Below the pieces are notes generated by a model, which worked only from the letters and a program-made list of their open reading frames with translations, searched no databases and was not told the origin of the DNA. 64,000 bases of DNA from Raillietiella orientalis (taxonomy: Eukaryota). Shown here piece by piece: positions 1 to 64,000 of this stretch. Position numbers and translations under genes: made by a program. Position 1 is the first letter of the stretch. Each line of letters begins with the position of its first letter. The stretch is taken from the NCBI GenBank assembly GCA_036172245.1, contig JAYWIR010000033.1:248001-312000 (forward strand), in the 5' to 3' direction.

Positions 1-2348
1 AGGGGTTTTAGTCGGAATCTTGGGCGATAGTGGCCCCACAGTGTTTTTCTCTGCAGCTTGTCGAACTCCCTCGTGGTTTCCTTGTTTATCCTCGCAAAGG
101 CCGCCCCGAAGAGCACTTATGGAAGGAGTACTCCGTTCCAAATGTTGGCCTTTCGCTTCATTCCAAGGTCCGTTTGGGTGTACTTGGCTGCTTCCTTCGC
201 CGTTTTCCCTAGGATCTCGGTCCACAATAGCTTCGACGCGGAGACGTCGCCAATGTAGACACCCAGGTACTTGGCCTTGTCCACCGTTGATAATCCTTTC
301 CCCGCTAGAGTGGAGAGATCGAAGATTCCAACGGGCGAGAGCTGGCTTTTCTGGGCGTTGATCTTTAGACCCAGGCCTTGATCCATCAGGTCTACCACAT
401 CCAGAAACGCTCGTTGATTTCTCTCTCCCTTGATAAAGAAGAGTAGATCATCAGCGTATGCAAGATGGGTAAGACGCTGGCCATCGATTGTTATGCCTTG
501 CAGTCGTCCGCTCTTCTCGATAAAGGACGATAACGCCTCCATGTAGATGACGAACAGCATCGAACTTAGCGAGTCGCCCTGTCGGACTCCTCGTTCCATC
601 CTGATTGCTGCCGTCTCCTGGCCGTTGATTTTGATTCGGCAGTACTGGTTCTGGAGTACCACCCTCACGAAGTTGCTGAAGTGTTCCGGAAGGCCTAGCT
701 TCTCCAGAACCTTCAGCAGCATCCCATGGTCGATGGAGTCGGAAGCCTTCTCCTTGTCAGTGAACACCAGCGCCAGATTCTCGCCGACGTATCGGCTGAG
801 TCCGACGGTGGCCTTGGCACACATGACATTGTCCGACATGTAACGTCCAGGGACTGCACACGTTTGGACCGGAGAGATGAGCCTCGACATGACCTTGCCA
901 AAGCGGTTGGACCAGATCTTCGCCAACCACTTGGCATCCGAGTTCAGGATCGAGATTGGCCTCCATTGAGCGACCTGCGTGAGGTCGCCTCCTTTAGGCA
1001 ACAATCTCATCCGACTCTCGTAGAAGGACTGTGGAAGTCTTCCTTCTTCACGGATGCAGAGGGTCAACTGGTGGAACAAACGCAGGTAGGCATGCAAGTA
1101 CCGCTGATAGTGAGTGATGAGTACGCTGTCAGAGCCCGCTGCCACGTCCTTGCGTAGTTGACCAAACGCAGTCTTCACCTCGTCTTCGGAGAATTCCTCC
1201 TCCAGTCTGTTCCGCTGGAGGTCGTCGATCCTCTTCTCGAGATAGCTCAAGAAGGCCTGTTGACTAGAGCGACACAGCTGTTGTCGCCTGAAGTGTTTCG
1301 TGTAATGCCTTTGAAAGGCATCCACGATGTCCCCAGACGACTGTCGCTCTTGACCGTCGTACTGGATGCAGAAGATATCTGTTGCCAGATTTCTCTTCTC
1401 CAGCACGCCGACTTCCTCTATTATGTTATTGAGGACGTACCGTCTCTCGTACTGATCGAAGTACTTTGAGAGTGAGCGATCTTGGATGTTCAGCTCCCGT
1501 TACGCCTCCTGCCTCAAGCGCCTATCTCCGAACTGCATGTTTGCAAACAGGTGTATCCTGTGTTTCAGGCTGTCCCAGTCGGCGACTCTTCGGATTGTTG
1601 TTGCCTTCAGAATCGTCTCCAGGACAGCCTGATGTCCGGGATGGGTTTCGAACCAGGCGGGCATGCTGATGAGTGCTGCCCTGGTGCCTTGCCTCCCCCG
1701 AGGATTCTCCGTTCTTAGGGAAAACCGCACCAGGGGGTGATCGGACACCCTGGTCATAATGTGTCGAAAACCCTGGATGCGATTCCCAAGTTCGGTGCTG
1801 TGCAGGACGTGATCGATCGGCTTGTGACTTGCAGATCGTTACACCAGTCCGAACTCGTCGGATAACTGCCGATACGCCGTCCTTCCTCTGGCGTCTTCGC
1901 AGTGAGTGATCTCATCCAATATGTTGAGATCGCCAGCAACAATCACGACGTCCTTTGAAGCAACCTTTTCACGGAGTGCTGCATTCAGCGCCTCCGCTCA
2001 ACGACGTTTTAGCCTGTGCGGCCCGTACACGTTCACCAGGATGAGGTGAACAGTAGCGGACCAGGCCAGTCGCACGCCGATGATTCGTCCGGGTTGGGGA
2101 CAGAACACTTCCAGAATAGTGGGGGCCAATTTGTTCTTTATTAGGACCGCGACACCCTGCGTGTTCCGTTCTCCGTCGCTGACGAAAATCTTCCTGTTGA
2201 ATCGCCGTTCCATTTGCTGACTAATCTCGAGACCTATCTTGTGGGTCTCCTGTAGGCACACTATGTCTTGTTGTGCGATGGTCCGCACAATCCTTTTTCT
2301 TTTTCCCTGGTCGACCATACCGTTTACATTCCAGGAGGCGATGTTCAT
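1..2348 (-). pseudogene. ORF2 (APE-RT) of A1, disrupted
   Basis: Split across ORFs 1998-2483, 1500-1757 and 117-1406. AYADD lies at about 447-461. Stops and frameshifts present. Confidence 0.93.
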
Positions 2349-2389
2349 CCTCCTGGCGGTCGATAGGGAAGAAGCTATAAAAGGGGAAG

Positions 2390-4177
2390 ACGTATTTTTT
2401 TGCCTTGCTGAGCTTCTTCTGTCTGAGAGAGCGTGCTCTTCCAGACAATGAAGAAGCAGCGACCTTCTTGCTGCCGGCGTCACTCTCTGTTCCAGTGAGG
2501 TCCGTTACTTCCGCCTCCTCCGTCGAGTGTTCGGCCCGCGCGATAGGTTTTTGAGATAGCGTCTCTAGCTGGATCTTGGCGCAGAAGTTCGCCTTCACGT
2601 CGAGAAGCTGTTTATCTAACTTCTCGCGTTCAGCGACCTCCACCACCTGGTTGATGTTCTCTTGTGCAGTGCAGATCTTCTGCAAGATTTTCTCTTGCTG
2701 AGGACCGCTCTGCACCTCCATGATCTCCTCCGCCTGTGTTGCCAACACCTTTGTAGTCTCCAGAGCCTGCTGCGACACTTTAGTGGCTTCCTGTCTCTCT
2801 TCCTTCGCGCCTTCCTGCGCTACCTCCATCTTCTCGCCTTCTTGCTCTTCACCTTGTAGAATGAGAGGGGTTTCTTGCTCCTTGACGAGCATCCTCCTCT
2901 TTCCTTTCTTCCCTACCTGTATGAAGCCGTCTTCCGATTCCGGGACGGCTTCTTCCACCTTCTTCGGCCTTCCTGCCTTCTGAGGCTGTTCCGCCTCCTT
3001 GGTGTTTCTCTCTCTCACGGGCTAGAGGCCTCTAATCATTCTGCAGTTTGCAAACTCCACAGCTCCATTTGGCATGTCCGTGTTTCTTGCAGAAGAAGCA
3101 CACCTCCGGCTGCGGGCAGTTTCAGACTTTATGTCCTACTTTGCCCCAGCGGAAACAACGACACGTTGGGCAAGAGCCGGCCCTGTGGCCGAACTGCTTG
3201 CACCCTGTGCAGAATATCGGCGGTTGCCGGTAACGCACGTTCACTCCCTGGGATTGTTCGTCAAGAACGGCTAATCCAGGGATCACAGCTCCCTCTTTCA
3301 ACTTCATTATTGCGATCATGTCGCCAGAAAATATATTTCCAGAGAAGTTCTGGAATTCAAGGTCCAGAACTTCCCCATACTGCTCCAAAAAGTTCCACAC
3401 CGTTAGTTGCGGTGTGAGGATGGTAATGCCGTTCAGAAAGACGGTTGTGTATGGCATCTCGCCAACACCACAAACCATCCTCCCTTGTATATTGATCCTC
3501 TTCTGGATCAATCGCTCTCTAATCTTTTCACAGTCTGTGAAGACTGTGAACCCGTTGTTTGCTGGTATGATCGCCTGTATGCGATCAAAATTCATGTACG
3601 TTTTATCGAGGGACAGATAGAGCTCCCTGATATTACTGAACTTGATCAGCCCAGTTTTGAAAATGATGGGCTCTACATTCGGCCCTAACTCAACGATCGG
3701 CCGATCCACCTTTTGGACTTTACCGCATAGCGGCTTCCCGAATTTTCTTGGTGGGTGGACACTCGCTTGTCCAGCCGCCACCGACGCATAGGAAAAGGGC
3801 TGCGCCTCCGCAGCCAAACCAGATGGCGTCTCGCCCTGAACCGCGTGGATGCCCGCAGGTCCTCCCTGGGACGCCGCCGCTCCGAGCGCAACCCTCGACG
3901 TCGCCACCTTTGCCGCCGCGAGCGGCACCCTCGGCATCGCCGCCGCAGACGCGACCTTCCCCGCCGCGGGCACGATCCTCGGCGTCGCCGCCGTGGGCAC
4001 GACCTCCGCCGTCGTCGCCGCGGGCACCACCCTTGGCATTGCCGCCGCCGGCGCAGCAAAGCCCGCCGCGGGCGCGATCCTCGGCATGCCTGCCACCGCC
4101 TCGCCGTTGTCGCACGTTGCCTCCATGGCTTCCATGGGGGACGACGGTCTCTCCACTCCTCCTCTAGGTGCCTGCAT
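2390..4177 (-). pseudogene. ORF1 (gag-like nucleic-acid-binding protein with CCHC knuckles) of A1, frameshifted near 3120
   Basis: CTGCKQFGHRAGSC, CFRWGKVGH and CFFCKKHGHAKWSC, then a Glu/Gln/Lys-rich coiled-coil-like tail. Confidence 0.9.
3870..4090 (-). repeat. Imperfect coding tandem repeat of about 16-17 aa in family A ORF1 (also about 49020-49210)
   Basis: Units MPRIAPAAG, MPRVVPAAT, TPRIVPAAG, MPRVPLAAA. Confidence 0.8.
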
Positions 4178-4309
4178 CCTGGCAGCTGGTCTTGCTGCAC
4201 GGGATCACTGCAGGTCTTTTGCCGCGATCTCCTCGCCGCTTCTTTTTTTTAGTTTCGTTTGGAAAACTTCCCCTCTCAAGCACACACGAGCACAATTAAC
4301 TGATTACTT

Positions 4310-7300
4310 TGTCAAGCGCACAATACTGTGAGCCGCGGAGCAAGTTCAGCGACTTGGAAGGAGAGGAGCAATCTCCCGACTGTCAAGAAGGTGACTCCGT
4401 TGCTGCATTTCAAAGGCGTAGCGAAAGCAACGCCCCCAGAGAACGCAGCGAAAATCCCGGAGGTTTCCGCAACTACTGTCGCGGAAGCCTCCGAAAATCG
4501 CGAAGGCGAATGGAAAGTTGTGGAGAGGAGGAAAGAAAAATTATTAAAAAAGGCTTCGCAACATCCATCCCTGAGCTCTTCTAAAGGAAAGAGCAGTCGA
4601 GCGAATACGGAAACACGTGCGGCTTGTGCCTCTTCTCAGGAAAAAGCCAGCGCCTTCAACGCGTGCAAGTCCACTTCTGTGACCTCCGAGAAGACCATTC
4701 CGGTGCAATCGGACGGATGCAAGCGCACGTCGATCGTGCGAGCATCAGACTTCGCAAAGGAGTCCGATTGCGCCGACGAACGACGCGTAACTCGCGTGGG
4801 AGCGAGCGCCCGCAGGGATGAAGACCGTAGGCGTGACACACTCGCCGAGGAACGGCGAGTGCTCACCCTGGAACCAATAGGTTCTGCACCCAGGGAGAAG
4901 CACTCGATTACGTGCAGCACAGTTGAGGCCGGTGGCGACCGCGCCCTCCAGCCCGTCGTGGTGCTTACTGCCCGCTTGTCGGCTGAGGCGAGCACCACGG
5001 CCTCGCTTTCCCAACCGTGATGAGGGCAATCGCGTCTTCTCGTCGTGTTGCCGTGACGTCTTGGAACGTCAACGGGCTCCAACACGAGGAGAAGAGGCGA
5101 CTAGTGGCTGACGCTCTGCGCGCTTTCGACTTGACGCTCCTGCAGGAGATTCACAGCATCTCCGGTGAGCAGGCTGCCCAAATCGAACGGCGCGCGGGCG
5201 GAACGCTACTTTATAGGTGCAGCGTTGCACCTACGTAGAACGTCGCTTTCCTCGTGCAAGGAACTTTGGCGGAAGCGCTGCGCAGCGTTCGTTTCGACAC
5301 GGAAGGTCGAGTGGGACAGCTTGTACTTAAGTGGTCCGAGTCGATCGACCTTGTCGTAACCAACGTGTACGCGCCGAGCGGTGCTGGACGAAAAGCCGAA
5401 AGGATTGAGTTCTTCGGTACCCTTCAAAGCCATTGGCTCACTCGATCTCACCCTATTGTTGCCCATCTCATTGCGGGGGACTTTAACGTCCACCTGCTTT
5501 CCGAGAATAGATCCCACAAAAGGGAAAAGTTGCTAGCGGAAGAGATGTGCGCGTCCGTGCACGCGTGCACCTTGTTCGCTAGCGACCCTGTTATGGCAGC
5601 AACGCCGGACCACGTATACCTTGATGAACACTTGCTCTGTCGAGTGGGTCGGAGAGGTCCCGTGCCGTCCGTGCTTTCACACCACAACAGGCTCGAGTTC
5701 GAGTTGCTCCCGCCAGGCAAGGGGCCTCCAAACTGTTTTTGGAGGATGCCGGCAGACTGGCTAAGCCACCCGGAGGCGGCTGAGCATCTTCGCCAGTACA
5801 TCCTCGGCTTTGCCATAAGTGAGCTCGAGGACTGGGACGATCTGAAAAGATCGGTCCGCGAGTTCTGCTGCCGGTTTCCCTTGCACTAACTTCCGCGCCG
5901 CTTCGGAGAGGGCATAGCCAAAGCAGAGATTTTCTGCAGGCCCGCTCCTTTTCCAGGCGCGCGGACGTCGGTCGATTATCCGAGTACAAGGCCAAGGGCA
6001 AGCGCCAGGTCTGGCAGTCAGGGGCGACAGTTCTGCTCGACGACCAGAACCGGGAATGCTCGGCTCCAGCCGACGTGCGACGGATAGTCAGGCGCTATTA
6101 CTCTTCTCTGTAAGCAGAGAAGAGTAAGAACGCAGCCTCTCTCGGCTGCTTCTGCCGATTGATGCACCTGTTGTAGACGAGAAAGAACGCGCGCGTCTTG
6201 ATGAGCCCTTCACGGGAGAGGAAATTTCCTCGGCCATCTCGGGGCTCAAGAGACGATAGCGCCAGGCGAAGATGGGCTCCCCGCGGAATTCTTTCAGTGT
6301 TTTGCGGCGGAGCTCATCCCCCTGGTGCTCCAACTCTCGTCGCTGATGCGAGACTCGGGCGATGTCCCCGCCTCGTTTCGCTCAGCGAAGGTGCGTCTAC
6401 TGCCGAAAGGCGGAGATTTGCGCCAACTGAACAACTGGCATCCGATCACATTAGTGAATTGGGACGTCAAGTTGTTCTCGAAACTTTGGGTGGCGCGGAT
6501 GGGTAGGATCGCGGAATTCTTGGTAAGTCCGGAGCAGACGTACGCTGTTCCTGGGTGGTCCATGGACGCGAATCTCTTGTTCATCCGCACATGGCTGCAA
6601 TTGCAGCATCGTGTGGCGGTGGATCGTCGTGCGGAAGCGACGCCTTTGATCTCTCACCGATGGAGGCGCGGGACGCAAAGGGAGACACCGGGAGCCTTCG
6701 CGGCTGCAGTCGATCTACACAAAGCTTTCGATTGCGTGAACCAAAAGCTTCTTCTTGAGCTTTTGGAACGTCTGGGTCTTCCGGCATCCCTGTTGGCGTA
6801 CTTGCGCTCCTGCTGGCGTCACTCGATTACATCCATTGTTTTCAGTGGCTGTCGTGTGTGCGGCGTGCCGGTACGACGAGGAATTAGGCAGGGTGACAGC
6901 TTAAGCCCGCTGCTCTTCAGCATCTATTTTGAATTGGTGCTGGAGGCTTACAGGCTGACGCTAGCCAACCTGCCGAGCTCCTGTCCAGGTACGCCGGCCG
7001 TGGCAGCCTGTGCCGACGACCTGCTTCTCCTGTTGCCCATGTCCACCCCGGCGACATCGCTTGAAGACTTCTTTGAGTTGATTCGTCGCGGTGCGGGCGT
7101 GAGCGTTAACAGGAGTAAGTGTATGGTTGTTCCGGTGGGTGCGACGTGGGAGAAGCAGTCCGACTGGATCGACCTGGAGATACCCACGGTTAGGTACCTC
7201 AGTTACCTTGGCGTGCCGTTGGGCGACTTGTGCATCTCAGAAGCGTGGTCGGACTGCCTTCGGAAGGCAGAGCGTGCACTTGGCCCGTTTTCAGGAGGCG

Positions 7301-8943
7301 ACTTCGTCTTGCCGGAACGGGCCTGCATCTGGAACACCTTCGTTGCCCCCCTCCTCCGCTTCCTGTTTTTTGTTTGTCCACCCCCCTAGGAAGTCAAAGT
7401 CTGGGCGCAGCGCCTTCTACGCAAAGCGTCGTGGGGCGCTGCAAGATCCCGTGTTAGACTTAAAGACTTGGTGGCGCCGCGTCAGGATGCAGGCTTGGGC
7501 ATCCTCGACTTAAACAGCATCGAACTGCAGGTGCAGTTTCGCATGCTGCGGCTCTGTGCCAAGCTGTGGTTTACGCCGTGGTGCTTACCCGCACGCCTTA
7601 TACTGAGGCGTTACACGGGAAGCGAGGGACTGCTTTCGTTGCTACCCCACATTCGGCACAGCAGAATAGGGTTTGGCTTCCCGCTGAGGCAGCTGTCCTC
7701 ACTGCTGGAAGTCCAAAGCTGGATCTCCTGCCGCCCCATGAACAATAATTCATGGCGGCAGGAATCTTTTTCATCGTGGGCAGCTTCCGAATGAACGCGC
7801 CCGGAAGATCTTCGACGCCTGCGACTTCTCCTCAGTCATCAAATGGACGAAGTCATGCAGCACAAGAAGTTGTCGGATCGTCTGGCCGCCACACCACTCG
7901 CCGTAGCGCTGTCTTCCCTCAGGGCAAGCAACGACGGTTGCCTACCGGCGGAATAAGAGTTCTCCTGCAAAATAGCAAGAGTCAGTAAGCTCCTCGGCAG
8001 CTGGACGACAAAGGAGCTGGTGCAAGCCGCCACACCTCGGAATCAGGCAAAGGGACTGCTTCGGTGGAGCGAACATATAAGTGTGCCCTTCGAAGAGATA
8101 GTGGTTGTTTCCGTTTGTTTGGACAGCTCTGCGTGTCCCCTAAAGTGGGAACAAGATGTGCTGCTCTTTTTACATTGTGCATTGGACTGTAATAGGCAGC
8201 AAAGCATCGTTTTCGGAAGAGCTGCTTTGCCAAACTGTTTAAGGTGCGGAGAGATCGAGTCTTTTCCGCACCTTTTGCTGGACTGCGGTGAGCTCCGGGA
8301 ACTGTGGCGAAGGCTTACTTCGGCCATCATGCCACAAGGAGGCACTGCCATTGATGTGCTGCGGCGCTTCTTCAGCAGAAATGGACTTTCGGTTGGCGCG
8401 ATTGTCGCAACCATGTGTTGCGTTCGCGCCATAGTGAAGGCCCGCTACGCCCTGGAGTTGTCATCGCAGCGAAGGGAGGCTCACCTGCTTGCAGCTCAAT
8501 TCATGGAGAAGGCTTCAAGGTGGTCTCATCTTCGTGACAAGGTGAATGAGGACATCACCGGCATACATCGCCAGTTTACACACCTTTGAGAACGGCGTAA
8601 TCCGGTGACCTCTGCGACCTCTCGCCCACTCATACCCCGTCCCCGTTCGCTCGATAAAATTTTCGGTGCTCATGCTTTTACCCCCGTGTCTTCCAGAGCG
8701 ATCTCAAAGAACCTTATCCCGTCCTCCTTATTCATTGTTTTTATTTTATTCTGGTTTCTTTGTGTTTCCCGCCCCCCCACACCGTTCAAGAAACTATTAC
8801 TCTGGCCTGCGTGCCAGCAATATTCTCTTCATTTTTGTTCAGTCCTCGGTTGAAAGTTTGGTTTTCAACTGGTTTATTTTGTATAATTGCTTTTTTTGGT
8901 TATGTTATATGGAATAAACGCCCCGGCGTGACCGGGTGAGAAA
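4310..8943 (+). mobile_element. L1/Tx1-like element B1: 5'-incomplete ORF1, ORF2 and 3' UTR
   Basis: ORF1 tail ends SLSQP-TGA. Then APE (SWNVNG, LLQE, NVYAP, GDFN), RT (GIRQGDSLSPLLF, CADD), zinc finger CLRCGE..HLLLDC and the 3' AATAAACG hairpin. Confidence 0.93.
5020..8589 (+). pseudogene. ORF2 (APE-RT-zinc finger) of B1
   Basis: Multiple stops and frameshifts. The catalytic YADD is mutated to CADD at about 7009-7020. Confidence 0.92.
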
Positions 8944-10844
8944 TCTCCCGGTCTTGATCTGCGGAGATCACGTGGATCTCCTGCAGCAGCACCAGGTCGA
9001 AGAATGCCAGGGTGGCGGCCACGTCACGCCTCTTGCCGTCGTCGCTTAGCCCTTTCACGTTCCAACAGGCGATCAGAAGACGAAAGCGAGAGGCGATTCC
9101 CGGCATTATGGCAGGGAAAGTGGCGTCGCGGCACCTGCTGCGGGGCAGGTGTAGGACAGGTCCACGGTACGAGGACGGAGGCCTTTTCAGGCGCCTGGGG
9201 TACCTGTTCGTCCTCCATCCTCACCGTCCCCTCCGTGTCCGAGCGTGGAATTCTCTCGGGCGACAAGTCCCGGGAGTTTCCTACGCTCATGGCACCCTCG
9301 CTACCGGAAGCCATCTCTTCCCCTACGTCGGGAAAGACGATCTTCCGGGGCATTGTGGACTTTGGTCCTGCCTTTTTGCGGAGTGCCGCGGAGATGGATG
9401 CTGTGTTTCCGGCCTTCACCTCGGGGTCGGAAGTGGCCGACTCCTGAGGGGAAGCCGGACGCCTGACGGCCTTCTTGCCAGCCTTGGGGGCAACCGGCTG
9501 CAACGAGGCAGCCAGCTCCTCCGCGGCGCGCTCGAAGGCGACGTCATCGAGCGTGGGCTCGATGACGGACGCCGCCGCCTCGTTTCCCTCCTTGTTGACT
9601 TTGTCAACGGAGGGTTGAGCAGGGGCAGCAGCGAGTTCTTTAGCGCCGCATTCGTCGATGGCGAGAATCCGCTTTACAACGACGCAGTAGCTTTTAATTT
9701 TTTCGCGGCGCAGAGCGGTTTCGCTCCGTTTCGCCACGTTCTTTCCCTTCTTATGGGAGTTTTTCTTGGGATCGACCTTCTGGCACCCTGGCTCTTGACC
9801 CTCGCCCTCGACCTTTACGGCGTTTTTCGCCGGGGTCTCGGGGCTGGCCTTCACCTTGGTGGCGGAAGTGACCTCCTTAGCAGCAGAACGAGCTGCCGGC
9901 TATTTCCTCTTTTTAGCCTCGCGCTTTCTCGCGTTTTTCGCGGACACGACGCGGACTGTGTTTTGGGGGCACACCAGACGGGTGTGCTCCGCTTGTTTGC
10001 ATTGCTGGCACTGCACGCTCGGACACCTCATTTCAAGGTGACCAAAGCTGCTGCAGCAGCCGCAAAACTTTGGTTTCCCCACGTACCACACGTCAACGGA
10101 TTCACCGTTGACGGTGAGTTTGTGGGGAACCTCACATCCCTCGGAAACCGTCACTCGCGCTGCACCCAGGCCGTGAAGCAACCCGTCGTAATCGACAAAA
10201 GGAGTAGGCTTTCCCTACAGCGCGTTGACGTTTGGGAATTTTTTCAATTCGTTCCGGACGGCCTCCTTCGTCATCCGAAACGTGATACCGGTCAGGTGAA
10301 TGATCACCGACCGGTCTTCAGTAATTGGGAGAAGCGTCCGGCTGCCCATAATTACGGGGGTTCGCAAAAGTCTCTGCGCAAGAGTCGCCTCCTTGCAGAT
10401 ATCTTCAACAAATTGAACCCCGCTTCTGACGGACATAGCCAGAAGCTCCTCTTTCTGTACGCCGAGAACGCGCATCGCCTGTGAGAATGCGCGCGCGTTC
10501 TCGGGAGAATATAGACAGCCTACCTTATATAGAAGGGGTGGGTTATACCCCTCCTCCAGGTAAGCGCGCATTTTCGCCATAGCCGCTGGAGTAGGTGCCG
10601 CAGGCACGGCGTTCCAAGCCCTGGGTAGAGACGGGGCCGCGTCCGTGCTGGCGGGAGCCTCCACTGATTCGGGAGCCCCCACCTCCATCTGCTCCGGGGG
10701 CAATGAGGTCATCGCACCCGGATCCTCACCGGTGGTGATATCAGGCATTTCTGCCTAATCCTCCACCCACACCACGCACAGGCGCCAACGGAAATGGAAC
10801 TCAGGAGCAACGAAAAGACACGTCCGCTCGACGCTCCGGAATCT
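8944..10844 (-). mobile_element. Element D1: 5' end, ORF1 (10748-9106) and start of APE, cut by the 3' end of B1
   Basis: Closely similar to 14490-16405. Knuckles CGCCSSFGHLEMRC and CQQCKQAEHTRLVC. ORF2 starts MPGIASR..CWNV. Confidence 0.93.
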
Positions 10845-11060
10845 TCATTGAAACCCGGGTGCGCCGGGACGTTTATTCTAACGAATAAACTTATACAATC
10901 TGTGACTGGACCAGTAGTCCAGCCACGCCCTGGAAAGATATAGCCTGCCGGGCTACCGGTGCGCAGACCGGCGCGGTCGACCTCGGCAGCAGAGGGGAGG
11001 GGGAACGAAACAAAAAGAAAACAAAAAATAAACAAAAATCAGGGAGGGAGCGGGAAGGGA

Positions 11061-14000
11061 TCACAGTCTGCTGGGAGGGTCCGTCATCCTCTGGAGGATG
11101 CCGGCAAGCTGTTTCTGCTTGTGTGGTTCCAGATGGGGCCATCGCGTCGCCATCCTGAGGAAACGGGCAGCATACACGTTGGCATCCCTGTCGCTGGATC
11201 CTCTTGTCGCTTTGCTCCATGCCACGACGATCCCGCGTAGGCAGCACAGGGCTGCAAGCGAGGTTGCTGGAGGCAGGGCGTCACGGACGAAGAGGGGGCG
11301 CAAAGCGTCTCTGGGGTTGCCTCCGGGGATCCCCAGGGCTGCAAAAAAGCGTTCCCACAAGAAACGGAGGGCAACACAATCCACTAACAGGTGGGGGAGG
11401 TATTCCCTCTCCCCGCACCTGACACAATTAGGGTTGACACCCCCCCACGTCCAGTGGTGTCGGCGGGCGTTGCAAGGAAGCTCCCAATGCAACACCATCA
11501 GTGCCGACTGTTGCCACTTCATGGGCAGGGTGCGCGAGTCCATGAGCACCGGAGGCCACTCGAGATGTTCCTCTGGAACATCCAGTAGCTCTCCCCAGCG
11601 CAAAAGTCCATTTGCGGTGGTCATCGGGGTCGCAGCGTTGGTGAGCTGACCCGTTCTCCAATCTCCGATCTTCTCTGCCCTGCTGGCGATCTTCACAGTT
11701 ACCTCCCATTGTGCCGCGACGTCGCTGCTCAGATGTTCCCGTAGGGTAGGCAGTACCGCAGCAAGGGAGGTTCTTTGTGCCCACGCTGTCCTTCGGGGAT
11801 TCTCGATGATTTCTCGGAGTGTGCGGCGGGCATGCGGCCCGAACAGAGCTATTCGCTCGTGTTGCGGGCTCTGCTCCTGAATCATCGCCCACGTGCTGAC
11901 GGTTTCCTGCAACCAGGCAGGACCGTTCGCGGGGTGTACGAGGATCCGCGCCGAGTTGTTCTTCACGAGCTTGGCCGCCCTCCGAAGTCGAAGTCCGCAG
12001 TGGCAGATGGGGCTTCGGAGTGCAAAGTAGGACGAGAGTCCCGCATTGCCGGTGGCCCTCTCGACGAGGAGACGTGCAGGGAGGCACCAAGGGGTGCACC
12101 AATTTCCTGCCATAAAGGCAACAACTCGGAACTGGAGCTGTAGCTCCAGCCGCTCCAACGTCAGGAGGCCCAGACCACCATCCCGACGAGGAGCGCACAA
12201 GTCGGAAAGACGGACTCGGGGCCTCCCTCTGCCCCAAAGGGCGATCCTCAGGAGGTCCTTCGTCCACTTCTTTGACTCCGCTGAGGGGGCGCAAACAAAA
12301 AGCAAGGGGCGAAGGAGGGGGGCCGCAAACGCGTTCCACGCCGCGGCCCGTTCCTGCAGGTAGAACCTGCCGTCCTGGAACAGGCCGATCGCCGCCTGAG
12401 CCTTCTGAAGGCAGACCGGTCCGGCTGACCACGCTTCCGCAGGGGAGTACTCCCCCAACAGCACACCAAGGTACTTGAAGTAACTCACCGTGGGGATCCC
12501 CAAACGGACCCAGTCCTGCTGCCCTGCCCACGCCGCTCCGACTGGCATTACGGACGACTTCGCCCTGTTCACCGTCAGTCCTGTTCCACGACTCAGCAGG
12601 TCGAAGAAGTCCTCGACCGCCGCAGCCGGGGTGGACATAAGCAGCAGCAGCAGAAGATCGTCCGCGTACGCCGAAACCGCAGGCGTACCGGGGCAATCGA
12701 ACGGCAGGTGCGCAAGAGTCTCCCTGTACGCTCTCAGCACCAATTCGAAAAAGGCGCTAAAGTGCAGGGGGCTCAGGCTGTCTCCCTGCCGTATGCCGCG
12801 TCGCAACGGTACTCCGTGCACGGTTTGCCCGCTGAAAAGAACATTAATGAGCGCGTCGCGCCAGCTGGAGCGCAGGTAGGCCAACAAAGAGGCCGGGAAG
12901 CCCAAGCGTTCTAGAAGCTCCAGCAGGAGATTCTGGTCGACGCTGTCGAATGCTTTACGCAAGTCGACAGCGACCGCAAGGGCTCCCTTCCCCACCCAAC
13001 CGTTCCGTCTCCCGCCAACGGACGCACCGGAATTCCGGCTGCTCAATAAGCTTCTTTCTTGTTGGAGCTCTAACCATGTGGAAACGTTGAACAGGTTCGC
13101 CTCCATGCTCCGCCCGGGAACAGCATAAGTCTGTTCCGGGCTGATGAAGATGTTGGCGACCCGTGCTAGGCGCTCTGCCCACATCTCGGCTATCAACTTG
13201 GCGTCCGCATTCACTATTGTGATGGGACGCCAGTTGTTCATGCTCCTTAGGTCTCCTCCCTTTGGGAGGAGCCGCACCTTTGCTGAACGAAACGAGGTGG
13301 GAACGTCACCTGCTTCACGGATCAGCAAGGTGAGCTGATGTACCAGGGGAGTAAGCTCAGCCGCGAAAGTTTGGTAAAACTCCGCGGGCAGGCCGTCCTC
13401 CCCTGGAGCCTTCCGCCTCTTGAACTTTCCGATGGCCGAGAGGATCTCGTCCATCGTAAAAGGCCCGTCGAGGCTTCTTTTCTCCTCCTCCCCGATCGCT
13501 GGAGCACCTTCCGGAAGCAGCAGTCGTGAGACGTCTCGCTCCGGAGGCGCCCTGGCGTACAGCGAGGAGTAAAATTTTCTTACTATCCCGCGTTTCTGAG
13601 CGGGAACCGAGTGCTCCCGGCCCTGGTCGTCCAGCAAGCTGGCCGATCCGGATTACGAGGCTTGCCTCTCGGCTCCCGCTCGGTACTCTGCTAACCTGCG
13701 CATGTCGGGGGTTCTGGCGTAACGTCGGGCCTGAAGATAGCACCTTTCGTTACGCGGCCCCTCCCCAAAACCCGCAGGTAGGCGATGCAGGGGGAACTGG
13801 TCGCAGAACTCCTGGACCGACCGCTTGAAGCGGTCCCAGTCCTGAAGTGTCTGCATCCTGAAGCTCCGAATAAACGCGCGGAGGTGATCCGCCGCGTCGG
13901 GAAACTTCAGCCAGTCCCCTGGCAGACGCCACGCTGACGAGGGGGGGCCCTTGTCGCGCGGACGCACTTCGAACATGATCCGACCATGGTCCGACAGCTC

Positions 14001-14651
14001 GGATGGTACCTTTCCGGGCCTGCCCACCCGAGAGCATAGGTGCTGATCAAGGTACACGTAATCGATGCTGCTTTCCATGGCCGTGTCCCCGGCCAACAAG
14101 TTGCGCGTGTTCATTTCTGCGCACAACTCGTTGACGCGGTCGTTCAGTGTATCCGGCGCACCTGAAAGCAGGCGCAGGTTGAAATCACCTGCGATCAGGT
14201 GCGCTTAGCGAACTCCTGCATCGGTCAGCCAATCGCGTCTCAGGGCAAGGTAGAATTCCCTTCTTGCCTTCGCCTTTAACGCGTTATTTTCGCTAGGAGC
14301 GTATAGGTTGGTGACGACCAGGTCGATAGAGTCGGACCAGCTGAGAGTCAACTGACCGACGCGACCAGCGTCATCGAACCGAACGTCCTTTATTGCGGAC
14401 TCGATGGCTGGCCGAAGCAGGAAGGCGACACCGCTTGATTTCGCGGTGCCGCAACGCCACAACAGCCGCCCACCCGAGATCCGTTCGATCACCCGGGCTT
14501 GATCTGCCGAGATCACGTGGATCTCCTGCAGCAGCACCAGGTCGAAGGATGCCAGGGTGGCGGCCACGTCACGCCTCTTGCCGTCGTCGCTTAGCCCGTT
14601 CACGTTCCAACAGGCGATCAGAAGACGACGGCGAGAGGCGATTCCCGGCAT
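11061..14651 (-). pseudogene. ORF2 of D2 (1197 codons, APE-RT-CCHC), single frame with 2 premature stops
   Basis: ORFs 14205-14651, 13653-14126 and 11061-13637 share one frame. Motifs WNVNG, GDFN, SDH, APGEDG, DLRKAFD, YADD, CVRCGE..HLLVDC. Confidence 0.95.
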
Positions 14652-16309
14652 TATGGCTGGGAAAGTGGCGTTGCGGCACCTGCCGCGGGGCAGGTGTACG
14701 AAAGGTCCATCGGTACGAGGACCATCGGAACGAGGACGGAGGCCTCTTCAGGCGCCTGGGGTACCTGTTCGGCCTCCATCCTCACCATCCCCTCCGTGTC
14801 CGAGCGTGGAATTCTCTCGGGCGACGGGTCCCGGGAGTTTCCCACGCTCATGGCACCCTCGCTACCGGAAGCCATCTCTTCCCCTTCGTCGGGGGAGACG
14901 ATCTTCCGGGGCATTGTGAACTTTCGTCCTGCCTTTTTGCGGGGTGCCGCGGAGATGGATGCTGTGTTTCCGGCCTTCACCTCGGGGTCGGAAGTGGCCG
15001 ACTCCTGAGGGGAAGCCGGACGCCTGACGGCCTTCTTGCCAGCCTTGGGGGCAACCGGCTGCAACGAGGCAGCCAGCTCCTCCGCGGCGCGCTCGAAGGC
15101 GACGTCATCGAGCGTGGGCTCGATGACGGACGCCGCCGCCTCGCTCCCCTCCTTGTTGACTTTGTCAACGGAGGGTTGAGCAGGGGCAGCAGCGAGTTCT
15201 TTAGCGCCGCATTCGTCGATGGCGGGAATCCGCTATACAACGACGCAGCAGCTTTTAATTTTATCGCGGCGCAGAGCGGTTTCGCTCCGTTTCGCCACGT
15301 TCTTTCCCTTCTAATAGGAGTTTTTCTTGGGGTCGACCTTATGCCACCCTGGCTCTTGACCCTCGCCCTCGACCTTTTCGGCGTCTTTCGCCGGAGTCTC
15401 GGGGCTGGCCTTCGCCTTGGTGGCGGAGGTGACCTCCTTAGCAGCAGCACGAGCTGCCAGCTTCTTTCTCTTTTTTGCCGCGCGCTTTCTCGCGTTTTTC
15501 GCGGACACGACGCAGACTGTGTTTTGGGGGCACACCTGACCGGTGTGCCCCGCTTGTTTGCATTGCTGGCACTGCACGCTCGGACACCTCATTTTAAGGT
15601 GACCAAAACTGCTGCAGCAGCCGCAAAACTTGGGTTTCCCCACGTACCACACGTCAACGGATTCACCGTTGACGGTGAGTTTGTGGGGAATCTCACATCT
15701 CTCGCGAACCGTCACTCCCGCTGCACCCAGGCCGTCAAGCAACCCGTCGTAATCGACAAGAGGAGTAGGCTTGCCCCACTGCGCGTGGACAGTTGCGAGT
15801 TTTTCCAATTTGTTCCGGACGGCCTCCTTCGTCATCCGGAACGTGATACCGGTCAGGTGAATGATCACCGACCGGTCTTCTGTTATTGGGAGAAGCCTCC
15901 GGCTGCCCATACTTACGGGAGTTCGCAGAAGTCTCTGCGCAAGAGTTGCCTCCTTGCAGATAACTTCAACAAATTGAACCCCGCTTCTGACGGACATAGC
16001 CAGAAGCTCCTCTTTCTGTACGCCGAGAACGCGCATCGCCTGTGAGAAGGCGCGCGCGTTCTCGGGAGAATATAGACTGTCTACCTTATATAGAAGGGGT
16101 GGGTTATACCCCTCCTCCAGGTAAGCGCGCATTTCCGCCATAGCCGCTGGCGTAGGTGCCGCAGCCACGGCGTTCCAAGTCCTGGTTAGGGCCGGGGGCG
16201 CATCCGTGCTGGCGGGAGCCTCCACTGATGCGGGAGCTCCCACCTCCATCTGCTCCGGTGGCAATGAGGTCATCGCCCCCGGATCCTCACCGGTGGTGGT
16301 ATCAGGCAT
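14651..16309 (-). pseudogene. ORF1 of D2 (553 codons), single frame with 2 premature TAG
   Basis: In-frame TAG at 15313-15311 and 15235-15233. Two CCHC knuckles. Ends PLSQP-TAA. Confidence 0.92.
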
Positions 16310-16405
16310 TTCTGCCTAATCCTCCACCCGCACCACGCACAAGCACCAACGGAAATGGAACTCAGGAGCAACGAAAAGACACGTCCGCTCGACGCTCCGG
16401 CATCT

Positions 16406-19283
16406 CCAGGACTGGGTGCTTTTTAAGGAATCGGTCCGCTAGTTCTGTGAGCAGTTACCCCTGGATCGCCTGCCCCCCGTATTCGGCGAGGGTGCTCGCA
16501 ACCAGCGGGCCGATTTACAGGCTCGTAAATACCAGAGAACCCCTAATGTCCGTCGCCTGGCCGAGTACCGCGCCGGGACCGAACGCCAAGCCTGGCAACC
16601 CGGGTCGGCCAGCTTGGTGGACGACCAGGACCGGGAATGTTCGTTCCCGGCGTCGGTACAGCATCTCCTGCGGAGTTTTTATTCCTACCTTTACGCCAAG
16701 GCGCCCCCGGATCGAAACGCTTCTCGGCGCTTGCTTCCGGATGGCGCCTTGGCATCAGATGAGGAGGAGATGGAAAGCCTAGACGAGCCTTTTACCACCG
16801 GCGAAATTCTCGCCGGTATCAAAAGGCTCAAGAGGCGTGAAGCTCCAAGGGAAGACGGCTTGCCCGCGCAGTTCTTTCAGAGCTTCGCGGAAGAGCTGAC
16901 ACCCCTGCTGCTTAAGTTGATCAAGCTGATCCTAGACGAAGGCGATGTTCCCGCCTCGTTTCGGTCAGCCAGAGTGAGGCTCCTTCCAAAAGGGGGAGAC
17001 CTCAGGGATTTAAAGAACTGGCATCCATTCGCGATCGTGAATACGGACTCCAAGTTGATAGCAGGGCTATAAGCTTCGTGTCTGTGGCAGGTGGCAGAAT
17101 CCGTAATTAGCCCGGAGCACACTTATGCTGTTCCCCGGCTACGTATGGTTGCCAACCTCTTCTTCGCAAGCACATGGGTGCACCTGCAGAGAAGAGAAAA
17201 GAAAGGGATAGGGAAAGTCGGCAACCCCACATTGGGGCCGCCAGCCGGGCTGGAAAGGGACCCCCGAACGGGGAAGGGGGCCCTAGCGCTCGCAGTCGAT
17301 TTCCACAAGGCGTTCGACTGTGTACACCAGGAACTCCTCTTGGAGCTCCTGAGTCGCATGGGCTTCCCACCCTCCCTGATTTCCTACCTGTGCTCTTGCT
17401 GGCGCAATGCGATAATCTCAATCCATTTTAGCAGTCAGAAATTGTATGGTGTGCCCTTGCGGCGCGGCATATGGCAGGGAGATAGTCTCAACCTTGTGCA
17501 CTTCAGCACCTACTTTCATTTGGTGCTCAGAGCGTACAGAGTGACTTTGGCCCCCTTGCCGAGCTCGTGTCCCGGCACGCCCTCCATAGCAGCGTACGCC
17601 GACGATCTTCTGCTCTTGTTGCCAATGTCCACCCCGCCAAAGGAGGTCGGAGACTTCTTCGATCTGCTCAGCCGCGGGACCGGACTGCAAGTTAACAGGG
17701 CGAAGTCGTCGGTTGTGCCAATAGGTGCGGCGTGGGCAGGGCAGCAGGACTGGGTCCGTCTGGGGATCCCCACTGCGAGGTGCTTCAAGTACCTTGTTGT
17801 GCCGTTGGGTGACTACTCCCCTGCGGAAGCGTGGTCCAGCTGCCTCCAAAAAGTCGAGACGGCGATTGCCCCGTTCCTGGAAGGCAAGTTTTACTTGCAG
17901 GAGCGGGCCGCAGTGTGGAACGCGTTCGCGGTGCCCCTCCTGCGCCCCTTACTTTTTGTTTGCCCCGCCCCTCCCATCATATAGAGATGGACCAAAGCCC
18001 TCTTGAGGACTGCCCTTTGGGGCACAGCGAGGTCGCGAGTCCGATTGAACGACTTGTGCGCTCCACGCAGGGATGGTGGTTTCGGCGTCCTTACGTTGGA
18101 GCGCTTCCAACTACAGACAACACTTCGGAAATTAGCCCTTGCGGCTAGCTTATGGATGACGCCATGGTGCCATCCTGCACGGCTCCTCGCCAGAAGAGCG
18201 ACCGGCTGCGAAGGATTGTCCTCGATCCTTGTGGCCTACCAGCGTAGCCTCTCCAACTGTGGCCTTGATTTGCGCCAGATGGTCGCCCTGATGAGGCAGA
18301 ATACCTGGATCTTTTGCCTTCCCGCGAACTGCACTGCCTGGCTTCAGGATTCAGCTTCCGCGTGGGCTAAGATCAACGGCACGAGCGAGGCGGAATACAA
18401 CTGCCTACGACGAGGACCGTACGCTCGACAGCTGCTGCAGGAGATTATCAACACGCCCCGAAAGTTTCTGTGGGCTTCTTTCAGTCCCCTTGCCCCCGTT
18501 CTGTCCTCTCTGAAAAACAGTAGGAGCAGCAACGAGCTGGCATCGTGGGAAATGTGCTGCCTCATCCGAGGCAGGAAAAAACCTTTAAAGGTGTGGACGA
18601 CTCGGGAGCTCACGGACGCTGCCACCGCGAGCGTCCCGCCTCACGGACTTGCGCGCTGGGGAGAGCTGCTCGCAATACCTCCTGAGGAGGTGAAGTGGCC
18701 CCCAGCGTGTTGGGATTGCGGCACACTTCCGTTGAAGTGGCAGGAGACGGCGTTGCTATTTCTGCACTGGGGACTGTTAAGCAGAGCACGCCTGTCTCAC
18801 TGGACACTGGGAAATGTGGATGCCCGCTGTGTCGAGTGCGGAGAAAGAGAAACCTTCCCGCATCTCACCCTCGAGTGTGTCGCCCTGGATGGACTCTGGA
18901 GTCGAATCGCCCGAATCCTCCATCTTCCAGTAGGCGACCCTAAGGAAATTTACCGTCGCCTCTTTCTGCGTAACGGCCTGCGCCTTGCTGCATCTCTAGC
19001 AGTCCTCTGCTTCGTGCGCGGCATTGTGCAAAGGTGGCACGCCAGTAGAAGAGGCCCAAGATGCAGGGACGGCATCCACTGGACGACGATCTCTTTAGAG
19101 ACGGCGACAAGGTGGCGTCTACCTTTCACAATAAAAACTGAACTTGACTGCATCCTTAACAGGATGCGGAGGAGCGACCCAGGCGCCCAGTGTTCCCTTC
19201 CCTGCCCCACCCTCTCTCCATACAACTGTTTCCCTCCCCGTTGTCTCTCTTTTTGTTTGTTTTTGTTATAGTTTTCCCTCCCC
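16406..19283 (+). mobile_element. Element G1: ORF2 from post-APE linker through RT and zinc finger, with partial 3' UTR
   Basis: APREDGLP, DFHKAFD, AAYADD (about 17590-17606), CVECGE..HLTLEC. Stops and frameshifts present. Confidence 0.92.
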
Positions 19284-20938
19284 ATGCGCCTCGGGAATGG
19301 ACCTAACCGGTCTATGCATCGGCAACCGACACGTCGAAGAAGGTGGGAGAACCCAGTATTTCCCCACAGAAAACATCTTTTTAAAGACTTCAGCTTCCGG
19401 AATCTCGCCGACTGGGTCCTGTTGAAGGTTTCGGTCCACCTGAATGAGCTGGTCAACACGAACGGCTTCGTTGAAGCGCACGCCCTTCAGGGCTGTCTCG
19501 ACCGCCGGCTTCATGAAGAACGCGACCCACAGATTTTTGGCACGCCGCATTGCCACACTAACCGACTCACTGCGATCCTCTCGATCTACTGCGCGTTCTC
19601 TGTGGTAAACACGTAAATCTCCTGCAGGACCGCAAGTTCGAAGTCACGCAGGGTGGTGGCCGTGTCACGTCTGTTGCCGTCGTCACGCAGCCCGTTCACG
19701 TTCCAGCACACCACTCGAAATCGACGGCGACAGTCGAGCCCAGGTGTTAATCCTGGGAAAGTGGCAGTGCGGCGTTCGCCACCTGTTGCGGCGTGACGGA
19801 TGTAGGAATAGGATCATTGTTCACCGGTTTTCCCTCCTTCATGGGGGCCGATTCCTTGGCGCATTGCAACGGTGGAAGGGGTCAGATTTCACGCACCTGC
19901 TCCCCCAGTTCCTTGGGGGTCGATTCGTGGGCTGCCCTGGACGGCAAGGAGGAGCGGTTGTCAACTGTCGGCTCTTCGTCCTATACGGTCATCTCCTCAG
20001 CAGGTCCCACCGTTGCAAGGGGGCGGCAATCACTTACCTTCTCCTCCTCCTCCATGGGGGAGGCCAGCTGCTCGGTAGCCAAGGGTAGGAAACCCCTCCC
20101 TCCGTTCCCATGCTGCCGGCTTCCCCCTCGGCTGCCAGTGCGTCCCCCTCCTTCTTCGTCGGGATGCGCCTCTTCAGATTCTTCGACTTCCGTCCAGTCT
20201 TCTTCGGAGGCGCCTTTGCGGAGGAGGACGCACTTCCGGCATCCGGGTCATGGTCACCTGTCGGAGGTGATCTGGTCGCGGCCGGCCTTCGCAAAGCCTT
20301 TCTCGCGCCGTTCTCACGGTCCGCGAGTTCGGCCGCGAGCTCTTCCGCTGCCTGCTGGAAGGCGGCGTCCTCGATTGCGGCGAGCGCGTCGCTCGGCTCC
20401 CCCTCTGTTTGTACAGGGGGTTTGCCTTTCGTGGAGGCGACTTTGTCATCAACGAGGCGTGGGATATCTCTTTCGGTGGCGGTCTCGGGGAACTCCATAC
20501 GCTCCAAAGCGACCGAACATTCGCGGAGAAACGCGCGGCGTTGTCTCTTATTTAAAGGAGGTGTCGAGGGTTCTGCTTTCGGGCCTTCGGTATTCTTGCT
20601 CTTTTTACTTTTCGGCTTCGCCTTATGCAAGCACTCGCTCTCTCCAGCGTCGTCGGGAGTATCCTCGAACAGCGCTTGCTGCACGGGTTCGGGATATGGC
20701 TGTAAGTTCCGCATCTCGGGTGCCTCCTTAGGCTTTTTCGTTCACCCCGCGCGATTCGCTTTGGCTTCTTTCGAGGCAGGGGGAGCCGGGGTTTCGCGTT
20801 TAGGACACATATTTCGCAGGTGGCCCTCTTCTCCGCAGAGGAAACACTGGATGTGGGGGCATCATTTTTTAAGGTGCCCTGTGGCATCTATGTCCACAGT
20901 ACTTAGGCTTACCAACGTACTAGACGTCGACCACCTCG

Positions 20939-21080
20939 CCAAAGTCCTCATTCTTCATCCTGAAAACATCCAGAACTCAAAACAACCCAGCAGCCAAAGT
21001 ACCCACAAACAAAGTGCATCAGCCTTCGTTCCCTTACCATTCCCAAAGTCCTCATTCTTCATCCTGAGGACATCCAGAAC
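20939..21080. repeat. Insert in E ORF1 bounded by a direct repeat of about 38 bp (20939-20976 and 21043-21080)
   Basis: CCAAAGTCCTCATTCTTCATCCTGA(AA/GG)ACATCCAGAAC occurs twice. The insert is absent from the homologous position of F (about 36495). Confidence 0.85.
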
Positions 21081-21534
21081 GACGCCTAGTTTGTGGGGCA
21101 GCCCACCGTTTTCCTTGAAGGTCACACGCGATGCGGACATGCCCCGGAACAGTCTTCCGTAACTTTGGAAAAGGTTCGACTTGCTGCATACAGCGTGTAC
21201 CGTACCGTATTTGCTTAATTCCTTCTTCACGCCGGTTTTTGACATGCGGAGGGATACTCGCGTAAGAAGCGCTACCGCAGAGCGATCCTCGGTTACAGGG
21301 AAGACCTTTCTGCCTTCCAGCATGAAAGGGGTATTCAGCAGGCGTTGAGCCAGGCTTGCATCTCTGCAAGTGAGCTATACCAGCTGGCCCCCCCCAAAGC
21401 ACTGAAAGGCTTTCCAGGTTCTCCTTTTTTTCTTCTAGCCGCTGCAACTACCTCTCGAAGTTGCAGGCGGTATTTCCCACAAACAAATTTCCTACCTTGT
21501 ACATCAAGGAAAACTTGTATGCTTGTTCCAGGTA

Positions 21535-21745
21535 GGCGCGGTTGCCCCCTTTTTCAAGGTAGCGGTTGCGCTCTTTTCCGAAGGGGAGGTTGTCGTCTTT
21601 TTCAAATGAACGGTTGCGGCCTCTTGCACAAGGGCTACTGCTCCCTTTCTTAAGGGGGCGCTAGTTCTCGTTTCCGGAGGGGCGGTTGCCCCCTTTTTCA
21701 AGGGGGCGGTTGCCCTGTCCTCCGTGGTAGTGGTTGCCCCCACCT
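21535..21745 (-). repeat. 24-bp (8-aa, GATAPLKK-like) coding tandem repeat at ORF1 N-terminus (also about 35800-35950 and 53705-53860)
   Basis: RATAPLKK GATAPPET RTSAPLRK ... SATATLKK GATAP. Confidence 0.8.
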
Positions 21746-21918
21746 CTGTGGTTTGGGGAGAGGAACCATCCTCTCTTCCGCCAACTTCCATCGCGTGGTC
21801 CTCAGGGATTTTTGCCATGGGACACCAGCGATGCACCACTCAGTAACGCACTAAAAAAAGGTTTTAAAAACTCGCGCCGCTGGAGCGCAGGAAAAGAAGT
21901 TCGCACGCTTCCTCTACG

Positions 21919-23145
21919 TCGCCACCCTGTCACGGCGGGGCGTTTATTGTAAACTCTCTTTACAATTTGTGCTAGTAGGCCCCACTACGGCCAACTCAAC
22001 AGGACCTGCCGGGTTGCCAGCACGCAGACCGCCGCGTCTCTCCTCGAAAGCGGTAGGGGTTGGGAAAAACAAAAAGAAGTTGAAGGGCGGGGAAGGGATC
22101 ACGGTTCACTGAAAGGAGGGTCCATCTTTTCCAGGATGCCCTCGAGGTCCGTCCGAATGATTCCCAGTTGGGGCCATCTGGTTGCAAGCCTCAGGTAGCA
22201 GACTGCGAGTTCGACGGCAGCGCTCTCGTGGCTAGGTCTTCTGAAATCGCTCCAGGTCGTCACGATCCCTCGGATGCAGCAGAGTACTGCCAGAACGGCG
22301 GCTGGTCGCAGGGCATCCCGCAAGAAAACAAGCCGAAAATCGTCTCTGGACTGGCTGCCCTCCTGTAGCCGTAGGGAGGTACCAAGACGCTCCCACAGGG
22401 GTCGGAGGGCAGCACAATCAACATGGAGGCGGGGGAGGGTTTCCCGCTCCCCACACCTGATGCAGGAAGGATCTCCTCGATCCCTGGTCCAGTGGTGGCA
22501 CCGTGTGTTGCAGGGTGGACCCCAATGCAACAGCAGAAGCGCCGACTTTTCCCACTTCAGGGGGAGGATCATCGGGGATCCTCCCCGTGAAGAGGGAGGA
22601 GTCACATCAGGTCATCCATCGGGATGCCGAGCAGTTCGCCCCATCTCCTTAAACCACGCGGGAGGACACTTCGAGTAGTGGCATCGGCCAGCTGCGCCGT
22701 GATCCAGCCGCTTAACTTCTCTCTGCCTCCGATACGGCAGTAAAGTTCCCACCTAGGCATGCAGCTGCAGGAAAACGCCTTCCTGAGGAGGGGCATCGCC
22801 GAAGCTAGGGGCGTAGTCTCGGTCCACGTGCACCTGTCGGGACACTGCACGAAGGTCCGCAGGCTGCAGCGGGCGCGATTGTAGAAACGCAGGCTGTTGA
22901 AGCTTTTTTCACCTTGGGCATTTAACCACGCCCACTTTCCCACAGATTGCTTCAGTCATGCGGAGGAGTTCGCGGGGCTTTGTACAATCCAGCAGTTTTT
23001 TTTAGACAGAGTTGCCATGTGTCCCCGGAGAAGTTCGCATCTCTTGATCTTCGAGCCACGGCAGAGAAGATAATTCGCGAGACCCTCCGTCCCGGATACA
23101 CAGCTGGCAAGAAGTCGGAAAAAACACGTCCGCACGCTCCCTCTA
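21919..23145 (-). mobile_element. Internally deleted G-type element: about 28 bp of 5' end joined to distal ORF2 and 3' UTR
   Basis: 5' motif at 23117-23145 is followed directly by sequence homologous to 57680-56462. Zinc finger CIRCGE. Terminal hairpin at 21919-21948. Confidence 0.82.
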
Positions 23146-23487
23146 CGCCAGGGCACCCCCAGAGCGGGATGCCTCGCGGCTCCTCCTTTTGGACGAAGCC
23201 TTGGCAATAGGGGAAGACGAAAGGATAAGCGTCGACGAGCCTTTTACTACCGACGCAATTCTCCCCGATAATAAAAGGCTCAAGAGGCTTAATGCGCCAG
23301 GGGAGGACGGCCTGCCCGAGGAGTTTTTCCAATGCTTCGCGGCAGAGCTGGCCCCCCTGCTGCTTCAGTGACCAAGCTGATAAGCAACGAAAGCGACGTT
23401 TACGCCTCGTTTCGGTCAGTCCGAGTGAGTCTCCTCGCAAAGGGAGGAAATCTGAGATCAGTTAGCAATTGGCGTCCGGTCTGGATT
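23141..23487 (+). mobile_element. G-type RT N-terminal fragment
   Basis: SLYARAPP...APGEDGLPEEFF...SFRSVRVSLLAKGGNLRSVSNWRPV. Confidence 0.88.
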
Positions 23488-24180
23488 GGAATCTATTACC
23501 AAAATCTGTACGCATCATTGTTTTCTCGCTTCCCTAACAATTACCGCGTGTTCGCCTCTGATTATTAACAAAGCCAACCTAGTCATTTTTGGAAGAATTA
23601 TTCCAGGAATCAACTGACTGATCCCTTAAATGGACCACGAACGGGAGCAAGGACTGAGGTCGGCAAAGTTAAGAGTACAATTACGAGAATCCGATGCTCA
23701 TAGAAATGCATAGTGCATTGCTTCTGAATCATCACGTGAGTTAGCTCATCAATTCGGCGTTTTCAATATTCTTGTTTCTTCCAAATTTATGGCATTTCAG
23801 GTGAATTGCTCGTCCGTACAGTCAATGCAATTCTACGATACGAACAGCCTCTCGTTTGATCCACAATTCTTCTCGGAGTGTGTCACTGTCTCTGCTCGAT
23901 TGCTGCAGACATGCTCGGCAAAGGCAATTCCCTGAAGGCAGCTGTTCGACACATGCATAATCACATGGAAATTCATAACACATTTCCGAATCCTTCCCAA
24001 ATCAATGAAGTCATGGAAGTGGATCTTCTGAAAGCAACTGTCTGCATCCACCTGACCTTTCTTTGACTAACGTATCTGCTACCAAGATGTTCAAAAAACT
24101 TCAGAAGAAAATTTGAAAAAATTTCAAAAGTAGCTATTCACGAATCAACCTAACCTCATATGTAGAAATGACCGTTTCAA

Positions 24181-24400
24181 ACAAAAATAATAGGAACATT
24201 CAAATTTTCAATAATCCCATTTGTTATCTCGGAAATGTTTTTGATTCGTTGCTTTCTTGAGATCATTCCTCCATGCTAGATTAAGAGTCAATCCACAATT
24301 CAAATTTTTCTGACCCCCTCTGACCTCCCCTTACCATCTGCCATAGAAGTACCACTATTTGATACCAATCTTCTATTCAGATCAGGCTTCTCAGTGACAC
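24181..24400 (+). pseudogene. cox3: Separate, diverged mitochondrial cox3 fragment (NUMT)
   Basis: Aligns to 27241-27460, e.g. TTATCTCGGAAAT, AATCCACAATT, ATAGAAGTACCACTATT. Confidence 0.85.
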
Positions 24401-24869
24401 TGCAAGTGTATCAAATGTCTTTTGCCATTTCTCACTATGCTTGTATGTATCTGTGATAGTGCGTGCACAAGCTCTTACTTGAAGCCCTCAACTGATTGAA
24501 AATATATTGACTCAGATATAAAATGAATTTGTGAAGAAAAAGCATTTATTAGAAAAATTGCTCCTTGTTTCAGAAATTTATAAGAAGAACTCCACCTTCT
24601 TGATTGATGTATAGTGTTGACATTACTAGGTTTCCGTTTTTTCCCTTTCGGGAATATGTTAACAAGGAAGGGTCAGCTTTCTTTCTTATTTATATCTTTG
24701 CGAGTGTAATGGTAAAGCAACGTTTCTGTCCGGTTCGCCTCTTTCCATATACTAGTCGGATGGCAAAATTGCTCAGAGATAAGCATGAAAATCCTGATAA
24801 ATATCGAAAGTGCTCACTTCAGTCCATGGAATGTTGCTCCTTCAGTATATCAGTGTATGAATACCGGTG

Positions 24870-24915
24870 AAAAACCCATCCACAATTCATTCATTCCTAT
24901 AACTACCATCCATAT
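24870..24915 (+). pseudogene. cox1: Probable extreme 3' end of cox1
   Basis: Reads PSTIHSFL*LPSM, similar to cox1 C-terminal PPxxHSxxELP, immediately before trnL2. Confidence 0.45.
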
Positions 24916-24970
24916 TCTGATATGGCAGAATTAATGCAATGGACTTAAAATCCATCAATCCTACTTAGGA
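24916..24970 (+). tRNA. trnL2: Mitochondrial tRNA-Leu(TAA), T-armless (NUMT copy)
   Basis: TCTGATA TG GCAGAATTAATGC A ATGGA-CTTAAAA-TCCAT. Anticodon at 24946-24948. Confidence 0.88.
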
Positions 24971-25430
24971 GTAAAACCAAATTCCAAAAATTGTACTCCA
25001 CCATCAAAAGACTCTCAAACTCGCTACCTTCCTTAACACCCCTAATACACACATTTCCATCCCTATCCATCCTTTTTGTAATAAACACCAACTACCTAAC
25101 TTATCCAGTTATTAAATCGACCATTAACCAATGACTAAAATCATGAAAACATACAATCTACAAAACTTTCAAACTGAAATCCAAGTCCAAGTCCACCATA
25201 CCCATTAAAGAACCCTATGACTATTTACAATTACCATCACCCCATACAACCATGCTCAACTGGAAATGACCCCACTTTCCAATCCATCAGTAAATAAAAT
25301 TAACTCAATCGATTGACCCACCAATATCTCCTTCCATGCGACAAATTACATAATAACCCATACTACAATACATAACATACAAAAACACCCTCAAACACCA
25401 TTAAAATGCTCCAATAATACAGTATGGGAA
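24971..25430 (+). pseudogene. cox2: Highly degenerate first copy of cox2
   Basis: Patchy colinear similarity to 25535-26175: TTCCAAAAATTGTACTCC vs TTTCAAAACTCGTACTCC; ATTAAATCG..CAATGA (IKSxxxQW); AATGCTCC. Confidence 0.55.
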
Positions 25431-25480
25431 ACTAGCGCAAACGGCACATCACTAATACACAATTCGTTCCAAATAAACAT

Positions 25481-25535
25481 ATTAAAATAGCAAATACAAT
25501 GCACTGGATTTCAAATACATCAACAACATTTAGCG
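25481..25535 (+). tRNA. Degenerate mitochondrial tRNA-Leu-like sequence (anticodon reads TCA)
   Basis: ATTAAAA TA GCAAATACAATGC A CTGGA-TTTCAAA-TACAT has the same layout as 24916-24970. Confidence 0.55.
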
Positions 25536-26175
25536 TTAGCACCTCTCATATTTCAAAACTCGTACTCCCCCCTCACAGAACATTTCATCCTACTACACCA
25601 TTACATCATAATCACTCGAATCATCAACTGTTTAATAATCCTATATAATACCTTCATCTACCTCTATAACTCCTACACAAACTTCATACTGCTCAAAAAC
25701 CACCTTATAGAACTTGTCTGCACCTCCCTGCCCTCACTCATCCTCCAACTGATCATACTTCCCTCCTTACACATCCTCTACCTCCTAGATACTAGCTACT
25801 TACCCTCCATAGCTATTAAATCAATTGCTATCCAACGATTCTGAACATACGGATATTCAACTTTCAAGAAAACCAAATTCGATTCCTTCATAGTACCAGA
25901 CAGGATTCTTAGACAACGACAAACTTCTACCTTATAACACCATAATTCACATAATCATCACATGATCAGACGTTCTTCACTCGTGACCCATCCCATCCTG
26001 AGGAATTAAAATCGACGCCATCCCCGGACGACTTAATCAACAAGCCATCTTCCTAGATAAACCTGGCGTATCATTTGGACAATGCTCCGAAATTTGCGGC
26101 ATCAATCACAGATTTATACCAATCCAACTCAACTCAGTGAGACTAAAAGATTTCATTCATACAATAACAGAAAAT
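25536..26175 (+). pseudogene. cox2: Cytochrome c oxidase subunit II (NUMT)
   Basis: [43 protein letters not shown] (AGA=Ser, ATA=Met). Indels present. Confidence 0.95.
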
Positions 26176-26238
26176 TAGAATTTTAGATAAAAAAAAAACA
26201 ATAACCTGGCAGCTTATAATTGGTAAAACAAATTTTAG
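26176..26238 (+). tRNA. trnD: Mitochondrial tRNA-Asp, mutated (anticodon loop CTGGCAG for CTGTCAG)
   Basis: Acceptor TAGAATT/AATTTTA, anticodon stem ATAAC/CTTAT, located just before atp8. Confidence 0.65.
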
Positions 26239-26250
26239 AACTTTATTTCA

Positions 26251-26397
26251 ACACCACACTTAACACCAATATACTGACTCCCTCTATGCATCTTCTTCAC
26301 AACCCTAACCGCAAGCATAACTCTATTTATCCCCCTCCACATCGCACCATCACCATCACACAAAAACCATAAAATAAATACCAAAGGATCATGATAC
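26251..26397 (+). pseudogene. atp8: ATP synthase subunit 8 (NUMT)
   Basis: (T)PHLTPMYWLPL resembles MPQLxPxxW. The frame ends on ATGATAC, a mutated ATGATAA atp8/atp6 overlap. Confidence 0.8.
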
Positions 26398-27035
26398 ATT
26401 CTATCTTCACCCCTTTACACCCCTGCACCATAACCCCACCATATTTCATCACTACCTCAATCACTATCATCCTAATCCTTTCTTACCCCATATGAATAAT
26501 ACCAACAATTTCGAGACTCTCCATCGCTGGTCCAATAACGCTACTGGCAAAAACCATCAACAATAACCCACACTACCAAACCACTACATCAATTAAAATA
26601 TTCATTACCTTCTTAATCACCATTACTCTCATAAAACTATAAAGACTTACCCCTTATACAAGTTCCTCATTCGCCAACTTATTGCTATCAACATTCCTTG
26701 CCATCCCACTATGAACCGCCAGACAACTATTTTCCATTTTCAACAATCACTCGAACTTCCTAACCCATCTTATCCACAAAGGAACTCCCCTTTCACTCTC
26801 CCCATTCATTCCATTATCAGAAACCATAAGACTGATAATACAACCCATATCCTTATCGCTACGACTAACAGCCAACATTACCCCCGGACACATCCTTATT
26901 ACTATACTATCCAACAAACTCACAAACCTCGTCCCATCCAGACCTATTATAATAGTAGAAATTACTAGAGCTTTCATGCAAGCTTACATCTTTATTACAC
27001 TAACATCACTATACACAAACAAATATCTACAATAA
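26391..27035 (+). pseudogene. atp6: ATP synthase subunit 6 (NUMT)
   Basis: ETMSLMMQPMSLSLRLTANITPGHIL and EITSAFMQAYIFITLTSLY. Frameshifts upstream. Confidence 0.92.
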
Positions 27036-27804
27036 CAAATCACCAACCCTTCTTCATCCACCAATACAGCCCCTTACCCTTTCTCATCTCCCTATCACTC
27101 CCATCAATAACCCTCTCCCTCACATGGCTTATGCACAAAATATACTCACCCATTACCCTATGCATTACAACCACAATCTTAAACCGATTCCTCTGCGGAA
27201 AAGACATGAAGCGAGAATCCTCATTCATGGGTATTCTCCCAAGAAAAATAATAAAAACACTGAAATTTGCCATAATCATATTTATTATCTCAGAAATTTT
27301 TTCATTCATATCATTCTTTTGGTCATTCTTCCATTCTGGATTAATATACAATCCACAATTTTGATTTTCCTGACCTCCAACTAATCTTACACTACCCTCC
27401 GTTATAGAAGTACCACTATTCAATCCTATTCTTTTATTAAGATCCTGCATTTCAATAACATCAACACATCACTCCCTCCTAAATAAAAATTACTCCATCT
27501 CACTTTTCTCTCTACTTATTACTATTGCAATCGGATCAGCATTCCTCAGAACTCAAGCCATAGAATATTTCACACAAGTTCTCTATTGCAGATTCCATTA
27601 TTGGCTCTGCATTTTTTATTGCACCAGGATTCCACGGCTTACACGTATTTGCTGGCCTCATTTTCCTCGCCTTATCTATAAGCCAAATCTTTTCGCTTTC
27701 CATTACTCACCTCCATCACCTATCATTTGAATTCCCCATTTGGTATTGACATTTCGTAGATATCGTGTGACTCTTCCTATTTTTATTTATATACTTATGA
27801 ACAT
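27032..27804 (+). pseudogene. cox3: Cytochrome c oxidase subunit III (NUMT)
   Basis: FIISEIFSFMSFFWSFFH, WPP, GFHGLHV, YWHFVDIVWLFL. Frameshift near 27575; SPWP mutated to SPLP. Confidence 0.96.
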
Positions 27805-27859
27805 ATTCTTTTAGTATATACAGTAGAACAAACTTCCAATTGTTAAGAAATAAAGAGTA
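27805..27859 (+). tRNA. trnG: Mitochondrial tRNA-Gly(TCC), T-armless, 55 nt
   Basis: Acceptor ATTCTTT/AAAGAGT; anticodon arm AACAA-ACTTCCAA-TTGTT; 7-nt TV-replacement loop. Confidence 0.88.
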
Positions 27860-28105
27860 CTTCTTCTAGTGTATCGCACTAATCTCTAATATCCTTATTC
27901 TTACTACCCTACCAATACACAAAATCCCAACCTTACCATCTTCTCACTATTACTTCAGATAAAAAATTCTCTTATCATTTGTGCTATCCTCATTCTTCAT
28001 CCTGACATGAGTAGGAATCCAAGCCATTACTTTATCCACTTGTCACCTCTTAGACAAATAGAATCACCCATCTACTTCCTATTCTTCATCATGTTCCCTC
28101 TCTAA
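27860..28105 (+). pseudogene. cob: Cytochrome b C-terminal fragment (NUMT)
   Basis: IALISNILILTTLP, FFILTWVGIQ and QMESPIYFLFF match the cob C-terminal helices. Confidence 0.8.
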
Positions 28106-28108
28106 TCC

Positions 28109-28167
28109 GGCATTATTAGTTTCATTAAAACATTGATTTTGTAAATTAAATAAATAAATTAATGGCA
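28109..28167 (+). tRNA. trnT: Mitochondrial tRNA-Thr(TGT), T-armless
   Basis: Acceptor GGCATTA/TAATGGC; anticodon arm TTGAT-TTTGTAA-ATTAA. Confidence 0.82.
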
Positions 28168-29659
28168 ATAATATACCGTCAAGAACTAATCCTTCGTACC
28201 CAAAATTTATTCTTTTTAAATAATTCTAACCACCTCACCATACCATCCTCCCATTCCCACCATCACATTTCTAGCAGCTCCCATAATCAACCGCAATGAC
28301 CGCATTGCAGCATCGCAATGACCATCCGGGAGAACACAAATGCGATACTGGAAAAGATTGGCAGAGGAAAGCATCGCACCTCCGTTCAAAAACATTGACC
28401 AGCTGACTGTGATTCAGCCACGGTGTAGTCGCGGAAGTCAGGCGCTACCAACATGCCCTGGAGATTCAGCACTGACAACGACGGCAAGCGATGCACCTCG
28501 CTGCGTATCTACTCAGAAGGGAATTGGGTATGCACTTCTCCGCTTTCACCGCATCTGGAAGTGACCCTCGGGCTCCTGAGAAGAAAATTTCCGTCATGTT
28601 CGCAGGCTAGGATGGGATTCATCCCTACCCTCACCCGTCCACCGCATCCTAAATAAGTTCTGCCTCGTGCTCTGAACCAGAACACTTCCCTACACGTCTC
28701 GCGCAACGCAGTCCACGCTACACTGCCAAACAGTGTCCGCGCAAACGTGTTCTTTCTTGCACGACCTTTGTTTTCCCGGCAAGGTCAACTAGCAGAAATC
28801 TCAGGGGGAAGTGTTTCGGTACATGCGCAGTGCAGTCACCTCGCCTGCATGTGGCAGTGCTCACACCTCCTTGGACCCAAGTCGCAGATCCGAAAAGCGG
28901 AATACTACTGCCACTCCTGAAACAGCATCGCGGAAGGGATGAAGAAAGGAAGGCACGTGCCCAGATCCCAATTTGCTCGCAAGAATTGCCTCTGCGGCAC
29001 GCAGATTGCGAAAATAATCAATCGCCTTTTTCCTGTGCAGCTTCATCCCCGAAGCGCACTTTCCGACTTCCTCTTCAGAGACCGTCCTTGCGGATGCAAT
29101 CCGCTCCCTTCCTCATGCCATTCGTCAGGTGTGCCCTACAGCTCTTGCGCTGGTCTTTTCCTGCACTCCGTCAGTTCCAGCTCACTATTCCCGAAGTCAC
29201 ACTCCTCGCGGCCAACACGCCGACCTTCCCACTTGCAACCTTGACTTCCCATCCCACGGCGAGCAGCTCAATCTTTTAGCAATATCGCTGCACTTACAAC
29301 TGCTTCCCAGAGCTATTCACAACCGCTCCAAAGGATGCCACTTTTTCTTCAAAAGTCTCCTCCTCGGACCACCCTACCCATCGCCTGACAATCAGCAAAT
29401 CGAACGTCTCCTAAACACAACAACGAACTTCGACGTCGATCTCTCAGCAGCCTTCGATCACGGATGTCTCTTCACCCATCATGTGGCCTCCACTCTCCAC
29501 CCGATCTCGTTTCCATGGTTTCCTTTGGTAAGGAAATTTTGCTTTCCAATTGCAAGGCAGCTAGCAGTTTCTTGTTGCAAAAGAGAGATGATGACTTCCA
29601 AGGACCGCGTCTCAGCTGCAACAAGCGACCACTGCAAGATGTTAAGACCGTCCTACTAG

Positions 29660-30367
29660 GAGATTGCTTGGAGCGCATCGTCTCCGGGGTTGGAGGGGGC
29701 ATGCGCGCATTTGATACTGGATCTAGGGGAGATCACTTGGATCGACGAGGACGATGGCTATGTGCAGAACGATCCGTGCACCGGCGTGTCTGGAGAGGCC
29801 TGCGTCACGTTATTCTCGGCCGGGCCGTCTTCCTGCACGTTGGCCATGAAAATGCCTTCGGTAACGCAAGAGGTCCATAAGATCGAAACCGATCCGCGTG
29901 AGTCTGCACCCGAGTCCGCGACCCTGCATTCCACTTCTGGGCAAGGTGAAAAGGTATATTTTCTTAATCCCGTCTGCCCTCACTGTGGAGAAACGTGGCA
30001 GGACCGGGAAAAAATTAAAATGCCGGGCGCCTTTGTCGTTCATGACGGACCCATCTGTCTCCTGGTGAGAGAACGTGTTCACACATCTGAGCACAAGTAC
30101 GTGCAGGCAGGAGCATCGCACGCCAGAGGCTCGCCGTCCTTGGCGAAGGACGTGCGCGCCGCACACGGCAGTGCTGGCCAGCAACCAAGCTGCTCCGGAA
30201 CGGGGGCCGTGAGCAGCTTATATTCGAGTGCCAGAGCGGATGCCAGCGCGGAACGCTCGCACCCTGTTGACTGCTCCCCGGTTTACCAGAACGTCATGTC
30301 TATGATCGGAAAATTTTTCCGTAGATTGCTCGTTTGCGTTGCTCCACGGCGTCGCCGTAAAAGATGA
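29660..30367 (+). CDS. Unassigned ORF of about 230 codons, possible terminal exon of a lineage-specific gene
   Basis: Longest ORF in the non-TE block. One CPHC motif, a basic tail, and AATAAA right after the stop. No recognisable domain. Confidence 0.25.
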   Translation, partial: EIAWSASSPGLEGACAHLILDLGEITWIDEDDGYVQNDPCTGVSGEACVTLFSAGPSSCTLAMKMPSVTQEVHKIETDPRESAPESATLHSTSGQGEKVYFLNPVCPHCGETWQDREKIKMPGAFVVHDGPICLLVRERVHTSEHKYVQAGASHARGSPSLAKDVRAAHGSAGQQPSCSGTGAVSSLYSSARADASAERSHPVDCSPVYQNVMSMIGKFFRRLLVCVAPRRRRKR

Positions 30368-31899
30368 ATTAATAAATTCCTGTTTCAAATGGTTCAGTTT
30401 GAATCTCCTGTTGGTGGGGTACACGGGTTCGGATTGGTTTGCTTGGGCCCGTGCGCAAGTCCCTGCACGTGCGGCATTCCTCTAGCCGGCTGGCGCCACC
30501 TGCTTCCAGCGTGCTGCCGACGCCTGTGGCAATTCGACACACGCAACCTCTGCATCGAAAGGAGCGCGGCGTCCGCTGACGTAAACGAAGGGGATGGCAT
30601 GAGCCATCCGGAGGAGGAGCGGACTCTTACAGCACACAGTTTGGAAAGCGAACCACTACTGCGACGAGTGGATGCGTTTTCCTGCAGTTTTCGGGTGGTT
30701 TCTTCCTCGTTCGTCATTAACGTGGCGACGTTCAGCATCTCTAGTATTTGCCAGCCGATACCAAGTGCTGCTCTCTAGCGCTGCCGTGGTGCAGGGCATT
30801 TTGCATCGCTTACGGTTGCAAACTGACGATTGTACCTCCGCCGAAGCGGCGTGCGCTTGTGCGGTGAGCGGCGAACTTGCTTACACCTGTACGGAAACTG
30901 AAGCTTCAGTATTTGAGCACGTGATTTGGAGGGTTTGCAGGAGACGATGCATTTTGACACGCAACTGTTGGCTGCCACACCTGTGGCCTACCTCCTTCCG
31001 CAGGAAGGAGTTCCGATTCACTGGCTGTCAGGCGAATAGTGCCAGTAGAACTCTTCGTGTCCCAGCTCGCACTACAGGGTGCCTCAATTCTTTCGACAGC
31101 CTGGGTCGCCGGCCGGGTTGCTGCGCGCTACGGGCGCAACAGCAACACTGGCAAAAGGCAACACTCGGGTGAAATCCATTCTAAGAGATGGTGATGCGTG
31201 CAGTCTTCGATCTTCCTCCGCATAATGTCGCTGGTGGATTCGGTACAGTGGCCAGTAGAGTTTCGAATCGAACAGCGAATAGAACTGGAAGGATCGGGAG
31301 TCCACCCTCGGTGCACGTTCGACGGGAAAACAGAATCGATAACGACGGTTCGCCTCGAACGTCTTTTCTGGTTGTGCAAGCGTGTAGCTCCCCCATTCTT
31401 CTGTTGAACTCATCGTGTCTCCAACCATGGAGCTGCCGGATGGATGTTCAACACTGCAGAATGCAAAGAAGAGTTTTGCTTTTTTCTGGGACCACCATTT
31501 CCTTAATATTTTGTAGCCACTCTTCAGATACTCTTCAGAAAAGCACGGAACGACTGGCAGCGAGAGGTTGTGGTAGGAAAAGTGCGGCAGTCGCTACAGC
31601 ATCTCCATACTCGCTCCTTTGTTTTTTAACCACGTGCGCACGGTTTTCTTCAACAAAGCACTACTGTTTGCCGGCTAGTGGAAAATTTAGTTGCTGGTCG
31701 TGATAAGCTATGGCCAACTTCCGTGGTTCCAGAGCGCAGTAAAGCATTTTGCGTGTATTCCGCCAGGAACGAAGACTGTCGCCTTAGACCAAAGCAACGG
31801 GTATTGTGCGGACTGGCACCGGTTTGTGCTCTAGAGATTCGTCACTGAGGTCGGCGCCTTCTACGAAAGCTACCGTTCCAGGCGCTACAGCGTCAGCAG

Positions 31900-32620
31900 G
31901 ACGAAATTTTCCTCTCGACACGGAGCGCAATAGTCCTTCAGGCTGATGAGTCCATTAAATGCATTCTAAGGCATTCCTAAGCCCGCCTTTCATTTCCACT
32001 TTCTGGGGTGCGAACAACAAGCGGAAGGCGGAAGAGGTGCGCGTATACTTCATCCACACCTCTGCTACTTTAGGCAACATGAATGTGCCATGTTGGAATG
32101 CGCCGATCGCCGACGCTGTCTTCTGGGAGCAACCTGTCTTCGCTTCCTCCTGGGAATAGTCCCTCGGCAGTGCACCGAGCTACTTTAAGTACTGAATAGC
32201 ATGCATTAAAAAGTGAATCCATTTCAGATGTCGACGCTGAACGGAATGCTACCGCGGAAGGGTTCGCTTGGTGCGTCCTGTCCACCTCCAGTCCAGAGCC
32301 GTAGCTTGATAGCTCGAAGAAATCTTCGCAACCTGACTACGGTGTTCAGATGGACAGTACCAAAAGAGAATTGTCGGCGGACGCTGACACGGCCGGTGCG
32401 CTTAAGCATTGCACTTCAGGCGAGTCAGACCTTCCCGTACGGAGTCAGCAACAAATCGTGGAAGGTGCTGAAGAGCAGGCGGTTCAGGGTGGCGGCCAGC
32501 CGTATGCCGTCGCGCACCTCCACTGTGTACTCCTTTGGTCCTCTGAACAAATTGTTGGTTATCACGCCGCCACGGCAGGTGTGCAGTAAGTGGTTTCAGA
32601 TTTCGCGAAGCGCTCCCGTA
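31900..32620 (-). mobile_element. Heavily decayed RT/thumb fragment of the same lineage
   Basis: EDFFELSSYGSGLEVDR and CSQKTASAIGAFQHGTFMLP match EDFFDLLSRGTGLTVNR and CLQKAQAAIGLFQDGRFYLQ. Confidence 0.7.
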
Positions 32621-32629
32621 CCGCAAGAT

Positions 32630-32927
32630 GCATAAGAAACTGCTGGTCGATGCCGTCGAAAAAAAGCGAACGCGAGTTTGCTAGCGAAGGTGTGTGCCGA
32701 GCTCCTGGGATGAAATGCAAACGCCTTCATCAGCACGGAACAGACTATGCTATTTCCGCGCGGGGTATGGAGGCGAACCTGTTCCAAGCTTCCATCTGGC
32801 TAGACCTCCTACAAGAAATAAACTTGATGCGCAACCAGGATTCCAGTGCGTGCGCCGGCAAATGCTCAGATGTCCGGGTCAAGTATGGCGCCCTTGCAAG
32901 AGCCGTCGACTTATGGAAAGCATTCGA
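32630..32927 (+). mobile_element. D-like RT fragment
   Basis: YAISARGMEANLFQASIWLDL...AVDLWKAF. Confidence 0.8.
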
Positions 32928-35630
32928 ATTTCAACAGGATTTCGCCGGTGCGTTTATAGCTAAATTAACGTTTACAAAGAAGTTCAGTGGCAGGGTTAAT
33001 GCTCCAGGCACGCGCGAAAAAACACAGAGCCTTCCGGTTCACCGGTTCGCCGACCGGAACGGTCCACCAAGGGAGAAGTGGAAGGAGGATAAAACAAAAA
33101 ACTAAACAGAAGAATCAAAGAGTGGGAGGGAACGGAAAGGGATCACTTTTGCTGCTGGGGCTGCATCGTTCCTCTCAGGAAGCTGGCAAGCTCTGGTTGC
33201 ATTTAAGATATAGGTTTGGCCATCGCGACACTTTCCTCAGGAATTGGTAGGCGCACTGGATGGCATCCTGATCGCTTGGTACTCCCGCCGCCGTGCTCAA
33301 GGCGGCGACGTTCCCACGAAGGCAGCTCAAGGCTACTATCGAGGACGCTGGCCGAGGGGCGTCAGCAACGAAGAAGGCTTTTAGAGAGTCATCTTGGTTG
33401 CCGCATAAGATAATCACGGCCGCGGCAAAGCGGAAACAGAGGAACCCAAGAGCAACACGATCCACTAAGAGGTAAGGGAGGGAGTCCCGTTCCCGCACCT
33501 CACACATTTGGGGTCCATTGCTTCCCAGTTCCAGTGTTGTCGGCGGGGTTGCTGGGGAGTCTCCAATGCTGCAACAGGAGCGCCGATTCCTGCCATTTTA
33601 AAAGGAGGTTAAAAGTGTGCATAAGAAACAAGGGCCACTTCAGATTTTCATTCGGGACATGGAGCAGCGCTTCCCAGCGCAGAAGTACATAGAGAGGTGT
33701 ACTCTCGGTCGCAGCATTCGTTAACTTTCCCGCCTTCCACTCTCTCTGTGGCATCTCCTTCCCGGAGATTTTTAGTGTAACCTCCCACTTTGAAGAAACA
33801 TCGCTGTCCAAATCTTCAAGTAGAAAGTCCAGTGCAGCAGCGAGAGGGGCTCTACCTTCCCACGGTCTCCACTTAAAATCCTAAAAGATCTCACGGAGCG
33901 TGCAACTCCTGTAACCCCCAAACAGGAACCGTCGTTCCTGTTGAGAGCGTTGCATGCCGAACTGTTACCACGTTCGAACGGTATCTCGCAATCAGGCACT
34001 ACCGTACGCCTGGAGACAGGTGAACCATCTCTATACTTGTTAGCGCAGCTACCCTCCGTAGCTAAAGTCCGCATCCGTAATCGCGGCGACAAAGTGCAAG
34101 AAAGGACGTGAGTTCCGTCTTCCTGGTGGCTTGCTGAAGTTGGAGACGTGCAGGGATGCACCAGCAGGTGCACCACAACTCCGGAACAAGTGCCAACATT
34201 CGGAATTAGAGCAGAAGCTTTAGGCGCTATAATGTCAAGAGGCCGAGAGCACCGTGCCGACGCGGAGCACACAAGTCCTTTATGCCGACTCGGGCCCACT
34301 TGTTGCCCCAAAGGGCGATACGGAGGAGGTCCTTCGTTCGCTTTTTGATCCTCTTTGTGGGGGGGCAAACAAGAAGCAGGTTCCGGAGGAAAGGGGCCGC
34401 GAACGGGTTCCAAACCGCGGTCCGTTCAGGCAGAAGAAATCTGCCGCCTCGGAGAGTTCCGATCGCCGTCTCTACATTCTGGAGGCAGCCGAACCACGCT
34501 TCCGCAGGGGAGTAGTACCTTAACGGCACACCAAGTTACTTGAAGTAACTCACGGTGGAAATCCCCAAACGGACCCAGTCCTGGCACCCTGCCTACGCCG
34601 AACCAACTGGAATCACGGACGACTTCGCCTAGTTCACCGTAAGTCCGGTTCCCCGATCCAGCAGGTCGAGGATCTCCATGAATACAAAGCCCGTTTGGAC
34701 ATAGGGAACAGCAGCAGAAGGTCGTCCTCGCAAGCTGAAACCGCGATCGAAGCGTCGCAGTCGAACGGCAGGTGCGCCAGAGTTTCCCTGTACGCTCTCA
34801 GTTCCAACTCAATGTAGGTACTGAAGAGCAACCTCCTCTGGCTCTCTCCCTTTTGTTTGCCACGTTGCAGTGGCACGCCGCGCACGGTCTGCCCGCTGCA
34901 AGTAAGACTCATTAGCGCGTAGCTCCAACTGGGGCTCTGATAGACTAATAATGAGGCCGGAAAGCTTAAGCGTTCCAAAAGCTCCAGCAGGAGATTCTCG
35001 TCGACGCTTTCGAATGCTTTACGCAAGTCGAAAGTGACCGTAAGAGCTCCCTTCATCACCCAACCATGCGTCTAATGGCTGACGAACTTTGCCGAATTTC
35101 CGTTGCGCATCAAATCCCTTACCTGTTGGAGCTCCATCGAGGTGGAAGCGTGGAACAGGTTCGCCTCCCTACTTCGCACGGGAACAGCATACGTCTGTTC
35201 CGCGCTAATGAAGGCGTTTGCAACCCCTCCCAAGCCCTCAACCCAAACCTTAGCTATCAACTTTGCATCCGCATTCACAATTGTGATAGGACGCCAGTTG
35301 TTCATGCTCCTCAGATCTTTTCCCTTACGGAGAAGTTGCATTTCGGCCGAACGGAACGAGGCGGGAACGTCATCTGTCTTGCGTATGAGCAAGGAGAGTT
35401 GATGTACGAAGGGGTTAGCTCAACCGCGAAAGTTTGATTAAACTCCCCGGACAGGCCGTCCTCCCTTAGAGCATTGTGTTTCTAGAGCTTTCCGATGACC
35501 GTGATGATCTCGTCCATCATAAAAAACTCGTCGAGGGAGTTTTTCTCCTCCTCTCCGATCGCATGAGCGCCTTTTGGAAGCAAAAGGCGTGAGAAATTGC
35601 ACTCGGAAGGCGCCCTGGCGTACAGGGAGG
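32928..35630 (-). mobile_element. Element H: D-like ORF2 3' portion (RT-zinc finger) and 3' UTR, decayed
   Basis: NWRPITIVNADAK, DLRKAFESV, CEDD in place of YADD. Degenerate terminal motif at 32928-32958. Confidence 0.9.
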
Positions 35631-37430
35631 CGTGCGGACGTGTTTTTGCTGCGCTCCTGCAGCAGAAGTTTACGAAGCTTTTTTTTGTATGTTTGTGAGT
35701 GGTGCATCGCTGGTGTCCCATGGCAGTAACGCCTGAGGGCCCTGCGATGGAGATTGCAGGGGCAAAGGCTTGTTCCTCTCCGCAACCCACGCACATGGGG
35801 GAAAACACCCCCACGGAGGAGAGGGCAACGGTCGCCTGGAAAAAGGAGGCAACTTTGTTCTGGAAAACGGTGCAACCGCCGCCTAAGAAAAGAAGGCAAA
35901 CGCCCTCCTGGAAAAGGGTGAAACCTCCTTTTTGGAAAAGGGGACAACTGCGTCCGCGGTTCCGTGTTCTCCAAACACGAAAACGTAAAGCTCCGTGGCT
36001 TTAGCGCCATTTCCGGCAGACTTCGCAGAACAGCACGCCTACCTGGAAGAAAGATACATGCCATCCTTGATCTACAAGGTAGAAAATCTGTTCGTTGGAA
36101 ATGACACTTGCAATTCCGAGAAGGAACTGCAACGGCTACAAGTTAAAGAAAAGGACCTGGAAGGTCTGTCAGTTCTCAGTGGGGGCCTGCGGGTGGAGCT
36201 TAATTGCAGAGATGCAAGCATGTCTCAACGCCTGCTGAATACTCCCCTCATGTTGAAAGGCGGGAAGTTCTTCCCAGTAACCGAGGATCGCTCTGTATTA
36301 GGGCATCTCACATGGGTAACCCTTCGCATGTCAAAAACTGGCGTGAAGGAGAAATTGAGTCAATTCAGAACTGTAAAAGCGGTATGGCCCAAGTCAAACG
36401 TCTCCAAAGGCTACGGAAGATTGTTCAGTAGTACGGCTCCAGCGCGTGTGGCCTTTCACGAGAACGGTGGGCAACCCCACTAACTCGACGTCGTCAACAA
36501 GATCGTCGACTTCTGGTACGTTGGTTAACCCAAGTACTGTGGACACTGCGATGCCACAGGGCACCTCAATAAACGATGCCCCCACATCCATTGTTTTCAC
36601 TGCGGCGAAAAAAAACACCTGTTGAAGATGTTTCTGGAACGCGAAACCCCGGTTCCCCCTGCTTTGAAAAAAGCCAAGGGGAAACTCGCGGGGCAAATGG
36701 AAAAGCCTAAGAAGGCACAAAAGGGGCGGAACCCACTGCCAGAGCTTGAACCCGTGCAGCAAATGCCGGTCGAGGATAATCAGGACGAGGCTGGAGAGAG
36801 CGAAGTCTGGCATAAGGCGAAGCGGAAAAGTAAAAAAATCAAGAAAACCGAAGGTACGACAGCGGAACACGCGATATCTCCTTTAAATAGGAGGCAACGC
36901 CGCGCATTGCTCCGCGAATGTTCGGTTTCCTTGGAGCGCGTGGAGGTCCCCGAGACCGAAACCGGGGGAGATATCCGCCGCCTCGTTGACGACGAAGTCG
37001 CGACCACGGAAGGCAAACCCTCTGTGCAAACAGAGGAAGAACTGCGCGACGCGCTCGGCGCAATCGAAGAGGCCGGCTTCCAGCAGGCAGCGGAACAGCT
37101 CGCGGCCGAACTCGCGAACCGTGAGAACGGCGCGAGAAAGGCCTTGCGAAGGCCAGCCGCGACAAGAGCACCTCCGACTGGTCACCACGACCCGGATTCC
37201 GAAAGTGCGTCCTCCTCGGCAAAGGCGCCTCCAAAGACGACTGGGCGGAAGTTCAAGAATTCGAAGAGGCGCATCGCGACGAGAAAGGAGGGGGACGCAC
37301 TGGCAGCCGAGGGGGAAGCCGACACCTTGGGAACGGAGGAAGGAATTTTCCCACCATCCGCTACCGAGCAGCTGGCCAACCCTATGGAGGAGGGGGAGCA
37401 GGTAAGTGATTGCTTCCCCCTTCCATCGGT
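35630..37430 (+). mobile_element. Element F: 5' end and ORF1 (E-type)
   Basis: 5' GCGTGCGGACGTGTTTTT; YMPSLIYKV, FPVTEDRS, CGHCDATGHLNKRC. Confidence 0.9.
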
Positions 37431-37431
37431 G

Positions 37432-39140
37432 GGCCGACGTGTGTTTCCTTTGTTCCCGAGTGAGTCGACAGGAAGCGGTTTCTTTCGTGTTGTTTTTGTG
37501 TGGAACGTCGTTGGTGTCGGAAAGCAACCTTTCCTGAGAACTCCACGATGGAGGTAGTTGTGGAAGAGGCTTGTCCATCTTCACAGCCTACTGGATCAGG
37601 GGCATCCGCCCCAAAGTCATCCCCGGCAACTCCGAGTACGTGAAGCGCCATGGTGGATGCGTTTAGCGCAACAACCATGGCGGAGATGGCCGACTACCGG
37701 GCAGCTGGGTACAAGCCCAGCTTAGTATACCGGGCAGGCATTCTTTTTGAGAGGCGAACTGCACGCGCATTTACGAAGGCGCTCCAGAACACCAACGTAC
37801 TAGAAAAGGATCTTAATGGTCTATCTATGCTTAGCGGGGGTAAGCGCGTCTAGTTTGTCTGTAAGGACATCACCTTCGCGCAAAATCTGATCACCACCCC
37901 GCTAAAAATGAATGAGCGCATGATCCTGCCAGTGACCATGGACCGCTCTGGAGTGGTCCATCTGACCGGTATCACAATCCGCATGACAAGGTCTGCGGTT
38001 GGTAAGGAACTGCAGAAGTTTGGTGAGGTAGACGCGAAGTGACCAAATGCCACTATCTTCGAGGGCTACCATAGCCTTTTCGTAGGGCAGCCCGCCGCGC
38101 TGATAACTGTGAACGAGGGTGGAGCGCCACCTTACAAGTTGGAGGTCTGCCAGGAAGCGGTAGACATCTGGTACGTAAGGAAACGCCGCTACTGTGGGTA
38201 CTGTAACATAGTAGGGAACATCCGCAAAAGGTGCCTAAATATACAGTGTCACCTGCGCGGGAAGCGGGGCCACGTTCGGCGAGTGTGTTCCAAGCGCCCT
38301 ACCGCGGTGCAACCTACCGTCAAACAGGCGCAAGTGAAAAAGACGAAGAAGATTGCAAGACCTATATTTGAAAGTGGCCCGCAGAAAGTGCCAGCACCTC
38401 AACCTTGGAAGCAAAAATCGGAGGAACAATCTTCTTAAGTGGTGGGAGAGGCAGACGCTTGCAAGGATGTAAAAGCCCGTAAGGAAAAAAGGTTCTCAAC
38501 CAGGAAGCCGCGAGAGCGGAGAAAAAGCCGGCCGGTAAGGAGACAAAACCTGGGTTGCGCTCAAAAACTTAGCATGAGTGCACGATGGCACTCGAATGCA
38601 TTGGTGTTCCCGAGGTTGCCACCCGGGGCGACAAGCCTCTTCTCGCCGTTGCCGCCGCGTTTGAAGCTTACGACGGGGAATTCTCTGTGCAAACAGAGCG
38701 TGAGCCGAGGGAGGCGCTAGCCGAAAGCGAGGACGTTGCATTTGCGCAGGTGGCGGAGCCCGCGACCACACTGGTTGAACGTGAGAACCTCTCTCTCTAG
38801 GCCTTGCGAAGGCTGGATCCGGCAAAGAAGGCCTTCACAGGTGAGTTAGACCTGAGGTCAAGAAGCATATCCTCCTCCTCGGAGTCTCCCCCCAGAAAGT
38901 CGGGACGCAAGTCCGAAGAAGCCCAGGAAGTGCCTCCCCTCCACCAGCGATGAGGAGAAGCAAGAAGGTAGCGGAAGAGTGGGAATCCCGGAGAGAAAAG
39001 TCCCACGCTCGGAAGCCGTCGAGACGTCCACCTCCATGGAGGAGGGTGAGTTGGCGGGTTATGTCCTCCCTGCAGTCGCCAAGTATGGAAAGCCCGCCCT
39101 TATGGAGGAGGGCCAACAGGTGCCCAACGTCTGCTACGTA
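37432..39140 (+). mobile_element. Element I: 5' end and ORF1, decayed
   Basis: GYKPSLVYR, CGYCNIVGNIRKRC, CHLRGKRGHVRRVC. Homologous to 59355-61190. Confidence 0.85.
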
Positions 39141-39945
39141 CACCTGTTTTTTTGGGGAATGGCCGGCTCCACCCCTTCACGGAGGATAGATCCATCGTAA
39201 CCCACCTCCTCGGAATCACCTTCCGGATGGCCAAAGAGGCTGTCCGAAAGGAATTATTAAAATTTGGCACCGTGAACGCACTGTGGAAAAAGCCGACTCC
39301 GTTCTGGGAGTATAATCTTCCCAATTGCGGTCAGGCTTTTGCGCGTATCACGGTCCGCGAGGTTTGCTCCTTACCAAACAAGTTGGAGGTCAACGGAGAG
39401 CCCGTTGACTTCTAGTATGTTGGTAAGCCGCATTTTTGCAGGCATTGCAGCACTTCAGGTCACCTGAAAAAAAGGTGTCCCCACTTGCAGTGCAAGCAAT
39501 GCCAAAAACCCAGGTACTCTTTTCCGGTGTGCCCTCCAAATGAAGTCCGCGTCGCGTCCGCACGGAATGCTAAGAAGCGCGCGGCCAAAAAAAAAAGAGT
39601 TCTGGCAGCGCGAGAGCGAGCCGCCGCTAAAGAACAAGCAATCGTGCCCCAAATGAATGTCCGCTCCGAGATCCCGGAATACTCGGACAAGGTCGAGGAG
39701 AATGGTTAGGAACATGGATGGCAGGTAGTAAGATCCAAGTGGCAGAAAAACCTCAAGGAACCAAAAAAAAAATTTTGCTAAACGCAGCGAGAATCTGCCG
39801 CGTTGCGTAAAGATCAAACTTTGCTCTGTCGTCATCAAGCGCATTCCTGCGGTCGAACACAGCGGCGAAATTGAACTCTTCGCTGCCGACTCTCAACCTT
39901 ACGGAAAATTAATGCCGGAGGATATCGAACTTGCGGTGGTGCCCG
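39141..39945 (+). mobile_element. D-like ORF1 fragment
   Basis: FTEDRSIVTHLLGITFRMAKEAVRKEL; CRHCSTSGHLKKRC. Confidence 0.82.
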
Positions 39946-39946
39946 T

Positions 39947-42398
39947 CGTTTATTACCCGGTTGCGCCGGGACGTTTATTATAATATCAACTGGGAACTGT
40001 GTTCCCAGGCAAGGAGAACAGAAAATGGGGAGTAGATTTTCCGGAACGCAGTCCGGGCATACTGAGAGTTCGGAACGGAAGGGGGTGGGACAATGAAAAA
40101 ATAAATTGGTTGGGAGGGAGGGGACAGGGGTATACATTCTAACCGTTCCTATCCTCAGTACCGGCGGTGAATGCCGCCGATCTCCGTCCTCACTTCTGCT
40201 CCAAGATGTGGCCACCCGGCAGCCATTTGCAGGTTGCAGGCTGCGGTGTCGGGGACCGATGTTGGGACACCTCGCATCTGCAATACGTGGCGAACCGTGA
40301 CAATGGCGCGGACCAAGCAGATGATTGCGACGACTGCTTCAAGAGAAAGTCCGCCACGCGTGTAGAAACGGCGCATCCAATCCAGTGCGGTGTGTCATGG
40401 GTGCAGGAGCGCTGAAGACAGCCGCTGCCACAGCTCCTGGAGGGCACCGCACTAAAAGAGCAAATGCGGAAGCGACTCCACCGCTTCGCATTTGGCGCAG
40501 TCCGGGGACGCAACTCCCCCGGAAATCAGGTGCGCCCGCTAGTTTCAGTACAAACCCCAATGCACCAGCAGAAAAGCGTCCTGCTTCCACCGAAAGGGGA
40601 ACAGAGTTGCGTCCAAACACGCAGAAGGGACCACAAGTTCATCGGTGGGCACCACGAGGAGCTTACTCCACCGGAGAAGCCCCTTTGCAAGAATGCGAGG
40701 TGTGGCAACGTGTGCCACTTCGCAAGTCAGCCAGCCGCCCAGCAGTCGGCTTTCGCCTGCGATTTCGCAAGTGATCTCCCACCTCGCCGGCAGGTCACTG
40801 TCATCTCGCACCATAAGTGCACACAGTGCTTCGGCGAGTGGCGCAGCGGCTGGGCGTGTCCACTAGTCCTGGTCTTCCAGCACCTCCCCCACTGGACAGT
40901 ATGGGGCAAGGTTCATGCAACGGAGTTCCAAACGGGACACCTCCTGTTTCGCAGCCCAGAACGATAAGGCTCCCTGCCTCCAGGCGTTGAAGTTCGTCGG
41001 CCGGCAGGAGATCCACTCATGCTTTCCCAGAAGCGTGGCGAGCTGCTTCAAAGGGAAGCCGAATCCTCTCTGGGCGCGCTCCGTGCGCCGTTGCAACGAA
41101 CGCAGTCGTTCGCCGCCCGTGGAGCGCCGCAGCAGAAGACGCGCTGGAGCACACCAGGGAGAGTCGATAGCTGGCTGCAAAGTGCCAGCATGCGCAACTG
41201 CTCCAGCAGTCCCATCCGCTCCAGCGTCAAAATGCCCAATCCTGCATCCCGCCGAGAAGCCGCCAGATCGTTGAGGCGAATCCTGGACTTTGACAGTCCC
41301 AACAAGGCTTTTCGCTACAGGCGTAACCTTCGACGCCTAGCCGAGAAGGAAGGCGGAAAAACAAAAAAGAATGGACAGAGTAGGAGGACCACGAAAATGT
41401 TCCACACGAAGGCCCGTTCCGACAGGAGAAACCTGCCGCCTTGGAACGGGCCCAGAGCAGTCTCGGTTTTGTGAAGGCAGTCCGCCCACGCTTCTGCTGG
41501 ACAGAAGGCGCCCAAGGGAATGCCGAGGTACGTCAAGCACCTGATCGTGGGGATCTTCAGGCGGATCCAGTCGGACTGCTCCTCCCACGTAGAGCCAACC
41601 GGTACAACGGTTGATTTCGTTTTGTTGACGCTCAGGCCCGCTCCCCGACGAATAAGCTCGAAGAAGTCCTCGAGCCTGGACGCCAGGGTGAACATGAACA
41701 GCAGCAGGAGAACGTCGTCAGCATAGGCGGCCACGGCCAATGTTCCCGGGCAGGAGCTCGGCAGGTTGGCAAGCGTGAGCCTGTACGCCCTCAGCACCAA
41801 CTGAAAGAAGTTGCTGAAGAGCAGGGGGCTTAAGCTGTCTCCCTGCCTGATACCCCGCCGTATGGGTATGTCGTACACGTGGCGCTCGCTGAAAGAGATA
41901 CAGAATAACGCGTGACGCCAGCAGGAGCTCAAGTAGGCGATGAGGTGCGTCGGGAGGCCTAGGCGTCCCACAAGCTTCAGATGGAGGTCATGGTTTACGC
42001 TGTCGAACGCTTTGCAGAAATCGACGGCGACCGCTAAGGCTCCCAACGTTCCATCGTGCCTTGAACACAGCCGCTTACCTTAGGCAGCAGCGATTTCGGC
42101 TGCCTGGCTCTGCTGCGCCACGCGCTGCTGCAACTCGAACCATGTTCGCGCGAAGAAGAGATTCGCGTCCATGAACCGCCCCGGAACAGCATGCGACTGC
42201 TCCGGACTTAGCAAGGACTCCGCGATTCTCCCCAAGCGCGCTAATTATAGCCTGGAGAAAAACTTGACGTCCGAATTCACCAAGGTGATCGGACGCCAGT
42301 TGCTAAGGTGGCGCAATTCACCGCCTTTGGGCAGGAGCCGCACCTTTTCTGAGCGGAAAGAAGCGAGAACATCTCCAGTCTCACGCATCTGCGACGAT
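39947..42398 (-). mobile_element. Element J: B-like ORF2 3' portion (RT-zinc finger) and 3' UTR
   Basis: NWRPITLVNSDVK, GIRQGDSLSPLLF, AAYADD. Terminal hairpin at 39952-39979. Confidence 0.92.
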
Positions 42399-43881
42399 CG
42401 CGTACGGACGTTATTTTGCGTCGCTCCGCGGTAGATTGGCTCTTGTGTGTTTTTGCTCTGCTGTGCTTCTGTGCTGCAATGGGAGCAAAGAAGAACATCA
42501 GCCGCAAGGGAACGCCACCTGCTCCTGAGATGGCTGCTTCGGCTGCTAGCAAGAAGCCTCTGTGTTCGCCGACGGCGAGGACATTCGCTTAGGTTGCTGC
42601 CGTCGCGGCTACGATGGGTCCTTCCCCCGACAGCCCTGAGCTTCAGGCGTATGAAGCAAATGGCTACACGCCTGCACTCAGGTATAAGGTAAGTGTCCTT
42701 ATGCCTGAGCGGGTTGGGCGCGAGTTTAGACAGGAACTGCAACGGATTGGAGTTCAAAAAGGCCAACTGGAGTCCATCATGCCCATGAGTGGGTGCGGCT
42801 ACTGGGAGGTGTCCAGTAAGGACGCTCTCCTTAAGCAGCGTTTGCTGCACACGCCGCTGCTCATTCGTGGGCAGGAAATACTCCCTGTCACAACGGACCA
42901 GTCGTTCGTTGTCCGGCTCAGTGGAGTGTGTAAGGGCCTTTCGGACCGTCAGGTCGTGGAGGCCCTTTAAAAATTCGCTACCGTTTAAGCGCTTTCGAGA
43001 CTGCCAAACCCTGCTGAAGGGTTCGAAGACCACCACAGCGCGCTCGCGCAAGTGCGAGTGACGATGAAGGATCGCCGTGCAATGCCCACGCGACTGCAGG
43101 TGAATGGAATGACCGTCCGCCTGTGGTTTGCCGGGCAAACGCGTGTATGCGCGGAATGTGGGCAGGAGGGTCACCGCATTACGAAGTGTCCCTCGGACGC
43201 TTGCCGTTACTGCCACGAGAACGGGCAGACTAAAGGAACGTGCTTGGAGCTCCTTTGAAAAAACGAACAGCGCAGGAACGAATCGCGTTCCGCATTGCGG
43301 AATAATCGCCGCGAATCGAGAGAAAGAAACATCAAAGCTCCGAAAAGCGTTGCGAAAACCGCGACCACGCACGTGCAAAAAACTGTTTCACGCTTCCACA
43401 AAGAAGGTGTGAAAAACACAAAAAACTCGTCACGGCAAAGCCTCCGGCTATCGACCCGAAGGAAGCTCGCGAAGAATGCGAACTTTCTACGAGACCTCGC
43501 AGCCAATTGTTGAATGCAGGAGACATTGTGCCGAAGGTCAAAGAGCCTCGTACTGTCAGCATCACGACCGCGAAGCCTCGTACCAAGGCCTCGACGAGCG
43601 GCGCGGAATGCGGTCGTTCGCCCGATACGGGAAAAACGCGCCCGCGGGCAAGGAACACCGCGCCGTCTGAAGCTACCGCGGCCAAGGTGCCCCAGGCACC
43701 GAGTGCCGCGAAGAAACAGCCGGCAAACCCGCAGTCCTCGCGCGCGGACGCAGCGCCTACTGCGGCCAAGGAAGAAACTGCTAGGGAGAGCACAACCGCT
43801 ACAGCAGTGCCCCCAACGGTCGCAAAGGCAACGCGCGAACCCTCCGATCTGGAAGAGGCAGCGCCTCTCGCGATCGCTAGG
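42399..43881 (+). mobile_element. Element C: 5' end and ORF1
   Basis: 5' GCGTACGGACGTTATTTT; GYTPALRYKV, VTTDQSFVV, CAECGQEGHRITKC. Confidence 0.88.
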
Positions 43882-46800
43882 TTTCCCCAAGTCCCACAAG
43901 GGGTGGGGTAAGTTTATTTTTCAATAAAAATACAATATTTACATTCGCACTCTCATTCACTCAATACAAACATTTTGCACTTGGGGGTCCTTGGGTTGCA
44001 CTAGAGTTCTGCTTTTCAGGGGGGAATTCCAGCTGGATGGTCCCGGGCGTCGTCCTGGATCCTCTTCAGGATGAATCGGTACGCATAGGCGTGGATCTTC
44101 CCGCAGTTACTGATGCCGATTTCCCTCTTCAAGAGCCCTTGTAGGATCTCCATCGGTGGTGCGGCTCTCCTGGCTTTCCTCATTTTCCACCACCGCACAA
44201 GTATGGCGGTGATGAAGAGGGCTATGGTCGTCCTAACCATGGGATTGTAACAGGGAACATTACCATCCCCATGAAACATCCCGGAGAGGATCTCTATAAC
44301 GGACTTGTTGCTAAGTCCTATGATCCTTTTCAGGATCAGCCAGTCATGCAGCAGTGTGGGACACGTAAAGACGTGAAGTCTCGTGTCGTCGTCTCCACGT
44401 GCTGCGCAGTCGCGGTCTTCCCGTCTTCCTGTGAAGTGCTGCAATCGGGACCCACTCTGGATTCCTCCATGATAGAACATCAGGAGGTCATCCTGGGTGC
44501 CCGGCGGAAGGTCACTCCTCCAGAGCGCCGTGCCGATCGCTAACAGGTTGAACCGTTTACTCCCGTAGCGTTCGGTGGCTTCCTGGAGGGCACTGGTGTC
44601 ACGGTCGTTTCCTTGGATAAGCCTTCGGAGGTTTGTTCTGGTTACCGTCGACCATGCGAAGTCGTTGTGGTAGAACCATACTTCGCGGGTTCTGTGGGTA
44701 AACCTTCCTAACATCATCTCTGTATACCGAAGTATACGAGTTTGATGTAGGTAGCCTCCTCGCCTCCACTCCTGGATTTGCAGTAGGGTAACTCTGGCCC
44801 GCTAGTAGATCCAGCTTCTCGTGTCCGGCGGGACAGGAAGCATCCAAGGGATCACCAGGATGTACTCGTCCTGCCAGAGTTTCCTGCTTAGCGGCACGAT
44901 CTTGATTTGGTACTTCCGCACCAGCCGTTGCTTCCTCCTCCAGGTCGGGTCGATTGTTATCCATTCCCCTACTTTGCCTAGCAGCGCAGTCATCAGGCCT
45001 TTCGAGTTGTTAAGTAACAACGCGTAGGCCCTGTGCGCCGCATACGGCCAGTCATCCCAGTGAGTGGCAATGTCCAGGATGTGTCGCGTTTCCATGATTT
45101 CCATGGAATGTGCAAGCGACTTCATCCCGGAACCGCCTTCTTCCCTGGGACGACACAAGGGTTTCAGTCTTACTCTTGGGCGATAGTGGCCCCAGAGTGT
45201 TTTTCTTTGCAGCTTGTCGAACTCCCTAGTAGTGTCCTCGTTCATCCTCGCGAATTCCGTCCCGAAGAGCACTTTCAGAAGGAGTACTCCGTTCCATATT
45301 TTGGCCTTTCGCTTCATTCCAAGGTCCGTTCGGGTGTACTTGGCTGCTTCCTTCGCCGTTTTCCCTAGGATCTCGGTCCACAATAGCTTCGACGCGGAGA
45401 CGTCGCCGATGTAGACTCCCAGTCACTTGGCCGTGTCCACCGCATGGAATCCACTATTCGTTAGAGTAGAGAGGTTCAGAATTCCGACGGGCAAAAGCTG
45501 GCTCTTCTGATAATTGATTTTTAAGCCCAAGCCCTGTTCCTTCAGGTCCAGCACATCCAGAAACACACGCTGATTTTTCACTCCTTTGATGAAAAAGAGT
45601 AGATCATCGGCGTATGCCAGATGGGTAAGACGCAGGTCATCGATGGTAATCCCGCTCAGTCGTCCGCTCTTCTCGATAAAGAACGACAAGCCTCCATATA
45701 GATAACGAAGAGCATCCGAATTAGCGACTCGCCCTGTCGGACTCCTCGTTCCATCCTAATTGCTGCCGTCTCCTGGCCGTTGATCTCGATCCGGCAGTAC
45801 TGGTTCTGGAGTACCGCCCAAACGAAGTTGCTGATGTGTTCCGTAAGCCTTAGCATCTTAAGAACCTTCAGCAGCATCCCGTGTTCGATAGAGTCGAAAA
45901 CCTTCTCCATGTCAGTGAACACCAGCACCAGGTTCTCGCCGACGTATCGTCTGAGTCCGACCGTGGCCTGGGCACACTTGACATTGTCCGACATGTGTTG
46001 TCCTGGAACTGCACATGTCTGAACCGGAGAAATCATCCTCGACGTGACCTTGCCTAAGCGGTTGGACCAGATCTTCGCCAACCACTTTGTATCGGAGTTT
46101 AGGATCGAGATTGGACTGCATTGGGCGATCTGGGTAGAGTCGCCTCCTTTCGGCAGCAATCTCATCCGACTCTCGTAGAAGGACTGAGGTAGTCTGCCTT
46201 CTTCCCGGATGCAGAGGGTCAAATGGTGGAACAAGCGCAGGTAGGCGTGCAGGTACCGCTGATAGTGCGTGATGGGTACACTGTCAGGGCCCGCTGCCAC
46301 GTCCTTGCGAAGTTGCCCAAACGCAGTCTTCACCTCTTCTTCGGAGAACTCCTCCTCCAGTCTGTTCTGCTGGAGGTCGTCGGTCCTCTTTTCGAGATAG
46401 CCCAAGAAGGCCTGTTGACTAGAGCGACACAGCTGTTGTCGCCTGAAGTGTTTCGTGTACTGCCTGTGAAAGGCATCCACAATGTCCTCACACGAATGTC
46501 GCTTTTGGCCGTCGTACTGGATGCAGAAGATATCTGTTGCCAGATTTCTCTTCTCCAGCACGCCGACTTCCCCTTTTATGTTATTGAGGACGTACCGACT
46601 CTCGTACTGATCGAAGTACTTTGAGAGGGAGCGATCTTGGATGTTCAGCTCCCGTTACGCCTCTTGCCTCGAGCGCCTATCCCCGAACTACATGTTCGCA
46701 AACAGGTGTATCCTGTGTTTCAGCCTGTCCCAGTCGGCGACTCCTCGGATTGTTATTGCCATCAGAATTGCCTCCAGTACAGCCTGATGTCCAGGATGGG

Positions 46801-49440
46801 TTTCGAACCAGGCGGGCATGCTGATGAGCGCCGCCCTGTTGCCTTGCCTCCGCCAAGGATTCTCAGTTCTTAGGGAAAACCGCACCAGGGTGTGATAGGA
46901 CACCGTAGTCATAGTGTCGTGAAACCCCTGGATGCGGTTCCCAAGTTCGGTGCTGAGCACGACGTGATCGATCGGCTTGTGGCTCGCTGTTCGCCAGACC
47001 AGTCCGAACTCGTCGGATAGCCGTCTATACGCCGTCCTTCCTCTGTCGTCTTGGGAGTGTATGATCTCATCCAATATGTTGAGATCGCCAGCGACAATTA
47101 CGACGTCCTTAGGGGCGTCCTTTTGCAGGAGTGCTGCATGCAGCGCCTCCGCACAACGATGTTTTAGCCTGTGCGGCCCGTACACGTTTACCACGATAAG
47201 GTGAACAGTTGCGGACCAGGCCAGTCGCACGTCGATTGTTCGTCCGGGCTGAGGACAGAACACTTTCAGAATAGTGAAGGCTAAGTGGTTCTTTATTAGC
47301 ACTGCCACACCCTTCGTGTTTTGTTCTCCTTCGCTGACGAACATCTGCCCGTTGAATCGCCGTTCCATTCGCTGGCTGATCTCGAGACCCACCCTGTGGG
47401 TCTCCTGCAGGCACACGATGTCTTGTTGTGCGATGGTCCGCACAATCCTTCTTCTTTTTCCCTGGTCGACCACAGCGTTCACGTTTCAGGAGTCGATGTT
47501 CAGCCTCCTCTCGGTCGATAGAAAAGAGGCCATAAAAGGGGAAGACCTATTTCTTGGCCTTCCTAAGCTTCTTCTGTCTGAGAGAGCGTGCTCTTCCAGA
47601 CAATGAAGAATCACCTGGCTTCTCGCTGCTGGCGGCACTCTCAGTTCCTGTGAGGTCGGTTATTTCCGCCTCCTCCGTAGAATGTTCCTCCCGCGCGATC
47701 AATTTTCGAGATAGCGCCTCTATCTCGACCTTGGCGCAGAAGTTTGCCTTCACGTCGAGAAGCTCTTCCTCTAGCTTCTCGCGTTCAGCGACCTCCACAA
47801 CCTGGTTGATGTTCTCTTGTGCAGTGCAGATCTTCTGCAAGATTTCCTCTTGCTGAGGACCGCTCTGCACCTCCATAATCTCCTCCGCCAGTGTTGTTAA
47901 CTCCTCGGTGGTCTGCAGAGCCTCCTGCGACACTTTAGTGGTTTCCTGTCTCTCTTCCTTCGCGCCTTCCTGCGCTACCTCCATCTTCTCACCTTCCTGC
48001 TCTGCTTCTTCCAGAATTTGAGGAGTTTCTTGCTCCTTGACGAGCATCCTCCTCTCTCCCTTCTTTCATACTTCTACTAAGCCGTCCGCCGACACTAAGA
48101 CGGCTGCTTTCACCTTCTTCGGCCTTCCTTCTTTCTGAGACTGTTCGGCCTCCTTGATGTTTCTCTCTCTCACGGGAGAGAGACCTCGAATCCTTCTGCA
48201 GTTTTCAAACTCCGGACAGCTCCATTTCGCATGTCCGTGTTTCTTGCAGAAGGAGCACACCTCCGGCTGCGGGCAGTTTCGGACTTGATGTCCTACTTTG
48301 CCGCAGCGAAAGCAGCGGCAAGTTGGGCAAGCGCAGGCGCTGTGGCTGAACTGCTTGCACCCGGTGCAGAATATTTGTTGTTGCCGGTAACGCACATTCA
48401 CTCCCTGGGATTGTTCGTCAATAACGGTTAATCCAGGGATCACCGCTCCCTTCCTCAACTTCATCTTGGCGATCATGTCGCCAGAAAATATGTTTCCAGA
48501 GAAGTTCTGGAAATCAAGGTCCAGAACTTCCCCAAACTGCTCCAAGTAATTCCACACCGCTAGTTGCGGTGTGACGATGGAGATGCCGTTTAAAAAGACG
48601 GTTGTGTATGGTATCTCGCCAATACCACAAACCATCCGTCCTTGTATATTGATCCCTTTCTGGATGAATCGCTCTCTAATGTTTTCACAGTCTGTAAAGA
48701 CTGTGAACCCGTTGTTCGATGGAATGATCGCCTGAATGCGATCGAAGTCTATGTCCGTCTTGTCGAGGGACAAATAGACCTCCCTGAAGTTATTAAATTT
48801 TATTAGCCCGGTCTTGAAGATAATGGGCTTCACGTTGGGGCCTGTTTCGACTATTGGTCGGTCCACTTTTAGAACTTTTCCGCTAAGCGGCTCACCTAAT
48901 TTCCTAGGTGGGTGGACACTCGCCTGTCCAGCCGCCACCGACGCATAAGAAAAGGGCTGCGACGCCGCAGCCGAACAAGATGGCGCCGCTCCCTGCACCG
49001 CGTAAACGCCCGCGGGTCCCGCCTGGGACGCCGCCGCCGCGGGCGCAAACCTCGGCATTGCCGCCGCAGGCGCGACCTTCCCCGCCGCGGGCACGATCCT
49101 CGGCGTCGCCGCCGCGGGCACGACCTCCGCCGTCGTCGCCGCGGGCACGACCCTTGGCATCGTCGTCGCCGGCGCAGCAAAGCCCGCCGCGGGCGCGATC
49201 CTCGGCATGCCTGCCGCCACCTCGCCGTTGCCGCACGTTACCTCCATGGCTTCCATGGGGGACGATGGCCTCACCACTCCTCCAACTCCAGATGCCTGCA
49301 TTTTGGCAGCTGTTCCGGCTGCTCGTGACGACTTCAGGACTTCCACCGTGGACTTCTCGGCGCTCCTGCTGCTGACGATGATTTTCCCCGGTTGCACTCT
49401 TCCCACACTGGCGTTCACTCAAACACTTGTCCTCTCAGGG
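43882..49440 (-). mobile_element. Near full-length family A copy 2 (ORF1 about 49300-47547, ORF2 about 47533-44016, 3' UTR)
   Basis: Three knuckles, APE, RT with YADD (about 45604-45615), GGSG thumb and degenerate zinc finger. AATAAA plus hairpin at 43882-43918. Several stops and frameshifts. Confidence 0.95.
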
Positions 49441-49510
49441 CACTCAAAAATTGCCTTGGCAGTGGTTTTAAACACTGCCTTGGCGGGATATTGGGTATAG
49501 TTTTAAACTA

Positions 49511-52500
49511 GCAATAATCACGCCTCCCTTTCGTTCAGCGGCGGCGATACCGCCCGTGCGCAAGGCTCTCACGATCTCTAGAGGAGTTGCTTACGCCTGC
49601 GCGGAGGCAGCACTCCAAGAGGCAGCCATTGCAACGCTTCTTACATTCGTGGAAGCAGAGTCATCTCAGGAGGGCAAAAATAACTGTGACGCGAAGGAAG
49701 ACGGCTGGATGCAGGTGAGAAAGATCATTAGAAAGAAACCGTCAAGGTCTTCGCAGCTCTGTGTGAAGGTGAGTGGGCGAAAGAAACCCGCTAAACCTTC
49801 CCAGAAAGAGATTGCGATTCTTTCCTCCTGCGCAGTCGTCCTCTCGCAGTTGGAGCGGGATGCTGCTGCTGCGGCTATAAGTACGAAAGTTCCAGTTGCA
49901 GTTGCAGGAAGCGCTAGGAAACAGGCAGCGAACGATTTCCCTAATTCCGATAAACAGCCGTAGCGCCTGGCAAGCCCTCGACTGTTGGATTCTGATCCAG
50001 AGTCCGACAGAAAGAGCACACAGCGCGACAACTGCCCGAAACCGCGCAATTGCCTTCCGAAGACCCGCAAGCGCGTGGTTGCCGAGGAGGAACTGTTGCT
50101 GGGGAGCAAAGAGGAGAAAAAGGACCTCACCTTTGAGCTACCGGCAACAAGCAGTGCGGCTTCGAATGGAGATATCCAGTCTCCGAGATCGACCGCTCTG
50201 TCTCGTGACCACTCGCCGGACAAGGCGAGAAATCTGTGCTCACCTTCCCAGCCTTAATGCAGGAAGTCGCCTCTTTTTGTCGAATCAGCGTAGCCTGTTG
50301 GAACCTTAATGGGCTGCGCAGGGACGGAGAGAGGCGCGACGTGTCAGACACCCTGCGACATGTCGATTTGGCGATCCTTCAGGAGATGCATTACATCTCC
50401 GATGCGGAGGTTGCGGAAATCGAACAGCGCGCGGGTGGCACCCTGTACTGGCAAGAAGGTTCCGCACAATCGTGCGGAGTCGGTTTTCTCGTCAATAATA
50501 GGATGGCGGGAGCGGTGCGTAGCGTTCGATTCGACCAGGAAGGGCGAATGGGCCAACTTGTACTCAAGTGGTCAGATTCAATCGACCTCGTCGTAAGGAA
50601 CGTCTACGCGCCGAGCGGCTTTCATCGGCGTGTCGAAAGAATGGAGTTCTTTAACGTGCTGGAGAGCCAATGGCTCAGAAACTCCGTAGCCAGAGTGGCG
50701 CATCTCGTCGCAGGGGACTTCAACGTCCACCTGCTTTCCAACGAGACGCGGTCCCAGGCGGAACGGTCGCGGGTGGAAGAGGCATGCGCGTCGGTGCACG
50801 CGCGTAACTTGGAAGCCGGCGAGCCTAGACTGAAAATGTGCGTGGAACACCTTACCTCGATGAACACCTACTCTCGCGAGTGGGAAGGAGAGGCAGGGTG
50901 CCGTCCACGTTATCGGACCATGCTAGGCTGGAGTTCGAGATACTCCCGCCGGGCAAGGGACCTCCAAACAATGTTTGGAGGATGCCGGCGGATTGGCTGA
51001 GTCATCTGGAAGCGGCGGAGCATCTTCGCCAGTTCCTTCGCGGCTTTGCCATTTGTGAACTCGCAGACTGGGACCATCTTAAAAGATCGGTTCGCGAGTT
51101 TTCCGACCGGTTGTTCCTGCACCTGCTTCCACGCGGCTTCGGGGAAGGCGTGGCCAATAGCAGAGCATTTCTGCAGGCGCGCACCTTCTCGAGACGTGCG
51201 GAAGTCCGACAACTCGCCGAGTACAAGGCTTGGGCCGAGCGTTAGGTCTGGCAGTCTGGAGCGGCTATTCTGCTCGACGACCAAGGCCGGGAATGCACGG
51301 CTACTGCCGAAGTGCGGCGAGCACTGAAGCGTCACTTCTCCTTGCTCTACGCTAATTTTCCGACGGAAAAAGTCCTCTCCGAACTACTTTTGCCGCGGGC
51401 TGCACATGGCATCGGCGAGGAGGAACGCGATCGTCTCGACGAGCCCTTCACGTTGGAGGAAGTTTCTTGCGCCATCGCAGGACTCAAGAGACGGAAGACG
51501 CCAGGTGAGGACGGACTGCCCGCGGAGTTCTATCAGAGCTTCGCGGCGGAACTCGCCCCACTGGTTCCTAGAATCTCGAAGCTGATGAGGGTGACGGGCG
51601 ATGTCCCTTCTTCCTTCCGCTCAGCAAGGGTGCGTCTCCTTCCAGAAGAAGGGGATCTGCGCCAACTCAACTACTGGCGACCGATCACATTAGTCAATGC
51701 GGCCGTCAATTTGTTTTCGAAGTTGTGGGTCACGCGTTTAGGGAAAGTCGCGGAGTCCGTGGTAAGTCCGGAGCAGTCTCACGCTGTACCGGGTAGATCC
51801 ATGGATGCGAACCTTCTTTCCGCGCGCATTTGGTGGAAGCTTCAAGAGCGCGTTGCGGCGGATAGCCGAACAGCGGCAAGACCTTCTGCCGACTGAGTGC
51901 GTCAGTGCGGACGGACGGGAGAAAGGCCGTGAGCCTTGGCACTAGCAGTAGATTTGCAGAAAGCATTCGACTGCGTAAACCAGGAACTCCCCTTGGAGCT
52001 CCTGGAGCTTCTTGGGCTTCCGAATCATCTTCTCCTGTACTTGCGCTCCTGCTGGCGCCACGCGATTATCAACTTGTATTTCAGTGGCTCTCGCGTGTAC
52101 GGAGTGGCCGTGCGCAGAGGCATCAGACAGAGCGACAGCTTAAACCCGTTGCTCTTTAGCATCTAGTTTGAGTTGGTGCTAAAAGCGTACAGGCTGACGC
52201 TGGCCGTCCTGCGCTGCGCCTGTTCGTGCACTCCGTCCGCGGCAGCATACGTCGACGACGTTCTGCTTCTGTTGCCCATGTCTACTCTGCCAGACTCGGT
52301 CCCAGACTTCTTCGAGCTAATCCGTCGTGGAGCGAACATGAGCGTTAACAGGGCGAAGTGCTTCGTCGTGCCGGTGGGTGCGTCGTGGGAGCGACAGGCC
52401 GACTGGATCCGCCTGGGGATCCCCATGGTCAGGTACTCCAAGTACCTTGGCGTACCGTTGGGCGACTTCTGCTCGTCTGAATCGTGGTCGGCCTGTCTTC

Positions 52501-53460
52501 AAAAGGCAGAGATGGCTATAGGCCCGTTCCTGGAAGGCAAGTTCGTCTTGCAGGAAAGGGTGTGCATATGGAACACTTTCCTTGCTTCCCTCCTCCGCCC
52601 CTTATTTTTTGTTTGACCGCCTCCCTATGTGGTTAAACTCCGGGCGCAGAGTCTCTTACGTGAGTCCTTGTAAGGCGCTGCGCAATCCAGGGTTGGCCTC
52701 AAAGATTTGGTGGCGCCATGCCAGGACGCAGGCCTGGGCATCCTGACCATCCACAAGATTGGACTGCAAGTGCACTTACGGCTTCTATCCCTATGTGGGA
52801 AATTGTGGCCTAGTCACTGGTGTGCTTTGGCTCGCCATATTCTCCAGCGATGTGTCGGCAGTGCAGGATTGCTTTCGCTGCTGCCGCGCAACCTTCGCCG
52901 GAGAACTGGATTTGGCTACCCACTGAGGCACTTGTCCTCGTTGCTGTTAGCCCATTCCTGGATTTCCTGCCGCCCCTCCGATTGGAATGCTTGGCAGCAG
53001 GAAGCTTTGGAGCACTGGACGTCCACTTTGGATGTACGCCCAGAGCAACTGCGACCCTCACAGGGCCTCTTACGCCAACCGCTAGGAGTGATCCTACAGG
53101 ACTGGTCGCTTTGGTCCCGGATAGTCGTCTCACCCATCGCCGCAGCGCTGTCTGCTCTCAGGGAAAACAACGACAGTAGCCAACCGGCAAGGTGGGAGTT
53201 CTTCTGCAGCATTGCAGGAGTGAGAAGACTGCTGAGCGGCTGCAGAACGAGCGTGTTGGTAGACGCTGCCACTCCACGTTACCTGGCAAAGGGACTTCTT
53301 TGTTGGAGTGAGGTTCTTGGATTACTCTCCGAAGATCTCGTGGTCCCTTCCTTGAGTGTGGACAGCTCCCTGTTCCCACTTCGATGGAAACAGGATGTTC
53401 TTCTTTTTCTGCACTGGGGATTCCAGTGCAATAAGCGCAGAAACTTGGTTACAGGGTTAA
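49511..53460 (+). mobile_element. Element B2: ORF1 tail and ORF2 from 50257, truncated before the zinc finger
   Basis: PSQP-TAATG, CWNLNG, GDFN, TPGEDGLP, DLQKAFD, YVDD. Confidence 0.92.
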
Positions 53461-53531
53461 GTCATCTTTTGGCTAATTATGGATTCTGCCACCTGCTTCA
53501 GACGCGAATCCCATAGCCTTGCTGGCAACTT

Positions 53532-56178
53532 GGCGGGCAAACGTGTTTTTTCCGCGCTCCTCTGCGCCTGTTGTAAAGGCTTTCGTTGTGTTAGTGTTTG
53601 TGTGTGTGGTGCATCTGCGGTGTCAAATAGCAGAAATTCCTAAGGACAACGTAATGCAGATCCGGGGGGGGAGAGGCTTTTTATACTCCCCAACCCATGG
53701 AGGAGGGTGCGACCGCTCCCACGGAGACAAGGGCAACCGTGCTCTTGAAAAAGTTGGCAACTGTCCAGTCGGAAGCGAGGGCTGCCGCTTTTCTGAAAAA
53801 GAAAGCAACTCCTCCCGTGCAAAAGGGTGCAACCGCGCCCTTGAAAAAGGGGGCAATCGCATCCTTGGATTCTTTTTCGGAAACGACGAATACCTGGAGC
53901 GCCATGGCTGCAGCACCATTCCCTGAAGCCATAGGCGAACAGTGTGCCCACTGGGATCAAGAGTATAAACCATTCTTGATTTATAAAGTAGGCAACCTTT
54001 TTGTTGGAAACACCGCTAGGAATTTGGAAAGAGAGCTACAGCGGTTCCAGGAAAGAAGCAGGTTTGGCACAAAGACTCCTGCGAACTTCCGTTAGGATCG
54101 AAAGTTGCCAGATCTTTCCTGTCCCGGTGGACAACTCAATAGCTGTTTACCTCCGCGAAATCACCTTACGGATGCCACTGAGTGCCGTCAGGGCTGATTT
54201 GAGGGAATTGGGCACCGTGCAGGCACTGTGAGCGAAGCCCAACAGACTCCGTATTTATGACAGACTTCTATGCGTGGTCGCTGCTGCGCGCATCACGGTT
54301 GCCAAGGACGTTGAGATTCCCCACGAAATGGTTGTCGACGGAGATACTATCGACATCTGGTATCTGGGCAAACCCAAATACTGCGCGTTCTGTGATGCTA
54401 TGGGACGTGTGTAGAAACGTTGTCTAAACATCACCTGGCGCAAGTGCGAGGCAACCGGGCGCACGGAAGAAATGTGCTCGTAAAAGACTCTTTGAGCGCT
54501 GGCTGCTGCTACAAGTGGCACGAACACCTATAAAAAGAAGCCTGGCAAGCCCTGGTCTATGTCCGAAAAATAGGATGACTCGGAGCCTGCCGAGAAGGCC
54601 GTGTCGAGCATTCCGTCTGCGGAAACGCATGCAACCGTCGCGGAAGGAGAAGAGCCGGACTGACAAAAGGTGGCCTACAAGAAAGGGAACTTGAAAAAGA
54701 AGAATAAAGTACAATGAAAACTAGCGAAACCCGAAAAGAAGCAGGGACTGAAATAACGCACGATCCCACTGGAGCGCCTTACAGACGCCGAACTGGCATG
54801 CGAACAGGCCGCTGCTGTGTGCAACAATGGCTACAGCCATGTCGTTAAGGGAACAGCAGCTCACGGCTGCATCGAGGGTGTGAGTTGCGTTGACGCGGAC
54901 TTTGCAAAAGCTGCCGTCGAGCTCGCCGCCGCCGTTCCGCAATCATCCGCAAAGGGCGAGAAGGCCGCTCGGAGTCCGGCTGAAAGGAGGTATCCGGATC
55001 TCGGACTCGGACCCGGAGGCCGGGCACGCACCATCTGTGTCTGCAACGCCATGGAAGATCGGAGGGAAAATCTGTAAACCGAGGAGCATCGTTTCCTCCG
55101 AGGAGAAGGAATCTTCCGAAAACGAGGGTGCGTCGAGCGTGGGAGGAATGGACTCGAGTCCTGAACTCCCACGCCCGGTCGAGACACAGTCGCTGCAAGC
55201 GGAGAGGGAACTCGAGGCGCCTTCAACTGCAGACGGGTGAGAAAGCATCCCGCCCAATGGGGAAGCGGGAGAGGCTGCATCACGTTCCTAGCAGTAATGC
55301 CGGGATACGCCACATGCCGTCAAATCCGCATCGCCAGTTGGAACGTCAACGGGCTTTGCGATGACGGTAGGAGACGAGAGATAGCTGCCACCTTACAAGC
55401 CTTCGACATTGTGCTACTGCTGGAGATCCACGAGATCTCCGCAGAACATGCGCGGAAGATCGAGAGGATAGCACGTGGTCAGCATATGTGACGATGCGGC
55501 CACCGCCGTACGCGAGATGTCGTTTTCCTTCTGAAGCCTGCCTTACAACGTTCGGTAAGGAAAGTTCGTTTCGATGAGACCGGTAGGGTTGGGCAAATAA
55601 CCTTCAGGTGGTCCGGCGCAAACGATCTCGTCGTCACGAACGTGTACGCGCCGAGCGGCGGTCACGTGAGCGTAGAACGGACGGCATTCTTTCGTGCGTT
55701 CCAGCGCGACTGGCTGTCGGAGGTAGGCACGCTCTCGGCGTACCTGATAGCCGGGGATTTTATTATTGGCCTGCTATCGGGTGCGGCGAGGACAGAGGTC
55801 ACCCCTGTTAACGGGATGTGCGCCACGCTGCACGCATCCAGCTTGTTGGCCTGGGAAGCCGGGATGGATCGGAGCTTGGACCACGTCTTCCTCGACGTTC
55901 ACCTGCGCTGTCGCGTGAGCAGGAGAGGTAAGATACATTCCGCTTTCTCCGATCACTCCCGTGTGGAATTTGTCATTCGCCCGCAAGGCACAGGGCCGCC
56001 CTCGGAGGCGTGGCGTCTACAGGGGGACTGACTGACGAAGCCAGGCGTAGCGGAACACCACCGCGCGTTCTTGCGAGGTTTCAGCCTGCAGATGCTCGAC
56101 GACTGGGACGATGTGAAAGTCTCGGTGCGAGAGTTTTGCCAGCTGTTCCCCAGGGACCGTCTTTCGAAAGGATTTGGT
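53532..56178 (+). mobile_element. Element K: 5' end, ORF1, APE and linker
   Basis: YKPFLIYKV, CAFCDAMG, TAATG at about 55294-55298, IASWNVNG, NVYAP, SDH. Confidence 0.88.
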
Positions 56179-56296
56179 GTTGCCACCCGGGTACGCCCTG
56201 GACGTTTATTGAAAAAAACTCTCTATAAAGCGTGGTATAAGGCCCCAGTGCGGCCTTAGACACGGGACCTTTCGGGAAAGCAAGACGCAGCCCGGC
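56179..56296 (-). mobile_element. 3' UTR-only fragment of about 120 bp with terminal hairpin
   Basis: AATAAACGTCCAGGGCGTACCCGGGTGGCAAC plus similarity to 56500-56580. Confidence 0.8.
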
Positions 56297-56461
56297 ATGG
56301 CAACTCTGCTGCTTCAGTTGATGAAGCTGATCCGAGACGAATGCGATGTTCCCGACTCGTTTCGGTCAGCCAGAGTGAGGCTCCTTCCGAAAGGAGAAGA
56401 CTTCAGTGATTTAAAGAACTGGCGTGCGATCACGATTGTGAATACGGACGCCAAGTTGCTA
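56297..56461 (+). mobile_element. G-type RT fragment
   Basis: DVPDSFRSARVRLLPKGEDFSDLKNWRAITIVNTDAK. Confidence 0.85.
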
Positions 56462-59355
56462 GTTGCCACCCGGTCACGCCGTGGCGTTTATTAGAAATTC
56501 TCTCTAATTCTTGGTACGAGGCCCCACTACGGCCAACTCAAAAGGACCTGCCGGGTTGTCGGTACGCAGGCCGGCGTGACTCTCCTTGGCAGCGGAAGGG
56601 CGTGGCGGGAAAAACAAAAAAAATATGCAACATAAAGGACAAAAAGTTTTTGGAGGGTTAAGGAGGGATCAGTGAACACTGGGAGGAGGGTCCATTTTTT
56701 CCAGGATGCCCTCGAGGTCCGTCCGTATAATTCTTAGGTGGGGCCAACTAGCCACAATTCTCAGGTAGCGGACTGGGAGTACGACGGCATCGCTGTCGTG
56801 GCTCGGTCTTCTGACGTCGATCCAGCATGTTACAATCCCACGGTCGCAGCAAAGTGCAGCCAGGGCAGCGGCTGGTAAAAGGGCATCCTGCACGAACAGA
56901 AGCCGGAAAACGTATCTGGGCTGTCTGCCCTTCTGGATCCCTAGGGAGGGACAAAGAATTTCCCACAGGGGTCGACGGGCAGCACAATCAACTAGGAGGT
57001 AAGGGAGAGTTTGCCGCTCCCCACACCTGATGCAGGCTGGATCTACTCGACCCCTAGGCCAGTGGTGGCGGCGTACGTTGCAGGGTAGGCCCCAATGCAA
57101 CAACAGAAGCACCGACTCCTGCCACTTCAGGGGAAGGATCCTCGAACCAATCAATACCGGGGGCCACTTCAGATCATCCGGCTGGATGCCGAACAGGTCG
57201 TCCTATCTCAAAAGTCTTCTCGGCTGGACTTTAGCGGTAGTGGCTTGTGCCAGTTGTTCCATGGACCAGCCGCTCATCTACTTCTGCTTGCCTGCGATGC
57301 GGCAGGAGACTTGCCACCTAAGCTGGCGGCTGCTGGAAAAGCGTCCTCCTCAAGAAGGGCATAGCCGTAGCTAGGGAAGTTGTCTCTGCCCACGTTCTCC
57401 TTGCTGGACACTCGATGATCTCTTGCAGATTGCAGCATGCGTAGGATACGTGTCGCAGGCATTTCCAGATCTCTTTATTTCTCTCGTTTATCTTCGTTCA
57501 CGTTCCAGCTGTTTCCTCCAGCCATGCGGAGGAGTTGGTGGGGCTGCATACCATCCAGCAGTTTTTCTAAGCCAAAGTTGGTATGAGTCCCAGGAGGAGT
57601 GCGCATCTCTTGAACTTCGAGCCATGGCACAGAAGATAAGACGCGAGACCCTCCGTCCCGGATACACGGCTGGCAAGGAGTCGGGCCGTAACGCACCTAA
57701 GGGTGCTCCATAACTTCGCTGCGAAGGCAAGGGTGCGTCATCGCAGCTGGATCTCTACTCGCTCCATCGTCAAGAGGCCGAGACCGCCATCTCGACGTGG
57801 AACTAACAAGTCCTTCAATGGAAATCGAGGCCTCGCTTTTCCCCAAAGGGCAATTCTCAGGAGGTCGTTCGTTCGTTTCTTCAACTCTCTGGGTACAGGC
57901 CAAACAAAAAGCAAGGAGCAGAGGATGGGAGCCGCAAACGCGTTCCACACCGTGGCCCCTTCCGGAAGAAAAAACTGTCTTCCAGGAACGGGCGGATCGC
58001 CGTTTTCACTTTTTGGAGGCAGCCGGACCACGCATTTCAAGGGGAATAGTTTCCCAACGGCACACCCTGATACTTCAAGCACCTGGCCGTGGGAATCGCC
58101 AAACAGAACCAGTCCTGTTGCCCAGTCAACGCCACACCAACTGTCACCACCGACGACTCCGCCTTGTTAACCCGCAGTCCTGTTCCACGGTTGAGCAGAT
58201 CAAAAAAATCTTCAAGCGCTTTCGCCGGGGTATAAATAGGTAAGAGGAGCAGAAGATCGTCGGCATAGACTGCTACTGCGGAAGTGCCTAAGCACATGTT
58301 CGGCAAAAAGGTTAAAGTCTCCCTATACGTTCTGAGCACCAACTCGAAGTAGGTGCTAAAGAGCAGGGGGCTGAAGCTGTCTCCCTGCCGTATGCCCCGC
58401 CGTACCGGCACGCTGTACGCCATTTGACCTCTGAAAGAGATATTAATTAGAGCGCTGCGCCATCAAGAGCGCGAGGAGGTCAGTAGGGAGAGAGCGAAGC
58501 CCAGAGGAGCTCCAGCACTAGATCCTGGTCCACGCAGTCGAACGTTTTATGCAGATCGACTGCGATCGCTAGAGCCCCCTTCTTTTCCTGTGTTTCTCAT
58601 CCTTGCCCGACTGACGCCCCCGAAGCAGGGCTACAAATCATTCCCTCTTCCTTATAACCTCTCTGCGCATTTAACCATGTGCTCCCGAAAAAGCGGTTGG
58701 CCTCCATACTTCGCCCAGGAACAGCGTAAGTCTGCTTCGGGCTAATTATGGAAATGGCAACCTGCCCGAGACGCAAAGACCACAGTCCCGCGAGGAACTT
58801 GGCGTCCGAATTCACAATTGTGATCGGACGGCAGTTGCTGAGTTTCCTGAGAGCTCCTACTTTCGTTAGGAGCCTCACTCTGGCTGATCGAAACGAGGCG
58901 GGAACATCGCTTTAGTCTTAGATAAGCCTTGTCAACTGAAGCACCAGGGGTACCAACCCTGCCGCAAAGCTATAAAAAAACTCCGCGAGCAGGCCGACCT
59001 CCTCTGGTGCTTTACGCCTCTTGAGCCCTTTGATACCAACGAGAATTTCGCCGGTGGTAAAAGGCTCGTCAAGGCTTTCCCTTTCTTCCCCCCCTATTGC
59101 CGGGGCACCGTCCGGGAGCCAGCGCCAAGAAGAATCTTAGTCCGAAGGCGCCCTGACGTAATGGGTGGAATAGTGACACCGCACGATGTGCCGTATTGTG
59201 GCCGGGGCCGAGTGCCCCCGTCTCTGATCGTCCAGCAAGCTGGCCGACCCGGATTGCCAGGCTTGACGTTCAGCCCCGGCTCGGTACTCTGCCAGACCAC
59301 GGATATTGGGGGGCCTCGCGTAACGACAGGCATACAAGGACGCCCTTTCGTTACG
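56462..59355 (-). mobile_element. Element L: G-type ORF2 3' portion and 3' UTR
   Basis: GIRQGDSFSPLLF, VYADD (about 58257-58270), CIRCGE. Terminal hairpin at 56462-56492. Confidence 0.92.
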
Positions 59356-61385
59356 GAAGGACGTGTTTTTCAGGCGCTTCGTCGACGAGACCCGGAAAGC
59401 GGATTCGTTTGTGAAGTGTGCATTTTTTCACATCGTTGGTGTCTCATGGCATCTTACCAGAGGACACCACGATGTAAATAGGCCTAAGGAAGGCTAGCCT
59501 CCCCTTACGGCCTATAGAATCAGGGGCAGTCACTCTGGAATCATCCCCGGCGACGCCGAGGACCTGGAGCTCCATGGTGTACGCGCCGAGCGTGGACACC
59601 TTGACGGAGCAAGCGGCTTACAGGGCCTAAGGATATAAAGCATCTCTGGTGTATAAGGTAGGACCTCTGTTTGATGTTCGCACCGCTCGGGCCTTCAGTT
59701 AGGTACTACAGGACTTTCTTGTAAGAGAAGAGGATCTTGATGTCCTCTCCGTACTCAGCGGGGGGAGCGCGTGGAGGTCGTCTGCAAAGACGTAGCCATA
59801 GCACAGCGCCTGATAAACCCCCGCTAAATGTGGATGGCTGGAAGATCCTATCGGTTAGCATGGACCGCTCCGTAGTAGTCAATCTAACCGCATACACAAA
59901 TCGAATGACGCGCTCTGCGGTCAATTCCCAGTTGACGAAATACGGCGAGGTACACGCGCTGTAGCCAAAGCCCACCATCTTCAAAGGCTTTAATAGCCAT
60001 TTTGGAGGCCAGGCCGCAGCGCGGGTCACTGTCAATGAGGGTGCTGGGTTGCCCCACAAACTGGAGGTCATGAAAGAATCCGTCGACATCTGGTACGTGG
60101 GGAAACCCGGCTATTGGGGTTACTGCAATGCAGTAGGGCACTTGCGCAAGCGGTGCTTGAACCCTGGGTGCCACTTGTGCGGGTTTAAGAGACACGTGCG
60201 TCGTGTGTGCCCTAATCGCCCCACCTCGGTGCCACCTGCTGCCAAAAAGGCGCAGGCCAAAAAATATGGACACGATCGAAAGACATAAGCGAGAAACTGG
60301 CCGGCCTCAACTGCCATCTCCTCTTCCTTCCACCCAGGCTTCGGAGAATAAAACCGCGGAGGACGCAGAAATGGATGAGGGATGGCAACTGGTAAAGGCC
60401 AAAAAAGAAAGAAAAGGGGTCAAAGGACTGGAGTAGAAAACGCACAAAAAGAACAAGGCCGGCAAAAAGAATAAAGGCGCGCCACTTTCAAAAAAACTCC
60501 CCGAGTGCTCGGTAGCACTGGATCGCGTCAGCGTTCCTCAGGCTGCCACCCAGGGCGACGAGCCTCCCCTCGCCGTATCCACCGTGCCCGAGGTTAGCTA
60601 CTGCGAACCCTCTGTGCAAACAGAGGGTTAGCCGCGAGACGCGCTCGCCTTCGGCAAGGATGCCGCCTTCGCGAAGGCGGCATAGGAGCTCGCGTTCACG
60701 CTGGCTGAGCGTGAGAACCCCTCACGCAAGGCCGTGCGAAGGCCGGCTCCGCAGAAAAAGGCCCCCGAAGGTGCGTCCGACCTGGAAGCCGGAAGTGCAT
60801 TCTCCTCCTCGAATGCTCCCCCAGGAAGTTAAAACGCAAGACTCAGAACCCCAGGAGGGGCCTCCCCTGAACCAGCGAGAAGGAGAATCCGGAAGCCGAC
60901 GCAAGCGTGGGAACCCCGGAGTGGGAATTCCCACGCGCGGAAACCGTCAATGCGGCCATCCCCATGGAATAGAGTGAACAGAGGAGGGAAGTCTTCCCTG
61001 CAGTCGTCGCACCTGAACAGCCCGCTTCCATGGAGCATAGCGAACAGGTAGGCGCGACCTCACCAGAGGGTGAACCGGCCGACGCGCGGTTATCCATGCA
61101 GGAAGGGGAACAGTTGCTCGACGCACCTGTCCCTCTTCCTCCTAGCGTCCCGCCTTAACAGGTGGCGGACGCCGCATCGCCAATTTCCTAGGAATAACAC
61201 CTGGGCTCGCCTATCTCCGTCAGATCCGAGTGGCCTGTTGGAACGTCAACGAGCTGCGCGAGGACGGCAACAGACGAGATACGGCTGACACCCTGCGTGA
61301 GTTCGACCTGGCCCTGCTGCAAGAGAACCACTTGTTCACAGTGGCAGACGTTCAGAAGATCGAGACGATCGCGGGAAGTCGGCTT
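59355..61385 (+). mobile_element. Element M: 5' end, I-type ORF1 and start of APE
   Basis: GGACGTGTTTTT at 59359; CHLCGFKRHVRRVC; VACWNVNELREDGNRRD..LLQE. Confidence 0.88.
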
Positions 61386-63296
61386 TTTACCACTCGGGTG
61401 CGCCGAAGCGTTTATTAGAAATTATCTGGGATCAGAGTTCCTGGACAAAGGGGAAAACAAGATACGAAAGGTGTGGGATCCCCGACACGCAGGTCGTTAT
61501 GGCGAAAGTCCGGAACGGGAGGAAGGGGACAACAAATACACTACTATAAAAAATAAAATTAAAAGTGTGATGGGCAGGGGACATGGGTCTTTGGTGAGTC
61601 CGTTCCTTTCTTTCAAAACCGGCGATGGATGCCTGCGATCTCTCTCCTTACGCCCTGTGGCAGATGGGCCCACTGGATAGCCAACGACATGTTTGTGCTG
61701 GTTCATCCGGTGGGCTGACAAAGGATGGTTAGCTTCTCCAACTCTCGGTGGGACTTGTCGATGGCGCGGGTGCAACACACGGTTGCAAGGACAGCATCCA
61801 ATGACAGGCCGCCTGGCGTAAAAAAGCGGCGCATCAATTCCCTCGCGGTGTCTTCCTGGTGCAGAAGAGCTGAGGCCAGCCTCTGTGAAAGTCCTAGAAG
61901 GAAACCGCTGTCCAGGAGCAGGTGCGGGATCGTTACCACTTCCCCGCACCTCTTACAGTTTGGGGAGACAACTCCCCCGGAAACACGGTTCGTCCGCTGG
62001 TGGGAGTGAAAACCCCAATGCACCAGCATGATCACGTCCTGCTTTCACGGAAGAGGGAACACAGAAGTGTTCAAACAGGAGGGAGGGACCACAAGCTCTT
62101 CCGGGGGTTGTGTTTACACTCAAGTGTTCACTCCACCGAAGGAGTCCCTTCGGAACGTGGCGAGGCGTGGCGGCGTCTGCCAGCTTGCTAGTCCTCCAGC
62201 CGCCAATAGGTCGTGTTGTTCCTGCAATGGTGTAGCCGACCTCCGATCTTGCCGGTTCGCAGCTGTCATCTCTTGCCCTAAGGGCTGAGAGGGCGTCGGC
62301 GAGCAGGATGACAACCAGGCGGGTCCACTTCTTCTGGCTGTTGCACACCTTGTCCACCGTGCAATACGGGGACAGGTGAGCGCAACGAAGTTCCAGGAGA
62401 AAAACATCCTGTTGCTTTGCCCAGCCATGCAATGGTTCCTGCCATCAGGCTTTAAAGTTCGTTGGGAGGCAGGAAATCCATTTTTGGGCTTCCTAGATGC
62501 CGGTAGAGCGGTTTCAAGGGGAAACCGATGCTTCTCGTCGCGCGCTCCGTGTGCGGTCGCAGCGACAGAAGTCCATCGCTGCCTGTGCAGCGCCGCAGAA
62601 GCTGGCGCGCGGGAGCGCACCACGGAGTGGACCAAAGGTCTGCGCACAGGACCAACATCCGAAGCTGCACATGCAGCTCGATTGTCTCCAGCGTGAGGAT
62701 GCCTAAGCCAGCATCCCAACGCGGGGCCGCCAAGTTTTTGAGGCGGATCCTGGTCCTCGCAGGTCCCCACAGAGCGTTCCTCAACAGGCTGTGCGCCTAG
62801 AGCTTGGTCGAGTAGGGAAGCGGGCAAACAAAAAGCAGGGGCACAAGAGGGGGGCAACGAAGGTGTTCCATATCCTGGCCCGCTCCGGCAGGACGAACCT
62901 GCCATGGTAAAACGGGCTCAGGGCATTCGAAGCCTTCCGAAGGCAGTCCGACCACACTTCCACTGGGCTGATGTTCCCCAGCGGAACGCCCAGATATTGC
63001 ATGGAGGAAACGTTCGGGATCCTTAGGCGGATCCAGTCGGACAGCCCCTCCCACGCTGCACCAATAGGTACGAGCACGCTCTTGCTCCGGTTTACGCTCA
63101 TGCCCGCTCCCCGGCGAATCAGCTCGAAGAAATCCTCGGGACTGGATGCCGGGGTGGTCATGGGAAAGAGGAGAAGCAGGTCGTCAGCATAGGCCGCCAC
63201 GTACGGCGTTCCTGGACAAGAGCTCGGCAGGTTGGACAGCGTCAGCCTGTACGCCCTCAGCACCAACTCAAAGAAGATGCTGAAAAGCAACGGGCT
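61384..63296 (-). mobile_element. Element N: 5'-truncated J/B-like ORF2 end and 3' UTR
   Basis: AAYADD (about 63181-63197), CKRCGE..HLLLDS. Terminal hairpin at 61384-61416. Confidence 0.9.
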
Positions 63297-63585
63297 TTAT
63301 ACCCCAGTGCCTTGTAGGCGGATATCTCAGACATGGCTTTAGTGCTAGGCGAGGCTATTATGGTGCTCAATCGTCCTCGGTTTGGGCGGCGAGAGGTATT
63401 CCGGGTCGGATGCCCAATATTCTCTAGGCTGTGAAGGTGGACAAACCTCCCCCACGCCTACCTCTATCGTGGTGTCCTCTGCCAGTGATGCTATCGGACA
63501 CTAGCGATGTTCCACAAATGAAAACACTACGAAAAAAACGCCTTCCTGTCGACTCACTCGCGAGCGAAGGAAAAACACGTCTGTT
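63297..63585 (-). mobile_element. 5' end fragment of an I-type element
   Basis: Reverse complement matches 37435-37720 (GACGTG..GAGTGAGTCGACAGGAAG). Confidence 0.8.
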
Positions 63586-63589
63586 AAAA

Positions 63590-64000
63590 ACACGCATCCT
63601 GCGCGGGCATTTGTCGGCTCGTATAAGGCTTCGCCCCGACGCGTAGTTCTATTTTTTGCTTCTTTTTTTTGTAGAGAAGAGGAAGAGTTTTCTGCGCATG
63701 CGCGCTCGCGGTTTTCACAACGCTTTTTGAAGTTTTGATGTTTTTTTCCCTCTATTCGCGGCGTTTATTTCGCGATGCGATACGCGCTTTGTTCCTGCGC
63801 TTTTGGATTTTTAGAAGGAGATCCGGGCACGTTTCATTTTGTGCCCGGGCTAGTGGCGGTTTCAGGAAGCGGCCGAGGGACACTTCGTAAGGTTGGTGAC
63901 CCTCCTGCTCGCATTCCGCGCACACAAGCGTTTGCCTCACAAACCAGAAACGTACGGTCATTCCATGCACCTGCAGTCGCGTGAGCATTGCCCGGAGATC
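63590..64000 (-). mobile_element. C-type ORF1 fragment
   Basis: TRLQVHGMTVRFWFVRQTLVCAECEQEGH matches 43085-43175. Confidence 0.82.

Follow-up and report, generated by a model that had tools for sequence, protein, structure and literature searches.

The LINE copies and other features of the window

About 55 kb of the 64-kb window, the whole stretch of DNA that was analysed, belongs to a single clade of L1/Tx1-like LINEs. In this clade an ORF1 with CCHC knuckles precedes the APE-RT, and the 3' terminus consists of AATAAACG, a short GC hairpin and 1-5 A. All fragments (S1 to S25, from left to right) were placed on the full-length copy 'B', S4 (5558 nt; 10848..16405, minus strand), which provides the reference (ref) coordinates used below; its ORF1 occupies ref 90-1091 and its ORF2, with two stops, ref 1658-5341.

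The left block (1-23.5 kb) begins with the A-type LINE S1 (2..4299, minus), which has its 3' end beyond the left edge of the window and shares 86.8% identity with S17. The 687 bp from the S1 5' end to the first recognisable ORF2 of S2 (4300..4986) are without assignment: they match neither Rfam nor Pfam and have no internal homology, and the joint between S1 and its host passes through them. S2 (4987..8942, plus) extends from ref 1722 to an intact 3' end at 8942, and this end cuts S3 at 8943. S3, a 5' part (8943..10847, minus; ref 1-1919), has its intact 5' end at 10847, where it meets S4 in an exact head-to-tail arrangement. S5 (16406..19327, plus) covers ref 2555 to ~5455, its 3' terminal hairpin being degenerate or missing. 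The 5' part S6 (19328..21918, minus; ref 1 to ~2189), with an intact 5' end at 21918, is likewise joined exactly head-to-tail to S7 (21919..23144, minus), an internally deleted copy in which the first 26-27 nt of the 5' end are joined to ref 4333-5558 at a CCG microhomology. The block closes with S8 (23145..23487, plus; ref 2840-3191).

Between the two LINE blocks, and outside the LINE system, lies a decayed nuclear copy of mitochondrial DNA (25491..27869, plus) with cox2, atp6 and cox3, the usual gene order in animal mitochondria. The decayed cox3 reading, used as a protein query, gave no matches, and ARAGORN detected no tRNA in the 23-32 kb interval.

The right block (31-64 kb) starts with the fragments S9 (31248..32640, minus; ref 3454-4854) and S10 (32641..32927, plus; ref ~3158-3494), followed by the 3' part S11 (32928..35629, minus; ref 2834-5558), whose intact 3' end is at 32928. 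The ~1.8-kb 5' part S12 (35630..37424, plus), with an intact 5' end at 35630, is adjoined on the same strand by the 5' end (~37425-37431) of another 5' part, S13 (37425..39110, plus), and then come S14 (39111..39949, plus; ref 456-1293) and the 3' part S15 (39950..42399, minus; ref 3074-5558; intact 3' end 39950). S16 (42400..43881, plus; intact 5' end 42400) and S18 (49568..53532, plus) are the left and right host halves of S17, a full-length A-type LINE (43882..49429, minus) fused in sense to a full-length U4 snRNA (49430..49567, minus; Rfam RF00015). The recognisable ORF2 of S18 begins at 50241 (ref 1739 to ~5040). S19, a 5' part (53533..56178, plus; ref 1-2644), adjoins the same-strand S18 with its intact 5' end, and is followed by the 3'-terminal 118 nt of a LINE, S20 (56179..56296, minus; intact 3' end 56179), and by the fragment S21 (56297..56461, plus; ref 3050-3223). 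S19 and S21 were considered as halves of one host and rejected as such, given that S21 has 87% identity to S5 and S19 only 66%. The 3' part S22 (56462..59354, minus; ref 2652-5558; intact 3' end 56462) and the 5' part S23 (59355..61383, plus; ref 1-1945; intact 5' end 59355) precede a second internally deleted copy, S24+S25a (61384..63583, minus), with its 3' end at 61384 and its 5' end at 63583; here an AAGC microhomology connects ref 3632-5558 with the first ~290-326 nt. Splicing does not account for the two internal deletions, which lack GT-AG and show 3-4 nt of microhomology instead. The S16-like fragment S25b (63584..64000, minus) covers positions ~1095 down to 672 of S16 itself and runs off the right edge.

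The window is a pile of related LINEs inserted repeatedly into earlier copies, mostly pointing opposite to the host copy. The left block contains only pieces with an intact right end and the right block almost exclusively pieces with an intact left end, the appearance of the right arm and the left arm of Russian-doll nests.

Termini, orientation and insertion sites

The preliminary description located nine 3' termini (8943, 10848, 21919, 32928, 39950, 43882, 56179, 56462 and 61384) and five 5' termini (16405, 23145, 35630, 42400 and 59355), and all 14 proved real, each carrying the conserved end motif. Seven of the nine 3' ends adjoin an opposite-strand LINE fragment and the other two meet a same-strand copy precisely at its 5' end, while the five 5' ends lie in the APE-RT linker or RT start of an antisense copy, at host ref 2555, 2840, 2834, 3074 and 2652, respectively. 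The window has no fewer than 10 intact 5' ends, and those at 37425, 53533 and 63583, each adjoining a same-strand copy internally, had been missed, as had the 5' end of the element at 43882. Every one of the mapped ends falls in or against another copy.

The near-strict alternation of orientation that had been claimed is reduced by these data to a bias, with opposite strands in 17 of the 23 pairs of neighbouring fragments and the same strand in 6 (binomial two-sided p=0.035). All seven intact 3' ends that land within another copy are antisense to it (two-sided p=0.016), a count that becomes 7/9 (p=0.18) if the two head-to-tail dimers are scored as same-strand. The 5' ends are antisense in 6/9 cases (p=0.51), the sense-oriented joints being those of S13 into S12, S14 into S13 and S19 into S18. 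Counted per element, 13 of the 16 firm cases are antisense (p=0.021); tested against p=0.7 the same count gives p=0.25, so a strict rule and a moderate bias of 70:30 are both compatible with the data. These p-values, and those given below for the position of the joints, are post hoc, as they derive from a single window that was flagged for its odd look.

The joints are also unevenly distributed along the host copy. Seventeen of the 19 junction positions lie between ref 1095 and 3494 of the 5558 nt (Monte Carlo p=0.0013), with 3' joints at host ref 1293, 1482, 1919, 1945, 2644, 3223 and 3494. The antisense 5' joints of B-like copies all fall in ref 2500-3100 (5/5, against 1/8 of the 3' joints; Fisher p=0.0047, for a range chosen post hoc). 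The joints of S7 with S8 and of S12 with S11 share a common host site (ref 2840 and 2834), which overlaps the 5' end of the insert by 4-11 nt, and such microhomology at the 5' joint was also found for S4 with S5, S13 with S12 and S25a with S25b. The three nick sites that were reconstructed (GGAGAT^CGAACG, TTGCTA^GCAGGG and GCTAGG^AGTTGC) have no motif in common, and therefore no endonuclease rule accounts for the choice of strand. A search for a strong conserved structure at the 3' end yielded five pairs only, one of them covarying. CpG decay was discarded as an age clock, the observed/expected CpG ratio being ~1 everywhere.

Host halves can be paired for one event only, that of S17. S16, S17 with its U4, and S18 constitute a complete nested event, with both host halves and a TSD of 15-17 bp: the left copy, CTCGCGATCGCTAGG, forms the last 15 nt of S16 (43867-43881), and the right copy, CTCACGATCTCTAGAGG, the start of S18 (49568-49584). 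The two copies differ by two mismatches and a 2-nt indel, and the TSD taken alone has a chance probability of ~0.04. The right copy starts exactly at nucleotide 1 of the U4 as placed by Rfam (90.5 bits, gathering score 46; model positions 1-138 of 138). The U4 lies on the same strand as S17 and ends where the homology between S1 and S17 ends; a 5'-end motif was looked for at the 5' end of S17 and dismissed, the sequence there being U4. The statement that clear TSDs are lacking is therefore wrong for the sole insert (43882-49567) that has both of its ends and both host halves in the window. The other insert with both ends in the window, S24+S25a (61384-63583), has discordant flanks, its 3' end lying in a plus-strand copy and its 5' end in a minus-strand copy. 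A simple nest does not suffice here unless a deletion was linked to the insertion, and no TSD was found for this insert. That the other half of the host is usually missing was likewise overstated: recursive nesting would place the other halves beyond the 64 kb, and since the window holds the right arm and the left arm of nests, most of them would lie outside it.

Probable recursive nesting and the alternatives

The best explanation of the window, and one that we regard as fairly probable, is recursive nested TPRT of one L1/Tx1-like LINE clade into its earlier copies. All RT-bearing fragments cluster together against the 16 sampled L1/Tx1-like outgroups (SH-like support 0.87), and the 5'-intact fragments without a 3' part always halt at the start of another copy's terminus. 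A nest moreover predicts an age order in which the most similar copies lie as inserts in more diverged hosts, and the most similar families (S3/S4, 94%; S1/S17, 87%) are indeed inserts within more diverged hosts. The earlier reading of the locus as a single-clade, self-nesting LINE domain thus holds, shorn of its overstatements on alternation, TSDs and missing halves.

In the mechanism that we propose, the first nick would usually cut the sense strand of the resident copy somewhere from the end of ORF1 to the early RT (ref ~1100-3500), and this host strand would prime cDNA synthesis, giving a new copy in antisense. Each level of nesting would then flip the orientation, which would account for the apparent alternation. 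At the 5' ends of RNAs the RT may readily jump templates, which would have generated the single U4-LINE chimera and both of the head-to-tail LINE-LINE dimers. Microhomology would link the cDNA end to the target, with the APE-RT linker as the preferred site in the case of B-like copies, and the host DNA between nick and joint would probably be lost. This probable loss would explain both the rarity of TSDs and the less strictly antisense 5' joints.

Template jumping is suggested by several features of the window. Two of the nine 3' ends lie at position 1 of another copy, in exact head-to-tail dimers with joints at 10847/10848 (S3-S4) and 21918/21919 (S6-S7), and the U4 fused to the 5' end of S17 is itself a sign of it; the two internally deleted copies (S7 and S24+S25a), with 3-4 nt of microhomology at their joints, are counted with this evidence. 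The dimers may have arisen by template jumping or by double insertion, the sequence fitting both.

Among the causes put forward in the preliminary description, an antisense preference at the time of insertion fits best, all seven 3' ends agreeing with it. Dual-strand small-RNA production would be a consequence of the layout and not the cause of the orientation.

The alternative that survives best is that the nesting is real and insertion orientation random, the antisense excess being sampling noise in a window chosen for its alternating look. Only 16-23 events can be counted, neither the 5' joints nor the 3' ends with dimers included depart significantly from parity, and the three overlooked same-strand 5' joints already weaken the pattern. 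We nevertheless think this rather unlikely, since the joints that record the first nick, those of intact 3' ends inside copies, are antisense without exception, since 13 of the 16 elements are antisense, and since the clustering of insertion sites within the host indicates that target choice is non-random in other respects too.

Twin or convergent priming would make each inverted pair one event with no nest at all: two cDNAs, from two LINE RNAs, would start on the two sides of one break and be joined by microhomology. The expected geometry, a minus-strand piece from the 3' end to r facing a plus-strand piece from 1 to p with p<r, fits S11/S12, S15/S16 and S22/S23, microhomology is present at the head-to-head joints, and the parts of PMC13174262 considered here tie antisense chimeras to twin priming. 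Such priming cannot, however, yield plus-strand partners that lack a 3' part and halt at the terminus of another copy. In addition, the full-length S4 and its partner S5 share only 71.5% identity over ref 2555-5455 and hence do not stem from one RNA, a comparison for which this pair alone serves, as the other pairs do not overlap. The left block is mirrored, with 3' ends adjoining internal antisense sites (S2/S3), and S17 represents a straightforward nested insertion flanked by a TSD. Twin priming as the general origin of the inverted pairs is accordingly quite improbable.

Direct repeats can be deleted by recombination, while inverted repeats can only invert. Insertion might thus have been unbiased, with sense-in-sense nests lost later and mainly inverted arrangements left behind, as the scarcity of same-strand neighbours (6/23) could suggest. 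Insert and host, however, belong to different subfamilies with ~65-75% DNA identity, far below what homologous recombination usually needs; two head-to-tail dimers persist, one of them 94% identical; and 3' termini that remain untouched show the strongest antisense bias. We judge this loss by recombination, which the preliminary description had also raised, to be very improbable. Assembly chimeras between repeats, conceivable where nearly all of a region is repetitive, hardly merit belief, because the junctions lie at exact conserved element termini and not within shared sequence, the copies are 65-94% identical with exact repeats of at least 100 nt only between S3 and S4, and one pair of junctions carries a TSD and a U4 chimera.

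More speculatively, the window may represent an L1/Tx1-like LINE lineage that homes into its own relatives. The sense-strand nick would lie in the ORF1-end/APE/early-RT region, and the 5' joint would be anchored through complementarity of the element's own 5' terminus to the APE-RT linker. This would produce recursively inverted single-family nests, which might act in an animal genome as a domain that resembles a centromere or gives rise to double-stranded RNA. We offer this proposal tentatively and consider it doubtful in its entirety. As all of the findings come from one 64-kb window, they are for now a lead and not a result.

Relation to known LINEs

The elements show L1-clade features in their sequence, namely an APE at the N-terminus of ORF2 and an RT that appears closer to L1 ORF2p than to R2. 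The APE-type endonuclease was recognised as Pfam Exo_endo_phos at 50209-51000 (E=2e-10) and 14205-14747 (4.7e-9). Among solved structures, to which this comparison was confined, human L1 ORF2p is the closest (E ~1e-40), and R2 proteins follow at 5e-14 to 1e-9. The zf-RVT matches in the ORF2 C-terminus (26.2 and 23.0 bits) are under the Pfam cut-off of 27.5. ORF1 bears zf-CCHC in the A-type and CX2CX4HX4C motifs in nine copies. The best named relatives are pol-like proteins of fish and frogs, with ~25-33% identity, and plant proteins are also among the closest named; the nearest language-model cluster, 'Transposon TX1', serves as a lead only.

The APE, the RT and the CCHC-knuckle ORF1, and perhaps the zf-RVT-like C-terminus, are shared with the Tx1 group of the L1 clade, the target-specific LINEs of fish and frogs. 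Elements of this group are known for one fixed target sequence. In contrast, the joints described here occur at many positions of the host copy and without a nick motif.

Most known clusters of self-targeting LINEs are those of green algae, in which they mark centromeres. Zepp and ZeppL of Coccomyxa and Chlamydomonas are described, in the portions of PMC3446292 and PMC8226300 drawn on here, as L1-clade LINEs that target their own copies and form nested clusters of one family. Insertion into own copies, giving a single-family nested cluster, is common to both systems. The Zepp/ZeppL clusters, as characterised in that portion of PMC8226300, are tandem arrays consisting mostly of 3' ends, whereas the window contains numerous intact 5' ends and mostly inverted neighbours, a comparison that relies on the description of Zepp. 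The hosts appear to differ as well, the present genome carrying a mitochondrial-DNA copy in cox2-atp6-cox3 order. A comparable single-family nest in an apparent animal genome would show that the self-targeting life style arose more than once. The antisense preference, if true, would suggest that target choice includes a strand-specific step, which no current TPRT model known to us predicts. A keyword search of a limited literature collection returned no description of an antisense-biased self-nesting LINE. A scan of metagenomes for the 3'-end pattern matched three loci, which are chance matches, as none of them has LINE homology.

In addition, the window preserves, in a small space, natural traces of how an L1-type reverse transcriptase from outside the mammals jumps templates and joins 5' ends by microhomology. 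The S17-U4 composite resembles the mammalian U6/L1 and other snRNA-LINE-1 chimeras, as presented in the same parts of PMC13174262, in that a full snRNA is fused to a LINE within a TSD-flanked unit. It differs from them in its U4 partner and in its LINE part, an element other than mammalian L1 that is full length instead of truncated and lacks a long poly(A) tail. The two exact 3'-end-to-5'-end joints, finally, are like those of the head-to-tail non-LTR dimers ascribed to double insertion or template jumping.

A self-nested LINE cluster

Mapping by tblastn and nhmmer of the window against a full-length LINE copy (B; 5558 nt, minus strand of 10848-16405), an A-type copy and five other fragments revealed 25 LINE pieces, numbered S1 to S25 in order. 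All reference positions (ref) refer to B, in which ORF1 (ref 90-1091) carries two CCHC knuckles near ref 780-875, and ORF2 (ref 1658-5341) contains two stops. The window has a GC content of ~55%, dropping to 37% in an island at 24-28 kb, and its stop-to-stop frames contain RVT_1, Exo_endo_phos, zf-RVT-like and zf-CCHC domains. Comparison of the RT half with human L1 ORF2p gave ~1e-40, and with R2 5e-14 or weaker. The named relatives are pol-like proteins from fish and frogs with 25-33% identity, and a word-based search of a 5.8-billion-protein set returned only one close protein (68%) among the 8000 best candidates scored. A language-model look-up pointed to Tx1, which serves as a lead only. 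In a query-anchored RT tree, all ten window copies with enough sequence clustered against 16 outgroups with an SH-like support of 0.87 (S7 and S9 were left out for low coverage), and the A-type pair, S1 and S17, was sister to the B-like copies. The proposal of the preliminary description, a self-nesting domain of a single LINE clade, is a sound reading.

The 3' ends share a layout of AATAAACG, a 5-bp GC stem-loop with only one covarying pair, and 5-8 nt closing in 1-5 A. They lack a long poly(A) tail, and the terminal hairpin is missing at the S5 3' end. The B-like 5' end reads (CGTAGAGG)GAGCGTGCGGACGTGTTTTT. All 14 termini recognised earlier are genuine element ends, and three further intact 5' ends were found at 37425, 53533 and 63583, adjoining S12, S18 (at ~ref 5040) and an S16-like piece, respectively, each on the same strand.

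Abortive reverse transcription cannot produce pieces with a 5' end but no 3' part. All of them stop exactly at the terminus of another copy, the hallmark of a copy that a later insert has interrupted. At 1-23.5 kb (left block), all pieces are intact at their right ends, as (+) 3' parts and (-) 5' parts, while at 31-64 kb (right block) nearly all are intact at their left ends, as (-) 3' parts and (+) 5' parts. The left block would thus be a right arm and the right block a left arm, as recursive nesting predicts. Displaced halves of such nests would lie beyond the window, so the earlier remark that the other half of the host is usually missing is not a conclusion that 64 kb allows. The families whose members resemble each other most (S3/S4, 94%; S1/S17, 87%) are inserts within more diverged hosts. 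The joining of S19 and S21 into one element was rejected, as they are two different elements, which makes the intervening S20 more likely the left stub of a host than a very short insert.

In both A-type copies, ORF1 includes 3-5 tandemly repeated units with a period of 48 bp (or 27 bp), at 3929-4087 and 49034-49217. The 687 bp from the S1 5' end to the recognisable ORF2 of S2 (4300-4986) have no match within the window or in Rfam, and hold a plus-strand open frame of 238 codons without a Pfam family. CpG observed/expected ratios, computed over the whole window, gave no indication that methylation has eroded CpG sites in the LINE cluster; they are 0.8-1.2 in 28 of 29 LINE-block segments and 1.46 in S25b.

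A complete insertion carrying a U4 snRNA

A full U4 snRNA is present at 49430-49567 on the minus strand, covering model positions 1-138 of 138 with a score of 90.5 bits against an Rfam gathering score of 46. Its neighbour, immediately on the 3' side and on the same strand, is S17 (43882-49429), a full-length A-type copy, and the U4 sequence begins where S1 and S17 cease to be homologous. The unit of S17 and U4 is flanked by CTCGCGATCGCTAGG (43867-43881) and CTCACGATCTCTAGAGG (49568-49584), a target-site duplication (TSD) that, for this insert, corrects the previous statement that no clear TSDs were found. The chance probability of the flanking repeat by itself is ~0.04, and its right copy begins one base beyond U4 nucleotide 1, a boundary fixed independently by Rfam. 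Based on the TSD and this boundary, S16 (42400-43881, +), the S17-U4 unit and S18 (49568-53532, +) represent an ordinary insertion by target-primed reverse transcription (TPRT), antisense within a (+) host of which both halves are kept.

The U4 sequence and S17 form a U4-LINE chimeric retrocopy within one TSD. snRNA/L1 chimeras are known in the form of a full-length snRNA lying in sense at the LINE 5' end within one TSD, and either template switching or ligation of RNAs is given as their origin (PMC13174262). The U4-S17 unit matches this form in its full-length sense snRNA, its position at the LINE 5' end and its single TSD.

Orientation and joints of the inserts

The preliminary description claimed near-strict alternation of orientation, an observation that is overstated but real: an excess of opposite-strand neighbours stands, as does the division of the nine 3' ends into seven abutting an opposite-strand element and two abutting a same-strand 5' end, while the three additional same-strand 5' ends remove the strictness. 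In tests that are all post hoc, on a window chosen for its look, neighbouring fragments are opposite in 17 of 23 cases (two-sided p=0.035), and antisense landing within a copy is found for 7/7 intact 3' ends (p=0.016) and 6/9 intact 5' ends (p=0.51). Counted per element, also post hoc, 13 of the 16 firm cases are antisense (p=0.021), or 15/18 with S1 and S5 added; 13/16 against an expectation of 0.7 gives p=0.25, so that a strict rule and a 70:30 bias are indistinguishable here. An antisense preference, strongest at the 3' ends, is a reasonable lead.

In TPRT, the nicked strand becomes continuous with the cDNA, and an antisense insert therefore implies that the host sense strand was nicked. 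On this strand A exceeds T by 13-20%, and a weakly A-biased nick preference could yield a moderate antisense bias. No common motif was found among the three reconstructed nick sites. The later loss of sense nests by recombination is unlikely as the source of the bias, given that inserts and hosts are 65-75% identical. An assembly artefact is also unlikely, because the junctions coincide precisely with element termini and only S3 and S4 share exact repeats of at least 100 nt. Twin priming does not account for the partners without 3' parts or for the left block.

Junction positions are concentrated in ref 1095-3494 (17/19; Monte Carlo p=0.0013). The five 5' ends described as lying in an antisense APE-RT linker were confirmed there, at ref 2555, 2652, 2834, 2840 and 3074; B-like antisense 5' joints fall in ref 2500-3100, a range set post hoc, in 5/5 cases, versus 1/8 3' joints (Fisher p=0.0047). 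S7 and S12 join their hosts, S8 and S11, at the same site (host sense strand ...CTnTACGCCAGGG), which shares 4-11 nt with the insert's 5' CGTAGAGGGAG. Host and insert overlap by ~5-7 nt at S4->S5, ~6-8 nt at S13->S12 and 3-5 nt at S25a->S25b, the S16->S15 and S23->S22 joints being ambiguous. The 5' joint may often have formed by annealing at the linker, at a point removed from the nick, so that the intervening host stretch was lost, which would account for both the few TSDs and the looser orientation of the 5' joints.

At 10847/10848 and 21918/21919, two of the nine 3' ends adjoin another copy at its position 1. These head-to-tail joints are just what would arise if the RT, on reaching the 5' end of one LINE RNA, jumped to the 3' end of a second one; a double insertion at the same site is possible as well. 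Two copies with true termini are internally deleted: in S7 (21919-23144), 26-27 nt of the 5' end are joined to ref 4333, and in S24/S25a (61384-63583), ~290-326 nt are joined to ref 3632. Their deletion joints show microhomology (CCG and AAGC, 3-4 nt) and no GT-AG splice dinucleotides. The 3' terminus of S24/S25a lies in S23 (+), its 5' terminus in the S16-like (-) piece, and no TSD was found; it misfits a simple nest and needs an insertion-linked deletion or a rearrangement. The S5 3' end without its hairpin and the unassigned 687 bp at 4300-4986 also fit the nest poorly.

Green algae harbour L1 elements, Zepp and Zepp-like, that form self-targeting, nested single-family clusters considered centromeric (PMC3446292, PMC8226300, 10.1101/2025.03.28.645958). 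The present cluster is likewise nested, single-family and self-targeted. However, the algal clusters are described as tandem arrays of 3' ends, whereas the window contains mainly full 5' ends and inverted neighbours. Keyword searches of a limited literature collection found no description of antisense-biased LINE self-nesting.

DNA between the LINE blocks

Between the two blocks lies an AT-rich island (23488-28600) that contains mitochondrial DNA copied into the nuclear genome and since decayed (25491-27869, plus strand), with a GC content of 37%, a strong C-over-G skew and broken reading frames. It retains cox2, atp6 and cox3 in this order, the common arrangement in animal mitochondria. The adjacent stretches, 27900-31247 (GC 52%) and 23488-25400 (GC 38%), showed no LINE homology, Pfam family or Rfam match, and may be unique DNA or an uncharacterised repeat. 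S8 and S9, which flank the non-LINE stretches, are cut off there and lie on opposite strands.

Follow-up and report, generated by a model that had tools for sequence, protein, structure and literature searches.

Recurrent head-to-head LINE joints at ORF2 codons in Raillietiella orientalis as candidate twin-priming inversion junctions

Introduction

Twin priming was reportedly put forward by Ostertag and Kazazian in 2001 as the origin of 5'-inverted L1 insertions, Zingler et al. are said to have described the microhomology-mediated joining of LINE 5' ends in 2005, and Tx1L, which lies in Tx1D of Xenopus, is reportedly a sequence-specific LINE of the Tx1 group. The sections of Kojima (2010, PMC2912911) that bear on inversion place the 5'-inverted share of human- and chimpanzee-specific L1 insertions at ~30% and describe microhomology at L1 inversion joints, attributed there to the annealing of two cDNAs; template jumping by R2 is summarized in the same source. 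Further background on 5' end joining of LINEs by microhomology is found in parts of Yamaguchi, Kajikawa and Okada (2014, PMC4245944), and on tandem and double insertions of non-LTR elements in parts of McGurk and Barbash (2018, PMC5932611).

The analysis presented here covers one 64-kb window of Raillietiella orientalis contig JAYWIR010000033.1, the window being the whole stretch of DNA that was analyzed. Element positions (ref) are nucleotide positions on its full-length copy:

C: 10848..16408, (-) strand, full-length reference copy, 5' end at 16408 and 3' end at 10848

The elements resemble Tx1-group LINEs in the CCHC knuckle of ORF1, in an ORF2 with an AP-endonuclease-like domain, RT and zf-RVT, and in the presence of copies inside other transposons; they differ in that their 3' joints have no common target here, nor is there a full-length copy whose two ends share a site. 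A preliminary description of this locus proposed that one class of 5' end, termed E-type, was joined head-to-head to the same SLYARAP codons of two different antisense ORF2 copies, with a third 5' end carrying the same bases, either because the elements target this site in their siblings or because the 5' terminus drives joining by microhomology.

Results

The recurrent junction occurs at three places, whose limits are as follows:

J1: 23119..23146, unstranded, orphan 23-nt E-type 5' end and the start of an ORF2 arm
J2: 35617..35647, (-) strand, AAAAACACGTCCGCACGCC followed by TCC CTG TAC GCC
J3: 21890..21917, unstranded, first 23 nt of the 5' end of copy E and 5 nt (TCTAC) of an ORF2 arm

Both J1 and J2 read CACGTCCGCACGC(C) and then TCC CT(C/G) TAC GCC AGG GC, the S-L-Y-A-R-A codons of an ORF2, which lie within an FYSxLYARAP stretch between the endonuclease and RT domains, at ref ~2931 of copy C. 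The strings originally quoted are present, at 23125-23158 on the (+) strand and in the reverse complement of 35609-35642. At J2 the L-Y-A codons occupy 35617-35625, and the preceding TCC (35626-35628) can be assigned to either partner. The two joints are nearly identical over ~45 nt spanning the junction, with flanks that are 63–72% identical, and a pattern scan allowing ≤3 mismatches matched J2 alone, J1 being one base shorter. An E-type 5' end had been placed at both joints; this holds for J2, where a true E-type 5'UTR and ORF1 follow at 35626-37433 on the (+) strand, whereas at J1 the E-type sequence amounts to only 23 nt (23119-23140/23141).

The reason for this short orphan end is found in the element that separates J1 from J3:

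F: 21918..23118, (-) strand, later 5'-truncated insert of 1.2 kb, ORF2 C-terminus with a CCHC motif and 3'UTR, ref ~4420-5653

Copy F carries a tail motif at 21933-21948 and is collinear with a relative at 56463-57684, with homology beginning at 23118 and ending at 21918. Direct repeats that are identical at 22 of 28 positions (21890-21917 at J3 and 23119-23146 at J1) border F exactly, so that target repeats lie directly outside both insert ends, as for an ordinary LINE insertion. In a three-way alignment J1 follows J2 on the ORF2 side and J3 follows J2 on the 5'UTR side, with the overlap between J1 and J3 confined to the 28 nt. Because the homology limits of F are flanked by these repeats, J1 and J3 are one joint: they represent the right and left repeats of a 28-nt target-site duplication (TSD) created when F landed on a single pre-existing junction. 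The independent joints therefore number two (J1/J3 and J2) rather than three. The supposed third 5' end, at 21902-21920, does carry the same bases and does adjoin a 3' end, but it is a TSD copy of J1 and not an independent occurrence.

Each independent joint connects an E-type copy to an ORF2 arm of opposite orientation:

E: 19442..21912, (-) strand, E-type 5' end, 5'UTR, ORF1 and ORF2 start, ref 93-2156
G: 23138..23487, (+) strand, 5'-truncated ORF2 arm beginning at the S-L-Y-A codons, ref ~2935-3286, grouping with D and Y4 by clade
Z2: 35626..37433, (+) strand, E-type 5' end (GGAGGCGTGCGGACGTGTTTTT...), 5'UTR and ORF1, stopping at ref ~1750
Y2: 32930..35625, (-) strand, 5'-truncated ORF2 covering ref ~2931 through the 3' end, with a tail motif at 32943-32958, belonging to the same clade as copy C

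Three further copies are needed for comparison with these arms:

D: 16404-~19330, (+) strand, ORF2 copy joined head-to-head with the 5' end of C at ref 2654
Y4: 56463-59355, (-) strand, ref 2747 to the tail, head-to-head with the 5' end of Z4
Z4: 59357-61386, (+) strand, 5' end, ref 93-2040, joined to Y4

A mitochondrial DNA insert cuts off G, whose 3' part is lost, and Z2 stops on its 3' side against the head of a further copy, x37436. In both E-type pairs the arm and its partner cover separate parts of the element. Neither E-type arm has a 3' end at or near the SLYARAP site, as both stop at ref ~1750-2156, and no E-type 3' end occurs within the window. E and Z2 are 78% identical overall (range 72–87%), falling to 72% in the 300 nt beside the joint. 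The ORF2 partners had been assigned to different subfamilies, and the identities bear this out: G and Y2 are only 63% identical to each other, while each is nearer to other copies (Y2 79% to copy C; G 73–76% to D and Y4). The clade signal of the ORF2 arms starts within ~20 nt of the joint, and the outer limits of the arms differ between the two pairs. The endonuclease part of E is closest to Z4 (77%) and G is near Y4, the partner of Z4, as an origin of E and G from one RNA would allow, while Y2, the partner of Z2, belongs to another clade than G. The concern that the two junctions might be copies of one ancestral locus can be set aside on this basis, in agreement with the original statement that no simple duplication is involved; the partners fall in different clades and therefore the joint formed twice.

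The arrangement of the E-type pairs can be set against that of the other 5' ends in the window. Additional features of importance are:

X: 53532..56462, (+) strand, E-like 5' end, ORF1, and ORF2 to ref ~3311, the inverted arm of a textbook twin-priming insertion
X direct-arm remnant: 53455..53531, (-) strand, antisense ORF2 piece whose first codons are the A-K-L at which X stops
Second twin-priming insertion, inverted arm: 32663..32927, (+) strand, ref ~3293-3555
Second twin-priming insertion, direct arm: starting at 32660, (-) strand, ref ~3551, with a 5-nt overlap (TTCGA)
ORF2 copy: within 39935..43243, (-) strand, tail motif at 39964-39979, starting at ref ~3175 at 42392
h42404: (+) strand, 5' end at 42404 and ORF1 at 42617-43243, head-to-head with the ORF2 copy starting at 42392

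Nine 5' ends with flanks that could be assigned or examined (C, B, E, Z2, x37436, h42404, X, Z4, and Y') were compared. An antisense, 5'-truncated ORF2 adjoins six of them, starting at ref 2654, 2747, ~2931, ~2935, ~3175, and ~3305; two of the nine adjoin sense LINE sequence and one adjoins a stretch that has no assignment. Only two of the nine head-bearing copies reach a 3' end (C, and the internally deleted Y'). The other seven stop at ref ~1750-3311, which can be accounted for because inverted arms are 3'-truncated by nature, and their missing 3' parts were not found within the window.

Twin priming can be demonstrated in this LINE family from two insertions. X ends at ref ~3311, in the A-K-L codons with which the antisense piece beside its head also begins, giving an overlap of 9–13 nt; both are closest to copy D (X 87% and the direct-arm piece 78% identical), as would be expected of arms from one RNA. 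At 32660/32663 the inverted arm runs from ref ~3293 (a) to ~3555 (b) and the direct arm starts at ~3551 (c). At J2 (Z2/Y2) and at J1/J3 (E/G) it is likewise the 5'-most base of an inverted arm that meets a direct arm truncated on its 5' side. The overlap of b and c observed in the two clean insertions does not extend to the E-type pairs, where b and c lie at 2156 and 2935 (E/G) and at ~1750 and 2931 (Z2/Y2). In these pairs b falls well before c, and therefore either the pairs lack 780–1180 nt or each combines arms from two RNAs. Origin from one RNA, as in X, does not apply to the C|D joint, because C is complete and only 65% identical to D; a snap-back of one cDNA on itself was rejected on the same difference in subfamily between partner arms. 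For the E-type pairs, twin priming on a single RNA would require recombinant lineages because E and Z2 are 72–87% identical while their partners are 63% identical and of different clades. No matching TSD was found around the whole inverted insertion for Y2+Z2 or for Y4+Z4, whose outer flanks are other LINE copies, and E and G no longer have their outer ends.

Few bases can be assigned to both partners at these joints. Depending on the assignment of TCC, 1–5 nt could belong to either partner at J1 and J2, and the corresponding bases elsewhere are CTCCA at C|D and CGCC at X. The proposal that the 5' terminus guides joining by microhomology survives in a weak form, given this 1–5 nt overlap (at most CTCC/GGAG), though CTCC occurs 3–8 times per 900 nt of the zone and longer matches to the E-type terminus exist elsewhere, such as one of 7 nt at ref 2959 in copy C. 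An explanation by long microhomology alone was rejected, the overlap being short and not unique.

Discussion

The SLYARAP joints are interpreted here as twin-priming-type inversion joints of 5'-inverted LINE insertions and not as nested hits on a target site, an interpretation to which we give an even chance of being correct. One strand of the cut target would prime cDNA from the 3' end of the RNA and yield the direct arm (Y2, G), while the other strand would prime internally, with its cDNA running to the very 5' end of the RNA to yield the inverted arm (Z2, E). The two cDNA ends would then anneal at a few complementary bases and be sealed, leaving an element head that adjoins a 5'-truncated ORF2 of opposite orientation. 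In this family the arms could derive from different RNAs, and inverted arms could become chimeras through template jumps. The J1/J3 joint would have formed first, followed by the later insertion of the truncated 1.2-kb F with its 28-nt TSD. We infer the same origin for the E-type pairs as for the two clean insertions. The return of J2 to the same Leu codon might be understood if the family joins its arms only within a short interval where the RT domain begins, in which the E-type terminus (GGAG...) could find a short match (CTCC), with luck supplying the rest. Short microhomology does not explain the repeated use of one base mechanistically, and a cause not seen here may be needed.

The comparison to twin-primed L1 insertions shows both agreement and departure. 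Shared features are the two opposite arms with the 5' arm inverted, a direct arm that is 5'-truncated and keeps its 3' end, a small overlap at the break (X and 32660/32663), and what may be short microhomology at the joint. Unlike in L1, the inverted arm here often extends all the way to the RNA 5' terminus, 780–1180 nt are absent between the arms of the E-type pairs, the arms can belong to different subfamilies (certainly at C|D), inverted arms look chimeric (B+C, and Z2 with x37436 and a third ORF1), the elements lack poly(A), and no TSD was found around a whole inverted insertion in the window. Similarly, the short matches between partners at the 5' joints (CTCCA at C|D, CGCC at X, and at most CTCC at J1/J2) are like those of microhomology-mediated LINE 5' joining, but here they are too short and too common to specify one base alone. 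Tandem insertion and template jumping (PMC5932611, PMC2912911) find a likeness in the head-to-tail joints that have no intervening sequence, with the tail of C against the head of B at 10847/10848 and with tails that coincide with the outer limit of complete inverted arms at 56462/56463 and 32927/32930; they differ in that the tandem order here is combined with 5' inversion of most members.

An inherited leader offers a different route to the same joint, and one that is unlikely. The E-type RNA would start a few bases upstream of the recognized terminus, inside an antisense S-L-Y-A remnant of an ancestral inversion, and a cDNA end carrying 9–17 nt of sense ORF2 would anneal to any ORF2 copy or cDNA through this strong complementarity, recreating the joint each time. 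The sequence GTAGAGG does stand directly before the E-type end at J3, though the neighbor there is a 3' end and not an ORF2, and the D-type ends of B and C begin TGAAG/TGGAG, antisense of CTTCA/CTCCA at the joint of C, with B adjoining a tail. Moreover, the motif CTNTACGCCAGGGC is conserved across clades, so that one leader could pair with any host, and the near identity of J1 and J2 across the junction, above that of the flanks, would be in keeping with such pairing. The TSD, however, fully explains the extra bases at J3 as well as the orphan 23-nt end at J1, which a leader does not, and at the E-like end of X a leader of this kind is lacking, that end adjoining A-K-L codons. The local peak in identity can also be reduced to a selected ORF2 motif next to a conserved terminus of 22 nt.

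Coincidence is similarly improbable as the full explanation, although a scrambled graveyard of LINE copies could in principle have placed two unrelated products of nested insertion, deletion, and recombination on the same codon. The six antisense joints fall in a 650-nt zone, and when their positions were simulated as free within that observed zone, a pair fell within 1–4 nt of each other in 7–19% of cases. Breaks outside target-primed reverse transcription (TPRT) also occur in the region, as in copy D, where the 3'UTR is truncated ~100 nt before the tail and is followed by ~110 nt of filler that has no assignment. Against this, the pair consists of exactly the two E-type ends, one specified pair among 15, and the zone is itself unexpectedly narrow; the simulated chance drops to 0.8–2.3% when positions are free over the whole element.

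Self-targeting, by which E-type elements or the whole family would prefer antisense insertion at the start of the RT region of their siblings, with S-L-Y-A as the hot spot and the ORF2 pieces as true hosts, is quite unlikely. The six of nine heads that adjoin antisense ORF2 do so within ref 2654-3305, all five tails located within other copies run antisense to the copy concerned (ref 1332, 2013, 2040, 3311, and 3555), and under the TSD reading F nicked between TAC and GCC of L-Y-A, which would bring three events within 8 nt. But an inversion yields antisense bias by construction, and insertions into LINE sequence are to be expected where LINEs make up nearly the whole window. The seven recognizable 3' ends of the window adjoin seven unrelated sequences and share no target, from which it follows that a sequence-specific nick site is not in use, and the six antisense 5' joints fall at five different places in ORF2 that have no common motif. 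No full-length copy in the window has its two ends at a single host site; the tail of C, the only complete head-bearing copy, adjoins the head of another copy and not D. Without an E-type 3' end at or near the site, with the upstream halves of the supposed hosts absent from the window, and with the third occurrence reduced to a TSD of the first, the proposal of a sequence-specific endonuclease acting on siblings is not upheld, and the architecture of the ORF2 pieces fits direct arms of 5'-inverted insertions better than hosts. Copying of one ancestral joint as DNA by segmental duplication, followed by gene conversion of its ORF2 side from other copies, is very improbable and was rejected on the identity comparison of the arms, since the E-type arms beside the joint are nearly as divergent (72%) as the ORF2 arms (63%), as a single old joint might allow, but each ORF2 arm is closest to its own clade to within ~20 nt of the joint and the outer limits of the arms differ.

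Should the twin-priming interpretation hold, a non-mammalian, poly(A)-less L1-like family would join the elements known to insert with 5' inversions, with inverted arms that reach the first base of the RNA and can be chimeric, and a tempting and unsupported claim of transposon self-targeting would be removed. For annotation, an ORF2 piece beside an element 5' end in such nests is not necessarily a host, and a TSD can leave behind a short orphan 5' end. The SLYARAP site itself becomes notable only if E-type ends exceed expectation at this codon genome-wide. As a more speculative and rather doubtful extension, the family might build same-orientation runs in which each new copy starts exactly at the previous 3' boundary with its 5' part inverted, and the terminus of the E-type RNA might pair with the FYSxLYA codons to recreate the joint at the same base whatever the ORF2 lineage of the direct arm. 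This would amount to a sequence-programmed inversion point and to self-seeding LINE arrays.

Several candidate features were considered and rejected. At 28741 a motif that resembles a head and is flanked by antisense ORF2 was left uncounted, as the flank scored 39 against a shuffle maximum of 48 and no ORF1 follows. Derivation of the head core from an antisense ORF2 relic (CACGTCCGC compared to CACCTCCGC at ref ~2615, with a tblastn extension at 16380) is at chance level by rough estimate, and the sequence after Y' (63593-64000) does not continue Z4, as it has no endonuclease-like reading frame.

The layout of the family is of the L1/Tx1 type, with the Pfam domains Exo_endo_phos, RVT_1, zf-RVT, and zf-CCHC on ORFs of the window and an agreeing ORF arrangement in copy C. 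The ORF that spans J2 had no matches at E ≤ 0.001 among proteins of 94–301 aa, and metagenome contigs searched for exact copies of the conserved 22-nt 5'UTR anchor yielded none. A protein-guided scan found two distant loci only, 31% and 52% identical over short stretches, that were left out of the analysis. The ORF2 protein search recovered matches of 22–33% identity, in which range the nearest named proteins are L1-like polyproteins of fish and plants, and one close relative, P0001, which is 68% identical and retains an intact FYSALYARSP.

One LINE family in the window

Nearly all of the window is taken up by a single LINE family, whose copies fall into several subfamilies 56-94% alike; the G+C content is 54-61% outside one block of 36%. 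ORF1 has a CCHC knuckle, and ORF2 an AP-endonuclease-like domain, an RT and a zf-RVT. The 3' ends (tails) lack poly(A) and bear a conserved hairpin-like motif, AATAAACG-CCCGGCG...CCGGGT, followed by 5-8 nt with a final A or AC (7 matches in the window, where 0.48 would be expected); the 5' ends (heads) share the core GCGGACGTGTTTTT. A protein search found one relative at 68% identity, in a metagenome contig, all other matches being at 33% or below; no usable match to the family came from scanning metagenome contigs by DNA and protein-guided search, nor did proteins of 94-301 aa include a relative of the joint-spanning ORF. Copy C served as the ruler for positions within the element (ref), its 5' end being ref 93 and its 3' end ref 5653.

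Main features of the window
10848-16408, minus strand: copy C, the full-length 5.56-kb element; ORF1 open, ORF2 (ref ~1754-5437) with only two in-frame stops
8944-10847: copy B, 94% identical to C, its 5' end directly on the 3' end of C
8913-8943, 10848-10877, 21918-21948, 32930-32958, 39935-39979, 56463-56492 and 61387-61416: tail motif sites, assigned by the shared 3'-end motif
1-4243 and 45159-49367, both minus strand: two copies of a more distant LINE family, 85-94% alike, with their own ORF1, endonuclease and RT
~23480-28400: mitochondrial DNA insert (NUMT), 36% G+C, strong negative GC skew, decayed COX2, ATP6 and COX3 frames in the usual metazoan order

The COX2, ATP6 and COX3 fragments identify the ~23480-28400 block as a mitochondrial insert, and the organism as an animal; the insert cuts off the ORF2 arm G. 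Past each distant-LINE copy lie about 700-870 nt and then a plus-strand A-type element (the two 70-78% alike), and no similarity was detectable between the two intervening stretches.

Two independent joints, one of them probably split

The preliminary description reported two E-type 5' ends joined head-to-head to the SLYARAP codons of an antisense ORF2, and a third 5' end with the same bases that another element's 3' end abuts. The strings that it quoted are present exactly as written at 23125-23158 (plus) and 35642-35609 (minus). Both joints read CACGTCCGCACGC(C), then TCC CT(C/G) TAC GCC AGG GC, within FYSxLYARAP between the endonuclease and RT domains of ORF2 (nt ~2931 in the best-preserved copy, the 5.56-kb element). 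A joint scan allowing up to 3 mismatches retrieves only the 35642-35609 site, because the other joint is one base shorter. That shorter joint carries no more than a 23-nt orphan E-type end, with neither 5'UTR nor ORF1 to its left, where another copy lies:

21918-23118, minus strand: F, a 5'-truncated copy with the C-terminal part of ORF2 and the 3'UTR (ref ~4420-5653)

F is collinear with a relative at 56463-57684 that extends upstream into ORF2, and the homology begins at 23118 and stops at 21918. Just outside these ends lie 28-nt direct repeats, 21890-21917 and 23119-23146, identical at 22/28 positions. In a three-way alignment, the right-hand site matches the 35617-35647 joint across ORF2 and on into the E-type end for its first 23 nt, whereas the left-hand site matches it from GTAGAGG on through the 5'UTR; the two overlap in those 28 nt only. 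Both differ from the 35617-35647 joint in two common states: their Leu codon has G where that joint has C, and they are one G shorter. Most simply, and in our view quite probably, F landed in an older joint of E (19442-21912, minus) with the ORF2 arm G (23138-23487, plus), duplicating 28 nt. Alternatively, the left-hand bases could be a leader on the E RNA, joined to the tail of F through a template jump, but this leaves the orphan 23-nt end unexplained. Two joints thus stand, and the third reported occurrence is not a separate one.

The remaining two joints arose independently. As the preliminary description had held, the ORF2 partners are of different subfamilies and not simple duplicates: over 340 nt past the joint, G and its counterpart Y2 (32930-35625, minus) are 63% identical, whereas Y2 shares 79% identity with copy C, and G 75% and 73% with copies D and Y4. 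The ORF2 clade signal is discernible in the first 20 nt or so past the joint. Between the two E-type arms, identity is 78% overall, with 72% beside the joint rising to 87% further in.

Head-to-head joining and twin priming

The 5' ends were listed by core motif, flanks and ORF1 presence, which gave nine with examinable flanks; a tenth candidate, at 28741, was dropped after flank and ORF1 checks. Six of the nine adjoin an antisense, 5'-truncated ORF2, and head-to-head joining is the rule in this window.

Positions (ref) at which heads adjoin antisense ORF2
C: 2654
Z4: 2747
Z2: ~2931
E: ~2935
5' end at 42404: ~3175
X: ~3305

Two others adjoin sense LINE sequence (B on the tail of C; x37436 on Z2 at ref ~1750), and the last, Y', adjoins a short head-like fragment followed by sequence without assignment. 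Just two of the nine head-bearing copies have a 3' end, C and the internally deleted Y'; the other seven end at ref ~1750-3311, and their missing 3' parts are absent from the 64-kb window. That head joints cluster where the RT region begins is a more solid oddity than the codon coincidence.

In 5'-inverted L1 insertions, to which one account assigns about 30% of the recent L1 insertions of human and chimpanzee, the second target strand primes internally on the RNA and the two cDNAs anneal at short complementarity (PMC2912911). Two insertions here carry the hallmarks so described:

53532-56462, plus strand: X, from the 5' end to the D-A-K-L codons (ref ~3311)
32663-32927: a second inverted arm (ref ~3293-3555), beside a direct arm starting at ref ~3551, with the overlap TTCGA

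The antisense piece at the head of X (53455-53531) starts at the same A-K-L codons, with an arm overlap of 9-13 nt in the alignment, and copy D is closest to both arms (78% for the antisense piece, 87% for the last 165 nt of X). Twin priming is therefore demonstrable in this LINE family. An inverted arm reaching the first base of the RNA would leave a head lying against a truncated ORF2 of opposite orientation, and would by construction lack its 3' part. The best explanation of the joints, to which we give even credence, is that 5' inversions of the twin-priming type occurred in an uncharacterised L1-like family and that a later insertion duplicated one joint.

Some pairs fit this explanation less simply. 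In the E-type pairs the inverted arm stops 780-1180 nt short of the direct-arm start, the ORF2 partners of E and Z2 (35626-37433, plus) belong to different clades, and the C/D pair cannot come from one RNA; therefore arms from different RNAs were joined, or the lineages are mosaic. The head-to-tail C/B arrangement and the series of Z2, x37436 and a third ORF1 (39114-39903) point to template jumping as a frequent event. No target-site duplication flanking a whole two-armed insertion was found in the window.

Microhomology, chance and target site

That microhomology drives the joining, as had been proposed, holds weakly. Intact copies read TA(C/T) TCC NNN CTN TAC GCC and the joints ...GC(C) TCC CT(C/G) TAC GCC, so that 1-5 nt are assignable to both partners, depending on whether TCC is taken as ORF2 or as the GGA of the element end. 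In five intact copies the 900-nt zone holds CTCC 3-8 times (3.6 expected), and better matches to the E-type terminus exist elsewhere, e.g., 7 nt at ref 2959 of copy C; microhomology can therefore influence which site is used without determining it. In trials with six joints scattered randomly over the observed 650-nt zone, at least one pair lay no more than 1 nt apart in 7% and no more than 4 nt apart in 19% (0.8% and 2.3% over the whole element). On both counts, the coincidence of two joints at one codon is suggestive but not compelling.

Self-targeting of the S-L-Y-A site in sibling ORF2s by E-type elements is not supported: the seven tails abut seven unrelated sequences, the antisense head joints have no common motif, and no E-type 3' end lies at or near the site in the window. 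In favour of a preference, the duplication by F would put its first nick in the L-Y-A codons too (three events within 8 nt). Tails inside another copy are also antisense to that copy in 5/5 cases.

Arrays and further break points

Copy 3' ends lie exactly on the outer end of the next copy's complete inverted arm at 56462/56463 and 32927/32930, and also at 8943/8944 and 61386/61387. The resulting same-orientation runs are A, B+C+D, E+G; Y', Z4+Y4, X; and the 39935-42392 copy, Z2+Y2, the 32660 insertion. The 3' boundary of an element could be re-used as an insertion or priming site. The boldest reading, in which arrays of inverted copies seed themselves and contain a sequence-programmed inversion point, we regard as improbable.

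The joint between the tail of A and copy B (8925-8965) is a near palindrome. ORF2 ref 2005-2037 bears the tail-like motifs CCGGGTGA and CTCGGGTG, and it is here, in two separate copies, that the tails of A and Y' are joined, at positions no more than 27 nt apart. The N-A-D-A-K-L codons (ref ~3293-3311) contain three break points, at 32663, 53531 and 56462: one inverted arm has its inner end there, and for another both the outer end and the start of its partner lie there. The 3'UTR of copy D stops ~100 nt short of the expected tail, and about 110 nt without assignment (19330-19442) separate it from the end of the E ORF2 homology; target-primed insertion alone does not explain this break. In Y' (61387-63584, minus), an internal deletion brings the 5' end, with about 280 nt of 5'UTR, directly up to ORF2 at ref ~3713; a second short head-like fragment (GCGTGTTTTT) sits immediately upstream of that 5' end.
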